Shown here: piece by piece, positions 1 through 64,000 of the stretch
Layout of the letters: every line of letters begins with the position of its first letter
Numbering within the stretch: position 1 is the first letter of the stretch
The notes under the pieces: generated by a model
Database searches by the model: none
Told to the model about the DNA's origin: nothing
The model's input: only the letters and a program-made list of their open reading frames with translations
NCBI RefSeq assembly: GCF_036960865.1
Contig: NZ_JBALWE010000013.1
Span: 5,599 to 69,598 of the forward strand
DNA length: 64,000 nucleotides
DNA from: Halopseudomonas sp.
GTDB taxonomy: Bacteria > Pseudomonadota > Gammaproteobacteria > Pseudomonadales > Pseudomonadaceae
Direction of reading: 5' to 3'
Translations under genes and position numbers: made by a program

Positions 1-1125
1 CGTTGCTAAAGCTAAGTACAGCATGTATGAAGCGTCGCACTGCTGCATACGGCTTTTGAGCTCCGAAATCAGTATTTCAGTTTCATATTTGCTTAACCTG
101 TTAGTAAGGCATATCAGCCGTTTTTCACGCCTTTCAATGCTGCCAGCAACGGTTTTCGCATGCACAGCACTCAGGACGTGCGATCTACGTAGGCTGGCTG
201 GGGCGCTTCTTTCAAACTGTGTCGCCAAAAATACACCGGACGTTTGGTTGTCCGCGCGGCGCTCTGATGGATCTTGTGTAGTATCCGAGAGGATCGGCTG
301 AGCAGACAGCTCGATATAGGCGGGAGCGTCCTCTGTCTCGGCCACATCGTCGCCATGCAGCTGGTCCGGCTCCGCCGCTGATGCGACGTCGGGATAGCTA
401 CCGAAATCGCCGTAAGATTCAATAGCCTGATTCGTATCTCCCGTTCTTAATGAACCTGTCGGCTTCTCATGCCCAGCGGCTAACTTATACGCATCAATTA
501 CCGCTTCCCCACTGCTGGAGCTGGACGTGCGGAGGTTTTCCAAACTCTCTGCAATCAGGTCTCTAAGGATCCGCCGTACCGGCATCAGTCGTTGATGAGC
601 ATAGCTCAAGCTGTCGTCGGACAGCTCTTCGAAAATCAGGTCAATTCTCGACACGATTTCCTCAACAGAGTGCCAAGCAACAGCTAGATATTTATCAACT
701 TCTATGGCACGTAATCGCTTTTGGGATTTTGTTCGATCCTCATACAACAGGCGAAATACCATCATGGCTCTCAATGGTCTTTCAGGTTTACCGAAACGCT
801 TGTGGTGCTCCAGGGCAGCGAGTAACACTACAGCCTGAAAACTTTGCAGCTCGAGCGTGTCCGCTGGTGTGCATAAAAAAGCCTCAGCTTGAGCTTCAGA
901 AATTTTCTTATCTCCTCGCAACGACTCAAGGGTCTGTAACAGCTTTTGATCTTCGGCAGGCCTATCGCCTATTGTTTTGTCGGTAATGTGTTTCTGCGCG
1001 AGATGTATCAGCGTCGTACCGTTGTCAGCATTCTCGGTGAATTTAATCAGGATTCGGTTGGCTCTCTGTACGAGCGCACCGATGGTAGTGGGATCTTGCC
1101 TTATTGTGAAAAGCGCGTTTATCAC
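1..1125 (-). CDS. Hypothetical island protein; about the first 375 aa are in the window and the C-terminus lies beyond position 1
   Basis: My own reverse-strand translation from GTG at 1125-1123 (VINALFTIRQDPTTIGALVQ...) stays open to position 1. It is absent from the ORF track because no stop falls inside the window. Its start overlaps the stop of the upstream gene (TAGTG). No motif recognised. Confidence 0.45.
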   Translation of the reverse strand, partial: MINALFTIRQDPTTIGALVQRANRILIKFTENADNGTTLIHLAQKHITDKTIGDRPAEDQKLLQTLESLRGDKKISEAQAEAFLCTPADTLELQSFQAVVLLAALEHHKRFGKPERPLRAMMVFRLLYEDRTKSQKRLRAIEVDKYLAVAWHSVEEIVSRIDLIFEELSDDSLSYAHQRLMPVRRILRDLIAESLENLRTSSSSSGEAVIDAYKLAAGHEKPTGSLRTGDTNQAIESYGDFGSYPDVASAAEPDQLHGDDVAETEDAPAYIELSAQPILSDTTQDPSERRADNQTSGVFLATQFERSAPASLRRSHVLSAVHAKTVAGSIERREKRLICLTNRLSKYETEILISELKSRMQQCDASYMLYLALAT

Positions 1126-1694
1126 TAGCTATTGCCCTTAGATTGCTTGGACAGCATTTCCTCGAGCAAGCTTGGTTTTGACGGAGGAGTTATTGGCGCG
1201 GCGATGCGTTGTGCAGCAGATCGCGATATGCCGCACAGGCTTTCAAGCGCGGTAGCCGGTGTGCGCGGCCGGTCACCAGAGAAAATTTTCGGCCATAGCA
1301 ACTCGTGCTTTCTTAACAACTGGAAAGCGCTTGCTTGGTAGCATTCATTAATACCAACAAGGCTAGACATGCCCAATTCAGCCATCACTGCCCGCTCTTC
1401 AATATCAGCTAAGGGTGCTTGATGGACGACCGCGTAAATCGTAGTCATGCCGCGTCTGCGCAACTCATGAAACAGATGCCAACCTGCAAAAAAATGGTAC
1501 TTCTTCAGCTCCAACAGCCCTGACTCTGCCTGCACGACATGCGCTGGCTGCAACTGCTGCAGCGTATTCAGCATATCGTCGCTGAACTGCTTTAAATTCA
1601 TCTGGTCATCAAGCTCTAGAGACGCCTCCACCGCTGAAACTATCGCAGAGTGGGGGTACAGATGGCTCAACTGTAGCTTTTTATATGACGCCAT
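1125..1694 (-). CDS. ParB N-terminal-domain-like / HTH protein (island-borne)
   Basis: 189-aa ORF. The segment YHFFAGWHLFHELRRRG resembles a degenerate ParB/Srx box (compare YxxxAGERRxRAA). An HTH-like segment follows (LESLCGISRSAAQRI). The gene sits in the AT-richer segment and is coupled to the downstream ORF. Confidence 0.45.
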   Translation of the reverse strand: MASYKKLQLSHLYPHSAIVSAVEASLELDDQMNLKQFSDDMLNTLQQLQPAHVVQAESGLLELKKYHFFAGWHLFHELRRRGMTTIYAVVHQAPLADIEERAVMAELGMSSLVGINECYQASAFQLLRKHELLWPKIFSGDRPRTPATALESLCGISRSAAQRIAAPITPPSKPSLLEEMLSKQSKGNS

Positions 1695-2126
1695 AATGGA
1701 TTACCTCCAAGCAGGCTTGAAGCGTGGATTTTTAAATTCTTAGCCTTCGCTCGTAACGCCTGTGCTTGCCAATAATTGGAGGTTTTTACTACCAGCCACA
1801 GCAGAGTCAATGACTTCCAAGCGCAAATTGCTTCTAGAAAAAAGTAGATGGAGCCCAGCGCTTCGCCCTTATCGGAAGGCCATTTCCGAGGTGAAAAATA
1901 TCAAATACTCAGGTCGGTCCATTTTAGGCGATACTCATTATTCTTCAACATATGAATCATAACGACCTGTGAGCTTGAGCCCATGACGCGCTACCTCACC
2001 ACAGAGAATGTGATTAAACGACTACGTTAGTGCCTAATCAGAAAATGGGGAAATCGCTTGAAAGCCTTGATATGCTTGATTTACACTAATTTATACAGCT
2101 TAATGACGCTTAGCGACGCTAGGCGA

Positions 2127-2178
2127 CACTGCCCTCCGAAGGCGGGGGTCACAGGTTCGAATCCTGTCGGGTGCGCCA
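2127..2178 (+). tRNA. Truncated tRNA-Arg(CCG): anticodon arm, variable loop, T-arm, 3' acceptor strand and CCA only (att-type remnant)
   Basis: Anticodon stem ctgcc/ggcgg with loop ctCCGaa (anticodon CCG at 2136-2138). T-arm is acagg-TTCGAAT-cctgt, followed by 3' acceptor cgggtgc, discriminator g and CCA at 2176-2178. The required 5' acceptor strand gcacccg and a D-arm are absent in the 80 nt upstream. Confidence 0.6.
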
Positions 2179-2225
2179 CACAAAGCAAAAGGCCCAGCAA
2201 CCGCTGGGCCTTTTGCTTTGTGTGG
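2176..2225 (+). terminator. Long perfect hairpin, probably the native tRNA terminator (possibly bidirectional)
   Basis: ccacacaaagcaaaaggcccagc (2176-2198), loop aacc, then gctgggccttttgctttgtgtgg (2203-2225). This is a perfect 23-bp stem starting on the CCA. A second hairpin, ctgaggct-gattaaa-agcctcag, lies at 2241-2263. Confidence 0.55.
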
Positions 2226-2448
2226 TTTAGCGCAACGCTGAGGCTGATTAAAAGCCTCAGTTCGACAAACCGCAACGCGATCCGCAGCACCTTCCGCTAC
2301 TATCACACCTGGCTTGCAACGCCCCTTTGCCTGGCATCAGATGCCGCTTCACTGCCCACTGTCGCGCCCAAGACAGTCACCCGCGCGTGTGCCCATTAAG
2401 GTGTTCAATCGCACAGTACAGTGGCACATCGAAACCAGGAGAATAAAA

Positions 2449-3303
2449 ATGAGCTTTGATGCAAAGGTAGTCTGGATTACCGGGGCCTCATCCGGCATTG
2501 GTGAAGCACTGGCCAAGGCGTTTATCGCGCAGGGCGCGCGAGTGATTCTGTCTGGCCGGCGTGCCGATGCACTGCAGACCGTGGCCGATCTTGCGCCCGA
2601 GCGTTGCCTGATCCTGCCGTTTGACACCACCGACTACCAGCTGCTGCCCACGCTGGCTGAGCAGGCCTGGCAGTGGACTGGGCATATTGATCTGCTGATC
2701 AACAATGCCGGCATCAGCCAGCGCAGCCTGGCGCTGGATACCTCGCTGGACGTTTACCGTAAGCTGATGGAGGTCGACTACCTCGCCCCGGTGGCGCTGA
2801 CCCAGGCCTTGCTGCCGCGCATGATCGCGCAGGGCGGCGGCCAGCTTGCGGTTGTCAGCTCGGTGGCTGGCAAGCTGGGGGCACCGCTGCGCACCGGTTA
2901 CTGCGGCGCCAAACACGCAGTGGTCGGTTACTTCGAGGCCCTGCGGGCCGAGGTGGAAACCGCCTACGGCATCGGTGTGAGTATCATTCTGCCGGGATCG
3001 GTGCGCACCGCCATCGCCCAGAATGCCCTTGAGGGCGGCGGCGCCGCGCGCGGCCGCTCCGATACCAATATCGACAACGGCATCGACCCGGACGCAGCCG
3101 CGCAAACCATCATCGAAGGCTTGCTGCAGCGCCAACATGACATCGTGGTCGCCGAAGGTATGGAGTTGGCTTCACTGCAGATGCGCGTCAGCAACCCGGC
3201 ACAACTGTTTGCCTTTACCGCGCAGGAGGGAAAACGCCTGGCGCAGCAACGCGCTGAGCTAGGCGCTGGCGCCTCGGTAGATCCCAGCGCAGTGAATCGA
3301 TAA
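2449..3303 (+). CDS. Short-chain dehydrogenase/reductase (SDR) family oxidoreductase
   Basis: Start moved to the ATG at 2449 behind an AGGAGA RBS. N-terminus is MSFDAKVVWITGASSGIGEAL (TGxxxGIG cofactor motif). NNAG and YCGAKHA (YxxxK) catalytic motifs are present. Confidence 0.85.
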   Translation: MSFDAKVVWITGASSGIGEALAKAFIAQGARVILSGRRADALQTVADLAPERCLILPFDTTDYQLLPTLAEQAWQWTGHIDLLINNAGISQRSLALDTSLDVYRKLMEVDYLAPVALTQALLPRMIAQGGGQLAVVSSVAGKLGAPLRTGYCGAKHAVVGYFEALRAEVETAYGIGVSIILPGSVRTAIAQNALEGGGAARGRSDTNIDNGIDPDAAAQTIIEGLLQRQHDIVVAEGMELASLQMRVSNPAQLFAFTAQEGKRLAQQRAELGAGASVDPSAVNR

Positions 3304-3407
3304 GCGTCCGACGCTCGCGGCGCGGCCGGTCGCCGCTGCCGCTGCCGCCGCCAAGTGACGCCATGTCAGATCGGCCGATTGCGTATGGCGGGTGACAACG
3401 GCTGCCT

Positions 3408-3444
3408 GCTGCACAAGGCTGCACATGGTTCGGCCTTGTGCAGC
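3408..3444. terminator. Hairpin between convergent genes
   Basis: gctgcacaaggc (3408-3419) pairs with gccttgtgcagc (3433-3444), a 12-bp stem lying between the SDR and EAL gene 3' ends. There is no clear T-tract. Confidence 0.35.
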
Positions 3445-3463
3445 GGGCCTTATGCCCGCCCAC

Positions 3464-4231
3464 TCAGGCGGCGATGAAGTTGACCTCAGGCAGGCATTCG
3501 AATCCCGGCTTGGCCAGCAAATACCCCTGCATCAGCTCCACTCCAGCCGCCCGCAGCCACAAGTACTCTTCATGGGTTTCAATGCCTTCGGCCAAGGGCC
3601 TGATATTGAGGCTGCGCAGCATCGCCAGGCAGTGGCTGACGATATGTTGCCGGGTCTGATCACGGTCGATGTTGCGGATCAGCCCCATGTCGAGCTTGAT
3701 GATATCGGTTTGGAAGTCCGCCAGCAGGTTGAGTCCCGAGTAGCCCGAGCCAAAGTCATCCAGCGCGGTCTTGAAACCCAGCGCTTGATAGTACTCGACG
3801 ATACCCTTGATATTGGTGCTGTCTTCTATCTTCTCGACTTCGGTAAATTCGAACATGATGCGTTCGGTAGGAAAGTCATACGCCTTGGCCGCCTCAAAGG
3901 TAGTGCGGATACACAACTCCGGACGGTAAATGGCGTTGGGCAGAAAGTTGATACTGAGCATCGAGTCAATGCCCAGTTGCGCCGCCAAGGCGATGGCCTT
4001 GATGCGGCACTGCTGATCAAAGGCGTAGCGGTTGTCTTCGTTTACCTGCGAGATGATCGAGTAGGCCGACTCGTTATTCAGGCCCCGGACCAGCGCTTCA
4101 TAGCCGAATACGCTATTGTCCGTACAATTGACGATAGGCTGAAAGGCCATGGTGAAATCAAAACCCAGTGCCGCCGTGTCGGCGCAGTGGCTGCAGCCTG
4201 CCTTCTCGCAGGGGGGTGACGAGTCTTGCAT
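3464..4231 (-). CDS. Stand-alone EAL-domain protein (putative c-di-GMP phosphodiesterase) with an N-terminal Cys cluster
   Basis: Motifs present: FQPIV, YEALVRG, NFLPN, EFTE, DDFGSGYS, KLD, EGIET, QGY. The ATG at 4231 (MQDSSPPCEKAGCSHC...) is preceded by GGGAG. Confidence 0.85.
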   Translation of the reverse strand: MQDSSPPCEKAGCSHCADTAALGFDFTMAFQPIVNCTDNSVFGYEALVRGLNNESAYSIISQVNEDNRYAFDQQCRIKAIALAAQLGIDSMLSINFLPNAIYRPELCIRTTFEAAKAYDFPTERIMFEFTEVEKIEDSTNIKGIVEYYQALGFKTALDDFGSGYSGLNLLADFQTDIIKLDMGLIRNIDRDQTRQHIVSHCLAMLRSLNIRPLAEGIETHEEYLWLRAAGVELMQGYLLAKPGFECLPEVNFIAA

Positions 4232-4417
4232 GTGCGAGCTCCCGGGCGCTGTTAGCGATCGGCCTGTGCAGCGGCAAACCATCCTGCAATCCGCCTACCA
4301 AGACCATTGCCCCGAAGTGTAACGCCCCGCCTCACTGCTAGCCACCGCTGCGCTAGCCGCTAGCCGAGAAAGCAGCGTGGTGCACAGCCGACATTGCCGA
4401 CCGGCAGACGCGGATGG

Positions 4418-5092
4418 TCAGCCAGCCAGGCGGCACCAGGCCAGCGGGTGGGTGCTGCATGCCCCACTGGCGATCGCCTGTCTGACCTCCGCTACGTCTA
4501 CCCGGTTGAGGTAGCCAACAGCATCCGCCATGCGCTCGGCCTGACCAAAACCGCCTTCGAGCATTTCCGCCATTGCCTGCTCGCGCGTCCAGCCCTGATA
4601 AACAATGCGATACATGGCGGTGATAAGGCCAGTACGGTTCTGGCCGTGCTTGCAATGCACCAGCACACCACCGCGCTGCTCGCCTGCACGGATGGCGCGC
4701 AGTACGGCGATTACCTCGGTATCCGTCACTCGGTCGCCGCGCAGCGGAATATGCACGCGGGCGATGCGATCGTCACGCAGCCAGTTGGCATCGTCCTCTT
4801 GGTAGAGGTTTATGACGGTACTGATACCCCGCTCACGCAGTTCCGTCATATCTGCCGCCTGCGGCAATGCGCTGCGGTAGAGCGTGGGGCTGAGCGCGTA
4901 GAAACGAAAATACTGGTCCAGCGGTTGCGCCCAGGCGGCCGGTCGCGGCGCCTGCTCGGAGAGAAAAAGCGGCGGGAATGCAACTTCATCGCTGCGCAGT
5001 ACATCAGGTCGCCAAAGGGCAACTATGGCCAGTATACCCAGCGGTATAGCAAGCCATACCGCCGAGCGCCGAAGGCGCTTAAATCGGTTCAT
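4418..5092 (-). CDS. Membrane-anchored or secreted Cys-based phosphatase (dual-specificity/PTP-like family)
   Basis: HCKHGQNRTG matches the CX5R(S/T) P-loop. The N-terminal hydrophobic segment is MNRFKRLRRSAVWLAIPLGILAIVAL. It is the last gene of the operon and overlaps the PAP2 stop. Confidence 0.75.
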   Translation of the reverse strand: MNRFKRLRRSAVWLAIPLGILAIVALWRPDVLRSDEVAFPPLFLSEQAPRPAAWAQPLDQYFRFYALSPTLYRSALPQAADMTELRERGISTVINLYQEDDANWLRDDRIARVHIPLRGDRVTDTEVIAVLRAIRAGEQRGGVLVHCKHGQNRTGLITAMYRIVYQGWTREQAMAEMLEGGFGQAERMADAVGYLNRVDVAEVRQAIASGACSTHPLAWCRLAG

Positions 5093-5825
5093 GGTGAACG
5101 ACTCCATGGTTTTTTGTTGTCTGGGGAGCTGTCACGGGTTGCCGATACAGTAACAGACGATAACAGAGAAGACTGATGCACCAGTCAAACAACAAGGTCC
5201 ACAGGTTGTGCGACATGAAATGAGCACCCTGCATGGTGCGGCCCACCGAGAAGATCCCGCCCAGGCCCAACGCCACGATCAGAGCAACGCGGGCAGCGCG
5301 CGGGCGCCGGTCGCGCAGCATGAAAAATAGCGCCAGCAGGGAGAAACCCGCAGACGCGTGGCCACCCGGCCAGCAGCGACCGGGCTTGGCATCGGACGGC
5401 CGCTCACTCAGCAGGGACGTGTGCTGCTGATCACCGCCATACTGTTGCAGGCTCCAGGGACAGGGCACATTGGTCAGCGCCTTGAGCGGCGTTACCAGGC
5501 TAGTGCATAGCGCCATGGCCAGCACCAGATAACCCAGCGGGCGCCGGTACTGGCGCAACCGGGTGAGCAACAAGCTGAACAGAAAACCGCCAATTGCCAG
5601 TACGCCAATAACGATCACCGCCTGCTTGGCGCGGTCATGCAGAATGTCCTCCAGAAAAAAGCTCTGGCGCCCGACAAACCCCACACCTGGCTCATAGAAG
5701 AGATTGGAGATGGCCACGTCCAGCGGGCCCGGATCGACCAGCAACATCAGCGCCATAACGCTCAGCGGCAACGCGAACCAGAACCGGAAGTTGAAGAGCC
5801 TGGCCTTCAGCTCAGGCGCGCTCAT
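5079..5825 (-). CDS. PAP2-family (acid/lipid) phosphatase, integral membrane
   Basis: PAP2 signature pieces: PGGHASAGF (PSGH-like) and GRTMQGAHFMSHNLW (SRxxxxxHxxxD-like), with several hydrophobic helices. Its start shares an ATGA overlap with the upstream gene. Confidence 0.8.
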   Translation of the reverse strand: MSAPELKARLFNFRFWFALPLSVMALMLLVDPGPLDVAISNLFYEPGVGFVGRQSFFLEDILHDRAKQAVIVIGVLAIGGFLFSLLLTRLRQYRRPLGYLVLAMALCTSLVTPLKALTNVPCPWSLQQYGGDQQHTSLLSERPSDAKPGRCWPGGHASAGFSLLALFFMLRDRRPRAARVALIVALGLGGIFSVGRTMQGAHFMSHNLWTLLFDWCISLLCYRLLLYRQPVTAPQTTKNHGVVHHEPI

Positions 5826-7780
5826 CGTTGGCTAACCCGGGTCTTTGGCTGTGCCTCGGCATGCCAGCCCAGCAGCGCATGGCCAAAGTCGTAACTGGCG
5901 CCTTCGTAGTAGGCAATGCTGCGGGCAACCAGGGGGTCGTTCTGCGCCGCCGTCATTTCCCGGCTGTGGCCCAGGGCATCGTCGTGCCGGCGCATCAACT
6001 GCCGCGGGCTGAGGATCGCCAGGTTGTCGCCATCAAACAACCCCAGATGCTGGTAATTACCGATCAATGCACGGCCGGGGGCACTGTCTTCACGCAGCAC
6101 GTTGCGGCCGAAGAAGGTCGAGGTGTAATCCATGTTCAGCAGGCCGAGCAGCGTCGGGGCAATGTCGATCTGGCTGGCCAGGGTGCTTACCTCGGCCGGC
6201 TGGACCACACCAGGGGCGTAGATGAACAAGGGGATGTGGTAGTTGCTGACCGGCAGGTCTTCCTTGCCCGCGCTGCCCGCCGTGTGGTCGGCCACAAACA
6301 CGAACAGGGTGTTGGCAAACCAGGGCTTTTGCCGCGCCGCACGCAAAAACTGGCCAATGGCGTAATCGGTGTACTTCACCGCGCCCTCGCGGCCACTGCC
6401 GGAGGGAATGTCGATGCGCCCCTCCGGGTAGCTGTAGGGCCGATGGTTAGAGGTGGTCATCAGCTGCAGAAAGAACGGGCTGCCCTTGGCGAAATCGGCA
6501 TCGGCCACTTTTAGCGTCTGCTGATACAGGTCTTCGTCGCTCATGCCCCAGGCATTGGTGAAGGTGACCTCGTCATCCGGCACGCTGGCCTGATCGACAA
6601 TGCGGTAACCATTGCCGGCGAAGAAGGCATTCATGTTGTCGAAATAGCCGCGCCCGCCATACATGAAGACGCTGTCGTAACCTTGCGCACTAAACTGCTG
6701 GCCCAGGCTGGCGAAGCCACTCTCGCGGCCTACCCGTTTGACGATAGAGCGGCCCGGCGTGGGCGGGATAGACAGGGTAATGGCCTCCAGGCCCCGCGTG
6801 GTGCGGGTGCCGGTGGCATACAGGTTCCTGAAATACAGGCTCTGCTTACGCAATGCATCAAGCTCGGGGCTAAGGCCACGGGTATCGCCTTCGCTGCCAA
6901 GATACTTGGCACTCAGGCTTTCGACGGTCACCAGTATCACGTTCAGCCGTCTGGGCTGACCGGGGTTGTCGATCTGCCGGCGAATACTCAGCGGATCCGA
7001 CTCTACAAAGTGCGCATTCGGCTCGCGCACCTCGTCACGCAATTGCGAAGCAACCTGCTGCAACGGCAGCACCGGATAGAACTGCTCGTAATCCAGCTCG
7101 TTGTTGCGGAACGCCGCAAAAAACTGGTAAGGCCCGTTAGCCGCCAGCTCATGCTGGTAAGCGTTGCCCCCGCTGCTGCGCGGAAAGCCCTGCCCCACCA
7201 CCGCGAGACTCAACCCGAACAGCAGAGCCCAGCCCATCACCAGCGTACCGCGCTGACGCCAGGCCAAAACGGGCGCCGCGGCCATGCTGCGCATCGCGCC
7301 ACGCAAGGCCAGCGTCATAGCGATGGCGGTCAGCGCCAGCACGCCAAGCAACGGGTAAACCGGATAGGATTCGAGAATATTGTTGAGCACCTCATCGGAA
7401 TAGACCAGATAGTCCACCGCGATGAAGTTGAAGCGCACGCTGAACTCATCCCAGAACAGCCATTCCGCCACCGCCGTGAACAGCATGATGAAAATGCTCA
7501 GGGTGAGTACCAGATTCAACACCCGCTGATGCCAGCGGCTGCGCCAGAATCGCGCGGGGCAGAGCAGCAGATATAAGGCCATGGGGGCCACTGCGTAGAG
7601 CAGAAACACCAGGTCGTAGACCAGGCCTCCGGCGTACAGCGTCAGGGTGCTGCCCAGCCCCAGCTGTGCCTCATGCAGGTGGGAAAACAGGAGCAGACTG
7701 CGGGTCAGCAGGAAGACCCCAAGCCAGAGCAGGAAGATCAGGGCGAGAAAACGCGTTTGCGCAAATTTTAGCGGGTGCAT
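5822..7780 (-). CDS. LTA-synthase/sulfatase-family membrane transferase (phosphoglycerol- or phosphoethanolamine-transferase-like)
   Basis: 652 aa. An N-terminal polytopic region is followed by an alkaline-phosphatase-superfamily domain (ILVTVESLSAKYLG, SNHRPYSYP, FVADH). Confidence 0.75.
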   Translation of the reverse strand: MHPLKFAQTRFLALIFLLWLGVFLLTRSLLLFSHLHEAQLGLGSTLTLYAGGLVYDLVFLLYAVAPMALYLLLCPARFWRSRWHQRVLNLVLTLSIFIMLFTAVAEWLFWDEFSVRFNFIAVDYLVYSDEVLNNILESYPVYPLLGVLALTAIAMTLALRGAMRSMAAAPVLAWRQRGTLVMGWALLFGLSLAVVGQGFPRSSGGNAYQHELAANGPYQFFAAFRNNELDYEQFYPVLPLQQVASQLRDEVREPNAHFVESDPLSIRRQIDNPGQPRRLNVILVTVESLSAKYLGSEGDTRGLSPELDALRKQSLYFRNLYATGTRTTRGLEAITLSIPPTPGRSIVKRVGRESGFASLGQQFSAQGYDSVFMYGGRGYFDNMNAFFAGNGYRIVDQASVPDDEVTFTNAWGMSDEDLYQQTLKVADADFAKGSPFFLQLMTTSNHRPYSYPEGRIDIPSGSGREGAVKYTDYAIGQFLRAARQKPWFANTLFVFVADHTAGSAGKEDLPVSNYHIPLFIYAPGVVQPAEVSTLASQIDIAPTLLGLLNMDYTSTFFGRNVLREDSAPGRALIGNYQHLGLFDGDNLAILSPRQLMRRHDDALGHSREMTAAQNDPLVARSIAYYEGASYDFGHALLGWHAEAQPKTRVSQR

Positions 7781-7849
7781 TGTATGATCCGGGTTGATGA
7801 CACTGGCGCAAGTGTGGCCATACTGCTGTCAGCAGAGCGTCAACTCTCC

Positions 7850-7865
7850 GTGAAAAAATCGTTAA
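7850..7865 (-). promoter_or_regulatory. ColR-binding-site candidate in the divergent promoter region
   Basis: The reverse strand reads TTAACGATTTTTTCAC. This fits every position of the ColR consensus as I recall it from P. putida work, (T/C)(T/C)NA(C/G)NN(T/C)TTTTT(C/G)AC. It lies 70 nt upstream of the transferase start and about 30 nt upstream of colR. Confidence 0.55.
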
Positions 7866-7893
7866 ATATCCGCCCTGCTGCCGAGGTCGCTGC

Positions 7894-8577
7894 ATGCGTA
7901 TTCTGGTAATCGAAGACAACCGCGACATCCTGGCCAACGTGCTGGACTACCTGCAGCTCAAGGGCTACACCGTGGACTGCGCGCAGGATGGCCTCTCCGG
8001 CCTGCATCTGGCGGTGACGGATCACTATGACCTGATCGTGCTGGATGTGATGCTGCCCGGCATGGACGGATATCAGTTGTGCCAACGCCTGCGCGACGAT
8101 GCCCAGCGCGACACCCCGATCATCATGCTGACCGCCCGCGATCAACTGGATGACCGCCTCAAGGGGCTCAACAGCGGCGCCGACGACTACCTGGTAAAAC
8201 CCTTTGCCCTTTCCGAGCTGGTCGCGCGGATCGAGGCCATCCTGCGCCGCAGCCAGGGCGGCGCACGGCACCAGCTGCAAGTGGCCGAACTGACCTACAA
8301 CCTTGACACCCTGCAGGTCAGCCGCCAGGGCAAGCCGCTGAAACTCAACCCGGTCGGCCTCAAACTGCTGGAAGTGCTGATGCGCAAAAGCCCGGCGGTG
8401 GTTCGCCGTGCGGTACTGGAGGAAGCCCTGTGGGGCGAGGAGCTACCCGATAGCGACAGCTTGCGCAGCCACGTACACCAATTGCGCCAGGTGATCGACA
8501 AACCCTTCGAGCAGCCCCTGCTGCACACCGTGCACGGCCTTGGCTACTGTCTGGCAGAGCGCAGCGATGAACGCTAA
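7894..8577 (+). CDS. colR: OmpR-family response regulator ColR
   Basis: MRILVIEDNRDILANV... forms a receiver domain with the DVMLPGMDG phospho-acceptor region, followed by a winged-helix C-terminus. Gene context (colS, methyltransferase, inaA-like, dgkA) matches the Pseudomonas ColRS locus. Confidence 0.85.
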   Translation: MRILVIEDNRDILANVLDYLQLKGYTVDCAQDGLSGLHLAVTDHYDLIVLDVMLPGMDGYQLCQRLRDDAQRDTPIIMLTARDQLDDRLKGLNSGADDYLVKPFALSELVARIEAILRRSQGGARHQLQVAELTYNLDTLQVSRQGKPLKLNPVGLKLLEVLMRKSPAVVRRAVLEEALWGEELPDSDSLRSHVHQLRQVIDKPFEQPLLHTVHGLGYCLAERSDER

Positions 8578-9829
8578 ACAGCCCCTGGTACGCCGAATCG
8601 TTATTGCCTTCACGCTGATGACGCTGATCGTCAGCGGCACCTTCTCGCTCGGCATTGTCGCTATCGTGCATTTCATCGAGGCGCATCTGGTATCGCAGGA
8701 GATGAACGAGGAGCTCGACAGCATCCTGCAGAAGGACCTTGCCCTCGGCCTGCCCCCGCGCCTGGACCTGAAAACCCGCCTGTTTGCCTCACACATGCCC
8801 GGCTACGACATACCGGCCAGCTTCATCGGCCTGGATGAAGGCTTCAACGAAGTAGTCAACGAAGAAGGCGCCTACTACGTCTTCATCCGCGAGACGCCGC
8901 AACAGCGTTACCTGCTGGTGCAGGAGCAAGCCGAGTTCGAAGCCAGGGAGAACGCTCTGTTCGCGGTGGTGTTTGCCGGCTTCCTGCTTAGCGGCCTCGC
9001 CGCCTGGCTGCTTGGCTGGCTGATGGCCCGCACCATCATCGCGCCCCTGTCGCGGCTGGCCCGCCAGGTAAGGCACCGTGATCAACTGCTGACCCTGGCC
9101 CCCCATCTGGCACCCGACTATCCCGACGACGAGGTCGGGCATCTCGCGGCCGCCTTCGACGAAACCCTTGGACAGTTGCGCAACTCCCTGGAGCGCGAGC
9201 GGCTGTTTACCAGCGACGTGAGTCACGAATTGCGCACACCGCTAATGGTGATAGCGTCGTCGGCAGAACTGCTTGAGGCCAGTTCACTGGACGAGCGAAA
9301 AGCTCGGCAGGTCAACCGCATCAAGCGCGCAACCGATGAAATCAACGAGCTAGTGGAAACCTTCCTGTTGCTGGCACGCGCAAACAGCGCCGCCCAACCC
9401 CTGACCGGCGGCGCCACCCTGGCGCAGGTCGCGCAGGAACAGGGCCAGCGCTGGGGGCCGCGCTTCGGCGAAAAAGGACTGGACTTTCAACTGCTGACAG
9501 AAGGTCAGGACAGCGCTCTCTATCATGCCGGGCTGCTGGCGACGGTCATATCGAATCTGCTACGCAACGCTCTGCACTACACCGAGCACGGCGCTGTGCG
9601 CCTGGTGCTGGAGGCCGGCGGCTTTCGCGTCGAGGACACCGGCCAAGGCATACCCAGCGGCCAGCAGGACAGTATATTTCAGCCCTTCGTACGCGGCTCA
9701 CAGGCCCGTGGCGAAGGGTTGGGGCTGGGACTGTCACTGGTCAAGCGCATCTGCGCGCACCAGCGCTGGCAGGTACGGATGTACTCCCTGCCCGCCGGCG
9801 GCAGCTGCTTCGCAGTCAAACTCGGCTGA
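8567..9829 (+). CDS. colS: Sensor histidine kinase ColS
   Basis: Start placed at the ATG at 8567, which overlaps the colR stop. There are two TM segments flanking an acidic periplasmic loop (VQEQAEFEARE, ExxE-type). H-box is SHELRTPL; N and G boxes are NLLRNALHY, DTGQGI and GLGLGLS. Confidence 0.8.
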   Translation: MNAKQPLVRRIVIAFTLMTLIVSGTFSLGIVAIVHFIEAHLVSQEMNEELDSILQKDLALGLPPRLDLKTRLFASHMPGYDIPASFIGLDEGFNEVVNEEGAYYVFIRETPQQRYLLVQEQAEFEARENALFAVVFAGFLLSGLAAWLLGWLMARTIIAPLSRLARQVRHRDQLLTLAPHLAPDYPDDEVGHLAAAFDETLGQLRNSLERERLFTSDVSHELRTPLMVIASSAELLEASSLDERKARQVNRIKRATDEINELVETFLLLARANSAAQPLTGGATLAQVAQEQGQRWGPRFGEKGLDFQLLTEGQDSALYHAGLLATVISNLLRNALHYTEHGAVRLVLEAGGFRVEDTGQGIPSGQQDSIFQPFVRGSQARGEGLGLGLSLVKRICAHQRWQVRMYSLPAGGSCFAVKLG

Positions 9830-9868
9830 CCTGCCTCCGGCGTGCCAGTCGATTGCTGATTTTGGCTT

Positions 9869-9884
9869 TTCACGTTTTTTTCAC
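9869..9884 (+). promoter_or_regulatory. ColR-binding-site candidate upstream of the methyltransferase/inaA/dgkA operon
   Basis: TTCACGTTTTTTTCAC fits the same recalled ColR consensus at all constrained positions. The surrounding sequence is a TTTTCAC direct repeat (ggcTTTTCACgtttTTTTCAC). It lies 67 nt upstream of the ATG at 9951. Confidence 0.55.
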
Positions 9885-9950
9885 AACCCTTTGACAGTCG
9901 TTTGACCTGACCCTGCTTAGTCTGGCCCACATGAACTCTTCGAGGGCCTC

Positions 9951-10646
9951 GTGATGGCAAAATCAAAATCGATCGAACTGGCATTCTCCGACAAGTACGA
10001 CCGCAACCACGCCTACCAGTATCTGCAGAAACACCAGACCGGCCTCTCGCGCCGTCTGTCCAGCTGGCGCGACATGCAATTGGCGCGTCGCGCCCTGCAC
10101 GATGCTGGTGATCCGAACCTGGTACTCGACCTGCCCTGCGGCGCCGGGCGCTTCTGGCCTCTGCTGGCCGAAGCTCCCAACCGCGTCATCCTTGCTGCCG
10201 ACAACTCCGCCGACATGTTGCAGACCGCCCGGCAAGGTCAACCGGCCGACGTAGTCGCGCGGGTCAAGACCTTCCAGACCTCGGCCTTCGATATCAATCT
10301 GGGCGACAACGCCGTCGACAGCATTTTCTGCATGCGCCTGATCCATCATGTGGCCGAACAGGAACACCGCCTGGCCATGCTGCGCGAGCTGTGCCGGGTC
10401 ACCCGCGATACGGTGATCATTTCGCTCTGGGTCGATGGCAACTACAAGGCCTGGAAACGCAAGCGGCTGGAAGCTCGCCGAGCAGCCCGCGGCAAGCGCA
10501 CCGACAACCAGAACCGCTTTCTGGTACGCCGTGACACCATCGAAAGTGAATTTCGTCAGGCCGGGTTCAACATAGTCAACCACCATGACTTTCTGCCCGG
10601 CTATGCAATGTGGCGTGTGTACGTTCTGCGCAAGGTGCGCGCATGA
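9951..10646 (+). CDS. Class I SAM-dependent methyltransferase (ColR-regulon type)
   Basis: LDLPCGAGRF is the motif I glycine-rich loop. The position after colS matches the PP_0903/PA4379-type gene. Confidence 0.75.
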   Translation: MMAKSKSIELAFSDKYDRNHAYQYLQKHQTGLSRRLSSWRDMQLARRALHDAGDPNLVLDLPCGAGRFWPLLAEAPNRVILAADNSADMLQTARQGQPADVVARVKTFQTSAFDINLGDNAVDSIFCMRLIHHVAEQEHRLAMLRELCRVTRDTVIISLWVDGNYKAWKRKRLEARRAARGKRTDNQNRFLVRRDTIESEFRQAGFNIVNHHDFLPGYAMWRVYVLRKVRA

Positions 10647-11344
10647 AAGCCCTGTCCTGGCCGCAAGACGGCGCGCTCGCCAAGGCTGCTCCCTCGGCTT
10701 TTGAGCGCTGGTGGAATATGCAGGGTGAATGGGTTGAAGAACGGAACCAGCGCCGCGGCGGCGAAAGTGGCGTGCAATTATTACCTGCGCAGCAGCCGGG
10801 CAAACCGCCGCTTTACAGCAAGCGCCAGATCGGCCACGTGTTTCGCTCGCTACGCCACCCTCTGGGTTTGCCAACGGTGGTGCGCGAAGAGCAAGCGCTG
10901 ATTGCCTGCGAAGCACTGGGCGTGAGGGTACCCAAGCGGGTATTCTGTGAGGCGCGCCAAGAGGCTGGCCAGTGGCAGGCGCTGCTGATCACCGAGGAGC
11001 TGAGCGGCTTTGTCAGTCTGGATAATTGGTACGCCGAGCACGCGCAGCAGCTCTCCGCCAGCGCTCGCCGGGCTGTGCTGCACCGCCTGGCGCTGGTACT
11101 GCGCAGGCTGCATCGCGGACGCAGACAACACGGCTCTCTGTATAGCAAGCACATCTACATCAGCGTGGATGCCACTCAACCAGCCGTTGCACTGCTGGAT
11201 TTGGAAAAAAGCCGTCGCCGTTTGTTTCGCCACAAGGCCATGCAACATGATCTGGCCCAGCTCTGCCGCAGGCGCGGTGCCATGCCCGAGACAGACTGGG
11301 CCTACCTGCTGCAGTGCTACCACAACCCAAAAAAGCAGCACTAA
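10643..11344 (+). CDS. Lipopolysaccharide kinase InaA-family protein
   Basis: Start at the ATG at 10643 (ATGA overlap). Kinase-like features are present: GESGVQLL, and HRGRRQHGSLYSKHIYI as a catalytic-loop-like segment. The position matches inaA in the ColRS locus. Confidence 0.65.
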   Translation: MKALSWPQDGALAKAAPSAFERWWNMQGEWVEERNQRRGGESGVQLLPAQQPGKPPLYSKRQIGHVFRSLRHPLGLPTVVREEQALIACEALGVRVPKRVFCEARQEAGQWQALLITEELSGFVSLDNWYAEHAQQLSASARRAVLHRLALVLRRLHRGRRQHGSLYSKHIYISVDATQPAVALLDLEKSRRRLFRHKAMQHDLAQLCRRRGAMPETDWAYLLQCYHNPKKQH

Positions 11345-11365
11345 CCGACATCAGAGGCACCAGCA

Positions 11366-11758
11366 ATGCGACCCGAACCCAACACCGGTGAAGAAGCCCT
11401 GGCATTGAAAAGCCGCGGCGGCCTTGGCCGTGTGTTCAAGGCAACCGGCTATTCCTTTGCCGGGTTGCGTGCCGCCATCATTGGTGAGGCGGCGTTCCGT
11501 CAATTGCTGGTGTTGAGCGCGGTATTGATCCCACTGGCCTTTGTATTACCGGTCAGCAATCTGGAACGCGCGGTGCTGTTGCTGGTGGTGTTCGTAGCAC
11601 TGATAGTGGAGCTGCTCAATTCGGCGATTGAAGCGGTAGTCGATCGGGTGTCGCTGGAGCTGCACCCGCTGTCGAAACAGGCCAAGGACATGGGCAGCGC
11701 GGCGCAGCTGGTCTCCTTGCTGATGATCGTCACCGTGTGGCTAGTCGTACTGCTTTAG
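11366..11758 (+). CDS. dgkA: Diacylglycerol kinase
   Basis: Strong by-eye identity to E. coli DgkA motifs: KATGYSFAGLRAA, EAAFRQ, VELLNSAIEAVVDR, AKDMGSAA. Confidence 0.85.
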   Translation: MRPEPNTGEEALALKSRGGLGRVFKATGYSFAGLRAAIIGEAAFRQLLVLSAVLIPLAFVLPVSNLERAVLLLVVFVALIVELLNSAIEAVVDRVSLELHPLSKQAKDMGSAAQLVSLLMIVTVWLVVLL

Positions 11759-11815
11759 CCTCTTACGCGGCGGCGATCCGATCACCGGCCAAAGCGCCAA
11801 ACCTAAAATCGCAGG

Positions 11816-13171
11816 TTAAGTCATTTCCACTTCAGCTTCCGCTTCCTCGGGTATCACCAACGACAGGAAAATCGCACTCAACCCTGCCAGGGTAATGGGC
11901 GTTGCAAACACCTGCTTCAACAGCGACGGCAAATGCTGAGTCGCCTCGGGGACCAGCGTGACACCCAATGCCAGGCCAAAAGAAACCGCCATGATATAGA
12001 CCCGCCGCAGGGTCATTTCCTGCGAAGCCAGAATACGCACGCCGGCCACGGCAATGGTTGAAAACAGCACCAGGGTTGCGCCGCCCAAAACCGGTTTTGG
12101 AATGATCAAAAAGAACGAACCCACGACCGGAAACAAACCCAACAGCAGCAGGAATCCACCAGCCCACAAACCCACATGCCGGCTGGCCACGCCAGTCATT
12201 TGAATCACACCGTTGTTTTGCGAAAAGGTGGTATTGGGGAAGGTATTAAAAATGGCCGCGATCGCAGAGTTGATGCCATCACCCAGCACGCCGCCCTTGA
12301 TACGCTGCATGTAGAGGTCGCCTTTCACGGGCTCCCCAGAGATAACCGAGTTGGCAGTCAAATCGCCCGAGGTTTCAATCGCCGTCACCAGATAGAGAAA
12401 GGCAATGGGAATGAACAATACAAAATCAAAATCGAAACCGTACTTAAAGGGAATTGGCAGGGCAAAAAGTTGAGCAGAACCAAGTGAAGACCAGTTGACC
12501 AGCCCAAGAAAGCTCGCGACCACAGTGCCAATAATCAACCCGATCATGATCGCTGAGATACGCAACATCGGCTTGCCAACAAAGGTCATGACCAAAATAA
12601 CCGCAACAACAAAGGCGCCCAGCAAGAGGTAAATGGGTTTACCCAAATCCTCACCAGCCCGCGCACCGCCAGCGAAATCAGTAAAGCCCGATTTAATGAG
12701 GCTCAAACCGATGATGGTAATAACGATGCCGGTTACGGTTGGTGTAATCACCCGTTTCAATTTATCCAGAAACTGCGAGAGCACAATTTCGACAACGGAG
12801 CCGACCAGACACAGGCCAAAGATCATCGCCAGAATATCCTCAGGTGTGCCGCCTTTGCCCTTGACGGCAAAACCGGCGGCCAGCACCGCGCCCAAAAACG
12901 CAAAGCTGGTCCCTTGCAAGCTGAGCATGCCTGAACCAACAGGCCCAATCTTTTTGCATTGGATAAAGGTCGCAATGCCGGAAACAAAAAACGCCATGGC
13001 GATCAGGTACGAGGTATAGGCTCCCAGGCCCAGCGCCCCACCAATAATCAGCGACGGCGTCGCAATACCGACAATTGAAGCCAATACGTGTTGCACAGCA
13101 GCCAGTGCAGATTTTGCTGGCGGGGGTACGTCGTTCAAGCCGTACACCAAAGCAGTCGAGGTTTTGCTCAT
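11816..13171 (-). CDS. NCS2-family nucleobase:cation symporter (xanthine/uracil-type permease)
   Basis: 451 aa, polytopic. The N-terminus (YGLNDVPPPAKSALAAVQHVLA) and the FSQNNGVIQMTGV segment are typical of NCS2 permeases. Confidence 0.8.
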   Translation of the reverse strand: MSKTSTALVYGLNDVPPPAKSALAAVQHVLASIVGIATPSLIIGGALGLGAYTSYLIAMAFFVSGIATFIQCKKIGPVGSGMLSLQGTSFAFLGAVLAAGFAVKGKGGTPEDILAMIFGLCLVGSVVEIVLSQFLDKLKRVITPTVTGIVITIIGLSLIKSGFTDFAGGARAGEDLGKPIYLLLGAFVVAVILVMTFVGKPMLRISAIMIGLIIGTVVASFLGLVNWSSLGSAQLFALPIPFKYGFDFDFVLFIPIAFLYLVTAIETSGDLTANSVISGEPVKGDLYMQRIKGGVLGDGINSAIAAIFNTFPNTTFSQNNGVIQMTGVASRHVGLWAGGFLLLLGLFPVVGSFFLIIPKPVLGGATLVLFSTIAVAGVRILASQEMTLRRVYIMAVSFGLALGVTLVPEATQHLPSLLKQVFATPITLAGLSAIFLSLVIPEEAEAEVEMT

Positions 13172-13505
13172 GGTTCATTCATCCCTGGGTTATGGCGGTT
13201 TCTTGTTGCACCCGCTTGGGTGGAAGAAAGCAGAACGCCAATGTTCACTAACGGAGCAAGACCTGGGAATGCCTGCTGTGCGCTGCACAGAAATCAGGCA
13301 ATACAATAAAAAAACGCCCTTCAACACCGGTTTAACCCCGTTGTGAGAATAGCTGCGATTTCCACGCCAATTCCGCCGATTTGCTTTAAATCACCAACAA
13401 ACCGGGCGGGCAACTGCCGTGAAAAAGTCAGCGCCTGTCGTCCGCCCCGCAAACAATTCGTTCCGCCGGGCTCACTTAACCTCAGCCAAGGATGAAGTTC
13501 AGCGC

Positions 13506-15002
13506 TCAACGCGAGGTCAGCTTCTGCTGCCTACCGCGGAACATTTTGCTGCGTTTCAGCCGCCGCCAACCTATTACAACGCCAGTTACACTGATGATCA
13601 GCCCGCCGAGGCTGAAACTCACCATCAGCACATCCCACACCGGCCGGTTCTCCAGCAGCGGCAACCAGTCCCAGCTGTGCAGCAAAGCAAACAGCACCCG
13701 TGAGGTTCGTTTACCGCTACTGGCCTGGCTGAGAATCTCACCGGTGTACGGATCAATGTGCAGCCAGGTTTGTGCTGCATCCGGGTACTCTACGCGCAGC
13801 ACCGGCAGCGGCTTGGCCAGGTGCCCCAGCATGCTGTGCTCGGTGCGTGGGTAATAGTAGAAGTCATAGGCATTGAGCCACTGCATTTGCGGCGGCTCGG
13901 CGGGCCACACAGCCGCCGCGGCGTGTTCCAGCAAGGCAGCCGGCACACGCTCGACGACCGGCCCGCCGCTCAGGCTCACCCGCGTGGCGCCTTGGGCGTT
14001 CTGCGCTACCACCAGCGTCTCACCAGCAACCTGCCGCCACACCAGCTCGACTGGTATCAGCCCACTGCGCTGAAAGCGTTGCAGCAGGAGCGCCGGGTTG
14101 TGCTCGAGGTACTCGGGGGCCAGCGTGCCACCGGCATAGGCTCGGGTATCCAAGGGAACAGCCGGGCTGAACACCGACCAGGGGTTCATCGACATCAGGC
14201 CGCTGAAAACCCAGGTCACCAGCAGGCCACCTGCGCCCAAGCCGACCAGATGATGCCAGCGGCCAACCCCCTTGTACGGCGAGTGCGCGCCACTACGGTA
14301 ACGCCGCTTGCCGCGCCAGCGCAGCACTCCCAGCAGCATACCCAGCAGCGCCATCACGGTGGCCGCCAGCGACAGATAGACCACGGTGTTATGCCAGGCC
14401 GATTGCAGCCAGTTGCCGCGCAGCGGGTAAAGCCAGTGAATCCAGGCACCCAGCCAGTTCCAGCGCCGCTCCGTGAGCGTGGCATCGCGCACCACCGCGC
14501 CGCTGCGGCTGGAGATGTACAACAGCCGCTGCTGGTCATCGTGCAGCTGCACACGGTACAGCGGCCGGTCGGCGTCCAGACTGCGCGAATGCGTCCAGGG
14601 GTCCTCATCAATCAGGCCCTGTGCCTGCATTGGCGTACGCGGTGCAAACTGCTGGGCGGCCTGCAACGCCTGCGCGGCGCTGAGGGTGCTGACCGGCTCG
14701 CCGCTGCGGGCGTTAACCACCCGCTGCTCACCACCGGTATAGCTGAGCACGTAATGCGGTACACCGCGCAGGCTGGTCAGGCGGACACTCTGCAGCGACT
14801 GATCAGGCTCGACCAACGCCGCCAGATCAACGCAGCAGTTTTGCAGCGCCAGCGGCGGCAGGTGCGCCAAATGCTCGCGTGGCGTGAGCTTGGGATAGCC
14901 CACATACATCATCACCACGCCGGAAAAAAGCCACATGGCCATGAACAGGCATAGCGCTACACCCAACCAGCGGTGCCAGAGAAACAGATAACGTTTCATC
15001 AT
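13506..15002 (-). CDS. PepSY-associated TM-helix protein (PiuB-like)
   Basis: Start moved to ATGATG at 15002 behind GGGAGAG. FLWHRWLGV, a PepSY-TM hallmark, lies near the N-terminus. The gene is directly downstream of the TonB-dependent receptor. Confidence 0.75.
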   Translation of the reverse strand: MMKRYLFLWHRWLGVALCLFMAMWLFSGVVMMYVGYPKLTPREHLAHLPPLALQNCCVDLAALVEPDQSLQSVRLTSLRGVPHYVLSYTGGEQRVVNARSGEPVSTLSAAQALQAAQQFAPRTPMQAQGLIDEDPWTHSRSLDADRPLYRVQLHDDQQRLLYISSRSGAVVRDATLTERRWNWLGAWIHWLYPLRGNWLQSAWHNTVVYLSLAATVMALLGMLLGVLRWRGKRRYRSGAHSPYKGVGRWHHLVGLGAGGLLVTWVFSGLMSMNPWSVFSPAVPLDTRAYAGGTLAPEYLEHNPALLLQRFQRSGLIPVELVWRQVAGETLVVAQNAQGATRVSLSGGPVVERVPAALLEHAAAAVWPAEPPQMQWLNAYDFYYYPRTEHSMLGHLAKPLPVLRVEYPDAAQTWLHIDPYTGEILSQASSGKRTSRVLFALLHSWDWLPLLENRPVWDVLMVSFSLGGLIISVTGVVIGWRRLKRSKMFRGRQQKLTSR

Positions 15003-15018
15003 TCTCTCCCGGCCGGCG

Positions 15019-17184
15019 TCAGAAGCGCGCTTGCAGCGCCACTTCAAGACTGCGTGGCGCACCGAGGTAAAGCATGCTCGAGCCGGCCTGCCGCGCGTAG
15101 ACCTCATCAGTGAAGTTGCGTCCGCGCAGGCTCAGCTGGGTATCGTCGGCCAGCTCATAGCCGACGAAAGCACCAAAGAGCGTGTAGGACGGCACCGACA
15201 GGGTGTTGGCAGCATCGGCGTAAACAGAGGCGACATAGCGCGTGTCCATGCCCAACTGCCAGCGTGGCGCGACGTCATAGGTCAGCCACAGGTTGGCCAC
15301 CTTGTCGGGCACGTTGCTGGGGCTGTTGCCAGATCGGGACACGGCCACTCCGGCGACGTTATCGTTGAACTCGTCGTACTCGGCATCTACCCAGGCAAAG
15401 TTGCCCTCGGCCAGCAGCTTTGGCGTTACCCAAAGCGAGCCGGCCAGTTCAATCCCGGTGGACGATTGCTGCCCCACCGGCAGAGTTTCACCGGGGTTGT
15501 TCGGGTCATTGGTGGCCAGATCCTTGCGCGTGATCTGGTAGAGCGCCACGGTGGCCGAGCCACGCCCAGCAAGAAAGTCGAACTTGCTGCCCACCTCCCA
15601 TTGCTCGCCGGTGGTCAGGTCAAAATCCTGGATCTGACCAAAGCTCGCCGTGGTCAGCACGCCCGACGGTGGATCTGCTGCCGTGCTGTACTGCACATAG
15701 ACATTGGCTGCTGGCGTCAACTCGTAGACCAGGCCAATGCGGCCAGTGGTGGGCTCGTAGGTCTGACCGAATTCGGCTGGGTTGGTGGCCGAGGGCGTCT
15801 GGTGGTTGGTCACCTTCAGGTCGATCCAGTCATGCCGCAGACCGGTGAGCAGCGCCAGCCGGTCGGTCAGTTCGGTACGGTTCTCCAGGTACAGCGCCCA
15901 GGTGTTCAGCTCGTTGCTGCGCTGCGGCTCATGGCCGGGCGCCATGCCGGGAATATCGTAGAAGTGACCGGGGTCGAAGTTGTCCGGATCCACCACATCA
16001 AACACCGCCGACACCGAGCGCGGGTAGCGCGTTTGCACGTTGTGACTGTATTCCAGCCCCAGCGACCAGTCGCTCTTGCGGTCGAACAGACGGCTGTTAT
16101 GCAACAGTTCGACGCGGTCGCCGTTGACCTCCTGATCGTGCCGCTGCAGCAGCGCCGCCGAGCGGCTGATCTGGCTGTTGTCCGCCGTATAGGTGTAGCG
16201 CTCCAGATTGCGATAATCGCGCTGCGCGTTGTAGTGATAGAAGGTATTGCGCAGCCGCGTCTGGTCGCTGAGCCAGTATTCGATGATCGAGCGCAGCCAG
16301 CGCACCCGCTGCTCGTAGCGGCCATCTTCCACGTTGTAGTTTTCAAAGCGACGGCCGTCGTCGATCTTCATCTCACCGCCAATGGGTTGCAGCACCGGCG
16401 TGCCCCAGTAGGGGCTGTCGACCTGCTCGTTCTGGTATTCCAGCGCCAGGGTGTGCGACAGCTGATCACTGAAGTCGGTGCGTAGCGACAGCGCCGAGCT
16501 AAAGGCGCTGCGCTCCTCGCGATCGACATAGCCGTTGCTGCCGGTCTGGCTGACGTCGAGGCGCAGGGTATTGCGCACCGGGCCGTCGTTGAGCTGCTGG
16601 TTCAGGCCGAAGGCCAGCTCGCGGCTGTCGTAGCTGCCATACTTGATGCGCCCTTCGCTGAACGATTGGTTGGGGTCGGCCAGCTTGCTGATGTAGTTCA
16701 CCGAGCCGCCGACACCACCCGAGCCGTTGAGAAAGCTCGAGGCGCCGCCAATGGCTTCAACCCGGTCGTAGATCCAGCTGTCGACCGGGCGCGCGGCGAT
16801 GGCGTCATATTGCAGCGTGATGCCGTTGAACATCTGTGTGACCTGCGAGCTGGTAAAGCCCCGCCAGGAGATAAATCCGGCAGAGCCTGGCGGGGCTGCC
16901 GCCGTGACACCGGGAATGCTGGCGAGAATGTCCTGGGTATTTTCCGCGCCACGGGCGCTGATCTGCTCGCGGTCGAGCACTGTCACCGACGCCGGTGTTT
17001 GCCGTGGCGTGAGGTCCAGCCGCGAACCGGTTTCTGCTGGTACATCCAGCTGCAGTCCGGCAGGATCCTGCTTGCTGCCGATGACTTCGAGCGTGGGTAA
17101 TTCCAGGGCGTCCTGCGCAAAAACATATGAGACAGGCGCGCAGAGCAGCAGCACGCCGGTAGAGCGAAGAAGTGTCGATTTCAT
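15019..17184 (-). CDS. TonB-dependent outer-membrane receptor
   Basis: Signal peptide ending VFAQD; TonB-box-like LPTLEVIG; plug motifs (TPASVTVLDREQI, RGF); C-terminal ...LEVALQARF with terminal Phe. Confidence 0.9.
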   Translation of the reverse strand: MKSTLLRSTGVLLLCAPVSYVFAQDALELPTLEVIGSKQDPAGLQLDVPAETGSRLDLTPRQTPASVTVLDREQISARGAENTQDILASIPGVTAAAPPGSAGFISWRGFTSSQVTQMFNGITLQYDAIAARPVDSWIYDRVEAIGGASSFLNGSGGVGGSVNYISKLADPNQSFSEGRIKYGSYDSRELAFGLNQQLNDGPVRNTLRLDVSQTGSNGYVDREERSAFSSALSLRTDFSDQLSHTLALEYQNEQVDSPYWGTPVLQPIGGEMKIDDGRRFENYNVEDGRYEQRVRWLRSIIEYWLSDQTRLRNTFYHYNAQRDYRNLERYTYTADNSQISRSAALLQRHDQEVNGDRVELLHNSRLFDRKSDWSLGLEYSHNVQTRYPRSVSAVFDVVDPDNFDPGHFYDIPGMAPGHEPQRSNELNTWALYLENRTELTDRLALLTGLRHDWIDLKVTNHQTPSATNPAEFGQTYEPTTGRIGLVYELTPAANVYVQYSTAADPPSGVLTTASFGQIQDFDLTTGEQWEVGSKFDFLAGRGSATVALYQITRKDLATNDPNNPGETLPVGQQSSTGIELAGSLWVTPKLLAEGNFAWVDAEYDEFNDNVAGVAVSRSGNSPSNVPDKVANLWLTYDVAPRWQLGMDTRYVASVYADAANTLSVPSYTLFGAFVGYELADDTQLSLRGRNFTDEVYARQAGSSMLYLGAPRSLEVALQARF

Positions 17185-17279
17185 GGAGTCTTTCCTGACA
17201 AATCCGAGTGCTCACACCCCTTGGAACACAACGCGCAGGGGAGCAAGAGCGGCAATACCGCCGACAGGCGGTGGGAAAG

Positions 17280-17663
17280 TCAGAACAGTGGTGAAGCCCT
17301 GGGGTTGGCCGGCGGCCAGGCGTAGCGTGGATACAGACGCTGCGCTGCCTGACGCAGCGGCATCGGGCGATCACGGCGCAGCATGAGCAGCCACGCCAGC
17401 GCAAACAACATGCCGATGGAAATACTAATTGCACCGCAGACCGGACACTTGAACGCCATCATGTTACCGGTGGCGCTGGCGCCATCATCGGCACTCAAAT
17501 CGACGCTGCTGCCATATCCCAGCGAACAGAACACAATGCCCACACCACTCAACTGCATGCCCGTCATCTGTCCATGCAGCAGACCACAGGTCGGCACATT
17601 GAACAGGATGCTGAAATACAGCAGCCAGGCAAAAAGGGAGCGTTGGGAGGGTGTTAGCGTCAT
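17280..17663 (-). CDS. DUF2946-like small membrane protein
   Basis: 127 aa with N- and C-terminal hydrophobic helices and Cys/His pairs (CGLLHG, CPVCG). It sits immediately upstream of a TonB receptor, as is typical for this family. Confidence 0.55.
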   Translation of the reverse strand: MTLTPSQRSLFAWLLYFSILFNVPTCGLLHGQMTGMQLSGVGIVFCSLGYGSSVDLSADDGASATGNMMAFKCPVCGAISISIGMLFALAWLLMLRRDRPMPLRQAAQRLYPRYAWPPANPRASPLF

Positions 17664-17744
17664 GCTGGCAAGTCTAGCAGTAGCTCGGCCAGCGCGGAAT
17701 GAGGTGCCCCGCTACGGAATGTCGCAAGCTGCGCAGTGCGGGGA

Positions 17745-18581
17745 TCAGGCGGCGGCGACCGCAGCACCGTCCTGCAGGTGGCTGTCTATCAACGGCGCCA
17801 CCCGATCGGCTGCCTCAACCACAACCCAGTGCCCCACCTCCGCAAAGCGTTCTATTCTGGCGGCGCCAAAACGCTCGGCGTAGCGCGCAGGAATATAGGG
17901 ATCGCGCTGGCCCCAGAGCACCAGCGTGGGGTGGTCTGCAGTCACCGCCAGCATGCGGGTCTCCCAGCCGGCGAAGTTGGCCGGATCAGTGGCGCGATAA
18001 AGCCTGAGCACTTGCTGTCGCACCTCGGGAGTGAAATGACGATAGGCCTCGGCAATTTGCTGTTTGCTCAGGCCGGGGCCGCCCGCCCGCAGAGAGAAGC
18101 TGAACATCAGCTTGCCCAGACCCGGAATGCCCATCAGCGCCATCGACAGCTCGCCCAGACGCGGTGTGCGCCAGACACGGCCCCAGAAGTGCCAGCGATA
18201 ATCCTGTTGAAATACCGTATTGGTGATGATCAAACGGCGTACACGCTCGGGGTAGGCAGTGGCGAAAGCGAGGCCGTAGACGCCGCCAAAGTCATGCAGC
18301 AGCAAGTCGACCGGCCGATCGACCTGCGTGGCATCGAGCACATGCCCGACCCAGTCAGCCATACCCTGCAAGGTTACTTCGGCGTGATCAGCGCGGCTTT
18401 TGCTGGCGCCAAAGCCGGGTAGATCGGGGACGATCAGTCGGTAGTTGCCGCGCAACTTGGCGATCAGCGGCAGCCACATGACGTGGCTATCAGGATTGCC
18501 ATGCAGCATCAGCACCGGTTGCCCGGCACCTCGCACATAGACTTCAGTGGTTACACCGTTTGCCTGAACCTTCATTGTCAT
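17745..18581 (-). CDS. Alpha/beta-fold hydrolase
   Basis: MLHGNPDSHVMW (HG oxyanion region) and HDFGG (nucleophile-elbow-like Gx(S/D)xG). The start at ATG 18581 is preferred over the TTG in the track. Confidence 0.75.
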   Translation of the reverse strand: MTMKVQANGVTTEVYVRGAGQPVLMLHGNPDSHVMWLPLIAKLRGNYRLIVPDLPGFGASKSRADHAEVTLQGMADWVGHVLDATQVDRPVDLLLHDFGGVYGLAFATAYPERVRRLIITNTVFQQDYRWHFWGRVWRTPRLGELSMALMGIPGLGKLMFSFSLRAGGPGLSKQQIAEAYRHFTPEVRQQVLRLYRATDPANFAGWETRMLAVTADHPTLVLWGQRDPYIPARYAERFGAARIERFAEVGHWVVVEAADRVAPLIDSHLQDGAAVAAA

Positions 18582-18638
18582 CCGTAACCGGGGCAAAGCC
18601 CCTTTTCCGTGGGGCGCGCTAAGCGCGTCGGTAGCAGA

Positions 18639-18794
18639 TCAAAACCGGCTGAAGATGTCGCTCACGACGGCCACAGGGGCGCCAAACAGATCGGCAGCCG
18701 GCAAGGGCGACTGCTGCGAAGCAAAGACGGAGGCGGCGCCAAACACCAGGGCCAGAGCCAGTGGGACAAACCAGGAAGAGCCGGACTTGATCAT
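18639..18794 (-). CDS. 51-aa predicted secreted peptide (hypothetical)
   Basis: Found by hand: GAAGGAGAA RBS, 6 nt, then ATG. The product is MIKSGSSWFVPLALALVFGAASVFA/SQQSPLPAADLFGAPVAVVSDIFSRF, with a signal-peptide-like N-terminus and a VFA-S cleavage motif. It is too short for the ORF track. Confidence 0.4.
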   Translation of the reverse strand: MIKSGSSWFVPLALALVFGAASVFASQQSPLPAADLFGAPVAVVSDIFSRF

Positions 18795-19093
18795 GCTGTT
18801 TTCTCCTTCATCCTGACTGTGCAGGATGCAGAAATATTATTTTTATTTACTGGCAACAGTTTGTTGCATAAAACGCACGACGTCTAGCCACAAAGCGCCA
18901 GATAGCTGTCAATTCAGGCCAAGTACGATAACAAAGCGCCAAAATAGTTAGTGGCGAGCTGCCACACAGGCCATTTGAGCGCGGCATCAGCCTCCACAGA
19001 GCACTGCGTCTCAGCGGTGGCAGTATGTTGATACCCAACGCCAAAGCAATGCTCTGCCTGCTTTGGCGTGACAGCCAAATAACGATGAGGCAC

Positions 19094-19124
19094 AGTAAAA
19101 CCCTGAAGTTACTATAGGTTTATA
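19094..19124 (-). promoter_or_regulatory. MerR-type promoter/operator candidate (19-bp spacer) divergent from cadR
   Basis: The reverse strand reads TATAAA, a 19-nt spacer, then TTTACT. The spacer ACCCTGAAGT-T-ACTATAGGT is an imperfect dyad (7/10), and its reverse complement resembles the CadR operator as I recall it (ACCCTATAGTGGCTACAGGGT). It ends 15 nt from the cadR ATG. Confidence 0.45.
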
Positions 19125-19138
19125 CGAGAGGGGACAAC

Positions 19139-19585
19139 ATGAGAATTGGCAGGTTGGCCGAGTTGACCGGTACCGCCGTAGAAACCGTACGCTACTACGA
19201 AAAAGAGGGACTGCTACCGGAACCGAGCCGCAGCGAGAGCAACTACCGGCAGTATCACGCGCGGCACCTGGAACAGCTGTTTTTTATTCGCAACTGCCGG
19301 GCCTTGGACATGACGCTGAATGAAATTCGCGAGTTGCTGGCTCTGCGAGAGCAACCGCAAGCCAACTGCGGCGACGTCACCGATTTGATCGACGAGCACA
19401 TCGACCACGTCAGCAGCCGCCTGCAGAGCCTCACGCAGCTGCGTGAGCAGCTTATTGAGCTGCGCCACCGCTGCCGCAGCGCCAGCGACGGGGGGCACTG
19501 CGGCATTATTCAACAGCTGGAGGTCAGTGGCGCCGTTCAACCCAGCGAGCAGGACTCCCACGTAGCGCGCAGCCACGGACACTGA
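19139..19585 (+). CDS. cadR: MerR-family Cd(II)/Pb(II)/Zn-responsive regulator, CadR-like
   Basis: The HTH is MRIGRLAELTGTAVETVRYYEKEGLLPEP. Metal-ligand cysteines are present (NCGDV, HRCRS...GGHCG). The His-rich tail HVARSHGH is near-identical to my recollection of P. putida CadR. Confidence 0.75.
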   Translation: MRIGRLAELTGTAVETVRYYEKEGLLPEPSRSESNYRQYHARHLEQLFFIRNCRALDMTLNEIRELLALREQPQANCGDVTDLIDEHIDHVSSRLQSLTQLREQLIELRHRCRSASDGGHCGIIQQLEVSGAVQPSEQDSHVARSHGH

Positions 19586-19591
19586 GCATTA

Positions 19592-20287
19592 CTAAGCCGC
19601 TCGTACCTCTTTTTCCAACTCAGCTTTGAGCCCCGGATCCAGTTTGAGCTGGCTGGCCAGCTCCTGCAGGTAACTGCGCTCCATAAAATTCTCTTCGTCC
19701 ACGATCAGTACACTGGCCAGGTACATCTCGGCGGCCATCTCTGGCGTGCTCGCGGCACTGGCAATATCAGCCGGGTCCAGCGGTTTGTTTAATTCCTGAT
19801 CAAACCAGCGCTGCATCGACGGGTCGCTGGTCAGCTTGGCAATTTCCGCATCAATCAGCTGGCGCTCGCGATCATCCACGTGCCCATCAGCCTTGGCTGC
19901 GCCAATCACCGCACGCAGGATGGCATGGCTGTGCTGTTCTACCTGCGGTGCGGGCAGGCGGTCTACCGTCTGCGGCTGGCCTTGCGGCGCCGCCTGATTA
20001 TTCTGCTGCCAGCTACTGTAGGCTTTGTAGGCGACCAGCCCAAGCGCGGCCAACCCACCGTACTTGACCGCCTTGCCGCCAAACTTGCGCGCCTTCTTGT
20101 TGCCCAGCAACAGGCCGACCGCGCCGGCCGCCAGGGCGCCACCACCGGCACCGCTGAGCAGGCTACTCAACTGGCTGTTGCCAGCGCTGCGCTGCTGGCC
20201 TTGGCCCTGCGCCGCAGCACCACCCTGCCCACCGAGCATGTCGCTGCCGGCTTTCAACAACTGATCCAGCAATCCACCTGTATTCAT
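19592..20287 (-). CDS. DUF533 / TerB-like (YebE-family) inner-membrane protein
   Basis: Start moved to ATG 20287 behind GGAGAG. The protein has a Gly/Gln-rich N-terminus, one TM segment (GALAAGAVGLLLG) and a C-terminal TerB-like region (AKADGHVDDRERQLI). Confidence 0.7.
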   Translation of the reverse strand: MNTGGLLDQLLKAGSDMLGGQGGAAAQGQGQQRSAGNSQLSSLLSGAGGGALAAGAVGLLLGNKKARKFGGKAVKYGGLAALGLVAYKAYSSWQQNNQAAPQGQPQTVDRLPAPQVEQHSHAILRAVIGAAKADGHVDDRERQLIDAEIAKLTSDPSMQRWFDQELNKPLDPADIASAASTPEMAAEMYLASVLIVDEENFMERSYLQELASQLKLDPGLKAELEKEVRAA

Positions 20288-20448
20288 TCTGCTCTCCACA
20301 TTTGACCGCAATTGACAGTTCGACTCAGCGGAGCGCGCAAGGCTCCCCTGGCTGGCCGGCAAGTTGTTGCTGCATTTTTCCAATACAGCTACGCAGGATT
20401 ATTCACACTAGGCTTAACTGAAACTGACTTCGCAGAGGAAACACAATA

Positions 20449-21120
20449 ATGAACGAGGCCACGGGCAAGACCCTGCTGGTATTTGGCGGCAGCGGACTGG
20501 TGGGCATGGAGGTACTGCGGCAGGCGCTGGCCAATCCGGCGGTGAGTCAGGTAGTGGCGCCCACTCGCCGCCCCTTGCCGGTCTCGGTCAGTCATTACGC
20601 CCATCTGCTCAACCCGCAGGTCGATTTCGAGGCGCTGCCGGCTGCGGCCCGCTGGTGGCACGCCGACGCAACGCTCTGCGCGCTGGGCACAACGATGAAA
20701 CAGGCAGGCTCCAAGGACGGTTTTCGCCGGGTCGACCGCGACTACGTGGTCGCTGCGGCGCGGCATAGTCTGAGCGCCGGCACCCGGACCTTTGTGCTTA
20801 ACTCCTCGGTGGGTGCCAGCCCACGTTCTGGGTCGTTCTATTTGCGGGTGAAGGGCGAGGTAGAGCAGGACCTGAAAGCCATGGACTTTCGCTCCCTGAC
20901 GCTGGTGCGGCCATCGCTGCTGGATGGCGGCCCTCGCGCAGACGACCGTCCAGGAGAGGTGTTCGGCCTGCTGCTGTCACGCGGGTTCAAGCCGATCATC
21001 CCCAAACGCTACCGCGCGATCAAGACCAGCGATGTGGCGGCCGCCATGCTGCAGGCCGCCTTGATGGCACCGGTCGGCCAGCAGGTGATCGAATCCAACG
21101 CTATCCCGCGCCAGCGCTAA
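20449..21120 (+). CDS. NAD(P)H-binding (atypical SDR / NmrA-like) protein
   Basis: The N-terminal Rossmann motif is LLVFGGSGLVG. The protein is 223 aa. Confidence 0.7.
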   Translation: MNEATGKTLLVFGGSGLVGMEVLRQALANPAVSQVVAPTRRPLPVSVSHYAHLLNPQVDFEALPAAARWWHADATLCALGTTMKQAGSKDGFRRVDRDYVVAAARHSLSAGTRTFVLNSSVGASPRSGSFYLRVKGEVEQDLKAMDFRSLTLVRPSLLDGGPRADDRPGEVFGLLLSRGFKPIIPKRYRAIKTSDVAAAMLQAALMAPVGQQVIESNAIPRQR

Positions 21121-21174
21121 GCGGGCATGGCGGTGCGCGCGGGACAGCCCTGAGCGCGGAAACGCCCTGAGCGA

Positions 21175-21630
21175 TCAGGGCGCCAGGGTTACCACATCAC
21201 CGCGCAGCGCAACACCGGCGATAACCCCACCGGCATGGCACTCGTACTCGGTGGTGGAGATCATCGGGTTGGCCTTGTAGTAGCTTTCCAGATTGACCAC
21301 CGCGTTGCCGCCTTCACTGCGCACCCGGTCCTGGAAACTCAGCAGGGCTGACAGCAATGCCCAGCGACAGGCCGCCTCATCGCTCTTGCCAAAGGCATTG
21401 GTCTTCTTGTTGCTGGTGTAGTTGCCGTGGCGCTCGCCGATGCTTTTACCTGCTGGCAGGCCGCCAAAGCTGAAGGTAATAGTGGAGTCGAGCTTCTCCT
21501 GAAAATCAGCCGAGTTCATCGCCTCTTCAATCGACAGCATCAGCTTGGTATCGCGTGCCTGCGCGTTGCCGGCGGCAAGCAGGCCCAGGGTAAGCGCCAG
21601 CGCCGTGGTAGTAAGCATTCCTTTTTTCAT
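21175..21630 (-). CDS. Secreted hypothetical protein
   Basis: The signal peptide is MKKGMLTTTALALTLGLLAAGNAQA. It is a conserved-looking 151-aa protein; function not recognised. Confidence 0.6.
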   Translation of the reverse strand: MKKGMLTTTALALTLGLLAAGNAQARDTKLMLSIEEAMNSADFQEKLDSTITFSFGGLPAGKSIGERHGNYTSNKKTNAFGKSDEAACRWALLSALLSFQDRVRSEGGNAVVNLESYYKANPMISTTEYECHAGGVIAGVALRGDVVTLAP

Positions 21631-21679
21631 CGTCAGTCCTATTGGTCAGTGGTTGCTTGCGTAATTCTGCGCGCCGGGT

Positions 21680-22942
21680 TCAGCCAACCCAGCGGCGAAA
21701 AATCAACGAGGTATTGATGCCGCCAAAAGCGAAGTTATTGCTCATGACGTAATCGCACTGCAAGGCCCGCGCCTCGCCGCGAATGTAATCCAAGGGCGCG
21801 CAGTCGGCATCGGACTCGTCCAGGTTGGCGGTGGCGTGGAACCACCCGGCGCGCATCATCTCGATGGCTACCCAGGCTTCCAGCGCGCCGCAGGCGCCCA
21901 AGGTGTGCCCGGTAAAGCTCTTGAACGCGCTGATCGGCGTGGTGCTGCCAAACACCGCGTGCGTGGCGGTGCTCTCGGCTACATCGCCACGGTCGGTCGC
22001 AGTGCCATGAGCGCTGACGTAGCCGATCTGTTCCGGCTGCAGGCAGGCATCGGCCAGGCCACTGCGGATCGCGCGCTCCATCATCTCGGCATCCGGCTGG
22101 GTGACGTGACGACCATCGCTGTTGGTGCCAAAGCCCATGACTTCGGCGTAGATGGTCGCGCCGCGCTCCAGTGCATGCTGCAGGTCTTCCAGAATCAGCG
22201 CACCGGCGCCTTCGCCCACCACCAGACCGTCGCGCGCGGCATCAAAGGGGCGTGGCGAGGTGTGCGGTGCGTCGTTGCGCGTGCTGGTGGCGAACAGGGT
22301 ATCGAATACCGCAGCTTCCGAGGCGGACAGCTCCTCGCAGCCGCCGGCGATCATCGCCTTCTGACGGCCGAAACGGATCGCCTCATAGGCGTAACCGATG
22401 CCCTGGCTACCCGAGGTGCAGGCGCTGGAGGTGGTATGAATGCGCCCGCGCACTCCGAGAAACACACCGATGTTCACCGCAGCGGTGTGCGCCATCATGC
22501 GAATGTAGGAATTGGCATTCAGTCCGTCGGTCGATTTGTTGATCAGCATATTGCCGAAATCAGCCACCGCATCCGGCTCACCGGCCGAGGCGCCATAGGC
22601 AATGCCCATGTCACCGCTGCTCACCAAAGGGTGCCCCAGCAGCCCGGCGTCAGCCAGCGCCAGCTCACTCGCGCGGGTCGCCATGCGCGCGCCGCGGCCC
22701 ATGCTCCGCATGGCACGGCGGGTGTACTGGGCGGGCAACTCGAAGGGCGCGACAGGGCCGCCCAGCCGGGTGTTCAGCCCCTCGTACTCAGCCCAGTCGT
22801 CCATATGCCGAATGCCGGTCTGCATTGCCTGCAGGTTCGCGGCGATGCTCGGCCAGTCATTGCCGATGGGAGAGAACCCCGCCATGCCGGTGATCACCAC
22901 GCGGCGCCCCAGACCATCGGCGCGCACTGCCTTGCCATCCAT
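21680..22942 (-). CDS. Beta-ketoacyl-ACP synthase (ApeR-like KS)
   Basis: The active-site region is TTSSACTSGSQGIG, and His motifs are HGTATDRGD and TGHTLGA. The ATG at 22942 shares 1 nt with the KR stop. Confidence 0.85.
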   Translation of the reverse strand: MDGKAVRADGLGRRVVITGMAGFSPIGNDWPSIAANLQAMQTGIRHMDDWAEYEGLNTRLGGPVAPFELPAQYTRRAMRSMGRGARMATRASELALADAGLLGHPLVSSGDMGIAYGASAGEPDAVADFGNMLINKSTDGLNANSYIRMMAHTAAVNIGVFLGVRGRIHTTSSACTSGSQGIGYAYEAIRFGRQKAMIAGGCEELSASEAAVFDTLFATSTRNDAPHTSPRPFDAARDGLVVGEGAGALILEDLQHALERGATIYAEVMGFGTNSDGRHVTQPDAEMMERAIRSGLADACLQPEQIGYVSAHGTATDRGDVAESTATHAVFGSTTPISAFKSFTGHTLGACGALEAWVAIEMMRAGWFHATANLDESDADCAPLDYIRGEARALQCDYVMSNNFAFGGINTSLIFRRWVG

Positions 22943-23667
22943 CAGCACATACCTCCATTGACCGACAGCACCTGCCGGGTGATATAGCCGGCCTCGGCCG
23001 AACACAAAAAGCTCACGGCGGCCGCTACTTCTTCCACGGTACCGGTGCGCTGCATGGGGATCGCCTTCATCGCCTCGCTGATGATCTGCTCATCCAGCAT
23101 TTCAGTCTCGATCAGCCCCGGCGCCACGCAATTGACCGTAATCTTGCGCTTGGCCAGCTCTACTGCCAACGCCTTGACCGCACCGATGAGCCCCGCCTTG
23201 CTGGCACTGTAATTGACCTGGCCACGGTTGCCCATCACCCCGGAGACCGACGACATGACGACGATGCGTCCGGCCTTGCGGCGGCGAATCATCGGCATCA
23301 TCACCGGCTTAAGCACGTTGTAGAAGCCGTCCAGATTGGTGTGAATGACCCGGTCCCAGTCATCATCACTGAGCGCCGGGAAGGCACCGTCAGCCGTCAC
23401 CCCGGCGTTGCAGACCACGCCGTAATAGGCGCCATGCGCCTCGACATCGGCTTCCAGTGCAGCGCAGGCGGCGGCCCGATCAGCCACATCGAAACACAGC
23501 ACCCGGGCATCTCGCCCCAGCGCGCGAATCTGCTCAGCCACCTGCTCGGCAGCGGCCTGCTGGCTGCGGCAATGCAGCACTACGTCAAAGCCGTCACGGG
23601 CCAGCCGCAAGGCGACGGCCTGGCCGATGCCGCGGCTGGAGCCGGTAATCAAGATGGTGTCGGTCAT
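22942..23667 (-). CDS. 3-oxoacyl-ACP reductase (FabG/ApeQ-like)
   Basis: ITGSSRGIG cofactor motif, NAG, and YSASKAG (YxxxK). Confidence 0.9.
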   Translation of the reverse strand: MTDTILITGSSRGIGQAVALRLARDGFDVVLHCRSQQAAAEQVAEQIRALGRDARVLCFDVADRAAACAALEADVEAHGAYYGVVCNAGVTADGAFPALSDDDWDRVIHTNLDGFYNVLKPVMMPMIRRRKAGRIVVMSSVSGVMGNRGQVNYSASKAGLIGAVKALAVELAKRKITVNCVAPGLIETEMLDEQIISEAMKAIPMQRTGTVEEVAAAVSFLCSAEAGYITRQVLSVNGGMC

Positions 23668-24140
23668 GGCATTTCTCCATTGCTCAGCGCGGCCAGCGCC
23701 TCGGCGGAATTGGGCTGGTAAACGTTCAGGGTGGCGCTGGCCAGCACCGCGCCCTGCTGATCCAGCACCTGGCCGCGGAAGGCGCCCAGGCCGTTGTCGG
23801 CACGAAAATCCAGAAACACCTCGATGCGCAGCGGCACATTCAAGGCAAAGTGATCAACGCTGGTCTGATAGCGACGCGAACCGAGCAGAAAGCCCACTGC
23901 CGGTAGCTCGCCCGCCTGCACCGCCTGCACGCCGGCCCAGGCTGCCACGGCCTGCGCCATCCACTCCAGCCCTACCCAGCCGGGAATGCCCTGCGCGGTG
24001 GCGAACAGATCGTCATCGCGGGGGCAAACCTCGGCGTACAGGTGGTCATTGTTGAACTCAAGCAGTTGATCCAGCAGGCACATACCTTCGGCGTGGGGCA
24101 CGTAGGGCGCGATCGGGCAGGGCGTGGTCAGCTCAACCAT
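23664..24140 (-). CDS. Hotdog-fold 3-hydroxyacyl-ACP dehydratase (ApeP-like)
   Basis: The start MVELTTPCPIAPYVPHAEGMCLLD contains the typical HxxxM/L hotdog His region. The gene lies between KS and KR. Confidence 0.7.
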   Translation of the reverse strand: MVELTTPCPIAPYVPHAEGMCLLDQLLEFNNDHLYAEVCPRDDDLFATAQGIPGWVGLEWMAQAVAAWAGVQAVQAGELPAVGFLLGSRRYQTSVDHFALNVPLRIEVFLDFRADNGLGAFRGQVLDQQGAVLASATLNVYQPNSAEALAALSNGEMP

Positions 24141-25326
24141 CGGTGCGCTCCAGCAGCAGGGCGGCGTTGTTGCCGCCAAAGGCGAAGGAGTTGCTCAGCG
24201 CGCGGCGTAGCGGCGCCGCCTCAGCGGTTGCCAGGCGAATCGGCGCCAGCGCCGAATCTATCACGCCGTCGTTGACCTGCGGCGGCAGACAGCCCTCGCG
24301 CAGCGCCAGCCAGCAGAAGGCCGCCTCCAGCGCGCCGCAGGCACCCAGGGTATGACCGGTCAGCGCTTTGGTCGAACTGCAGGGCGCCTGCTCGCCAAAC
24401 AGCTGATAGATGGCCTGCGCCTCCATGCTGTCGTTCTGCGCCGTGGCGGTGCCGTGCAAGTTGACGTAGTCGACTTGTGCGGCGCTGACACCGGCCATGT
24501 TAAGCGCAGCCTGCATCGCCGCCTGGGCGCCGCTGCCATCGGCCAGCGGCGCCGAAATGTGGTGCGCGTCGCTGCTTTCGCCATAACCGGCGAGCTGAAT
24601 ACCGCCGGGCTCGGGTGTCATCAGAAACAGCGCCGCCGCTTCGCCAATGTTGATGCCACGGCGATTGGGCGAGAACGGCAGGCTGGGCTGGTCACTGACC
24701 GCTTCCAGCGCGGCAAAGCCGTTCACCGTCAGCGCACAGAGACTGTCGGCGCCGCCCGCGATCACCGCATCGCAGAGCCCCAGCGCCAGCAAACGTCGAC
24801 CACTGGCCAACGCCCGGGCGCTGGAGCTGCACGCAGTCGACAGGGTGTACGCCGGGCCATCCAGGCCCAAGTGCGCCGCAACAAAGGCCGCAGGTGAACC
24901 TATCTCCTGGCGCTGATAGGCGAAGCTCTCCGGCCAGTCGCCGTGCTGCTGAAAATGCACCACGGCGGCCTCGCTTTCACCGATACCCGAGGTACTGGTG
25001 CCCAGCACCACGCCGATACGCGCCTGGGGTTGCCGCGCGCGCAGCGCAGCCAAGTCCGGCGCCAGTTGCTGCAGCGCGGCGGCCAGCAGTTGGTTGTTAC
25101 GCGAACGATGCTCGGCCGGCCAGCCATGCATGGGCGGCAGTTCGCCGGTAACCAGCCCCAGTGGCAGCGCTCGCCCGGGAGTGAAGCTATCAGTGACCGT
25201 CAGGCCCCGCTCACCGCTGAACAGCTTATGCGCGATAGCCGCCAGATTGTCGCCCAGCGAGCACAACAGCGCCGGCGTCGAAAGACGACAGGGCTGATCT
25301 TGCAGGGCATTCAGTAATTCGGGCAT
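24133..25326 (-). CDS. Beta-ketoacyl-ACP synthase (ApeO-like KS)
   Basis: Active-site Cys in LSTACSSSARAL; HGTATAQND; TGHTLGACGA. Confidence 0.85.
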   Translation of the reverse strand: MPELLNALQDQPCRLSTPALLCSLGDNLAAIAHKLFSGERGLTVTDSFTPGRALPLGLVTGELPPMHGWPAEHRSRNNQLLAAALQQLAPDLAALRARQPQARIGVVLGTSTSGIGESEAAVVHFQQHGDWPESFAYQRQEIGSPAAFVAAHLGLDGPAYTLSTACSSSARALASGRRLLALGLCDAVIAGGADSLCALTVNGFAALEAVSDQPSLPFSPNRRGINIGEAAALFLMTPEPGGIQLAGYGESSDAHHISAPLADGSGAQAAMQAALNMAGVSAAQVDYVNLHGTATAQNDSMEAQAIYQLFGEQAPCSSTKALTGHTLGACGALEAAFCWLALREGCLPPQVNDGVIDSALAPIRLATAEAAPLRRALSNSFAFGGNNAALLLERTDG

Positions 25327-25859
25327 GGCGTGGTGGTCCGCGCGGCATCGGCCACGGTGATGGTTAGCTGGTAGCCGGCGTCAAGGTCGTCAATCAGGCG
25401 GCAGTGGCCGTCTATTTTAACCTTGGCAATCAGTTGCTTGCGATAATAAATCGCACGCCGCTGCGGGCTGCCCTGCAGCGTCCATCGGCTGCCGGCAAAG
25501 GCCTGATGCAGAGCCTTGGCAGGCCACAGCGACCAGGCCAGGCGGCTACCCAGCCAGTCGGCATCAAAGGGCGGTTGCCATACCGCGGAGTGCATTTGTG
25601 CACCGCTGGCGTCGCGCTGCCAGCTGAGCAGCCGCTGCCCCTGCGGGCTGAGCAGCACCAGACGCAGGCTGTCGCTATCACGGCGCAGCACGCCGATCAT
25701 CACATGGGTTTGATCCCCATGGACAAAGCGCAGCTGCAGGGTTTGCGCGGGTGCCGGCGGCAGGGCCGCCAGATCCGGTGGCGGCGCTGGCGTTGGCGAC
25801 AGCAGCGCGCAGCCACTGAGCAACAGCAGTACCAGCAGCGCGGCGGGCAGCCGGATCAC
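25311..25859 (-). CDS. DUF3261-like lipoprotein (ApeN-like)
   Basis: GTG start with a GTGA overlap. The lipobox is LLLLSGC. Confidence 0.65.
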   Translation of the reverse strand: MIRLPAALLVLLLLSGCALLSPTPAPPPDLAALPPAPAQTLQLRFVHGDQTHVMIGVLRRDSDSLRLVLLSPQGQRLLSWQRDASGAQMHSAVWQPPFDADWLGSRLAWSLWPAKALHQAFAGSRWTLQGSPQRRAIYYRKQLIAKVKIDGHCRLIDDLDAGYQLTITVADAARTTTPCPNY

Positions 25860-27136
25860 GCTGGTGCCTGCGTCAGGTCAAAGGGGCTCTCGATACTGCT
25901 CTGCGCCAGCACATCCAGCCGTCTGCGGCTGGCCGCCACCAGTGGGTTGCTGGCATCCCAGGCATAACCGGCCAAGACCGCACTGATCATGCTGCGAATA
26001 CGCTCCGGCTGACGCTCATTGAAGATGATCCGCGGCAGACGGCCGTCATACCAGGCCAGTACGAACTCGCGGAAGGTATCCACGCCGGCGCGCAGTGGTT
26101 GTTCGAACGCGGTTTGCCAGTCGACCGTCTCACCTTGGAGCTGCCGCTGCACCAGCGGCGCCGCCAGCCAACCCGAATGCAGCGCGATAGTGACGCCCGA
26201 GGAAAACACCGGATCGAGAAACTCGCCGGCGTTGCCGAGCAGCGCAAAGCCCGGGCCGTGCAACTGCTTGACGGCAGCCGAGTACCCCTCCAAACGGCCG
26301 GTATCGCGCACCTGTACAGCGTTTTTCAGCAGTTCGGCGTAGCGCGGCTCCTGGCGCAACATGGCCCACAGGCGTTCGGCATCATCCAGACCCGCCTGCT
26401 CCAGGGTCGCGCGATCACCCACCACACCGACCGAGGCGCGGCCATCGCTGAAGGGGATCAGCCAGTACCAGACACCCGGCAGCTGAGGATGAATACCGAT
26501 GAGAATCTTGTTGCGATCGTAATCAGCGGTGTCGATACGGTCTTCCACATGCATGAACAGCGCGCAGCGCGACTCCAGTACTGACTCGCAGGCCAACCCG
26601 GTCAGCCGCGCCAGCACCCGGCCATAGCCACTGGCATCCAGCACGAAGCGCGCCTGCAATTGCTGCTCCTCGCCCTCCGCCGTGACCAGGCGGATCTGCG
26701 GATGCAGCGCATCGGGCGTAAAATCGGTTACCTTGCAGCCAAACAGCACATCGGCGCCCAGCGCCTGCGCGCCCTGAATCAGCCGCTGGTCAAAATCCGC
26801 GCGCGGCACCTGCCAGGTGGTACCGGGGCCGGGGCTGAACTTCTCGGTAAACTGGATCGCGGCCGTTTGATCGCGCCAGCAAAAGGCGGCGCCATCCTTG
26901 TACTGGAAGCCCCCGGCCTCGGCCGCCGCCAGCAGCCCGCACGCGTCAAGGTAATGCATGCACTGCGGTAACAGGCTCTCGCCAATCGAGAACCGCGGGA
27001 ACTGGCTCTGCTCCAGCACCCGCACCCGCAGGCCGGCACGCGCCAGCCAGGCTGCGGCGGCGGCCCCCGCCGGACCTGCACCGATAATGGCGACGTCAAC
27101 CTGTTCTACGCTCGACTCTGCCGTGGTGTTCTGCAT
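25856..27136 (-). CDS. FAD-dependent oxidoreductase with flavin-dependent-halogenase signature
   Basis: GAGPAG dinucleotide motif; FPRFSIGESLLP; an exact WxWxIP motif (WYWLIP, nt 26453-26470); GNAGEFLDPVFSSGV. The ATG at 27136 lies behind AGGGAG. Confidence 0.75.
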   Translation of the reverse strand: MQNTTAESSVEQVDVAIIGAGPAGAAAAAWLARAGLRVRVLEQSQFPRFSIGESLLPQCMHYLDACGLLAAAEAGGFQYKDGAAFCWRDQTAAIQFTEKFSPGPGTTWQVPRADFDQRLIQGAQALGADVLFGCKVTDFTPDALHPQIRLVTAEGEEQQLQARFVLDASGYGRVLARLTGLACESVLESRCALFMHVEDRIDTADYDRNKILIGIHPQLPGVWYWLIPFSDGRASVGVVGDRATLEQAGLDDAERLWAMLRQEPRYAELLKNAVQVRDTGRLEGYSAAVKQLHGPGFALLGNAGEFLDPVFSSGVTIALHSGWLAAPLVQRQLQGETVDWQTAFEQPLRAGVDTFREFVLAWYDGRLPRIIFNERQPERIRSMISAVLAGYAWDASNPLVAASRRRLDVLAQSSIESPFDLTQAPA

Positions 27137-27151
27137 CTGCACTCCCTGCAA

Positions 27152-29386
27152 CTAGTGTGAATGGCCGCACCCTTCAGCGCGGGCGAAGGGCACCAGGGCC
27201 CAGGTAAAGGCCAGACCCAACAGGCAGGTCAGCCCCAGAAAATGCAGCGCCGGGGTGGCGCTGAAGGCCAGCAAACCGAAGGCCAGCATGCTGGATGCGC
27301 AGGACAGGCTGACCGCCAGCCAGGCGGCCGCGCTATCCGGTTCCTGCGCGCTGAAAATACCGGCATCCAGACCAATCCCCAGCACCAGCAACAGGCCGAG
27401 CAAGTGGAACAGACCTATGCCGCCAGTCAGACTCAGACAGCCCAGCGTCAGCAGTACCGCCCCCAGCGGTGGCAGCAACGCGCGCCAGGCGTCGAGGCGC
27501 AGGCGCCAGACGAGCAACAGCACCAGCAGTGCCACGGCCACCGCCAGCCAGCTTGCCATGCTGTGGGCCAGGCGCGCCAGCTGCGCCGACAGCGCCGCCA
27601 CCCGGTCGTGATACAGCAGATCGTCCGCCGCAGCCAACTGCTGTAACGCCGCGACGCCAGCAGGGCTGGCCTCACCCAGCGCCACTAGCGCCAGCCAGTC
27701 GCCGCTGGCTTGCTGGCCCAGCCAGAGCGCGGCATCGGCCGCTCCTGCCGGGCTGTTCAACCATTGTGCCGGCTGCAGTAGTGGCGCTTGCTCCAGCGCT
27801 GCCAGTGCTTGGTGCTGCAGACGCTCGGGCAAGCCGCTGGCCGCACGCAACGCCGGCAGCGCCTGTTGATAACGCTCGCGCAGCAACCGCTGTGTCTGCT
27901 GCTGCCGGGCAAGCGACGGCAAATGCCGCGCCGCGTGGGTATAGGCCGACAGCTCGCCGCTCGCCTGCAACTGCTGCAAGGGCGCGTCCAGGCTTTCCAG
28001 CCGCTGCAGCAAAGCCTGCTCATCGGCGGCGCTGACCAGCAAGTAACGGCTGCCACCGGGTTGCAACAGCAACGTCTGCACTTGCTGTTGCTCGGCAATC
28101 AGCTGCGGTGGCGAAGGATTGAGCTGTTGCAGGCTGGCGCTGAACTGCACCCGGCTGATCGCCACCAGCGCCAGCAGCAGCAACAGCGCCAGCACCACCC
28201 ACGGCCAACGCTGGCCACGGCGTAGCCGCAGCGGTGCCAGCCGAGCAGCCGCTGCGGCGGTGGCAGGATGCGTCGCCAACGGCCAGTTGACCAGCCACAG
28301 ACGTACCGTCAGCCAGGCACCCAGCAGCCCCAACGCGGCAAAGCAGGCCATCTGACGCAGGCCCGGCATGGGCGTAATCAGCTGTACCAGATAAGCAACT
28401 AGGGTACTTACCAGCCCCAGCAGCAGAGCCGACCAGAAACGCCGGCCCGGTTGCTCGGCGACCAGCTGGCGCTGGCATTGCAAGTGCAGCGCATAGTCCA
28501 CGGCGATGCCGATAATGCTGACGCCGAACACCAGCGTGAGTAGATTGACCTGGCCAAACAGCAGGCCGGTCAGCGGCAGCGCCAGCAACAAGCCGCAGCC
28601 AATCGGTACCAGCAGGAGCTCCAGGGTACGCAAGCGACGAAACACCAGCCAGAACAACAACACCAGCCCCAGCAACGAGGCCAGCCCCAGGGTCGACATC
28701 TCGCGCTGCGCCTGCGCGGCACCAGCCGCGGCATGGAAGATCAGCCCGGAGCGCAATAACTGCGCCCGCGGCCACTGCGCTTGAAACGCTTCCAGGCTAG
28801 CTTGCAATTGCTGCTGCACCGCCAGTTGGTAGGGGCTGGCGCTGATCTCGCCGCTGACCAGTACCCATAACTGGCCATCGTGCTGCAGCGTCGGCAGGCC
28901 TTGGCGCAGACGCAAGGGGCCGTTGAAGCGCTCTTCCAGCCAGCTGTCGAGCAGGCCGAAGGGGTCACGCGTCAGGGTCTCGCTGCCGCCGGGCAGCAGC
29001 AAGCGGTTCAATGCACGGGCCGACCACGCTTGGCTCTCTGCCCCGCGCAGTTGGTCGCTGAGCAGGCTGTAACGGTAATCGGCCAGTTGCTGATCAGGCC
29101 GGTTTGCCGCTTGCGCCCGGCCCAGGCCGGCCGCCTGCAGATGCTGCTGCAGGGACTGCGCAGCCGCCAGGGGCGCCGGCCCGCCAACCAGCAGGACAAA
29201 ACGCTGTTCAAAGGCGCCGCCGAGTTGGCGATCAGCCTGTTGCAGATTGGCACCCTGGTCGCTGGCGGGGAGCAATGCGGTGATGCGCGTATCCCAGAAC
29301 TCGGCGTTACGCAGCTGGCTGACCAGCAGCAGCGCACAGGCCAGCAGCAGCGCAGCCCACAGCCAGGCCAGCGCGCGCCACTTCAA
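27152..29386 (-). CDS. MMPL/RND-like exporter (ApeM-like)
   Basis: 744 aa with two blocks of TM helices separated by large Gln/Leu-rich soluble loops. Only a TTG start is available, forming a TTGA overlap with the LolA-like stop. Confidence 0.75.
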   Translation of the reverse strand: MKWRALAWLWAALLLACALLLVSQLRNAEFWDTRITALLPASDQGANLQQADRQLGGAFEQRFVLLVGGPAPLAAAQSLQQHLQAAGLGRAQAANRPDQQLADYRYSLLSDQLRGAESQAWSARALNRLLLPGGSETLTRDPFGLLDSWLEERFNGPLRLRQGLPTLQHDGQLWVLVSGEISASPYQLAVQQQLQASLEAFQAQWPRAQLLRSGLIFHAAAGAAQAQREMSTLGLASLLGLVLLFWLVFRRLRTLELLLVPIGCGLLLALPLTGLLFGQVNLLTLVFGVSIIGIAVDYALHLQCQRQLVAEQPGRRFWSALLLGLVSTLVAYLVQLITPMPGLRQMACFAALGLLGAWLTVRLWLVNWPLATHPATAAAAARLAPLRLRRGQRWPWVVLALLLLLALVAISRVQFSASLQQLNPSPPQLIAEQQQVQTLLLQPGGSRYLLVSAADEQALLQRLESLDAPLQQLQASGELSAYTHAARHLPSLARQQQTQRLLRERYQQALPALRAASGLPERLQHQALAALEQAPLLQPAQWLNSPAGAADAALWLGQQASGDWLALVALGEASPAGVAALQQLAAADDLLYHDRVAALSAQLARLAHSMASWLAVAVALLVLLLVWRLRLDAWRALLPPLGAVLLTLGCLSLTGGIGLFHLLGLLLVLGIGLDAGIFSAQEPDSAAAWLAVSLSCASSMLAFGLLAFSATPALHFLGLTCLLGLAFTWALVPFARAEGCGHSH

Positions 29387-29928
29387 GGCGCGCTACTGGC
29401 GCCGGGCAGCGCGGCGCAATCGGCGGCGCTGAGCTGCAGGGTCATACGGTCACCGGAGACAAAGTCGATCTGCAACTGCTCAACCTGCTCGCCTCCACGC
29501 ACCTGCAGCAGCTGCAGTCGCTCGGCTACCGCATCATCGATGGGGGTCAACTCCGCGCGCCAGTCGCTCAGCTCGCCCTGCAACTGCAGCGCAAAGTGCT
29601 GCTGCAGCGCGGCCCAGTCGCCACCCAACAGGCCGGTAAGCACCGGCAATATGACCTGATAGGCCAGAGGCATGTCGGGGTTGTCGGCGTTCAGCACGAG
29701 TCGGCTGTCGACCGGGGTCAGTGTGTGCCACACCAGCCCCTGCTCGCTGCGTTGAAAGTAGCCGCTGCTGGCCAGCTCGGCCTCCAGATCGGCCAGCCAG
29801 CGGGTCTGCGCAAAATGGCTGCATTGCGGGCTGTGCTCGGCCAGTTGTGCGCCCAGCGTTGTGCTATCCAGTTCTGCCACAGCGGACAGGCTGAACAACA
29901 TGGCGGCCCACAGCAGCAAGTGACGCAT
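29383..29928 (-). CDS. LolA-like outer-membrane lipoprotein-carrier-family protein (ApeL-like)
   Basis: The signal peptide is MRHLLLWAAMLFSLSAVA. Size and position between the thioesterase and MMPL genes fit this family. Confidence 0.65.
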   Translation of the reverse strand: MRHLLLWAAMLFSLSAVAELDSTTLGAQLAEHSPQCSHFAQTRWLADLEAELASSGYFQRSEQGLVWHTLTPVDSRLVLNADNPDMPLAYQVILPVLTGLLGGDWAALQQHFALQLQGELSDWRAELTPIDDAVAERLQLLQVRGGEQVEQLQIDFVSGDRMTLQLSAADCAALPGASSAP

Positions 29929-30368
29929 CAGCTGTTCCTCTGTTGCCAGGCGGCAATCTTCTCGCGCAGCACGGCGGGTGACTCAAAACGCATTTCCCGA
30001 TCCTCCACGCCCACCGCTACCTGCACCGTCCAGGCGCGATTGAGCCGCTTGCGTGTCTCGGCATCACGGATGGTGTAATCGATCTTCAGGCGGTTTTCCC
30101 ATTCACTGAGCCGCGCCTCGATGGCGATCTGCTGGGTAAATACCGCTGGCGCCGCGTAGCGCAGGCGCATGTCGATGACCGGCCAGCCGAAACCGGAGTC
30201 GCGCATCTGGTTGTAGTTGTAATCCAGCTCGTCGAGCAGCGCGCAGCGGGCGATTTCCAGGTAGCGCACGTAATGCCCGTGCCAGACGATCTGCATCATA
30301 TCCACATCGTGAAAGGGGATGGTCAGGCAGATTTCGGCACGCGGCAGCGGGTGTTCAGCAGGCGTCAT
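29928..30368 (-). CDS. 4HBT/YbgC-type acyl-CoA/ACP thioesterase (ApeK-like)
   Basis: IPFHDVDMMQIVWHGHYVRYLE carries the catalytic Asp of the hotdog 4HBT class. 146 aa. Confidence 0.8.
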   Translation of the reverse strand: MTPAEHPLPRAEICLTIPFHDVDMMQIVWHGHYVRYLEIARCALLDELDYNYNQMRDSGFGWPVIDMRLRYAAPAVFTQQIAIEARLSEWENRLKIDYTIRDAETRKRLNRAWTVQVAVGVEDREMRFESPAVLREKIAAWQQRNS

Positions 30369-31923
30369 AGAGGCTCCAGTGGCGTTGCAAAATCAGGCCG
30401 CACAGGTGGCGCAGGTCACTTTCCAGCGCACGGTCCTCAAACAAGGGGGCGACCTGCTCGCGGCACTCGGCGACAAACTCGGCCAACTGAGCCGGCAGTG
30501 GCGCGGAGTCGGGCAGGCTGCTGCGCTGCTCGACGCCCTGGCAGACAGCGTGCAGCATGGCCGCGGCGACCTGCTCGACCAGGGTCAGCACCCGCAATGC
30601 ATCCCGCGCCGCGATGGTGCCCATGCTGACCTTGTCCTGATTGTGACATTCAGTGGAGCGCGAGAACACACTGGCGGGCATGGTTAATTTGAGTGCTTCG
30701 GCGGTCCAGGCCGAGGCGCCGATCTGCACCGCCTTGTAACCGTGATTGAGCGGCGCGCGCGCGGCGCTGGCGCCACTGAGGTTGGCGGGTAGGCCGTGGC
30801 TGAAGCGAGTATCCACCAGCTGCGCCAATTGACGGTCGAGCAGATCGGCAAGATTAGCCACCGCCTGCTTCAAACTGTCCATGACAAAGGCCACATGGCC
30901 GCCGTAGAAGTGACCGCCGTGCATTACCTTGCCGCCCTCGACGTCGATCAGCGGGTTGTCGTTGGCGCTGTTCAGTTCGGTTTCCAGCAGTTGCCGCCAG
31001 AAAGGCAGCGCATCGGCCACAACACCGATGACGTGCGGCGCGCAGCGGGTGGAATAACGATCCTGCAGGCGGGGCGAGTTGCGCGGGGTGGCCGGCGCGT
31101 GCAGATCTTCGCGCAGCCGCGCGGCGACCTGCGCCTGGCCGGGATGCGGCTTGGCGCGAAACAGGGTCTCGTCAAAGTGATAGGGATTGCCATCCAGCGC
31201 ATACACGCTGAGCGCGGTGATCCGGGTACTGAGCTGCGCCAGATACTCGGTGCGCGCAAAGGCCTGCAGCGCCAGCGCGGTCATCACGGCGGTGCCGTTC
31301 ATCAGCGCCAGGCCTTCCTTGGGCTTGAGCCGGTAGGGGGTCAGGCCACGCTCGGCGAACACCTCGGCGGTGGCGCGGCGCTCACCCTCAACCCAGACCT
31401 CGCGCTCACCACAGAGCACCGCCGCCAGGTAGGACAGCGGCGTCAGATCGCCACTGGCACCCACCGAACCCTCCTCCGGAATGACCGGCAGCACATCCTG
31501 CTCCAGCAGCCAGGCCAGACGTTCCAACAAGTCCCAGCTAACCCCGGAATAGCCCTGACACAGCGATACCAGGCGCACCATGACCACCGCCCGCGACGCC
31601 TCAACCGAGAGCACCTGCCCCAGGCCGCAACCGTGGAAGGTATACAGGTGCTGCGGCAGCTCGCCCAGCACCTCGGCCGGCACCGCGCGGGTGCAGGAGT
31701 CGCCGTACCCGGTGGTGACGCCGTAGATCACGCCGTCTTCGGCCAGCAGTTGTTCAAGAAAGCGGTTGCCGGCGCTGATGCGCTCGCGGAACGCCGGCTC
31801 GGCCGACAGCGCCACGCGGCAGTCGCGCCGGGCTACGGCCAGCACCTGCTCGATGCTCAGCGGGCTGCCGTCGAGGTGCAGGCAGGCGGGCGCGGTGTCA
31901 GTGCGGGTGTTTGTCAGACTCAT
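30355..31923 (-). CDS. Aromatic amino acid ammonia-lyase (HAL/TAL/PAL family, MIO-dependent)
   Basis: The MIO-forming triad Ala-Ser-Gly lies in GSVGASGDLTPLSYLA (nt 31450-31458). YGVTTGYGD and NDNPL are present. Start at ATG 31923. Confidence 0.85.
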   Translation of the reverse strand: MSLTNTRTDTAPACLHLDGSPLSIEQVLAVARRDCRVALSAEPAFRERISAGNRFLEQLLAEDGVIYGVTTGYGDSCTRAVPAEVLGELPQHLYTFHGCGLGQVLSVEASRAVVMVRLVSLCQGYSGVSWDLLERLAWLLEQDVLPVIPEEGSVGASGDLTPLSYLAAVLCGEREVWVEGERRATAEVFAERGLTPYRLKPKEGLALMNGTAVMTALALQAFARTEYLAQLSTRITALSVYALDGNPYHFDETLFRAKPHPGQAQVAARLREDLHAPATPRNSPRLQDRYSTRCAPHVIGVVADALPFWRQLLETELNSANDNPLIDVEGGKVMHGGHFYGGHVAFVMDSLKQAVANLADLLDRQLAQLVDTRFSHGLPANLSGASAARAPLNHGYKAVQIGASAWTAEALKLTMPASVFSRSTECHNQDKVSMGTIAARDALRVLTLVEQVAAAMLHAVCQGVEQRSSLPDSAPLPAQLAEFVAECREQVAPLFEDRALESDLRHLCGLILQRHWSLYDAC

Positions 31924-32839
31924 GTTTCTCAGCCAACCAGAAAGGGAAAAAGTTGTACCACTGCAGCGGCTGCTCGCGCACCCAGCCGGCGAGGGTATCG
32001 GCATAACGCTGCATGGCAACGGCCAACCATTGCTCGCGCGCCTTGCGCGGCAACTGGCGGGTGTCATCGAAAGCGGCAAAACGGATGCGGAAGCGCTCGC
32101 CGACGCGCACGCACGACAGGGTGTATAGCGGGCAGCGCAGCAAGGCGGCGAGCCAGAACGGACCCTCCGGGAAGGTCGCCGGAGCGCCGAGAAAGTTCAG
32201 CGTGCGCTGCCGGCCGCCATTGATCGGCGGCCGGTCGGCGGCAATCACCACGAAGCCACCCGCAGCAATGCGCGCATCAAGCATTTGCGCGGTGGCCGGG
32301 GTGATTTCAGTCACTTCGAGAATCTGTGGCCTTGGCCGTCCCGTCACGCGCTCCAGCAGCAGGTTGAACTTGCCAGCGTTGCGCGTATGCATGAGCACCA
32401 GCAGATCCAGCTGCGGATGCCGCTCGGCCATGGCGTTGGCGATGTCCAGATTACCGTGATGCGCCACCAGTACCAGCCCGCCCTGGCCGCTCTCCAGCGC
32501 CTGCGCAAAGCGCGCAACGCCGTCGCCGCACAGGTGTGCGTCGGTAACTGGCGCGCTCCAGCCTGCGACCTTGTCCATCAGCGTATTACCGAAGCTCATA
32601 AAGTGCCGGAAGCTGCGCCAGTGCAGCTGAACCGGCCGCCTTGCCAGCGCCGGCTCCAGCCGCCGCCAATAGTCGCAGGACGCCCGCCTTGCGGTGCCGT
32701 GGCTGAGGAAATACCAGAGCATCACCGGCCAGAGCACCAGCTGAAAGGGCCAGCGGCCCAGATGACGCTGAATCCACACCAGCAGCTGCATACCCAGCAG
32801 GCTGCCGCGCTCGCCGATCTGCGCCCAATGCTGGCTCAT
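31898..32839 (-). CDS. LpxL/HtrB-family lipid acyltransferase-like protein
   Basis: 313 aa with an N-terminal TM segment. It contains HHGNLD (HX4D-like acyltransferase motif). ATGA overlap with the GT2 stop. Confidence 0.65.
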   Translation of the reverse strand: MSQHWAQIGERGSLLGMQLLVWIQRHLGRWPFQLVLWPVMLWYFLSHGTARRASCDYWRRLEPALARRPVQLHWRSFRHFMSFGNTLMDKVAGWSAPVTDAHLCGDGVARFAQALESGQGGLVLVAHHGNLDIANAMAERHPQLDLLVLMHTRNAGKFNLLLERVTGRPRPQILEVTEITPATAQMLDARIAAGGFVVIAADRPPINGGRQRTLNFLGAPATFPEGPFWLAALLRCPLYTLSCVRVGERFRIRFAAFDDTRQLPRKAREQWLAVAMQRYADTLAGWVREQPLQWYNFFPFWLAEKHESDKHPH

Positions 32840-33576
32840 GCGCGCGTCCTGCCGCGCAGTAGCCAGCCGGGCGCACGGCGCAACATGCCAAAAAACAGCC
32901 GCGCATGCATGGCCGAGATCTGCAGGTTATCGCGCCACAGGTTGAAGTGGCTGACGCCGCCCTCGGGGTAATGCACATGCACCGGCAGGTTGATCACTGC
33001 CCCGCCGCGCCAGTGCCAGCGCACCAGCACCTCGGTATCGAAGGCCATGCGGTTACCGCAGGGCTGCGTTGCCAGCAGGCGATTGACCGCTGCCAACGGG
33101 TAGATGCGCGCGCCACACATGGAGTCGCGGATAGCCAGAGACAGGGTGTTGATCCAGACCCAGATGTGGGTCGCGTAGCGGCCATAAAAACGCAGCCGCG
33201 AGACGCTTTCATCATAATGCGGATAGCCGATTACCAGGGCCTGCGGCTGTGCCTGCATGGCCGCCAGAAAGCCCGGCAGATCGGCGACCGCGTGCTGGCC
33301 GTCGGCGTCTACCTGCAGGGCATGACTGTAGCCAAGCCGCTCGGCGTGGGCTAAGCCGGCCCGCACGGCGGCCCCCTTGCCCTGGTTGTGCGGCAACCGC
33401 AGCAAGTGATGACCGGCGACTTGCAGCTGATCCAGCACGCTGGCGCACTCGGCGTCGCAGCCGTCGTCAACCAGCAGTACCGGCAAGCCCAGCTGCTGCA
33501 GCTGGGCACAGACCGCTGCGATGGTCGCCGGATGGTTGTAGACCGGAATCAGCGCGCAGACTGCAGGCGTCTTCAT
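32836..33576 (-). CDS. Family 2 glycosyltransferase (ApeJ-like)
   Basis: LIPVYNHPATI, LLVDDGCD and QVDADGQH (DxD-type) motifs. Start at ATG 33576 with an ATGA overlap. Confidence 0.8.
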   Translation of the reverse strand: MKTPAVCALIPVYNHPATIAAVCAQLQQLGLPVLLVDDGCDAECASVLDQLQVAGHHLLRLPHNQGKGAAVRAGLAHAERLGYSHALQVDADGQHAVADLPGFLAAMQAQPQALVIGYPHYDESVSRLRFYGRYATHIWVWINTLSLAIRDSMCGARIYPLAAVNRLLATQPCGNRMAFDTEVLVRWHWRGGAVINLPVHVHYPEGGVSHFNLWRDNLQISAMHARLFFGMLRRAPGWLLRGRTRA

Positions 33577-35255
33577 GCCTGCGCACCTGCAGCAGGCAGA
33601 AAGCGCGCGGTGGCCGTGCAGTGACGGCCGGCCGCGGATTGCAGCGTAAAGGTCACCGCATCCGGCTTGCGCGCCAACGTGAGCTGAAAACGCATGCCGG
33701 GGCGCAGCATGGTCTGAAATTTCAGGCGCTCCAGCCGGTGAAACTGCCCCAACGGACCAAAACTCTGCTCCGCAGTCTGCAGCGCCCACCGAATCATCAC
33801 CACGCCCGGCACCAGGGCGAAACTGTTGAAGTGACCGCGCAGATAAATCAGCCGTTCAGGCACTTCAAAATGCTGGCAGCAATGCTCGGCATCCTGCCAC
33901 TGCTCACCCAGCCAGCGCGGCAGGCGGTCGTCGTCCAGATCGGCGAACAGCCGCGCGATCAGCGCACGGTCCAGCTTGCCTTGCGCGTTGCTCGGCAGTT
34001 GCTCGACAAAACGCCAGTAGCGCGGCAGCGCGACGCGCTCCAACTGATCGGCCAGCAAAGTACGCAGGCGCTCAGTCAGCGCACGGCGCGCCGCGTGATC
34101 CTGCGGCACGCCGTCTGCGGGCATGGCAACCACTACGCCAAGCCGGCCATCGGCGCGGCCCGGATCCACGCAGCGCGCCGCCGTTATCTCAGGCACCTGC
34201 AGCAGGCGCTGTTCAATCTGCTCCAGCGACACCCGTTTGCCGGCCACCTTGGCGACCCGGTCTCCGCGACCCAACAAAACAAAGCCGCCATCCTGTTGTG
34301 CCACCCTGTCGGCCTGCTGCCAGCCCAGCGCCGGTTGCTCCAGAAACGGTGAATGCAGCAGCAAGGCATCGTCCACTATCTGCCAGTCGACACTCGGCAG
34401 CGCCTGCCAGACGCCCGATGCGCTCTGTTGCCGCTGGGCGATGCCGCCGGTTTCGGTACTACCGTAAATTTCGATTACCGGCGCCTGCAGCAAGGCCTCC
34501 GCTTGCTGGGCGTGGGCCAGCTGCAAGGGTGCTCCGGAGGAGAAAATGCGCCGTGGCGAACCGGCCGCGGCCCAATCAATGTGATCTGGCAGGCGCGACA
34601 GCGGCGCCGGCGAACTGACCACGACCGCTGCCAGCGCGGCGCTCTGCGCCTCACTCAGACGTGCTGCCAGCACCTCGGGGTAAAGGGCGTCGCGGCCGCA
34701 AAAGGGCACGCCGGCGCAGAGCGGATGCAGCACGCCGGCCAGCAAGCCGTAGATGTGCTGGTGGCTGACCTGCGCAATCACCGCCGCGCCGGCCAGCGGC
34801 CAGAGCCGCGCATGCACCGCCAACTCGCTGTCGAGCTGATCAAAACGCTTGCTCAGGCGCAGCGGCAGCCCTGTGGAGCCCGAGGTGTAGAGCGCCAGCG
34901 CGATGGCTTGCGGGGCGAGCGGTGACAGTTGCGCGGGTTCAAGCTCGGCACTGTCCGGGGCGCTGGCTGGCAGTTGTCCGTCCAACTCGGCGGCGATGGC
35001 CTGCAGGGTCTCCGGTCGATCATCGGCCGGTAGCACGGCGACCCGTCCGCTATCCCAGAGCGCCAAGAGCGCAGCGGTAAACTGTAGTGGATCAGGCTGA
35101 TGCAGCAGCCATTGGCCGCCGGGCTTGTCGGCCAACCAGTGCAACCAGCGCCGCCGCAGCGTCAGCAACGCGGGCCCTTGGCACCAGTGCGCGGGTAACT
35201 CGGCGGCAGCCGTTGGTTGCAGCCAGGGCCGCTCGATCAAGGGTTGAAAACTCAT
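33573..35255 (-). CDS. AMP-dependent ligase/adenylating enzyme fused to a C-terminal hotdog dehydratase-like domain (ApeH + ApeI-like)
   Basis: Adenylation cores are LYTSGSTGLP and YGSTETGG. The C-terminal roughly 130 aa (IYLRGHFNSFALVPGVVMI...) resembles the FabZ/FabA His region. ATGA overlaps occur at both ends. Confidence 0.75.
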   Translation of the reverse strand: MSFQPLIERPWLQPTAAAELPAHWCQGPALLTLRRRWLHWLADKPGGQWLLHQPDPLQFTAALLALWDSGRVAVLPADDRPETLQAIAAELDGQLPASAPDSAELEPAQLSPLAPQAIALALYTSGSTGLPLRLSKRFDQLDSELAVHARLWPLAGAAVIAQVSHQHIYGLLAGVLHPLCAGVPFCGRDALYPEVLAARLSEAQSAALAAVVVSSPAPLSRLPDHIDWAAAGSPRRIFSSGAPLQLAHAQQAEALLQAPVIEIYGSTETGGIAQRQQSASGVWQALPSVDWQIVDDALLLHSPFLEQPALGWQQADRVAQQDGGFVLLGRGDRVAKVAGKRVSLEQIEQRLLQVPEITAARCVDPGRADGRLGVVVAMPADGVPQDHAARRALTERLRTLLADQLERVALPRYWRFVEQLPSNAQGKLDRALIARLFADLDDDRLPRWLGEQWQDAEHCCQHFEVPERLIYLRGHFNSFALVPGVVMIRWALQTAEQSFGPLGQFHRLERLKFQTMLRPGMRFQLTLARKPDAVTFTLQSAAGRHCTATARFLPAAGAQA

Positions 35256-35788
35256 GTCAGCCCCCGGCGCAGGCGGCGACGGCAGAGCCACTCGACGGCG
35301 AACATCAGCCCCATCAGCAGGTAGCTGATGCAACCGTTATACAGCGTCCAGGTGGCGAGATCGGCGTACACCGCGGTCCAGGCCGCGATACTGCCGTTGA
35401 CGATGAAAAAGCCACACCAGGCCCAGGTGACCTTGCGCGTGTACCGCACCCCCTCAGGGGGCAAGTCAGGTTCCTGCAGGCGCGCCAGCCGCTCGATGAT
35501 CGGCATGCCGTGCAGCAGGCTGCCGGCAAATAACGCCAGCATGATCAGGCTGACCGCCACCGGGTAGGCACGCATGCCCAGCTCGGCCTTGCCGAGCAAA
35601 CCGAGCAGCAGTAATACGGCGGCGGCCAGCAGCGCCAATGGCCGTGCCTGTGGCAGACGCCACACCAGCAAGCCCGCCCCCACCAGCAACAGCCAGCCGC
35701 TGGGCACCTGCCCGTGCAGCGCATAGACCGCAAAGGGCCAGGCGATCAGGGCGAGCATCCCTGCCCACTTCAGCATCCGATAAACCAT
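35252..35788 (-). CDS. Conserved polytopic membrane protein (ApeG-like)
   Basis: 178 aa with 5-6 hydrophobic helices. It sits between the ACPs and the AMP-ligase. Confidence 0.6.
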   Translation of the reverse strand: MVYRMLKWAGMLALIAWPFAVYALHGQVPSGWLLLVGAGLLVWRLPQARPLALLAAAVLLLLGLLGKAELGMRAYPVAVSLIMLALFAGSLLHGMPIIERLARLQEPDLPPEGVRYTRKVTWAWCGFFIVNGSIAAWTAVYADLATWTLYNGCISYLLMGLMFAVEWLCRRRLRRGLT

Positions 35789-35790
35789 TG

Positions 35791-36051
35791 TCAGAGCTGC
35801 ATGATGCGGTCAACGGCGTTGACTACGTCGTCGATGGTGCGCACCGACTTGAAGTCTTCAGGGTTCAGGCGTTTGCCGGTGTAGCGCTTGAGTTCGACAA
35901 CCAGGTCAACGGCATCAATGCTGTCGATATCCAGGTCTTCGTAGAGGCGCGCTTCGGGGGTAATCTCATCCGCGTCCAGCTCGAACAGCTCCACCAGAGT
36001 CTTGCGCACCTGCGCGAACGTCGCCTCGCGGCTTGGTGATTCAGTTGACAC
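35791..36051 (-). CDS. Acyl carrier protein (second of tandem pair)
   Basis: LDIDSIDAVDL is the phosphopantetheine-Ser motif. A GTG start at 36051 behind GAGGAA is preferred over the upstream start in the track. Confidence 0.8.
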   Translation of the reverse strand: MSTESPSREATFAQVRKTLVELFELDADEITPEARLYEDLDIDSIDAVDLVVELKRYTGKRLNPEDFKSVRTIDDVVNAVDRIMQL

Positions 36052-36310
36052 GGCGTTCCTCCACGAGCGCTTGCAGAGCATTCAGGCTGGTGAAGTGCTG
36101 GCGGGTTTCTTCGGCCTCGGCATCCAGTTTGATGCCGTACTGCTTTTGCAGGGCCAAACCGATTTCCAGCGCGTCGATGGAATCCAAGCCCAGGCCTTCG
36201 CCAAACAGCGGCGCATCGGGCTCGATATCGTCAGGGGTGATGTCTTCGAGCTCAAGCGTTTCGATAATCATCCGCTTCAATTCCAGCGACAAATCTTGGG
36301 TTTCGCTCAT
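36041..36310 (-). CDS. Acyl carrier protein (first of tandem pair)
   Basis: LGLDSIDALEI motif. ATG at 36310 (MSETQDLSLELKRMI...). Confidence 0.85.
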   Translation of the reverse strand: MSETQDLSLELKRMIIETLELEDITPDDIEPDAPLFGEGLGLDSIDALEIGLALQKQYGIKLDAEAEETRQHFTSLNALQALVEERRVN

Positions 36311-37091
36311 GACTGAACTGCTCCAGTTCCTTATTGAAATAGTCACTCAACCACCGGGTCAAGTGTCTGGCCTGCTGTCCTGCAGGTTGTGTTTCGTCCC
36401 TGTTGACCGCGACATCATCCAGCACCCGCAGGTGCATCTGAATCCGACTCGGCGGGATATGATACCAAGGCTCGCCCTTGGTCAGGGTAGTGGGCGTGCA
36501 GCTAATCAGTACCGGTGTTATCGCAGTATGCGTGCGCAGCGCGATGTTGGCGCCGCCGCGGCGAAACTTGACGGCCCGCTGCGGCGAGGTACGCGTGCCC
36601 TCGGGGAACAGAATCAACGACTTGCCCTGTGCCAGGCTCCGTTGCGCCGCCGCCAGCACCGCCTCTGGCTCGCTGTTGGTGATGTACCCGGCCATGCGAA
36701 TCGGGCCCCGGGTAAACGGGTTGCGCGCCAGCGCGCCATTGACGATGCAGTCGGCGGCACCCGTGAAGGCCACCAGATAAATCACGTCGATCAAAGACGG
36801 GTGATTGGCCAGCACCAGCAGCCCCGGACGCTGCAGCTTTTCCAACCCCTCAATGCGGTAGTCCGCCACACCCAGCACCTTCATCAGGCCGATAAAGGCG
36901 CGAAAACTGCATTGGATCAACCTGCGTGCAGCCTGCTGGCGACGCTGCGGATCGCGCACCAGCAACCACAGCAATGGCGCCGCGAGCAGGCCCAGCAGCG
37001 CGCCACCCAAGCCGAAGGCGGCAAACGACAACGCTGTGCCAAAGCCACGCCAGAGTCGATTGAGTTTGGCGCTCACGCCAGGCTCCAGCAT
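36252..37091 (-). CDS. PlsC-type lysophospholipid / glycerol-phosphate acyltransferase (ApeD-like)
   Basis: NHPSLIDV (HX4D) and FPEGTR motifs. The start is ATG 37091, or alternatively GTG 37076 with a GTGA overlap. The 3' end overlaps the first ACP by 59 nt. Confidence 0.75.
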   Translation of the reverse strand: MLEPGVSAKLNRLWRGFGTALSFAAFGLGGALLGLLAAPLLWLLVRDPQRRQQAARRLIQCSFRAFIGLMKVLGVADYRIEGLEKLQRPGLLVLANHPSLIDVIYLVAFTGAADCIVNGALARNPFTRGPIRMAGYITNSEPEAVLAAAQRSLAQGKSLILFPEGTRTSPQRAVKFRRGGANIALRTHTAITPVLISCTPTTLTKGEPWYHIPPSRIQMHLRVLDDVAVNRDETQPAGQQARHLTRWLSDYFNKELEQFSHERNPRFVAGIEADDYRNA

Positions 37092-37735
37092 TGCCGCGAC
37101 TGCAACTCGCCTCCGCGAGCCAGCCAGCGCGCGACATCCAGCGGTGCCGGTTCGCCGGGTACCGCCGCAGCGGATGCCAGCAACGGCCGACCTTTTTCGC
37201 GCGACAGCCGCAGCGCCACACAGGCGGCCGCTTCGGGGCCCACACTCTGCTGCCGATAGGCCTCGGGCAGGTCGCTGTCGGAGAACACCGCCAATACCGC
37301 CGCGTGCCCTTCCAGCAGATAGCCTGCGGCCTCCACTAGCATGGCGTCCAGCTCGTGGCCGCACGCCGCCAGCGCCTGCATCGATCGGGTGTTCTTGCGG
37401 GCGATGGAGTGCACGCCCAGCACGGCGTTGTGCACCGACATGGAAAATTTGGCGGGAGAGAGGGGTTGTTGCTCGGCCAGCGCCTGCAACATCGCCAGCG
37501 AACTTTTGACGTCACCGTGCCGAGAGGCGTGCACCACCGGCAGGCTGTGCTCGGGATCGAGCAGGCTGAGCGCATCACAGACCGCGCGGCCGGTGCCGTC
37601 CAGGCGCCTGCGCAGCATGGCCGGCAGGGGCGGCTCAGGGCCCTGCCGCTGGCTCAGGTCATGCCGGCTATCCAGCGCAAAATCCATTTTCTCGGCACTC
37701 CAGGCCAGCCAGTCTTCCAGCAACAGCTTCATCAT
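37073..37735 (-). CDS. KS-like chain-length-factor protein lacking the full KS fold (ApeC-like)
   Basis: 220 aa. FSMSVHNAVLG takes the place of a KS active-site region. It is the first gene of the cluster. Confidence 0.6.
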   Translation of the reverse strand: MMKLLLEDWLAWSAEKMDFALDSRHDLSQRQGPEPPLPAMLRRRLDGTGRAVCDALSLLDPEHSLPVVHASRHGDVKSSLAMLQALAEQQPLSPAKFSMSVHNAVLGVHSIARKNTRSMQALAACGHELDAMLVEAAGYLLEGHAAVLAVFSDSDLPEAYRQQSVGPEAAACVALRLSREKGRPLLASAAAVPGEPAPLDVARWLARGGELQSRQCWSLA

Positions 37736-38031
37736 GCGTCAGTGCTTTCATTGCGCCGCAGAGGGAAGCATTCTACGGTCGGTTGCGGTTTGGTCAAGTC
37801 TCCAGCGCGGCGCACTTTGCCTCGCCGATACGGCACGCTGCACGGAGAACCCGACCCCGCTGCCATTTATATCAGACTTCCGCCGGGCAACCGCGTTTTG
37901 CCGACGGAGCGCCGGTGGATGCGCCAACCAGTTCAAATAATGGCACAATGATCTCAAAGCAACCCAGCAGAAACCAGCCGACAGGGTCTAGACTGGGAGA
38001 GCATGTAACAGCCGTACACCCGGGACACCCT

Positions 38032-39636
38032 ATGATCAGCTACAACAAAAGACGCTTTCTAATCGTCGATGACTTTTCCGACTTCCGTTCATCGGTCAAG
38101 GGCATGCTCAACCAGATGGCTGCGCAGCACGTGGACGCCGCCGCCAACGGCGACGAAGCCATCAAGCTCTGCCGCGAGAATCAATACGATATCATCCTGC
38201 ATGATTACAATCTGGGCGAAGGCAAGAACGGCCAGCAGGTTCTGGAAGAGCTGCACCACGCCGGCCTGATCAGCCCCAATTGCATCTTCGTCATGGTGAC
38301 CGCCGAAAGCAGCCAGGCCATGGTCATGGCGGCACTCGAGTTTGAACCCGACGCCTACCTGACCAAACCCTTCACCCGTGCCAGCCTGCAACAGCGGCTC
38401 GACAAGCTGGTGGAGCGCAAGATGGCGCTGCAGCCAATACTCGCGCCGCTGGCCAAGCAGCAGTACGGCGCCGTGCTGCAGGCCTGCGAGCAGATCATCA
38501 GCAGCCAGCCGCGCTACGCCCCACTGTGCCAGCGCTACAAGGCCGATGCGCTGAAAACCCTGGGCCTGCACGAAGAACTGGAAGCCCAGCTGCAAAGCCT
38601 GCTGGCCGACCGCCCCATGCCCTGGGCGCTGGTCATGCTGGCCAACCATTGGCTGGAGCGCGGCGAACTGGAGCAGGCCGAAGCCTGTTTCGAGCAAGGC
38701 ATCAGCCAGTTTCCGATGCTGCCGGCCCTGTTCGACGGCCTGGCCCGGGTCAAACAGGCCAAGGGTGAGCTGCTCAAGGCCCAAGTTTTTCTTGAGCAGG
38801 CGGTGAAGATTTCCCCCAACAGTCCGCAGCGTCAGGCCGAGTTGGGCAAACTGGCGCGCGCCAATCAGGATCCGGAACGCGCCATAAGGGCCTATCGCCA
38901 GGCTGTGAGCCTGGGCCGCCACTCTCAGTTTCGCGATCCCGAGTGCCATTTGCATCTTGCCGGCAGCCTGCAGGACCAGGCCGGCGATGCGGCACCCTCG
39001 CCCAAGGCCATGCTGGAGATACGCCAGACCCTGGGCGATCTGAGCAAGAGCTGGAAAAACGACCCCGGCCTGACCGCCCGAGCAGACCTGCTGCAAGCCA
39101 AGAGCCTGGTCAAAGCCGGCAAACAGAGTGAAGCCGATGAACTGGTGCGCAATGCCAGTAGCAAGCTGAGCAACCTGAAAACCTTTTTCTCTGCCGACGC
39201 CGCGCTGGAGGTGGCCGACCAGTTGCGCGCACTGGGCCAAGCCGAACAGGCCGACACCCTGCTGGGTACCTGCGCCGAAATGTACGGTGACGATCCCAAG
39301 GTCATGGCCGGCATTGCAGCACAGACCAGCAATCCGGCGATTCTCGAAGCCGGGCAGCAGGCCCAGACCCACAACCGCGAGGGCATTAGCCTGTATCAGC
39401 AACAGCAGTATCCTGAGGCGCTGGAGCGCTTCCGGGCCGCCCAGGCGTTGCAGCCGCGCAATATCAGCTTTGCCCTGAATACCGCGCAGTCGCTGCTGCG
39501 CCTATTACTCAGCGAACCTACCGATGCCCTGCGCGAAGAGTGCCAGGTCTGTCTGGAGCAAGTGCGCAGCATGCCCGAGTCAGACCATCGTTACGCGCGT
39601 TACCGCAAGCTGTGCGAGCGCGTGGAGGCACTATGA
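38032..39636 (+). CDS. Response regulator: receiver domain + TPR-repeat output, no DNA-binding domain
   Basis: The ATG at 38032 gives MISYNKRRFLIVDDFSDFR... with DIILHDYNLGEGKNG (phospho-Asp) and TKP. The C-terminal roughly 400 aa is Ala/Leu/Gln-rich and helical-repeat (TPR-like). Confidence 0.75.
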   Translation: MISYNKRRFLIVDDFSDFRSSVKGMLNQMAAQHVDAAANGDEAIKLCRENQYDIILHDYNLGEGKNGQQVLEELHHAGLISPNCIFVMVTAESSQAMVMAALEFEPDAYLTKPFTRASLQQRLDKLVERKMALQPILAPLAKQQYGAVLQACEQIISSQPRYAPLCQRYKADALKTLGLHEELEAQLQSLLADRPMPWALVMLANHWLERGELEQAEACFEQGISQFPMLPALFDGLARVKQAKGELLKAQVFLEQAVKISPNSPQRQAELGKLARANQDPERAIRAYRQAVSLGRHSQFRDPECHLHLAGSLQDQAGDAAPSPKAMLEIRQTLGDLSKSWKNDPGLTARADLLQAKSLVKAGKQSEADELVRNASSKLSNLKTFFSADAALEVADQLRALGQAEQADTLLGTCAEMYGDDPKVMAGIAAQTSNPAILEAGQQAQTHNREGISLYQQQQYPEALERFRAAQALQPRNISFALNTAQSLLRLLLSEPTDALREECQVCLEQVRSMPESDHRYARYRKLCERVEAL

Positions 39637-40343
39637 GCCGCGAACGTCCAGAGCTGGAAGAGGAGCAGGCGCTGGGCTTCTCCACGGTGATCGCTTCGAC
39701 CGTGCACGACATGAAAAACTCATTGGGCATGTTGATGCAGGCGCATAGCGCGCTGGCCGCGCGCCTGCCGGCCGAGCTGGGCGACAGTCGCGAGCAGGGC
39801 ATTATCGAGTACGAATCGATGCGCCTGAACGGCATGCTGGTGCAGATGCTGGGGCTCTACAAGCTGGGCGTTAACCAGTTGCCGTTGCAACCGACCCATG
39901 TCGAGGTCGAAGACTTTTTTCAGGCCTCGCTGGCACGCCATGACAACATCCTGCGCTCACGTCAGATCAGCGGCACCTATGAGGTGGCCGAGGACGGCCT
40001 CATGGGCTTCTTTGATGCGGAACTGGTTGATTCCGTGGTCGGCAACGTGATCAACAACTCCATCCGTTACGCCCAAAACGCCATCCACCTGCGCGCCTGG
40101 GTGGAAGACGAGCAGTTGGTACTGGCCATCAGTGACGACGGCCAAGGTTATCCGCAGCGCATGCTGGATGCGCAGTCCGATTACGTGCTGGGCATCAACA
40201 TGAGCAGCGGCTCCACCGGTTTGGGCCTGTACTTTGGCGCGCGCATTGCTGAGCGACATCAGCGCAACGGAGTGCGGGGGCGTATCGCCATAAGCAATGA
40301 CAGTGAACTGGGTGGTGGGGAGTTTCGGATTTATTTGCCTTGA
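39633..40343 (+). CDS. Cytoplasmic histidine kinase without a sensor domain
   Basis: ATGA overlap with the regulator. H-box is STVHDMKNSL; N box is NVINNSIRY; G boxes are DDGQGY and GSTGLGLYF. No TM segments. Confidence 0.75.
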   Translation: MSRERPELEEEQALGFSTVIASTVHDMKNSLGMLMQAHSALAARLPAELGDSREQGIIEYESMRLNGMLVQMLGLYKLGVNQLPLQPTHVEVEDFFQASLARHDNILRSRQISGTYEVAEDGLMGFFDAELVDSVVGNVINNSIRYAQNAIHLRAWVEDEQLVLAISDDGQGYPQRMLDAQSDYVLGINMSSGSTGLGLYFGARIAERHQRNGVRGRIAISNDSELGGGEFRIYLP

Positions 40344-40640
40344 TCGGCGGGCCGCTGTAGGCCGGAGTCAATCAATTTGGCAAACAGACCGGAAGCGGCC
40401 TCTGGTTTTCATCAGCTCTACGGGTAGCTCCCTGTCGCTTTCGCCTCTAGGCGAGCCAAGGGCACCCCGCTGCGCGGCCCTGCGGGTTCGCTGCGTTGCT
40501 CAAGCTGCCGGGGGAGTGCGCAAACTCGCTCCGCTCAGACATCGCGCGCCCCTTTTTCCCGGCAGCTCTGCGCTACTCGCCCGCTCAGAGGGGATTTCTG
40601 CCCCGTGCATTGGTCGAGCTGTTCGTCAAAAGCTATACGG
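40344..40640. repeat. Structured GC-rich intergenic element (REP/MITE-like), non-coding
   Basis: About 300 bp between convergent genes. It contains nested inverted repeats, for example gctgccggg (40504-40512) with cccggcagc (40558-40566), and ctctg...cagag (40567-40590). The ORF-track peptides here have low-complexity, non-protein-like composition. Confidence 0.4.
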
Positions 40641-40641
40641 G

Positions 40642-43600
40642 TCAACGCGGCATCATCCGCACGCCTTCCAACTCACTCAACGGCTGCGGCCGACCCAGGT
40701 GATAGCCCTGTGCATAGTCCACACCCAGCTCGCGTAGCTGATCCAGGATCGCCTCGTTCTCGACGAACTCGGCCACGGTTTCCAGCCCCATTTCGTGGCC
40801 GATGGTATTGATCGAGGCCACCATGGCGCGGGCGATGGGGTCGTCGGCGATATCCTTGACGAACACGCCGTCGATTTTCAGGTAATCCACCGGCAGCGAC
40901 TTGAGATAGGCAAAGGACGACAGCCCGGAGCCAAAATCGTCCAGCGCGAACTTGCAGCCGATCACCTTCAGCTGCTGCATGAAGGTGACCGCCTTGGCCA
41001 GATTGGCGATAGCGCTGGTTTCGGTGATTTCAAAACAGATGCTTTGCGGCGGTACCGCGTGGCGCTCGATGGCGTCCAGTACAAAGGCAAGAAAGCTCTC
41101 CTCGACCAGGGAAGCGGCCGACAGGTTGATCGAGTAGTTGCCAATGTCGCCGTTGCGGCGCCGATTGTAGTCGCCGACCCAGGCGAGGAAGTTGCCCACC
41201 ACCCAGCGGTCGATGGCTGAGGCCAGGTCATAACGCTCCGCAGCGGGCATGAAGGCACCCGGCGGAATAATGCGACCGTCATCGCCCAACATGCGTACCA
41301 GCACCTCGTAACCCGGCACGGTCTGCTGCTGACTGATCGGATGGATCGGCTGGACGTACAAACGCATCAGGTCACCGTCCAACGCATTACGCAGGCGGTT
41401 CACCCACATCATTTCGCCACGCCGCTCCAGCAGCTGCGCGTCGTCCGCCTGGTACAGGTGAATACGGTTGCGACCCGCCTCCTTGGCCGCGTAGCAGGCA
41501 CTGTCGGCGGCGCTGAGCAGCACGTCCATGGTCGCCATCTGCTCTTCGACCGACACCAGGCCAATACTGACACCTACGGCAAAGGTCTTGTCCTGCCAAC
41601 TGAAGCGAAACTCCTCTACCAGCGCGCGAATACCGTCGACAATCGGAATCGCCTCCTCCAGCGAGCAACCGGATAGCAGCAGGCCGAACTCGTCGCCGCC
41701 GAGGCGGGCCAATACGTCGCTGCTGCGCACGTGCGCCTGAAACAGCTTGGCCAGCTGCCGCAGCAGTTCGTCACCGGCGGCATGGCCACAGGTGTCGTTG
41801 ACGATCTTGAACTGGTCCAGATCCATATAGCAGAGCACCTGATCGCCGCGCTCGTGGGGCTGTTTGGTCAGCGCCATGGCGACCCGCCGCTCGAACTCCT
41901 TGCGGTTGCTCAGCCCGGTCAGGGTGTCGTGCGCCGCCTGGTGCGACAGCTCGCGGGCCAGACGCCGGTTGACCGTTACATCGCGAAAGGTCAGCACAGC
42001 GCCAATGATGTGGCCTTCGGCATCCCGTATCGGCGCCACCGCATCCTGAATGGTCACCTCGCTGCCGTCGCGCCGCCGCAACTGACACATGGCACCGTCT
42101 TCCCGCGCCAAAGCCTGGCGGTAACGCCGCAGCAGCGCCGTCACCGGATTGCCCAGACGCTCGCCGTCCGCTTCGTCGTACAGGCAATAGACATCGTCCA
42201 GCGAGCGCCCGGCGGCTTCTTCCTCGCTCCAGCCGGTCAACTTCTGCGCTACCGGATTGAGGTAACGCACGCGGGCGTCCGGCCCGGTGGTGATCACCCC
42301 GTCACCAATCGAGGCCAGTGTCACCTGCGCCAACATCTTTTCCTGAAACAGCTGCTGCTCAATGCGCCGCCGCTCGGTGATGTCGCGAATCATGCAGGTA
42401 TACACATCATCATCGAAGGCGCCGCGGCTGACCGTCAGCTCCGCCACAAACTGATCGTGCTCGTTTCGGCTGAACAGCACCTCGCGCATCATTTCGCTTC
42501 CGGCGTCGGGCAGCGGCATGCCTTGCCAGCTGCGGTCAGCCACCAGGCGCTCGATCGGCTGCCCGATCAGAGCCCCGGCAGACATGCCGAACAGTCGCTC
42601 GGCGCCCGGATTGCAGCTGGCCAGCACGCCATCGCGGCTGCAGGTGACCACACCGTCACGGATATCGCGAATGATGCTCTGGGTCGTTCCCACCGCCCGC
42701 CGCAAGGCATGAATGACCTTGTTGTACTGGGCAGCAATCTGACCGACCTCGGTAAAGGGCTCGACCGGCACGTCCTGCTGCATGTCACCGGCCTGCTGGT
42801 GCGCCGCCATGGCTTCCAGCAACTCGATCAACTCGGTGCGCGCGCCATGCTCTGCAATGTTCAAGCCCTGACGTTCCGCCTCCTCGGTGACCCGCATCGG
42901 CCAGAATCGATTGATCCCGCGCAGCAGAATCCAGGTCAGGCCAAAGGCCCAGAGCGCGGCGACCAGCACCCCTTCAACCTGCGCGATCAACTGCTCGAAA
43001 CGCGTCAGACCAGTGCCCAACAGGGTTAGGTCACCAAACAGCGCCACCGCCAGCGTGCCCCAGATGCCAGCTGCCAGATGCACCGGCACCGCGCCCACGG
43101 CATCGTCGATGCGCAGGTGCGTAAGCAGGCGATCAGCAAAATACATCACCACCGCGCCACCGAGACCAATCAGTACCGAGGCACCAGCGTCCACCACGTG
43201 TGCACCGGCGGTCACCGCCACCATGCCGGCAATCAGTCCGTTCAGCGGATAGACCGGATCAACCAGCCGCCAGCGCAACCACGACATGATCATGCCGCCG
43301 AGGGTACCGGCGATTGCCGCCAGCACGGTGTTGGCGATGATGCCTGGCACCCGACCATCAAAGGCCAGCGCGCTGCCGCCGTTGAAGCCGAACCAGCCGA
43401 ACATCAGCATCAGCGCGCCGAGCATTGCCAACGGCAGGTTTGAGCCAGGCATGCTGCGGCCCTCGCGATCCTGCTCGTAGCGTCCCTGCCGTGGGCCGAG
43501 AATCAGAATCACCGCCAGGGCTATCCAGCCGCCAATGCCATGCACCACCGTAGACCCGGCGAAATCGACAAAGCCACGATTGGCCAACCAGCCTTCGCCG

Positions 43601-44040
43601 TCACTGAAGCTACCGCCCCAGGCCCAATGGCCAAAAAATGGATAGATCAGGCCCGCGGCGATGGCGGTGACCAACAGATAGGCACTGAACCGCATGCGTT
43701 CGGCCGCGGCGCCGGAGACGATGGTCGCCGCGGTAGTGCAGAACATGGCCTGAAAGAGGAAGAAGGCGGCCTGCCAGGTATCGTTGAATGACAGCATATT
43801 GAAGCCGTTGCCGAACAGGCCGGTCGAGCTGACGCCAAACATCAGGCTGAAGCCGAACAACCAGTAAAGGAACACGGCCAGACCCAGGTCAGCCATGTTC
43901 TTCACCGCCACATTGATCGCGTTCTTGCTGCGGGTAAGCCCCGACTCCAGGCAGAGAAAGCCGATCTGCATGTTGAATACCAGCCCCGCACAGAGCACAA
44001 GCCACAGAACATCAATCATTGAGACGGGCATAGTCGACAC
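40642..44040 (-). CDS. Ammonium-transporter (Amt) domain fused to PAS-PAS-GGDEF-EAL
   Basis: aa 1-380 form an Amt fold with the pore residues (FGHWAWGG, VDFAGSTVVHGIGG, FGWFGFNGGSA, AVPVHLAAGIWG). Two PAS-like segments occupy about aa 445-695. The GGDEF motif is RLGGDEFGLL (aa 780-784). The EAL domain has EVLVRM, NLS, EITE, DDFGSGLSS, KID, EFVE, QGY. Confidence 0.9.
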   Translation of the reverse strand: MSTMPVSMIDVLWLVLCAGLVFNMQIGFLCLESGLTRSKNAINVAVKNMADLGLAVFLYWLFGFSLMFGVSSTGLFGNGFNMLSFNDTWQAAFFLFQAMFCTTAATIVSGAAAERMRFSAYLLVTAIAAGLIYPFFGHWAWGGSFSDGEGWLANRGFVDFAGSTVVHGIGGWIALAVILILGPRQGRYEQDREGRSMPGSNLPLAMLGALMLMFGWFGFNGGSALAFDGRVPGIIANTVLAAIAGTLGGMIMSWLRWRLVDPVYPLNGLIAGMVAVTAGAHVVDAGASVLIGLGGAVVMYFADRLLTHLRIDDAVGAVPVHLAAGIWGTLAVALFGDLTLLGTGLTRFEQLIAQVEGVLVAALWAFGLTWILLRGINRFWPMRVTEEAERQGLNIAEHGARTELIELLEAMAAHQQAGDMQQDVPVEPFTEVGQIAAQYNKVIHALRRAVGTTQSIIRDIRDGVVTCSRDGVLASCNPGAERLFGMSAGALIGQPIERLVADRSWQGMPLPDAGSEMMREVLFSRNEHDQFVAELTVSRGAFDDDVYTCMIRDITERRRIEQQLFQEKMLAQVTLASIGDGVITTGPDARVRYLNPVAQKLTGWSEEEAAGRSLDDVYCLYDEADGERLGNPVTALLRRYRQALAREDGAMCQLRRRDGSEVTIQDAVAPIRDAEGHIIGAVLTFRDVTVNRRLARELSHQAAHDTLTGLSNRKEFERRVAMALTKQPHERGDQVLCYMDLDQFKIVNDTCGHAAGDELLRQLAKLFQAHVRSSDVLARLGGDEFGLLLSGCSLEEAIPIVDGIRALVEEFRFSWQDKTFAVGVSIGLVSVEEQMATMDVLLSAADSACYAAKEAGRNRIHLYQADDAQLLERRGEMMWVNRLRNALDGDLMRLYVQPIHPISQQQTVPGYEVLVRMLGDDGRIIPPGAFMPAAERYDLASAIDRWVVGNFLAWVGDYNRRRNGDIGNYSINLSAASLVEESFLAFVLDAIERHAVPPQSICFEITETSAIANLAKAVTFMQQLKVIGCKFALDDFGSGLSSFAYLKSLPVDYLKIDGVFVKDIADDPIARAMVASINTIGHEMGLETVAEFVENEAILDQLRELGVDYAQGYHLGRPQPLSELEGVRMMPR

Positions 44041-44340
44041 CTGATCCGATTCGAAACTGGCACTTTGATAGCGCGCTAATTATGGCAACGCCCTGTATTG
44101 GGGCGACCGCAGTGCAAATGCGGCTCCGCCGACTCAGGACAGTGCAGCCAATGCAGTTTTTGTACCAAAAGGTGTCGAAACGTCAGCAAGTCGTCGCCAT
44201 AAAACCGCAACGGGCGCAAAACAGGCGCAAAACAGGCGCAAGAGGTAGATTGCAGAAGGGGGAAGGAGGCAGGGAAAAGTGTGACGCAGTTATCACTGGG
44301 CGACCTTCAGGCCGCCCAGTAATGGCTCAGCGCGGAAAAA

Positions 44341-45363
44341 TCAGTCTGCGATATGCACCAATTGCTTGCCGAAGTTCTTGCCCTTGAGCATGCCCTTGAA
44401 GGCTTCAACCGCATTGTCCAGACCTTCAGCGACGGTTTCGCTGTACTTCAGCTCACCTGAAGCTACCTGACCGGCCAGCAGCGCAGTGATTTCCTGATGC
44501 TTGTCCTGCCACTCGGTGACCAGGAAGAAACGATGCTCCGGCTTGGGATCAAGTGCACCGAAGATGTGGAATGGGGTTTCTACCTTGCTCTGGTCAGCTT
44601 CGTTATAAGCCGATACGTAACCGCAGATCGGCACCCGGGCGCCCGGGTTGATCAGCTTGGCCACCGCCTTGGCGACGTCACCACCAACGTTCTCGAAATA
44701 CACGTCGATGCCGTCCGGGCAGGCAGCTGCCAGGTCTGCGTCCAGGTTACCGGCCTTGTAGTCGATGCAGGCATCAAAGCCCAGCTCCTCCACCACGTAC
44801 TTGCACTTCTCGGGGCCGCCGGCAATACCTACCACGCGGCAGCCTTCCTTCTTGGCAGTCTGACCTACCACGGTACCCACCGGGCCTGAGGCCGCAGCCA
44901 CCACCACGGTTTCACCGGCTTTCGGCTTACCGACGTACATCAGACCGCAATAACCGGTGCGGCCCGGCATGCCGGCCACGCCCAGATAGGTTTGCAGCGG
45001 AGCGCCCTGATCCTTGATCTTGTACACCATCGGAGCATCACCGGGGATGATGCAGTACTCCTGCCAGCCGGTATAGGCGGTTACCACATCACCCACCGCA
45101 TAGTTGGCGGATTTGCTCTCGACTACGCGGCCAATACTTTCACCGACGATGGGCGCGCCGATTTCAATCGGGTCCATGTAACCCTTGCTGTCGTTCATGC
45201 GCGGGCGCATGTAGGGATCAAGCGACAGCCACAGGGTTTGCAGCAGCACTTCACCGTCTTTCAGCGCGCGGACCGGCTCTTCCTTGATGACCAGATCGCC
45301 ATCCTGGATTTCGCCCTGCGGGCGCTGGTTGAGTACGACTTTACGATTGGTATGGGCAGACAT
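44341..45363 (-). CDS. NADP-dependent medium-chain oxidoreductase (YncB/CurA / alkenal reductase type)
   Basis: LSLDPYMRPRM and AASGPVGTVVGQ (nucleotide loop). 340 aa. Confidence 0.8.
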   Translation of the reverse strand: MSAHTNRKVVLNQRPQGEIQDGDLVIKEEPVRALKDGEVLLQTLWLSLDPYMRPRMNDSKGYMDPIEIGAPIVGESIGRVVESKSANYAVGDVVTAYTGWQEYCIIPGDAPMVYKIKDQGAPLQTYLGVAGMPGRTGYCGLMYVGKPKAGETVVVAAASGPVGTVVGQTAKKEGCRVVGIAGGPEKCKYVVEELGFDACIDYKAGNLDADLAAACPDGIDVYFENVGGDVAKAVAKLINPGARVPICGYVSAYNEADQSKVETPFHIFGALDPKPEHRFFLVTEWQDKHQEITALLAGQVASGELKYSETVAEGLDNAVEAFKGMLKGKNFGKQLVHIAD

Positions 45364-45514
45364 GATTTGCCTCTCACTATCAGATGTATGGGCGGACAGA
45401 TTGCCGCGAACTCGCCGATCATAAACCAGCCAGACGGCAAGTCATGCCCGTTGCGTGCACTATTCACAGGGCTGATTGTTTGCCAGTTGGCAGGCCGAAA
45501 CCCGGTCTGGCGAA

Positions 45515-46600
45515 TCAGCCCACATCACTCACCGCAAGCCCCGCGCCATCACTGATCACCTGATTACGCCCATAGGCCTTACCGCGATACAGGCGTTGAT
45601 CGGCACAACGGTAGAGGGCTTCGGCATCCGCGCCATCAACCGGCCACTGCGCCACGCCGAAGGTCGCTGCCAGCGGCACCTGCATGCCACTGAGCTGCAA
45701 CGGTCGCGCGCCCAACGCCTCGCGCAGGTCTTCTACCAGGGTTGCACCCGCCTCCACGTCGGTATTGAGCAGCAGCAGGCCAAACTCTTCGCCGCCCAAG
45801 CGGCCCAGGTGATCGGTCTTGCGCAAGCGCTGTTGCAGTACCTTGCACAGGTGCTGCAGGGCACGGTCGCCCACCACGTGCCCCCAACTGTCATTCACCT
45901 GCTTGAAGTGATCAACATCGAGCAACACTAGGCAAAAGGCCTGGTGGCTGCGGTCAGCCTCCTGCGTCACCTGAATAAACAGCTGTTGAAAGCGGCCGCG
46001 GTTGAGCACACCAGTCAGCGCGTCGGTTTCCGCCACTCGCTCCAATACACGCTGCGCCGCGGCGCGGCGGCCTTCATAGATATGTACAAACAGCATCAGC
46101 AACACACCGCAGAGGATAGCGTTGCCCAGATCGATCATCCCCGCCGCCGTACGCACCTCGGCGTAGCGCCAGACATAGAGCACGGCTGCCAGCACAATAA
46201 AGGGCGCTGCCAGCCAGAAGCCGGCGGTACGGCCCAGCAGCAGATACGACATGATCGGTACCAGGTACATCCAGACAAAGGCCGTGGGCGAAGCGCCGGG
46301 CATGACGATGATGTACAGCATGAAACAGAAGGTGGGCAGCAGATACAGGTAGATCCAGGGCGTCAGCTCGCGCACCGCAACAATCTTCCAGGCAGCCCAG
46401 AGCAACAGCAGGCCGGCGCTGATTTCCAGCAACCCGAGCAGCCGATTGTCATTGCTTAACTGCAGGACCGCGAAACCGCACAGCGTCAGCCCGGTAGACA
46501 GCAGCACCAGGCGTAATAGCTTGCGGCGGTCTGCGTCTGCCAAGGCGTTGCGTGCGGAGGCGCCGACATCGGCTGCCGGAGCTTTGAGTTCTGCTGGCAT
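45515..46600 (-). CDS. Membrane-anchored diguanylate cyclase (GGDEF)
   Basis: The N-terminal half has about 6 TM helices. The C-terminal GGDEF domain has an RLGGEEFGLLL active site and an RxxD-like I-site region (RKTD). Confidence 0.85.
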   Translation of the reverse strand: MPAELKAPAADVGASARNALADADRRKLLRLVLLSTGLTLCGFAVLQLSNDNRLLGLLEISAGLLLLWAAWKIVAVRELTPWIYLYLLPTFCFMLYIIVMPGASPTAFVWMYLVPIMSYLLLGRTAGFWLAAPFIVLAAVLYVWRYAEVRTAAGMIDLGNAILCGVLLMLFVHIYEGRRAAAQRVLERVAETDALTGVLNRGRFQQLFIQVTQEADRSHQAFCLVLLDVDHFKQVNDSWGHVVGDRALQHLCKVLQQRLRKTDHLGRLGGEEFGLLLLNTDVEAGATLVEDLREALGARPLQLSGMQVPLAATFGVAQWPVDGADAEALYRCADQRLYRGKAYGRNQVISDGAGLAVSDVG

Positions 46601-46653
46601 ATCCCTCGCCTGCGCGGGCTGTAAAGCCCTTAAGTCTAGTTGGTGCGCCGCAA

Positions 46654-47196
46654 CTAGCCAGCCCAGTCTTCGAGCAGGTGCTGGTTCTTGAGACGCACAT
46701 AATTGTCGGCCGAGTAGCTGAAAAAGGCCTTTTCCTTATCAGTCAGCGCGCGCACCTGGCGCGCCGGGCTGCCCATATAGAGATGCCCGCTTTCCAGCGT
46801 GCGGTTGGCTGGAACCAGTGAGCCAGCGCCGACAATCACCTCATCTTCCACCACGGCACCGTCCATGATTATGCTGCCCATGCCGATCAGCACTCGGTTG
46901 CCAATACTGCAGCCGTGCAGCAACACCTTGTGTCCAACCGTGACCTCGTCGCCGATCACCAGCGGGTAACCATCGGGATTGAAGGGCCCCGCGTGGGTGA
47001 TGTGCAGCACACTGCCATCCTGAATGCTGGTGCGCGCGCCAATGCGGATACGGTGCATGTCACCACGAATCACCGTAGCCGGCCACACCGAACAATCGTC
47101 ACCCAGCACCACGTCTCCCAGCACCACGGCCGAGGGGTCAACGAAGACCGCCTCGCCGAGCTGCGGCGTCTTTTCGCCAAAGGGCCTTACCTTCAT
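46654..47196 (-). CDS. Gamma-carbonic-anhydrase-like / hexapeptide-repeat (YrdA/PaaY family) protein
   Basis: Left-handed beta-helix repeats with the His triad context (IRGDMHRIRIG, HGCSIG). 180 aa. Confidence 0.8.
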   Translation of the reverse strand: MKVRPFGEKTPQLGEAVFVDPSAVVLGDVVLGDDCSVWPATVIRGDMHRIRIGARTSIQDGSVLHITHAGPFNPDGYPLVIGDEVTVGHKVLLHGCSIGNRVLIGMGSIIMDGAVVEDEVIVGAGSLVPANRTLESGHLYMGSPARQVRALTDKEKAFFSYSADNYVRLKNQHLLEDWAG

Positions 47197-47365
47197 CTCG
47201 CCACCTCGCTTGCCTGTTTGAGTAGCCGCGCGCCTTGAAATAGCGGGGCCGTGCCCATAGATCTTGAGGACGACAAGGGTCTAGAGCAATCTGCTCGCCA
47301 CGCCCTGCACCGATTTAATATGATGGCTGTCGAACGCTGCCACTGTCCAATCAGGAAACCACTTC

Positions 47366-49408
47366 ATGTCCAATCCGCTGCTGCAACCCTACGACCTGCC
47401 GCCGTTCAGTGCCATTCGCGCCGAGCACGTCAAGCCCGCCGTCGAGCAGATACTGGCCGACAGCCGCGCCCAGGTAGAAGCCCTGCTGGCCAATCCGCCG
47501 GCCCGGTGGAGCTGGTCCAATCTGGTAGAGCCGCTGGATGACATGGGCGAGAAGCTGTCGCGTGCCTGGTCGCCGGTCAGCCACCTGAATGCCGTGATGA
47601 ACAGCCCAGAGTTGCGTGAGGCCTATGAAAGCTGCCTGCCGCTGCTGAGCCAGTACTTCACCGAGCTGGGGCAGAATCAGGCGCTGTTCGAGGCCTATCA
47701 GCAACTGGCCAATAGTGCCGAGTTTGCCGACCTCGACAAGGCGCAACAGACCATCATCGAACACGCGCTGCGCGACTTCCGCCTGTCCGGCATCGCCTTG
47801 CCGCCGGCGCAGCAAAAGCGCTACGGCGAGCTGCAGATGCGCTTGTCCGAGCTGCAAAGTACTTTCTCCAATCAGGTGCTGGACGCCACCCAGGCCTGGA
47901 CCAAGGAACTCAGCGAAGCCGAGCAGCTCGACGGCTTGCCCGACTCCGCCCTGGAGCAGGCCAGACAGGCCGCAGCCGCGCGCGAACTGGATGGCTGGCT
48001 GGTCACCCTCGACTTCCCCAGCTATTACGCGGTAATGACCTACGCCAATGACCGCGCTTTGCGTGAAGAGGTGTATACCGCCTTCTGCACCCGCGCCTCG
48101 GATCAGGGGCCGAATGCAGGCCAGCTGGATAACGGCCCGATCATCGAAGAAATTCTCGTGCTGCGCCAGGAACTGGCCGAGCTGCTCGGCTTTGCCAACT
48201 ACGCGGAACTGTCGCTGGCCACCAAGATGGCCGAGAGCACCGATCAGGTACTCGGTTTTCTGCGCGACCTGGGCCAACGCAGCAAGGGTCACGCCGAGCA
48301 GGACCTGGCCGCGCTGCGCGCCTTTGCCGCCGAGCAGGGTTGCGCCGAACTCAAGCCTTGGGATGTGGGCTATTACAGCGAGAAGCTGCGCCAGCACCGC
48401 TACGCCATTTCGCAGGAAGTGCTGCGCCCCTACTTCCCGGTCAATACGGTGATCAAGGGTATGTTTGGCGTCGTGCAAAAGCTGTACGGCATCGAGCTGC
48501 GTGAAGTCGAGCAATTCGAGCGCTGGCACGCCGATGCACGCCTGTTCGAGGTGCTTGAGCAGGGCGAAGTCATTGGCCGGTTCTTCCTCGATCTTTATGC
48601 CCGCTCGCACAAGCGTGGCGGCGCCTGGATGGACGGCTGCCGTGATCGCCGTCTGCTCCCCGGTGGCCAGCTGCAGCGCCCGATTGCCTATCTGGTGTGC
48701 AACTTCACGCCGCCCGCTGGCGGCAAGCCGGCGCTGCTGACCCATGATGAAGTCACTACCCTGTTCCACGAGTTTGGTCATGGCCTGCACCACCTGCTGA
48801 CCCGCGTTGACTATGCCTCCGCCAGCGGCATCAACGGCGTGGCCTGGGACGCTGTCGAGCTGCCCAGCCAGTTCATGGAAAACTGGTGCTGGGAGCCGGA
48901 AGGGCTGGCGTTGATTTCCGGGCATTTCGAGACCGGTGAAGCGCTGCCACAAGAGCTGCTGGACAAGATGCTGGCGGCCAAAAACTTCCAGTCCGGCATG
49001 GGTATGCTGCGGCAGATCGAGCTCTCGCTGTTCGACTTCGAGCTGCACGTGCGCCAGAACCCGGAGCTGAATGTGCAGCAGGTGCTCGACAAGGTGCGCG
49101 ACGAGGTCGCTGTGATGCGACCACCGGCGTTCAACCGCTTTCAGAATGGCTTCAGCCATATCTTTGCCGGCGGTTACGCCGCCGGTTATTACAGCTACAA
49201 ATGGGCTGAGGTACTGTCGGCCGATGCCTTCTCGCGCTTTGAGGAAGAGGGAGTGCTGAACGAGGCAACCGGACGCGCCTTCCGCGACAACATCCTGGCC
49301 CGCGGCGGCAGTGAAGAGCCGATGGCCCTGTTCGTTGCCTTCCGCGGCCGCGAGCCGTCCATAGACCCCCTGCTGCGCCACCTTGGCCTGTCCGGGGAGG
49401 CGGCATGA
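47366..49408 (+). CDS. prlC: Oligopeptidase A (M3 family)
   Basis: HEFGHGLHH zinc motif; 680 aa; followed by yheV, as in enterobacteria. Confidence 0.9.
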   Translation: MSNPLLQPYDLPPFSAIRAEHVKPAVEQILADSRAQVEALLANPPARWSWSNLVEPLDDMGEKLSRAWSPVSHLNAVMNSPELREAYESCLPLLSQYFTELGQNQALFEAYQQLANSAEFADLDKAQQTIIEHALRDFRLSGIALPPAQQKRYGELQMRLSELQSTFSNQVLDATQAWTKELSEAEQLDGLPDSALEQARQAAAARELDGWLVTLDFPSYYAVMTYANDRALREEVYTAFCTRASDQGPNAGQLDNGPIIEEILVLRQELAELLGFANYAELSLATKMAESTDQVLGFLRDLGQRSKGHAEQDLAALRAFAAEQGCAELKPWDVGYYSEKLRQHRYAISQEVLRPYFPVNTVIKGMFGVVQKLYGIELREVEQFERWHADARLFEVLEQGEVIGRFFLDLYARSHKRGGAWMDGCRDRRLLPGGQLQRPIAYLVCNFTPPAGGKPALLTHDEVTTLFHEFGHGLHHLLTRVDYASASGINGVAWDAVELPSQFMENWCWEPEGLALISGHFETGEALPQELLDKMLAAKNFQSGMGMLRQIELSLFDFELHVRQNPELNVQQVLDKVRDEVAVMRPPAFNRFQNGFSHIFAGGYAAGYYSYKWAEVLSADAFSRFEEEGVLNEATGRAFRDNILARGGSEEPMALFVAFRGREPSIDPLLRHLGLSGEAA

Positions 49409-49671
49409 GCCAGCCGGTGAAGCGCTTTATTGCCGGGGCGGTTTGCCCGGCATGCAGTACCATGGACACCATTCGCATGTTTGAAGAAGAGGGCGTGCCG
49501 CACCGCGAATGCGTGCAGTGCGGCTACGCCGACACCCTGGACGAGCGCGGCAACTCGGTGCCCAGCGAACTGACCACCCGGGTCAATGTCAGCAAACCCA
49601 AGGCGGACAAGCCCACTACACAGACCGTGCAGTTCTTCCCCAATCCACGGCTGAAAAAAAAGCCGGAGTAA
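49405..49671 (+). CDS. yheV: YheV-family zinc-ribbon protein
   Basis: CPACS...CVQCG forms a four-Cys ribbon. ATGA overlap with prlC. Confidence 0.8.
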   Translation: MSQPVKRFIAGAVCPACSTMDTIRMFEEEGVPHRECVQCGYADTLDERGNSVPSELTTRVNVSKPKADKPTTQTVQFFPNPRLKKKPE

Positions 49672-49685
49672 TCTCCGGCTTTATT
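49654..49685. terminator. Rho-independent, probably bidirectional terminator
   Basis: AAAAAAA-agccggag-taat-ctccggct-TTATT. The yheV stop codon lies in the loop, and the site is between convergent genes. Confidence 0.7.
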
Positions 49686-49706
49686 CCTGCTCGCTAATCG
49701 TGCAGC

Positions 49707-50348
49707 TCAGGCAGCGCCGCGCCACTCGATGCCGATACCCAACTGGGCACTCATGCAGGGCCACTGCTGCCAAAGCGCGCTTTTGGCGTCGGCCTGCTCG
49801 GCCAGGTAGCTCTGGAAAGCCTCCGAGCTGAAGGTTTCGACCGGCAGCAAGCCAGCGACCGCCGTATCCACGGCAACATCCAGCTGATTGGCAAACTCGT
49901 CACCGAGCAACTGGTGCACGATCAGGTTGGCGCGCGTGATATCCATCGGGATCAGCGCCGCACCGCCGTGTGCCACATAACGGTCGTTCACCTCCTCCAC
50001 CAGCCGGTGAGCCAAATAGGCCTCATCCAGCAGCGCCAGCAGCCCTTGATGTTCAGCAGGCAGGTCGGGCGGCTGCAGAAAGAACGCCTCGGCGACCTTC
50101 AGCACCGGCAATAAACGGTCGCGCATGTGCGCGGCCTCGGCCACGGCCGCCGCCGCATCGAGTACGTTGGGGACCTGCTCGACATAGGCCTGAACAAAGT
50201 TAAACAGTGTGTCGACGCCATCGTCTTCCAGACGAATGGCCGGATGCAGGTCAGGCAGGCGCTCAGCCAGCCAGGCACGCAAATGCTGCTGGGTATCAGG
50301 CTGACTCAGTGCCAGTTCAACCTGGCGTTTCAAAGCGGGCGTATTCAT
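49707..50348 (-). CDS. Hypothetical protein
   Basis: 213-aa acidic, helical-looking ORF with good coding appearance. No motif recognised. Confidence 0.5.
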   Translation of the reverse strand: MNTPALKRQVELALSQPDTQQHLRAWLAERLPDLHPAIRLEDDGVDTLFNFVQAYVEQVPNVLDAAAAVAEAAHMRDRLLPVLKVAEAFFLQPPDLPAEHQGLLALLDEAYLAHRLVEEVNDRYVAHGGAALIPMDITRANLIVHQLLGDEFANQLDVAVDTAVAGLLPVETFSSEAFQSYLAEQADAKSALWQQWPCMSAQLGIGIEWRGAA

Positions 50349-50784
50349 TGATTCCTCTCCACAACGACAGCCGTAGACTGCAGATGGGTCGTCAGAGTGA
50401 CGGGTTGCACGACAAGCTAGCAGAGGCCACAGAACTCGTCAAAGTGGCTCACAGTGAGGCATTAGACCAATTTGTAATAACACAGCAATAGAAATCGGCC
50501 TTGCCACAGAACAATACCACCGAGACGATTTATAGCGGCCTTCTGCCATCTTCGCCAGCCACACAGACAGGTTAAAAAATAACCGCCAGCAACATTGCCA
50601 AGCCCAATGCCGGGTCTATACTCGAAAGTGTCCGGTAGCCATTGGGGGTACTGGCCGGGGGATTTACAGCGACAGTTTAGTCGTTTGCAGACTCTGGTCC
50701 ATTGCGTTTACAGCGACCCAAGGTCGCAGTGTAGCGACTTCCCTGCGCGCCTGGAGTGATAAAAAAAATAAAGGGGAACCGGGA

Positions 50785-51909
50785 ATGTTGCGATCAGCAA
50801 TGACCTGGCTGGTTGGTCTGTCCTTGTCCGCCGTTGGCAGCGTTGCCAACGCCGAGTGGGGCGTCAACATGCAGCCGGGCGTCACCGAAGTTAGCCAGTC
50901 CGTGTTCGACCTGCACATGACCATTTTCTGGATCTGTGTGGTGATCGGCGTAATCGTTTTCGGCGTCATGTTCTGGTCGATGCTCATGCATCGAAAATCC
51001 GAGGACAGCAAGCCAGCCACCTTTCATGAGAACCTCACGGTCGAGATCCTCTGGACCGTCATCCCTCTGATCATCCTCATCGTCATGGCGGTGCCTGCCA
51101 CCAAGACGCTGATCGATATCTATGACGCCGAAGAGTCCGACGTCGATATCCTGGTCACCGGCTACCAATGGCGCTGGCAGTACAAGTACGTGGGCGAGGG
51201 CGTCAGCTACTTCAGCTCACTCGCCACGCCCCGCGACGAGATCAACAACGTTGCGGAGAAAAACCCCAACTACCTGCTGGAAGTCGACAACCCGCTGGTG
51301 GTGCCGGTTGGCAAGAAGATCCGCTTCCTGATTACCTCGGCTGACGTTATCCACTCCTGGTGGGTGCCAGCCTTTGCTGTCAAAAAGGATGCTATCCCAG
51401 GTTTCGTCAACGAGTCCTGGACGCGCATCGACCAGCCCGGCATCTACCGCGGCCAGTGCACCGAGCTGTGCGGCAAGGATCACGGTTTCATGCCCATCGT
51501 GGTGGAAGCCAAGACCCAGGCCGACTACGACGCCTGGCTGGCTGAACAGAAAGAAGCCGCCGCCAAGGAAGCCGAGCTGCGCGAGAAAGACTGGACGCTG
51601 GAAGAACTGGTCGCACGTGGCGAGAAGGTCTACAACTCGGCCTGTGCTTCCTGTCACCAGGCTGGCGGTGAAGGCATACCGCCAATGTTCCCGGCGCTCA
51701 AGGGCAGCGACATTGTGCTCAACGACATTCAGGAACACATCAACACCGTCGTGAATGGCCGTCCCGGCACGGCAATGGCGGCCTTCGGCAAACAACTCTC
51801 TGAAGTGGATGCGGCAGCGGTCATCACCTATGAACGCAACGCCTGGGGCAACGACACCGGTGAGGTAGTCAGCCCGCTCGACATCCTCAACTTCAAAGAC
51901 GGCCAATAG
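50785..51909 (+). CDS. coxB: aa3-type cytochrome c oxidase subunit II with C-terminal cytochrome c domain
   Basis: The CuA site is HSWWVP...CTELCGKDHGFM. The CASCH haem-c motif is present. Confidence 0.9.
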   Translation: MLRSAMTWLVGLSLSAVGSVANAEWGVNMQPGVTEVSQSVFDLHMTIFWICVVIGVIVFGVMFWSMLMHRKSEDSKPATFHENLTVEILWTVIPLIILIVMAVPATKTLIDIYDAEESDVDILVTGYQWRWQYKYVGEGVSYFSSLATPRDEINNVAEKNPNYLLEVDNPLVVPVGKKIRFLITSADVIHSWWVPAFAVKKDAIPGFVNESWTRIDQPGIYRGQCTELCGKDHGFMPIVVEAKTQADYDAWLAEQKEAAAKEAELREKDWTLEELVARGEKVYNSACASCHQAGGEGIPPMFPALKGSDIVLNDIQEHINTVVNGRPGTAMAAFGKQLSEVDAAAVITYERNAWGNDTGEVVSPLDILNFKDGQ

Positions 51910-51919
51910 GAGACCTGTC

Positions 51920-53503
51920 ATGAGCGCAGTGATCGATCACCATCACGCCGACCATGCCCATGGTCCGGCCAAGGGGCTGATGCGGTGGGTTCTGACCACC
52001 AACCACAAAGACATCGGCACCATGTACCTGTGGTTCAGCTTCATCATGTTCCTGGCCGGTGGCAGCATGGCCATGGTCATACGAGCAGAACTGTTCCAGC
52101 CCGGCCTGCAACTGGTGCAGCCGGAGTTCTTTAACCAGATGACCACCACCCACGGCCTGATCATGGTCTTCGGCGCCGTGATGCCCGCCTTTGTCGGGCT
52201 GGCCAACTGGATGATCCCGTTGATGGTCGGCGCGCCGGATATGGCGTTACCCCGCATGAACAACTTCAGCTTCTGGCTATTGCCGATGGCGTTCGGGTTA
52301 CTTCTCTCGACGCTGTTCATGGAGGGCGGCGGGCCGAATTTCGGCTGGACCTTCTACGCGCCGCTATCAACCACCTACGCGCCGCCCAGCGTCACCTTCT
52401 TCATCTTCGCCATTCACCTGGCGGGCATCAGTTCAATCATGGGCGCGATCAATATCATCGCCACCATTCTGAACCTGCGCGCGCCCGGCATGACGTTGAT
52501 GAAAATGCCGCTGTTCGTCTGGACCTGGCTGATCACCGCCTTCCTGCTGATTGCCGTGATGCCGGTCCTGGCCGGCGTGGTCACCATGATGCTGATGGAC
52601 ATTCACTTTGGCACCAGCTTCTTCAATGCTGCCGGCGGCGGTGACCCGGTGATGTTCCAGCACATCTTCTGGTTCTTCGGCCATCCCGAGGTATACATCA
52701 TGATCCTGCCGGCCTTCGGCGCGGTGAGCCAGATCATTCCAACCTTCAGCCGCAAGCCGCTGTTTGGTTACACCTCAATGGTCTATGCCACTGCGGCAAT
52801 TGCCTTCCTGTCGTTCATTGTCTGGGCGCACCACATGTTCACCGTGGGCATTCCGATTACCGGCGAACTGTTCTTCATGTACGCCACCATGCTGATCGCC
52901 GTACCGACAGGGGTAAAGGTGTTCAACTGGGTGAGCACCATGTTCCGCGGTGCACTGACCTTTGAAACGCCGATGCTGTTTGCCGTAGCCTTTGTGATCC
53001 TGTTCACCATCGGCGGCTTTTCCGGGCTGATGCTGGCGATTGCTCCAGCGGACTTCCAGTACCACGATACCTACTTTGTCGTGGCGCACTTCCACTACGT
53101 GCTGGTGCCTGGTGCGATCTTCGGCATCTTTGCGTCGGCGTACTACTGGCTGCCCAAGTGGACCGGCCACATGTATGACGAAGTGCTCGGCAAGACACAT
53201 TTCTGGATGAGCTTCATTGGCATGAATCTGGCGTTTTTCCCGATGCACTTTGTCGGACTGGCCGGCATGCCGCGGCGGATACCCGACTACAACATCATGT
53301 TTGCCAACTTCAACATGGTGTCCTCCATCGGTGCCTTCATGTTCGGCGCGACCCAGTTGCTGTTCCTGTTCATCGTCATCAAGTGCATCAAGGGCGGGCC
53401 AAAGGCAGCTGCCAACCCATGGGAAGGTGCCGAAGGGCTGGAGTGGACAGTACCGTCCCCTGCGCCCTACCACACCTTTACCACTCCACCTGAAGTGAAG
53501 TAG
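51920..53503 (+). CDS. coxA: Cytochrome c oxidase subunit I
   Basis: WFFGHPEVY, HHMF and VVAHFHYV haem/CuB ligand motifs. Confidence 0.95.
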   Translation: MSAVIDHHHADHAHGPAKGLMRWVLTTNHKDIGTMYLWFSFIMFLAGGSMAMVIRAELFQPGLQLVQPEFFNQMTTTHGLIMVFGAVMPAFVGLANWMIPLMVGAPDMALPRMNNFSFWLLPMAFGLLLSTLFMEGGGPNFGWTFYAPLSTTYAPPSVTFFIFAIHLAGISSIMGAINIIATILNLRAPGMTLMKMPLFVWTWLITAFLLIAVMPVLAGVVTMMLMDIHFGTSFFNAAGGGDPVMFQHIFWFFGHPEVYIMILPAFGAVSQIIPTFSRKPLFGYTSMVYATAAIAFLSFIVWAHHMFTVGIPITGELFFMYATMLIAVPTGVKVFNWVSTMFRGALTFETPMLFAVAFVILFTIGGFSGLMLAIAPADFQYHDTYFVVAHFHYVLVPGAIFGIFASAYYWLPKWTGHMYDEVLGKTHFWMSFIGMNLAFFPMHFVGLAGMPRRIPDYNIMFANFNMVSSIGAFMFGATQLLFLFIVIKCIKGGPKAAANPWEGAEGLEWTVPSPAPYHTFTTPPEVK

Positions 53504-53515
53504 TCGGAGGCCGCC

Positions 53516-54082
53516 ATGAGCGAGCAGCTGTCGAACGCGCGACTGGTCAAACGCTTGCTGTTTACAGTAGTGGCCATGTTCGCCTTTGGCTTCGCCATGG
53601 TGCCGCTGTACGACGTCATGTGTGATGCCCTGGGCATCAACGGCAAGACCAGCGGCACCGCTTACCAACAGGAAAGCGAGCATATTGATGACAGCCGCAC
53701 ACTGCGAGTGCAGTTTCTGGCCACCAATGCAGAGGGTATGAGCTGGTCGTTCGGCCCGGAGGCAGACGAGCTATCGCTGCACCCGGGGGAAACCCGCGAA
53801 ATGCTGTTTCGCGCCAGCAATCCGACCGATCAGCCGATGGTGGCACAGGCGATTCCCAGCGTCGCTCCGTCAAAGGCCGCGGCCTACTTCCACAAGACCG
53901 AATGCTTCTGTTTTACCCAGCAGGTGCTGCAACCGGGCGAGACCGTAATGATGCCAGTGCGCTTCATCGTCGACCCGGCGCTGCCGCAGGATGTAAAGCA
54001 CCTCACGCTGGCTTACACGCTGTTTGATGTAACCGATCGGATGCCTGAAAAGCTGGCGCTGTCAGCCGTGCAGGCCAACTGA
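53516..54082 (+). CDS. ctaG: Cytochrome c oxidase assembly protein CtaG/Cox11
   Basis: CFCF copper-binding motif (KTECFCFTQQ) with a single N-terminal TM segment. Confidence 0.85.
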   Translation: MSEQLSNARLVKRLLFTVVAMFAFGFAMVPLYDVMCDALGINGKTSGTAYQQESEHIDDSRTLRVQFLATNAEGMSWSFGPEADELSLHPGETREMLFRASNPTDQPMVAQAIPSVAPSKAAAYFHKTECFCFTQQVLQPGETVMMPVRFIVDPALPQDVKHLTLAYTLFDVTDRMPEKLALSAVQAN

Positions 54083-54112
54083 GTACAGACTGCCGGATAA
54101 GGAGAACAACAG

Positions 54113-55000
54113 ATGGCGAGTCATGAAACCTACTACGTACCGGCCCAAAGCAAATGGCCGATCATTGCCTCGGTCGGCCTGCTGCTGACGGTGTTTGGCG
54201 GTGGCAGCATGATCAATGGCATGAGCAGCGGCGAGGGTAGTGCTGCCGGCAAGTGGATCTTCTTCGCCGGCGCGCTGACCATCGCCTACATGATGTTCGG
54301 CTGGTTCGCCAACGTCGTGAAGGAAAGCGACCAAGGCCTGTATGGCGCGCAAATGGACCGTTCCTTCCGCATGGGCATGGGCTGGTTTATCTTTTCCGAG
54401 GTGATGTTTTTTGCCGCCTTCTTCGGAGCACTCTTCTACGCCCGTACCTTTGCCGGCCCCTGGTTGGGCGGCGACGGCGACAAGGGCGTTGCCAACATGC
54501 TCTGGCCCGATTTCCAGTTTTCCTGGCCGCTGATGATAAACCCGGATGCCAAGACATTCCCAGGGCCCACAGAAACCATCAGTCCTTGGCAATTACCGCT
54601 GCTCAACACCATCACACTGATTTCATCCAGCGTCACGGTGACCCTTGCCCACCACGCCCTGCGCGCCGACAAGCGCGGCGCGACCAAAGCCTGGCTGGGC
54701 CTGACCGTGCTGTTGGGGGTGATTTTCCTGATCCTGCAGGCGCTGGAATATCAACATGCCTATCACGAACTGGGGCTGACGCTGAATTCCGGCATCTATG
54801 GCTCGACCTTCTTCATGCTGACCGGTTTTCACGGTGCCCACGTGACCATGGGTACTCTGATTCTGGCAATCATGCTGATTCGGATTACCCGCGGCCACTT
54901 CACCCCCGACAAGCATTTCGGCTTTGAAGCGGCGAGCTGGTACTGGCACTTTGTCGACGTGGTCTGGGTGGGATTGTTTGTCTTTGTCTACATTTTCTGA
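54113..55000 (+). CDS. coxC: Cytochrome c oxidase subunit III
   Basis: FFMLTGFHGAHV and WYWHFVDVVW motifs. Confidence 0.9.
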   Translation: MASHETYYVPAQSKWPIIASVGLLLTVFGGGSMINGMSSGEGSAAGKWIFFAGALTIAYMMFGWFANVVKESDQGLYGAQMDRSFRMGMGWFIFSEVMFFAAFFGALFYARTFAGPWLGGDGDKGVANMLWPDFQFSWPLMINPDAKTFPGPTETISPWQLPLLNTITLISSSVTVTLAHHALRADKRGATKAWLGLTVLLGVIFLILQALEYQHAYHELGLTLNSGIYGSTFFMLTGFHGAHVTMGTLILAIMLIRITRGHFTPDKHFGFEAASWYWHFVDVVWVGLFVFVYIF

Positions 55001-55037
55001 GCGCCTGGTCCGGCGCTCGATCACCGCAGGCTCTGGC

Positions 55038-55253
55038 TCAATGCAGCCAGGGCGTGCCCCAGCGCAACTCGCCAGACCAGAAGCCCCAAGCGATCAGCGC
55101 CAGCAGCAATACCGTCAAACTGATACGCACGGTCAGCGCCTTGACCAGCCGGCCGCCGCGGGCATCGCTGTCCTTCATCAGAAAAAACAGCCCATTGAAC
55201 AGGCTGCAAACGACCGCAGCCAAGAGCACCAGAATCGCGATTTTCAACCACAT
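55038..55253 (-). CDS. Twin-TM small protein (DUF2909-like)
   Basis: The ATG at 55253 lies behind GAAGGAGAG. It is 71 aa with two hydrophobic helices, in the same position as in the Pseudomonas cox locus. Confidence 0.6.
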   Translation of the reverse strand: MWLKIAILVLLAAVVCSLFNGLFFLMKDSDARGGRLVKALTVRISLTVLLLALIAWGFWSGELRWGTPWLH

Positions 55254-55311
55254 GGGCGCAAACTCTCCTTCATTGTTATGCGCGCCAGTATAGCCCTGCA
55301 GGAAGGCCACC

Positions 55312-56073
55312 GTGATCATGTCTGAACCCTGCAACAGTGCACGGCGTTTTGCACCGGGGTTGGGGCTCTGGATATTCACCCTCAGCCTACTGCCGCTGCT
55401 GCTGGCGCTGGGCGTCTGGCAGCTGGAGCGCGCCGGCGAGAAGCAGACGCTGGAGCAACAGATGCAGGCGCGCCGTCAGGCCCCTGCGCCGACGCTGAAT
55501 CAGCTGGACCACCCCCGGCCCGCCAACTGGCAGCGACTGACTCTGCGCGGGCACTTTGATCGCCAACGCATCTGGCTGCTGGATAACCGCACCCGTGACG
55601 GAGCCGCCGGCGTTGAAGTACTCCAAGCCTTTCGCGCCGACAACGGCCAATGGCTGTTGATCAACCGTGGCTGGACAGCGTGGCCGGACCGGCGCGAGAC
55701 GATCCACATCAGCACCCCCAGCGGCAATCAGCAACTGCTGGTCGAAGCGCTGCCCGATCCCGATAGCGGCTTCCGCCTCGGCGATGCGGGCGCCAGTACC
55801 CAAAGCTGGCCGCGCCTGATTACCCGCATCAACTTGAACGAGTTGCGCCAGCAGGCAGGCATACCGCTCGCCGACTGGCGCGCGCGACTGCTGGAACCCG
55901 GCAGCGACGCTGCCCTGCGCCTGGACTGGCCTGCGCTGCCAATGAGTTCCAGCCGCCATACCGGTTACGCCGTGCAATGGTTCTGCCTGGCGGGCGCATT
56001 ACTGATCTTGTTTGTCTGGGCCGGCCTGCGGCCCGAACCACGGGGGAATAACAATAATGATGAGCATGACTGA
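55312..56073 (+). CDS. SURF1-family cytochrome oxidase biogenesis protein
   Basis: N- and C-terminal TM segments, GVWQLERAGEK and LINRGW motifs. Confidence 0.8.
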   Translation: MIMSEPCNSARRFAPGLGLWIFTLSLLPLLLALGVWQLERAGEKQTLEQQMQARRQAPAPTLNQLDHPRPANWQRLTLRGHFDRQRIWLLDNRTRDGAAGVEVLQAFRADNGQWLLINRGWTAWPDRRETIHISTPSGNQQLLVEALPDPDSGFRLGDAGASTQSWPRLITRINLNELRQQAGIPLADWRARLLEPGSDAALRLDWPALPMSSSRHTGYAVQWFCLAGALLILFVWAGLRPEPRGNNNNDEHD

Positions 56074-56656
56074 CAGCCCTTCCAACAGCCGCCCACGCGG
56101 CCAACTCAAGCTATTGGCCATCTGCGCAGTGGTTTTTGGCCCCATTCTGGTGGCCGGTCTTATGGCGCATTTCAATATCGGCATTCCGCAGACGCAGTCG
56201 AACAAATCCGATCTGGTTGGCGCTGAAATCCAGCTCGACGATTGGCAGGTCGTTCTCGATCCAGTGGGCTACGGGGCGCCCTGGCGGCTGCTCGTCACCA
56301 GCCCGGAAGCCTGCGCCGAGGCCTGCCTGCAACTGGTCCACGAGGCACGCCAGATCAACGTCGCCGTTGGCCGCGAAGCCGACCGCGTAGAGCATTTGCT
56401 GGCCTCGGGCGTCGGCCTTTCCAGTAGCCAGCAGGACACCCTGGAAGCACGCTTTCCGCGCCTGCAGCAGGTGACGCTGTCGGCGCCGGCTTACCACAGC
56501 AGCATGCAACAGTTGCCGGCCAGCTGGCAGCAAGGGCCGCAGTTGTGGCTGGTTGATCCGCTGGGCCGCGTCGTGCTACATCAGAGTGCTGCGGCACCGG
56601 GCAAACACCTGCTCGATGACCTGAAGCGCCTGTTGAAACTGTCCAAGGTAGGTTGA
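56057..56656 (+). CDS. Conserved hypothetical membrane-anchored protein of the cox locus
   Basis: The start ATGATG at 56057 overlaps the SURF1 end. It has one TM segment (LLAICAVVFGPILVAGLM) and lies between SURF1 and ctaA. Confidence 0.55.
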   Translation: MMSMTDSPSNSRPRGQLKLLAICAVVFGPILVAGLMAHFNIGIPQTQSNKSDLVGAEIQLDDWQVVLDPVGYGAPWRLLVTSPEACAEACLQLVHEARQINVAVGREADRVEHLLASGVGLSSSQQDTLEARFPRLQQVTLSAPAYHSSMQQLPASWQQGPQLWLVDPLGRVVLHQSAAAPGKHLLDDLKRLLKLSKVG

Positions 56657-56659
56657 GCC

Positions 56660-57697
56660 ATGCACAAATCCGCCTCCAAATGGGCCCTGTTCGGGCTGCT
56701 GCTGTGCTTTGTAGTGGTCATTCTCGGCGCTTACACACGGCTGGTGCATGCTGGCCTGGGATGCCCCGACTGGCCCGGCTGCTACGGCTTTCTCAGCGTG
56801 CCGCAAAGTGACAGCGCGCTGGAGACGGCGCAGTTGCGCTTCCCCGACGATCCGGTAGAAGCCTTCAAGGCCTGGGCCGAAATGATCCACCGTTACGCCG
56901 CGGGCCTGCTCGGACTAGTGATCCTCGGGCTGGCATTGTTCAGCCTGCGCCAACGCCAGCAGCCGGGCTACCCCGTGGCCCTGAGTCTGGGGCTTCTCGG
57001 CCTGGTCATCTGCCAGGCGCTATTCGGCATGTGGACGGTCACCCTGAAGCTCTGGCCGCAGGTGGTCACCGCACACCTGCTGGGCGGCTTTACCACCCTC
57101 AGTCTGCTGCTTCTGCTTACCTTGCGACTATCCGGTCGCCTGCCGGCCATGCCGCCGAGCCCGCACAACACACGCCTGCGCAAACTCGCACGGCTTACCC
57201 TGCTGGTGGTGATCGGTCAGATCATGCTGGGCGGCTGGACCAGTACCAACTACGCCGCCGTCGCCTGCATCGACCTGCCCACCTGCCACGGTGAGTGGTG
57301 GCCGGACATGGACTTTGCCACCGGCTTCAATCTGCTGCATCAACCTGTGGGGCCCAACTATCTGGGCGGCATGCTGGATGGCCCCGGCCGCACGGCTATT
57401 CATTTCACCCACCGCATTGGCGCAGTGATCACCACCCTGGTGGTGTTGCTGCTGGCCTGGCGCCTATGGCGCAGCCGCCATCCGCGTCTGGCCACACTAG
57501 TTACTCTGACGCTGGTGGTGCAGGTCAGCTTGGGAGTCACCAACGTATTGGCCCATATTCCGCTGCCGGTCGCGGTTGCGCACAACGGCGTTGCCGCGCT
57601 GCTGCTGCTGGGCGTGATCAGCGTCAACTACCGTCTGCGCGTTCCGGCCCGAGAACGCCTGCGCATGCATAGCCGCTCGCTGGCGGGTTCGGCCTGA
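56660..57697 (+). CDS. ctaA: Haem A synthase (COX15/CtaA)
   Basis: The protein is polytopic. The Cys pair GLGCPDWPGC, the conserved His residues (MIHRYAAG, IHFTHRIGA) and CIDLPTCHG are present. Confidence 0.85.
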   Translation: MHKSASKWALFGLLLCFVVVILGAYTRLVHAGLGCPDWPGCYGFLSVPQSDSALETAQLRFPDDPVEAFKAWAEMIHRYAAGLLGLVILGLALFSLRQRQQPGYPVALSLGLLGLVICQALFGMWTVTLKLWPQVVTAHLLGGFTTLSLLLLLTLRLSGRLPAMPPSPHNTRLRKLARLTLLVVIGQIMLGGWTSTNYAAVACIDLPTCHGEWWPDMDFATGFNLLHQPVGPNYLGGMLDGPGRTAIHFTHRIGAVITTLVVLLLAWRLWRSRHPRLATLVTLTLVVQVSLGVTNVLAHIPLPVAVAHNGVAALLLLGVISVNYRLRVPARERLRMHSRSLAGSA

Positions 57698-57758
57698 CTG
57701 GCCCATACTCAAGACACAACGATAACGGCGGCCCAGATCCGCTGAAGGGGAAACGACC

Positions 57759-58664
57759 ATGACCACCGTGACGCACACGCTGACGGCCCGCGCCGGCTGG
57801 CGCGACTACCTGGAGCTGACCAAGCCCAAGGTCGTCGCGCTGATGATTATTACTTCGGCGATTGGCATGTTGCTGGCCAGCGAAGGCGCTGTACCCTGGA
57901 GCATTCTGCTGCTCGGCAACCTGGGCATTGCGCTCTGTGCCGGGTCGGCAGCCGTGGTCAATCATGTGGTCGATCGCCGCATCGATATTCACATGGCGCG
58001 AACTCAACGCCGCCCGCTGGCACAGGGCCGGGTAAATCCGCTGAACGCACTGCTGTTTGCCTTGGCACTGGGCAGCGTCGGTATGGCCATCCTGTTGCAG
58101 TGGGTCAACGGCATTACTGCCTGGCTCACGCTCGGCTCACTGTTGGGCTACGCCGTGGTTTACACCTCGTTTCTCAAACGGGCCACACCGCAAAACATCG
58201 TCATTGGCGGCCTGGCCGGTGCCGCGCCGCCGCTGCTGGGCTGGACCGCTGTCACCGGTCAGATTGAGGCGGAAGGCCTGTTGCTGGTGCTGATCATTTT
58301 TGCCTGGACACCACCGCACTTCTGGGCGCTGGCGATCCACCGCAAAGCCGAGTACGCCAAGGTGGATATCCCCATGCTGCCGGTGACCCACGGCGAGCGC
58401 TACACCAAGCTGCATATTCTGCTGTATACCTTTATCCTGTTGGCCGTCAGCTTGCTGCCCTTCGTGATTCACATGAGCGGCGTGCTGTATCTGATTGTTG
58501 CCACGGCGCTGGGCCTGCGTTTTATCGACTGGGCCTGGGCATTGTGGCGCGATAGCCGCCCACATGCGGCCATCAAGACCTTCAAATTTTCCTTGTGGTA
58601 CCTGCTGTGGCTGTTTGTTGCCCTGCTGGTGGACCACTACGCGGGAGTAGCCGGATGGCTTTGA
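57759..58664 (+). CDS. cyoE: Protohaem IX farnesyltransferase (haem O synthase)
   Basis: UbiA-family motifs [18 protein letters not shown] and PPHFWAL. Confidence 0.9.
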
Positions 58665-59287
58665 GTGGGGTGCAGAAGACCGTACTGATTTGTGCGGCCA
58701 GTGTGGCGCTGGTGTTAGGCGCAATTATTCATAAAGTCACCCGCCCGGTACCGCTTGATCGTAACGCCCTGCAGAGCGCCGGTATTTTTCTGTTCGATAC
58801 TCCACGGCCGATACCGCGGGTAAACCTGCAGTCTGCCTCCGGCGAAGCCTGGACCAGCGATAACCTCAAGGGACAGTGGGACCTGCTGTTTTTTGGCTAT
58901 ACCTTCTGCCCCGACATCTGTCCGACCACACTGGCCGACCTGCGCCAACTGGGTGAAAAGCTGCCCGCAGAAGCCCGCGATCAACTGCAGGTTACCCTCG
59001 TCAGCGTAGACCCCAACCGCGATACGCCGGAGCAACTGGCCACCTACCTGGACTATTTCAACGCCGACTTTGCCGGCGCAACCGGCGACCCCGCCGAGCT
59101 GGCAAAATTGGCCAAGGCGCTTTCCATTGCCTATATCGAGCCCGATACCAGCAATGAGAACTACCTGGTTGATCACAGCGGCCAGGTAGTATTGGTCGAT
59201 CCCGCCGGCGAATACGTGGGTTTTATTCGCCCCCCGCTGAAGAATGATCAGTTGGCCAGTTGGCTGCCGCGCATCATGGCGCCGTAA
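58655..59287 (+). CDS. SCO/SenC-family copper chaperone
   Basis: CPDICP (CxxxC) and a downstream His (VDHS). The ATG at 58655 overlaps the cyoE end. Confidence 0.85.
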
Positions 59288-59316
59288 GCAATATCAAACC
59301 GGTTGACGATACTCGA

Positions 59317-60156
59317 TTACCGTTTTGGCGAACGGATAACCTTGCCGGCCTTTGCGCTCACCGCTTCAGCCTGACCGTCACGCTGGGCTCCTGCCCGCGT
59401 GCGGCTGACCAGCCAAGGAATCATGCGCCCTTCCGGCAGCCCCGCCCAGAAGCGCAGCGGCATATGGCCCTGCATCACCTTCGGGTTGAGCCGCGCCGGG
59501 TTGTAGATGCTGCTGTAATAGCTTTGCCATAACGGGTCATTGGCGTCCTTCACCGAGGCGGCGAGGGCCGCCCAGTCGGCAGGGCACGGCTGCCGATAAT
59601 GCAGCGCCTGACCGTCATACCAGACCGCATCGCGTGACGACACAATCAACCAGCGCTGCCGCCCCAGCCGCTCGGCAAAGTGCAGACTGGCAGTGGCCAG
59701 CACATCGTGGGCTGGCTCGTGCGTGGCAACATAATCCAGCCCGCTGCGTCCCATGAAGGGATGAAAGCGCACGAAAGCATGTAAGTGATGAGCCTCACGA
59801 TTGACCGCCTTGATGCGCTTTTGCAGCTCGCTGCCGTCGGGGTCGCCGGCCAGCATTGCCGCGCGTTCGCCATGGGTTACGCGCCAAAGCACGCAGTAGA
59901 GCAGGCTCCACCGACCGACCACGCGATATTGCGCCGCCAGCGCCAGCGCGTCCAGCAGCGCCGGCGGCACACGCGGCGAAGGGCGCACAACAGGCTCAGC
60001 CAAGGACGCGTCGTTGCCAAACAGTTGGCCGTGCCCCGGTTCCTCCCACACCACCGCGTGCGGCGGGATTGCCTGCATCAACAACTGCCGGGCCTGCTCG
60101 CGCCAACGTGGAAACTCATTATCACAATGCAGAATGTACATGCCTTGCGCGCTCAT
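59317..60156 (-). CDS. TIGR03915/DUF4130-type putative DNA-repair protein (partner of the radical SAM protein)
   Basis: 279 aa, immediately downstream of the radical SAM gene with a 4-nt gap. The call rests mainly on this obligate pairing as I recall it from the TIGRFAM description. No UDG-like extension is present. Confidence 0.55.
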   Translation of the reverse strand: MSAQGMYILHCDNEFPRWREQARQLLMQAIPPHAVVWEEPGHGQLFGNDASLAEPVVRPSPRVPPALLDALALAAQYRVVGRWSLLYCVLWRVTHGERAAMLAGDPDGSELQKRIKAVNREAHHLHAFVRFHPFMGRSGLDYVATHEPAHDVLATASLHFAERLGRQRWLIVSSRDAVWYDGQALHYRQPCPADWAALAASVKDANDPLWQSYYSSIYNPARLNPKVMQGHMPLRFWAGLPEGRMIPWLVSRTRAGAQRDGQAEAVSAKAGKVIRSPKR

Positions 60157-60160
60157 GCAC

Positions 60161-61393
60161 TTAGCCCCACAACGCCATCTGCGCAGGCTGATCACTCAGC
60201 TGCTGGCGCAGTGCACCGGACTCCTGAGCATCCTGGCGCGGGCGATAGTCGCTGGTAACAATAAAGGGTTTGGCCTTCTCGATCACACAGCGCAGCCGTA
60301 CCACATCGTCGTAGCGGATCCGCTTCAGCCGTCGCAGGCTGACGATACGCTCGGCCGAGCGAACGCCGATCCCCGGTATGCGTGCAATCAATTGCGGTTC
60401 AGCCAGATTGAGATCCACCGGAAATATCTCACGGTTGGACAGCGCCCACGCCAACTTGGGATCGATATCCAACGGCAAATTGCCCTGCGCGCCGATCAGC
60501 TCCCTTACCTTGAAGCCATAGCCGCGCAATAGAAAGTCCGCCTGATACAGCCGGTGTTCGCGCAGCAACGGCGGCGCTTGCATCGGTACTGATGTCGGGC
60601 TGTTGGGGATGGGGCTAAAGGCCGAATAGTAAACTCGGCGCAGCCGGTACTTCCCATACAGCGCCTCGGCGGTATGCAGAATGCGGCTGTCATCACTAGC
60701 ATCAGCGCCCACAATCATCTGGGTACTCTGTCCGCCTGGCGCAAATTTTGGCGCACGCCGATCGGCACGTGATTCCTGCGAGGCCGTTTCAATGGTGCCC
60801 ATGGCGCCGGTAATGCTGCCCACCTCTTTCTCCGGCGCCAGGCGGATCAGGCTCTCAGGGCTTGGCAATTCGATGTTTACGCTCAAGCGATCCGCAAAGC
60901 GGCCTGCCTCGGCAATCAGCGCCGGGTCGGCTTCGGGAATGGTTTTCAGGTGAATGTAGCCGCGAAACTGATGCTCCTCACGCAGCACTTTGGCCACCCG
61001 GATCAGCTGCTCCATGGTGTAATCCGGCGATTGAATAATGCCGGAGCTGAGAAACAGGCCGCTAACGTAGTTGCGTTGATAAAAATCCAGCGTCAGCTTG
61101 ATTACCTCCTCGGGCGTGAAACGCGCCCGTGGCACATCGCTGGAGCGCCGGTTGACGCAATACTGGCAATCGTAGAGGCAAAAGTTGGTCAGCAGGATTT
61201 TCAGCAGCGATACACAGCGGCCATCCGGCGTGTAGCTATGGCAAATACCCATACCATTGGTCGCACCTATGCCGTCCTTGCCGCGGGAGCTGCGCTTGGG
61301 CGCGCCACTGCTGGCGCAGGACGCGTCGTACTTCGCCGCATCCGCCAGGATGGTGAGTTTTTCGATCAGCTCCATAGCGCTTTGCCGCCCCAT
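60161..61393 (-). CDS. Putative DNA modification/repair radical SAM protein (TIGR03916-type)
   Basis: The CLYDCQYC (CX3CX2C) cluster is preceded by DASCASSG and followed by a C-terminal helix-hairpin-helix-like region (IPGIGVRSAERIV). About 400 aa. Confidence 0.7.
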   Translation of the reverse strand: MGRQSAMELIEKLTILADAAKYDASCASSGAPKRSSRGKDGIGATNGMGICHSYTPDGRCVSLLKILLTNFCLYDCQYCVNRRSSDVPRARFTPEEVIKLTLDFYQRNYVSGLFLSSGIIQSPDYTMEQLIRVAKVLREEHQFRGYIHLKTIPEADPALIAEAGRFADRLSVNIELPSPESLIRLAPEKEVGSITGAMGTIETASQESRADRRAPKFAPGGQSTQMIVGADASDDSRILHTAEALYGKYRLRRVYYSAFSPIPNSPTSVPMQAPPLLREHRLYQADFLLRGYGFKVRELIGAQGNLPLDIDPKLAWALSNREIFPVDLNLAEPQLIARIPGIGVRSAERIVSLRRLKRIRYDDVVRLRCVIEKAKPFIVTSDYRPRQDAQESGALRQQLSDQPAQMALWG

Positions 61394-61394
61394 A

Positions 61395-61414
61395 TACTGT
61401 ATATAAATACAGCA
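61395..61414. promoter_or_regulatory. LexA (SOS) box
   Basis: TACTGTATATAAATACAGCA is a perfect CTGT-N8-ACAG palindrome with an AT-rich core, 2 nt upstream of the annotated ATG of the radical SAM gene. Confidence 0.75.
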
Positions 61415-61479
61415 TAGAGAAGAGCGGAAACCTTCTCAAGCGCTAAGCGGTGCGCCGCGACCTGTGTCGACAGCAGGCA

Positions 61480-62127
61480 CTAGCCCGGTACAGCAAACAA
61501 ATGGCCTTCCACCACCATCACCGCCTGGGCGTCAGGCTCGGCCGGCACGTTCCAGCCACCGGTGAAAGCGCCGAAAGAAGGCAATACGCTGAGCTGCCTG
61601 CGCAGCCAGAATATCGGTGCGCGCAGCCGGTCTCCAGCCACCGTCAGTTGCATTGCAGGATGTATATGGCCTGCCAAAACATGCTTCCCCGCTACCGGCA
61701 TGGGCTCGTGACACAAGCGGAACGGCCCCAGATCCAGGTGCGGATACCATTGAATGCCGATATCGAGTCCCGCGGCGTGTCGATCATGATTGCCGATCAC
61801 CGCCTCTACCGATAACTGTGCGTGCTTTGCCAGCCAGGCCGGGAACTGCTGCAAGAAAGGTTCGCCGGCCATCGGGCGGTGATGCAGCACATCACCCAAC
61901 ACCACCAGCCGCTGCGCGCCAAACTCCTCAACCAGCCGGCTCAGGCGTTGCAGATCATCCCGGCTCTGCCCACTCGGCACCGCCAGCCCGCGCCGGCGCA
62001 TCAGCGCGGCCTTGCCAAAATGGGTGTCAGCCACCAGCAAGGTAGATTCGGCGGGATAGAACAGCGCCTTGTCGCCATGCAACACAACTTCAGCGCCCGC
62101 CAGTGTCCAGTCCAACCTGCGACTCAT
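61480..62127 (-). CDS. pdeM: Ligase-associated DNA damage response metallophosphoesterase PdeM
   Basis: Calcineurin-like motifs (ADTHFGK, VLGDVLH, GNHD, GHIH). ATGA-type overlap with the upstream helicase gene. Confidence 0.75.
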   Translation of the reverse strand: MSRRLDWTLAGAEVVLHGDKALFYPAESTLLVADTHFGKAALMRRRGLAVPSGQSRDDLQRLSRLVEEFGAQRLVVLGDVLHHRPMAGEPFLQQFPAWLAKHAQLSVEAVIGNHDRHAAGLDIGIQWYPHLDLGPFRLCHEPMPVAGKHVLAGHIHPAMQLTVAGDRLRAPIFWLRRQLSVLPSFGAFTGGWNVPAEPDAQAVMVVEGHLFAVPG

Positions 62128-64000
62128 CGGCGTTTGCTCGCTTTGCGCTGGGCGTGCTGGTCCAGGCTGGCGATCATGCGTTGCACGCGGTCTTGCCAGC
62201 TCTCGGTCGTGACGCGATTGCGCTGCCGCTCCACCCAGAGCGGAAAGGCCAGCGGTGAAAAACGCTCAAGCGGCATCTGCAACAAGGTTTGCCCGGCTGC
62301 GCGCTGCAGTACCGTCTGCAAGCGTTGAATCTCTAGCTGATCTTCCAGCACCTCGCGGCTGGCCTGCGCCAGCAGCCGATGCTCAGGGTCATACCGCTGC
62401 AGGGTGTCGTAAAGCAGGCCGGTGGACGCCTGCAATTGACGGTCGGTTTTGCCGCGCCCAGGAAAGCCCTGAAATACCAGCCCACTGATACGCGCTATAT
62501 CGCGAAACTGCCGCCGCGCCAGCTCGCCAGCGTTCAGCGCTGCGAGCACATCGTCCAGCAGGTTGTCCGGGCTCAGCAACGTCCGCCAGTCGGCCTCGCT
62601 GAGCTCTGGCAGCCGCTTAGAGGTCAACAGCTCCAGCCCGTAATCGTTTACCGCCAGCGAGAACGTAGCCGGCACCCGCTGACCCAGGCGCCATGCCAGC
62701 AGAGCCGCCAGCCCCTCATGCGCCAGCCGCCCCGCAAAGGGGTAGAGAAACAGGTGCTCACCCTCCCGCGAGCGACAGCGCTCGATCAGCAGCCGCGTGC
62801 GGCTCGGCAGGGCCGATTGCAGCTTCTGCAGCTCCAGCACCGGCGCAATCGCCTGCACTTCCGCGTCGCCATACTTCCCGGCCTGCACCTCTTCGAGAAT
62901 ATCCAGCACGCTGTCGGCCAACTCGCTCGACAGCGGTAAACGCCCGCCATACCAGCGCGGCACACTATGGCGCCTGGTTTTGGCTAACCGCACGTAGGCC
63001 ACCAGATCACGCACCTTGACCAGTTCCAGCGCGCGCCCGGAAAACAGAAATACATCGCCCGGCTTGAGACGGGCAATAAAGGTTTCTTCGATGCTGCCAA
63101 GGCTGCCGCCCTTCATGAAGCGCACCTGAATTTGTGCGTCGCTGGTAATGGTGCCAATAGACAACCGATGACGCCGCGCGATCCCGGTATCCTCCACGCT
63201 GTAACGGCCAGCCTGCGCCACTACGCGCTGAAACCGCGGGTAATGTTCCAGCACCGGGCCGCCCTGGGTAATAAACGTCAGGCACCAGTCGAACTGTTCT
63301 GGCGTCAACGCGGCAAAGGCGTGCGTAGTGCGCACCTCATCAAAGGTCAGATCAGCGGTAAAGCCGGGGCCTGCCGCCAGCGTGACCAGGTGCTGAACCA
63401 GCACATCCAGGCTCAGGCGCGGTGGTCGCCTGGCCTCAACCCGGCCAGCCGCCCAGGCGCGCCGCGCCGCAGCAATCTCGACCAGTTCAAACGCATGACT
63501 GGGCACACAGAGAATTTCACTCGCCGCACCCGGCTGATGGCCGGAGCGGCCGGCACGCTGCATCAGACGCGCAACGCCCTTGGGGCTGCCCACCTGAACA
63601 ACGCGGTCTACCGGCGAAAAATCCACCCCCAGATCCAGACTGGAGGTACAGACCACGCAGCGGAAATCGCCCTTGCGCAGCCCCTCCTCGATGCGCTTGC
63701 GCACACCGCGATCAATCGAGCCATGGTGCAGCCCCAGCTCGGTCATCCAATCGAGTCGGGCCTTGAGTATGGCCTCAAACCATAACTCGGCCTGGGAGCG
63801 GGTGTTGGTGAACAAGAGCGCGCTTTCGCCCTGCTCAAGGTAATTGAGCACACCGTCCAGTTGCGATAACCCCAGGTGTCCGGCCCAAGGAAAGCGCTCT
63901 ATGTTCTGTGGACAAAGCCCGCGAATCGTCAGTGGCTTTTCATCTGCTTCATCCGCGGCGGCAGTGATGCGTTCGCCGGGCGCTGCGCCTTCACCCAGTA
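62124..64000 (-). CDS. Ligase-associated DEXH-box (Lhr-like) helicase, C-terminal about 625 aa; the N-terminus lies beyond the window
   Basis: The helicase C-terminal motifs are HHGS, VCTSSLDLGVD and QRAGRSGH, followed by the Lhr-type C-terminal extension. My translation upstream of the track start (63851, a GTG) stays open to position 64000. Confidence 0.8.
   Translation of the reverse strand, partial: LGEGAAPGERITAAADEADEKPLTIRGLCPQNIERFPWAGHLGLSQLDGVLNYLEQGESALLFTNTRSQAELWFEAILKARLDWMTELGLHHGSIDRGVRKRIEEGLRKGDFRCVVCTSSLDLGVDFSPVDRVVQVGSPKGVARLMQRAGRSGHQPGAASEILCVPSHAFELVEIAAARRAWAAGRVEARRPPRLSLDVLVQHLVTLAAGPGFTADLTFDEVRTTHAFAALTPEQFDWCLTFITQGGPVLEHYPRFQRVVAQAGRYSVEDTGIARRHRLSIGTITSDAQIQVRFMKGGSLGSIEETFIARLKPGDVFLFSGRALELVKVRDLVAYVRLAKTRRHSVPRWYGGRLPLSSELADSVLDILEEVQAGKYGDAEVQAIAPVLELQKLQSALPSRTRLLIERCRSREGEHLFLYPFAGRLAHEGLAALLAWRLGQRVPATFSLAVNDYGLELLTSKRLPELSEADWRTLLSPDNLLDDVLAALNAGELARRQFRDIARISGLVFQGFPGRGKTDRQLQASTGLLYDTLQRYDPEHRLLAQASREVLEDQLEIQRLQTVLQRAAGQTLLQMPLERFSPLAFPLWVERQRNRVTTESWQDRVQRMIASLDQHAQRKASKRR

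Follow-up and report, generated by a model that had tools for sequence, protein, structure and literature searches.

An ape-type aryl polyene operon with its own ammonia-lyase and a halogenase-type flavoprotein in a marine Halopseudomonas

Gene content and order

Eighteen co-directional, translationally coupled minus-strand ORFs run from position 37735 to position 21680 of the window, the 64,000-nucleotide stretch of DNA from a marine Halopseudomonas that was analysed here; H. sabulinigri has an identical cluster. Fifteen of the 17 gene junctions overlap by 1 to 59 nt, and the remaining two are gaps of 2 and 15 nt. Domains were called by Pfam and NCBIfam profile searches, and structural matches were obtained by sequence comparison with PDB entries. 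The ORFs, overlaps, and domain assignments agreed with an earlier sequence-only reading, which had described 18 co-directional, mostly overlapping genes and listed their functions. Its gene set was retained, but several ORFs, taken at their maximal length, were too long at the 5' end and their starts were refined, and a conserved 19th gene had been omitted. A sigma-70-like promoter candidate (37770..37797, minus strand; TTGACC-16-TAGAAT) lies 35 nt upstream of apeC and matches 10 of 12 consensus positions, where shuffled sequence would give 0.2 such matches; as a match to consensus alone, it does not imply function. All coordinates given below are likewise on the minus strand, and the genes follow the apeC-to-apeR order of E. 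coli.

The ApeC-like chain-length factor, g1 (37073..37735; a truncated ketosynthase of 220 aa; Pfam Ketoacyl-synt_2, E 3e-46), matched X. doucetiae ApeC (PDB 6QSP_B, E 5e-18) and an A. baumannii protein (7F28_A) and was 33% identical to the CFT073 chain-length factor. Its partner, the ketosynthase ApeO, g15 (24133..25326; 397 aa; NCBIfam PRK09185, 485 bits, above cutoff), matched 6QSP_A (E 8e-105) and 7F28_B (E 1e-80), with 49% identity to CFT073, and the second, FabB-like ketosynthase ApeR, g18 (21680..22942; 420 aa; PRK09116, 688 bits, above cutoff), matched 4EWG (E 3e-157) and A. baumannii ApeR (7F27, E 9e-153). The ApeE-like starter ACP, g3 (36041..36310; 89 aa; PP-binding; NCBIfam PRK09184, 103 bits, above cutoff; PDB 9LS6_A, E 4e-29), and the ApeF-like second ACP, g4 (35791..36051; 86 aa; PP-binding; NCBIfam PRK05350, 122 bits, above cutoff), were 60% and 55% identical to CFT073 ApeE and ApeF, respectively. 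The ketoreductase ApeQ, g17 (FabG2; 22942..23667; 241 aa; TIGR01831 FabG2, 387 bits, above cutoff; PDB 7CAW, E 3e-107), had 60% identity to CFT073, and the dehydratase ApeP, g16 (23664..24140; 158 aa), has the Pfam ApeP-like domain (E 1e-17).

The lipid assembly and export genes included the following: g2, an ApeD-like lysophospholipid (PlsC-type) acyltransferase (36252..37076; 274 aa; Pfam Acyltransferase, E 1e-15; 45% identity to CFT073 ApeD), whose GTG start was taken from the H. sabulinigri gene call; g5, an ApeG-like small integral membrane protein without a Pfam match (35252..35788; 178 aa; 59% identity to CFT073 ApeG over 104 aa); g10, an ApeK-like hotdog thioesterase (29928..30368; 146 aa; 4HBT_2; 51% identity to CFT073 ApeK); g11, the LolA-like periplasmic carrier ApeL (29383..29928; 181 aa, with a signal peptide; LolA_3, E 1.6e-8; 26-28% identity to E. 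coli and V. vulnificus ApeL); and g14, the DUF3261 lipoprotein ApeN (25311..25859; lipobox LSGC; DUF3261, E 5e-19), in the slot of the CFT073 DUF3261 gene. The RND/MMPL-type exporter ApeM, g12 (27152..29386; 744 aa), had no Pfam match and weak NCBIfam matches, both below cutoff, to HpnN (E 2e-7) and MMPL (E 4e-5), and, across roughly 700 aa, shared 31-33% identity with the genes annotated as MMPL in the CFT073 and V. vulnificus clusters. The core APE set of Grammbitter et al., namely, the ketosynthases apeO/R, ACPs apeE/F, chain-length factor apeC, dehydratases apeI/P, ketoreductase apeQ, and transporter apeM, was present in full.

The GT2 glycosyltransferase g7 (32836..33576; 246 aa; Pfam Glycos_transf_2) and the LpxL/Lip_A-type acyltransferase g8 (31898..32839; 313 aa; Pfam Lip_A_acyltrans) matched the N- and C-terminal halves of E. 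coli ApeJ, with 52% and 34% identity to CFT073 ApeJ (L083, 42868-42161 and 42151-41243), respectively; in V. vulnificus, both halves lie in one 569-aa protein. Together, g7 and g8 are assigned as a split ApeJ, and the LpxL-like acyltransferase corresponds to one half of it and is no added function. A 19th gene, orf151 (21175..21630), encodes a predicted conserved secreted protein with no assigned function or Pfam match and lies 49 nt downstream of apeR, the last ketosynthase gene. In at least 26 distant loci, a homologue with 33-65% identity comes directly after apeR, and that of P. frederiksbergensis is joined to an N-terminal half resembling ApeA; orf151 is classed here as a conserved member of the cluster. 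Judged by gene content and order, the locus is a complete ape-type (aryl polyene) type II PKS/lipid biosynthesis and export operon.

Ammonia-lyase, loading enzyme, and halogenase-type flavoprotein

The MIO-type aromatic amino acid ammonia-lyase g9 (30355..31923; 522 aa; Lyase_aromatic, E 2e-162) has the ASG of the MIO triad at residue 156. It is assigned to the PAL/TAL type, not the HAL type, because its N-Q-D motif is that of RsTAL, and also of PAM, where HAL has Q-E-D. It fell short of the cutoff in all of the NCBIfam models for HAL, TAL, and PAL, with BagA and FlxA (both TAL) among them, and the switch motif is F-H; the F/Y-His selectivity motif is uncharacterised, and characterised TALs have His-Leu. 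The His next to the first switch position does not vary, and its counterpart in SgTAM, an aminomutase specific for tyrosine, is His93, a residue that binds the phenol. We infer specificity for tyrosine, and g9 is probably a tyrosine ammonia-lyase.

The 560-aa protein g6 (33573..35255) is a fusion of ApeH, the aryl-acid adenylating and ACP-loading enzyme, with an ApeI-like hotdog dehydratase (AMP-binding, AMP-binding_C, and ApeI-like domains): the match to E. coli ApeH is confined to residues 45-443, and residues 464-527 match PDB 6QSR_A (E 2e-6). An ApeH-ApeI fusion, recognised in many loci by one HSP, was frequent, including in Acinetobacter, a genus with biochemically studied APE enzymes, and the construct name "ApeH-Nt" in A. 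baumannii papers implies the same fusion there. A. baumannii ApeH loads p-coumarate as well as 4-hydroxybenzoate onto ApeE in vitro. E. coli-type APE biosynthesis is believed to begin with 4-hydroxybenzoate made by UbiC, and flexirubin biosynthesis starts with a TAL, followed by activation of 4-coumarate.

The flavin-dependent halogenase-type protein g13 (25856..27136; 426 aa; Trp_halogenase and FAD_binding_3) had its best PDB match to 3NIX (E 2e-100), followed by Bmp2, ChlB4, PltA, CndH, and CmlS. 3NIX, presumably from the flexirubin-producing genus Cytophaga, was deposited simply as "flavoprotein/dehydrogenase," with no activity assigned; every characterised PDB neighbour of g13 other than 3NIX is a true halogenase. 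Every flavin-halogenase hallmark (GAGPAG, Lys81, WYWLIP, and FLDPVFSSG) is retained, and the Lys, WxWxIP, and FxDPxFSxG motifs were invariant in 82-83 homologues, very distant phyla included. By these comparisons, g13 is closest to the carrier-protein-dependent halogenases.

Recurrence of the layout and comparison with known systems

Relatives of g13 were found in at least 594 species genomes. Among the best 80 loci of these relatives, 71 had a collinear APE cluster context and just 2 had an ApeB-type methyltransferase; the lyase was present in 43 of the 62 loci in which its slot was observable. The recurrent layout, D E F G H[-I] J-N J-C lyase K L M Hal N O P Q R, was found in Halomonadaceae, Shewanella, Pseudoalteromonas, Acinetobacter, Pseudomonas, Stutzerimonas, Collimonas, and Corallococcus, among others. 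By its genes, the Halopseudomonas cluster is grouped with a widespread subtype in which the cluster itself encodes an aromatic ammonia-lyase and a flavin-dependent enzyme of the halogenase type. Halopseudomonas APE clusters have previously been catalogued by genome mining, and the ammonia-lyase is given as a member of the APE Vf-type cluster in two papers, one of which names it as a characteristic APE gene.

The apeA-R clusters of E. coli CFT073 and X. doucetiae, which make aryl polyene lipids (APELs), share apeC, D, E, F, G, H, I, J, K, L, M, N, O, P, Q, and R with the Halopseudomonas cluster in the same order, at identities of 27-60%. The KS:CLF, ApeI, ApeR, and ApeQ folds are common to both by sequence match to solved structures, and the assembly and export logic is presumably alike. 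Collinearity with CFT073 apeC to apeR, together with the matches to Ape proteins of known structure from X. doucetiae and A. baumannii, bore out the earlier assignment to the ape type. In contrast to these systems, the Halopseudomonas cluster has no ApeA lipoprotein, no ApeB homologue was found anywhere in the window, and a domain search found no methyltransferase in the cluster or its flanks. Furthermore, ApeH is fused to ApeI, ApeJ is split, and orf151, the lyase, and the halogenase-type gene are additional, the latter two having no homologue in the CFT073 cluster.

In Acinetobacter loci, including those of A. nosocomialis (L045) and A. calcoaceticus (L072), the order is D E F G H-I J-N J-C lyase K (L) M Hal (N) O P Q R, followed by a homologue of orf151. 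ApeH-I is fused as in Halopseudomonas, and protein identities are 30-68%; an Sfp-type PPTase gene lies downstream, which was not seen in Halopseudomonas. The lyase and the flavoprotein have zero mentions in the published A. baumannii APE work. In V. vulnificus (L082; APE Vf family), the lyase gene likewise lies between those for ApeJ and ApeK (64% identity), and the halogenase-type flavoprotein (50% identity) has the same motifs. Unlike in Halopseudomonas, however, this flavoprotein is encoded in a divergent operon alongside ApeA and a methyltransferase of the ApeB type, and ApeH and ApeI are separate and ApeJ is fused, the reverse of Halopseudomonas on both counts.

The xanthomonadin (Xanthomonas pig) and flexirubin (Bacteroidota) systems likewise make type II PKS-derived aryl polyenes, the former with a halogenase gene and brominated products and the latter starting with a TAL and occurring in chlorinated or methylated forms. 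The Halopseudomonas cluster lacks a XanB2-type chorismatase and DarA/DarB dialkylresorcinol genes (the DarB model score was far below cutoff), and the FlxA and FlxB equivalog cutoffs were not reached. The KS/CLF/ACP set resembled ape genes, and the genes are ordered as in ape clusters rather than as in pig or flx clusters.

Proposed pathway and alternative readings

The locus is very likely an ordinary, complete APE/APEL operon of the lyase plus halogenase-type subtype, with a pathway whose steps, gene identity and order aside, are all drawn from homology. The MIO lyase g9 would deaminate L-tyrosine to p-coumarate, and the adenylation half of g6 (ApeH) would activate the aryl acid and load it directly onto the starter ACP g3 (ApeE). 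Since the 4-hydroxybenzoate route also passes through p-coumaroyl-ApeE, as its first elongation intermediate, the lyase would provide an alternative entry into the same pathway. Malonyl-unit extension by ApeO:ApeC (g15:g1) and ApeR (g18), reduction by ApeQ (g17), and dehydration by ApeP (g16) and the ApeI domain of g6, with no enoyl reduction, would give an ACP-bound 4-hydroxyphenyl-polyene. The ACP-tethered phenol would probably be chlorinated or brominated ortho to the hydroxyl by g13, a step that would stand in for the C-methylation by ApeB in E. coli and Xenorhabdus. ApeF (g4) and ApeD (g2) would furnish an acylated glycerophosphate part, the GT2 g7 would add a sugar, and the acyltransferase g8 would esterify the polyene to that sugar, with ApeK (g10) as an editing or release thioesterase. 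ApeG, ApeM, ApeL, and ApeN (g5, g12, g11, and g14), perhaps with orf151, would deliver the lipid to the outer membrane as an antioxidant pigment. The likely product is a yellow aryl-polyene lipid of the outer membrane, built on a p-coumarate starter derived from tyrosine.

Ring halogenation of the pigment is possible, and the chances that g13 really halogenates the product are evenly balanced. A pathway that otherwise runs as proposed but ends in an unsubstituted 4-hydroxyphenyl-polyene lipid is a serious contender, at a little under an even chance; g13 might then be silent, have another target, or perform a different flavin-dependent step. This outcome would suit the coexistence of the Vibrio flavoprotein with an ApeB-type methyltransferase, the lack of an assigned activity for 3NIX, the closest solved homologue, and a literature in which no report of a halogenated product from APE clusters of this type was found. 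The V. fischeri APE is reported (Cimermancic et al. 2014) to be dimethylated and without halogen; if the V. fischeri cluster also encodes this flavoprotein, halogenation may be conditional, minor, or lacking altogether. However, the strict conservation of the catalytic Lys and both longer motifs is hard to explain without halogenase chemistry, WxWxIP is thought to block mono-oxygenation, the other characterised PDB neighbours are all halogenases, and halogenated aryl polyenes do exist, namely, xanthomonadins and chlorinated flexirubins.

That g9 is a PAL, supplying a cinnamoyl starter for a phenyl head group modified by g13, or acts on some other aromatic substrate is improbable. Its Phe or Tyr at the first switch position is PAL-like, set against the His of characterised TALs, and the shortfall against BagA and FlxA points the same way, but the invariant adjacent His aligned with SgTAM His93 and the 4-hydroxyphenyl head groups of characterised APEs and flexirubins argue for a TAL, as does the activated ring that phenol-type halogenases require. 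Least probable by far is a new, non-canonical ape variant in which the lyase and halogenase were inserted and two genes fused in this lineage. The sequence-only reading had called the lyase, the halogenase-type flavoprotein, the fusion of ligase and dehydratase, and the lack of a methyltransferase unusual; all four are real, but they are differences relative to E. coli CFT073 alone and constitute the normal layout in hundreds of species. The gene order with both supposed insertions and the fusion is shared by Gamma- and Betaproteobacteria, Myxococcota, and one Verrucomicrobiaceae MAG, V. vulnificus also has the lyase and the halogenase-type gene, and the literature treats the lyase as characteristic of APE clusters; a lineage-specific variant was therefore rejected.

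Within the preferred tyrosine-initiated pathway, the lyase may be dispensable, because the ApeH proteins of lyase-less Chromohalobacter clusters (46-49% identity to g6) are about as similar to g6 as most of those from lyase-bearing Halomonadaceae (mostly 45-46%; 56% in locus L002). The clusters of Salinicola, which like Chromohalobacter belongs to the closely related Halomonadaceae without the lyase, have an ApeH with 41% identity to g6.

Identity of the cluster as an ape-type operon

An ORF scan of the window found 18 minus-strand ORFs at 21680-37735, here numbered g1 to g18 from 37735 downward. With gene starts corrected against the gene calls of a near-identical cluster in Halopseudomonas sabulinigri, 15 of the 17 gene junctions overlapped by 1 to 59 nt and the remaining two gaps measured 2 and 15 nt; because of this spacing, g1 to g18 are a tightly coupled operon and not a chance arrangement. 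Pfam and NCBIfam searches bore out every function that the sequence-only reading had listed for the 18 genes. Only the exporter g12 (ApeM) was a soft assignment: Pfam gave no hit and the HpnN/MMPL matches were weak, although in alignments of about 700 residues g12 shared 31 to 33% identity with genes annotated as MMPL in the E. coli and V. vulnificus clusters.

The KS/CLF/ACP set matched ape genes as well as solved Ape structures, and the earlier classification of the cluster as ape type stands. In the comparison with the annotated ape region of E. coli CFT073 (L083:33728-48749), g1 to g12 (g9 apart) and g15 to g18 matched their counterparts collinearly at 27 to 60% identity. The KS ApeO (g15) and the truncated CLF ApeC (g1), recognized through Pfam Ketoacyl-synt_2, matched the ApeO:ApeC structures of X. 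doucetiae (6QSP; E = 8e-105 to 6QSP_A for g15 and 5e-18 to 6QSP_B for g1) and A. baumannii (7F28; 1e-80 and 1e-11). The second, FabB-like KS ApeR (g18) exceeded the cutoff of NCBIfam PRK09116 and matched A. baumannii ApeR (7F27; 9e-153), and the tandem ACPs ApeE (g3) and ApeF (g4) exceeded the cutoffs of PRK09184 and PRK05350, with g3 also matching 9LS6 (9LS6_A; 4e-29). Dehydratase and ketoreductase functions were found in the ApeP-like g16, the ApeI-like domain of g6, and the FabG2 g17 (7CAW; 3e-107); the ApeI-like domain scored 27.6 bits, just short of its cutoff of 28.5, yet this C-terminal part of g6 matched ApeI (6QSR, chain 6QSR_A; 2e-6). The aryl-acid-adenylating, ACP-loading enzyme ApeH is predicted in g6 from an AMP-binding domain and 33% identity to CFT073 ApeH. 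The lipid-assembly and export genes, g2 (ApeD), g5 (ApeG), g7 and g8, g10 (ApeK), g11 (ApeL), g12, and g14 (ApeN), were arranged in the CFT073 order, and the assembly and export steps of the aryl polyene lipid (APEL) described in Xenorhabdus work would carry over to this cluster. Grammbitter et al. call ape clusters by a core set of genes (apeO/R, apeE/F, apeC, apeI/P, apeQ, and apeM), and all of these were present. The finding is real, and the cluster is rightly classed as ape type.

The LpxL-like acyltransferase g8 had been counted as an extra function. Because the single E. coli ApeJ gene aligns with the GT2 gene g7 over its N-terminal half and with g8 over its C-terminal half, g8 is the C-terminal half of a split ApeJ; the two halves are fused in V. 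vulnificus also. For the same reason g8 was rejected as ApeA, which in E. coli is a 129-aa lipoprotein. The SAM methyltransferase ApeB and the lipoprotein ApeA that mark the E. coli/Xenorhabdus subtype were missing: the domain search found no methyltransferase in the cluster or its flanks, as had been noted from the sequence, and tblastn gave no hit anywhere in the window for ApeA or ApeB, whether the E. coli or the V. vulnificus proteins served as queries. No enoyl reductase domain was detected among the 18 genes and a 19th gene, orf151, and neither these 19 genes nor the flanks had a domain of the flexirubin-type dialkylresorcinol enzymes DarA and DarB or of the xanthomonadin-type chorismatase XanB2 (the DarB model scored 21.7 bits on g18 versus a cutoff of 550).

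The 19th gene (21175-21630, minus strand) begins 49 nt after apeR and encodes a protein of 151 aa with a signal peptide and 0 Pfam hits. Homologues with 33 to 65% identity occupied the same position after apeR in at least 26 distant loci, and for A. baumannii, Lee et al. refer to an unknown gene adjacent to apeR. A direct assignment of orf151 as ApeA was rejected for want of similarity. ApeA-like genes adjoined orf151 homologues in several loci, and P. frederiksbergensis (L075:16081-16884) encodes a 267-aa protein with an ApeA-like lipoprotein N-terminal half and an orf151-like C-terminal half. The orf151 product is probably part of the envelope-localization side of the system.

Distribution of the gene layout

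An alignment of homologues of the halogenase-type flavoprotein g13, scanned against one genome per species, found at least 594 relatives in 600 candidate stretches, and the best 80 loci were compared with all 18 window proteins by tblastn. Aryl polyene (APE) genes surrounded the g13 relative in 71 of these 80 loci. The prevailing order was D, E, F, G, H, J-N, J-C, lyase, K, L, M, Hal, N, O, P, Q, and R, where J-N and J-C are the two halves of ApeJ and Hal is the g13-type gene; what looked like gaps at L and N were LolA_3 and DUF3261 proteins that had diverged. Of the best 80 loci, 62 showed the position between ApeJ and ApeK, with the lyase there in 43 and missing in 19. The full layout was found in Halomonadaceae, Shewanella, Pseudoalteromonas, Rheinheimera, Acinetobacter nosocomialis and A. 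calcoaceticus, Pseudomonas agarici, P. frederiksbergensis, and P. monachiensis, Stutzerimonas, Collimonas, Iodobacter, Corallococcus (Myxococcota), and a Verrucomicrobiaceae MAG.

Fusion of ApeH and ApeI, recognized in the tblastn loci as one HSP over g6 residues ~45 to 556, occurred in Halomonadaceae, Cupriavidus, Acinetobacter, Pseudomonas, Corallococcus, Collimonas, and others, and the A. baumannii papers use the name “ApeH-Nt”; ApeH and ApeI were separate genes in Shewanella, Pseudoalteromonas, Vibrio, and Alteromonas. An ApeB-type methyltransferase was present in only 2 of the best 80 loci, and an unrelated class I methyltransferase was found in a few others. Mutual exclusion of halogenase and methyltransferase was rejected as a general rule, since both occurred in two Vibrio loci (L066 and L082) and a Kofleriaceae MAG (L078). 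The lyase, the halogenase-type gene, the fusion in g6, and the missing methyltransferase had been described as unusual relative to the E. coli/Xenorhabdus layout, and the cluster as one with non-canonical additions. This description was overturned by their recurrence across collinear loci; together these features make up the normal layout of a subtype with a very wide distribution.

Two papers list an ammonia-lyase for the Vibrio-type cluster family (APE Vf), and one of them terms it a “characteristic” APE gene. A halogenase gene is usual in xanthomonadin-type clusters. According to Johnston et al., initiation, attachment, and head-group tailoring differ by genus, and Girard et al. catalogued the APE cluster variants of marine Pseudomonadaceae, Halopseudomonas included, as chemically uncharacterized. 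APE clusters have been described as the bacterial biosynthetic gene cluster family with the widest distribution and have been implicated in oxidative-stress resistance and biofilm formation. The window cluster adds little to this picture, being a textbook example from a marine Halopseudomonas, a genus in which such clusters were already noted.

In A. nosocomialis (L045:15931-16587) and Glaciimonas (L080:15908-16726), Sfp-type 4'-phosphopantetheinyl transferase genes lay directly 3' of the APE cluster, whereas the window's cluster is without such a gene. In L015 and L017 (Cupriavidus), L036 and L042 (Paraburkholderia), and L071 (Neisseria), a g13 homologue of 52 to 54% identity had either no further APE gene or just a KR-like one within 10 kb, so the flavoprotein occurs outside complete ape clusters too.

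The ammonia-lyase, the flavoprotein, and the predicted product

The ammonia-lyase g9, which is absent from CFT073, contains the MIO-forming Ala-Ser-Gly triad (ASG at residue 156). None of the NCBIfam models for HAL, PAL, TAL, or aminomutase reached its curated cutoff on g9, among them TIGR01225 (hutH; 417 versus 539 bits), FlxA (321 versus 700), and BagA (408 versus 1000), and g9 therefore is a member of no characterized equivalog. At the position diagnostic for these enzymes, HALs have Glu and PAL/TALs have Gln. The N-Q-D motif of g9 is identical to that of Rhodobacter TAL (RsTAL; 2O6Y) and Taxus PAM, whereas HAL reads Q-E-D. Histidine ammonia-lyase, the best-scoring NCBIfam name, was rejected because of this Gln and the sub-cutoff score; the Glu of Q-E-D-H and the Ser-His switch were likewise missing. 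Among the hallmarks of TAL, g9 has Ala-Ser-Gly and N-Q-D and lacks the His-Leu switch and a score above the FlxA or BagA cutoff. In the selectivity switch of Watts, PAL has Phe-Leu, TAL His-Leu, and HAL Ser-His. The switch of g9 is Phe-His, and 48 of 48 extracted APE-linked lyases had Phe-His or Tyr-His followed by Gly-Cys/Val/Ile-Gly. The His common to all of these lyases falls, in the alignment, on His93 of SgTAM, an aminomutase specific for tyrosine in which His93 binds the phenol; tyrosine is therefore favored as a fairly likely substrate. The g9 lyase probably works like a TAL outside the characterized TAL equivalogs; a literature search for a characterized lyase of its clade (RmXAL/FjTAL) found nothing usable.

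A 4-hydroxyphenyl is the head group of characterized APEs and of flexirubins, whose pathway begins with a TAL. A. baumannii ApeH loads both p-coumarate and 4-hydroxybenzoate onto ApeE, and elongation of 4-hydroxybenzoyl-ApeE likewise gives p-coumaroyl-ApeE as its first product. The lyase would supply a second entry into the same pathway, via p-coumaroyl-ApeE, a role consistent with its scattered loss in near relatives, Chromohalobacter among them. Clusters that were otherwise collinear and kept the halogenase-type gene were missing the lyase in L005 to L008 (Chromohalobacter), L016 (Salinicola), L035, L038, and L043 (Cupriavidus), L018, L027, and L081. Because the ApeH of lyase-less Chromohalobacter was about as similar to g6 as that of most lyase-bearing Halomonadaceae, the comparison suggests that the lyase is an optional module for supplying the starter. 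The A. baumannii structural papers take 4-hydroxybenzoate as the starter, and a text search of those papers found mention of neither the lyase nor the flavoprotein.

The closest solved homologue of g13 in the PDB was 3NIX (E = 2e-100), an unassigned “flavoprotein/dehydrogenase,” and the next matches, Bmp2, ChlB4, PltA, CndH, and CmlS, were all FADH2-dependent halogenases, most of which act on carrier-protein-tethered substrates. The halogenase motifs were present in g13: GAGPAG (GxGxxG), the catalytic Lys K81 (GFQYKDGAAF), WYWLIP, and FLDPVFSSG (FxxPxxSxG). The NCBIfam CmlS model scored 134 bits versus a cutoff of 900, so no equivalog was assigned. The Lys, WxWxIP, and FxDPxFSxG were invariant in 82 to 83 homologues, V. 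vulnificus included, which argues for genuine halogenase chemistry; the simplest site for halogenation would be the position ortho to the hydroxyl of the phenol carried by ApeE. The counter-reading is that g13 does not halogenate the pigment, and it draws on the Vibrio clusters, among which that of V. vulnificus served as a proxy for the Aliivibrio fischeri ES114 reference cluster. There the g13-type gene adjoins apeA and an apeB-type methyltransferase gene 5' of apeC (L082:1052-3823, V. vulnificus; L066:8484-11215, V. plantisponsor), the three forming one divergently transcribed operon in L082, so that both tailoring enzymes coexist in Vibrio. The V. fischeri APE product is reportedly dimethylated and not halogenated, and a literature search for halogenated products of the g13-bearing cluster type turned up none. 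With the motif conservation on one side and the Vibrio clusters on the other, real halogenation by g13 has roughly an even chance.

The lyase with its F/Y-His motif and the flavoprotein with every halogenase hallmark are both conserved in hundreds of species, and the literature search found no experimentally assigned role for either. The interest that remains lies in these two enzymes and in the product of the methyltransferase-less clusters, and it is a property of the whole subtype, not of this locus. We tentatively propose, at somewhat less than even chances, that the methyltransferase-less lyase-plus-halogenase subtype makes chlorinated or brominated 4-hydroxyphenyl-polyene outer-membrane lipids by means of a carrier-protein-dependent halogenase acting on ApeE-tethered intermediates, with the starter coming from a new F/Y-His class of TAL. 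This subtype is found in hundreds of Gammaproteobacteria, Betaproteobacteria, and Myxococcota, including Acinetobacter, Pseudomonas, Shewanella, and Halomonas. If the proposal is true, halogenated APE lipids would be a widespread and so far unreported class of envelope lipids outside Xanthomonas and Bacteroidota, and an active flavoprotein would mean that many Gram-negative bacteria, pathogens included, carry halogenated polyene lipids in the outer membrane.

Borders and neighborhood of the cluster

A candidate sigma-70-like hexamer pair lies 35 nt 5' of the first cluster gene; a scan for a terminator 3' of the cluster found none, and the window gave no hits in searches for tRNAs and Rfam families. 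The downstream border is made up of an NAD(P)H-binding protein gene just past orf151 (20449-21120, plus strand) and a MerR-family regulator gene (plus strand) beside a gene for a DUF533/TerB-like protein (minus strand) at 19139-20383. Divergent from and upstream of the operon are genes for a response regulator that contains an extended TPR region and for an HATPase_c protein (37783-40343, plus strand); this pair might regulate the ape cluster. The H. sabulinigri contig contained all 18 genes, the downstream 151-aa ORF, and the divergent upstream pair. The g9 lyase was 96% identical to the H. sabulinigri protein, and g13 was 88 to 94% identical to Halopseudomonas proteins.

The cluster had a G+C content of 0.65 to 0.67, slightly richer than its flanks. 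Elsewhere in the window G+C was about 0.60 to 0.66, with dips to 0.50 at 1-2000 and 0.55 at 12001-14000. Farther upstream, at 40642-44040 (minus strand), a gene encodes a protein of 1132 aa with an ammonium-transporter (Amt) membrane domain together with PAS-PAS-GGDEF-EAL, which looks like an ammonium-sensing c-di-GMP turnover protein; an Amt-PAS-PAS-GGDEF-EAL protein was found in H. sabulinigri also (L001:1-1201).
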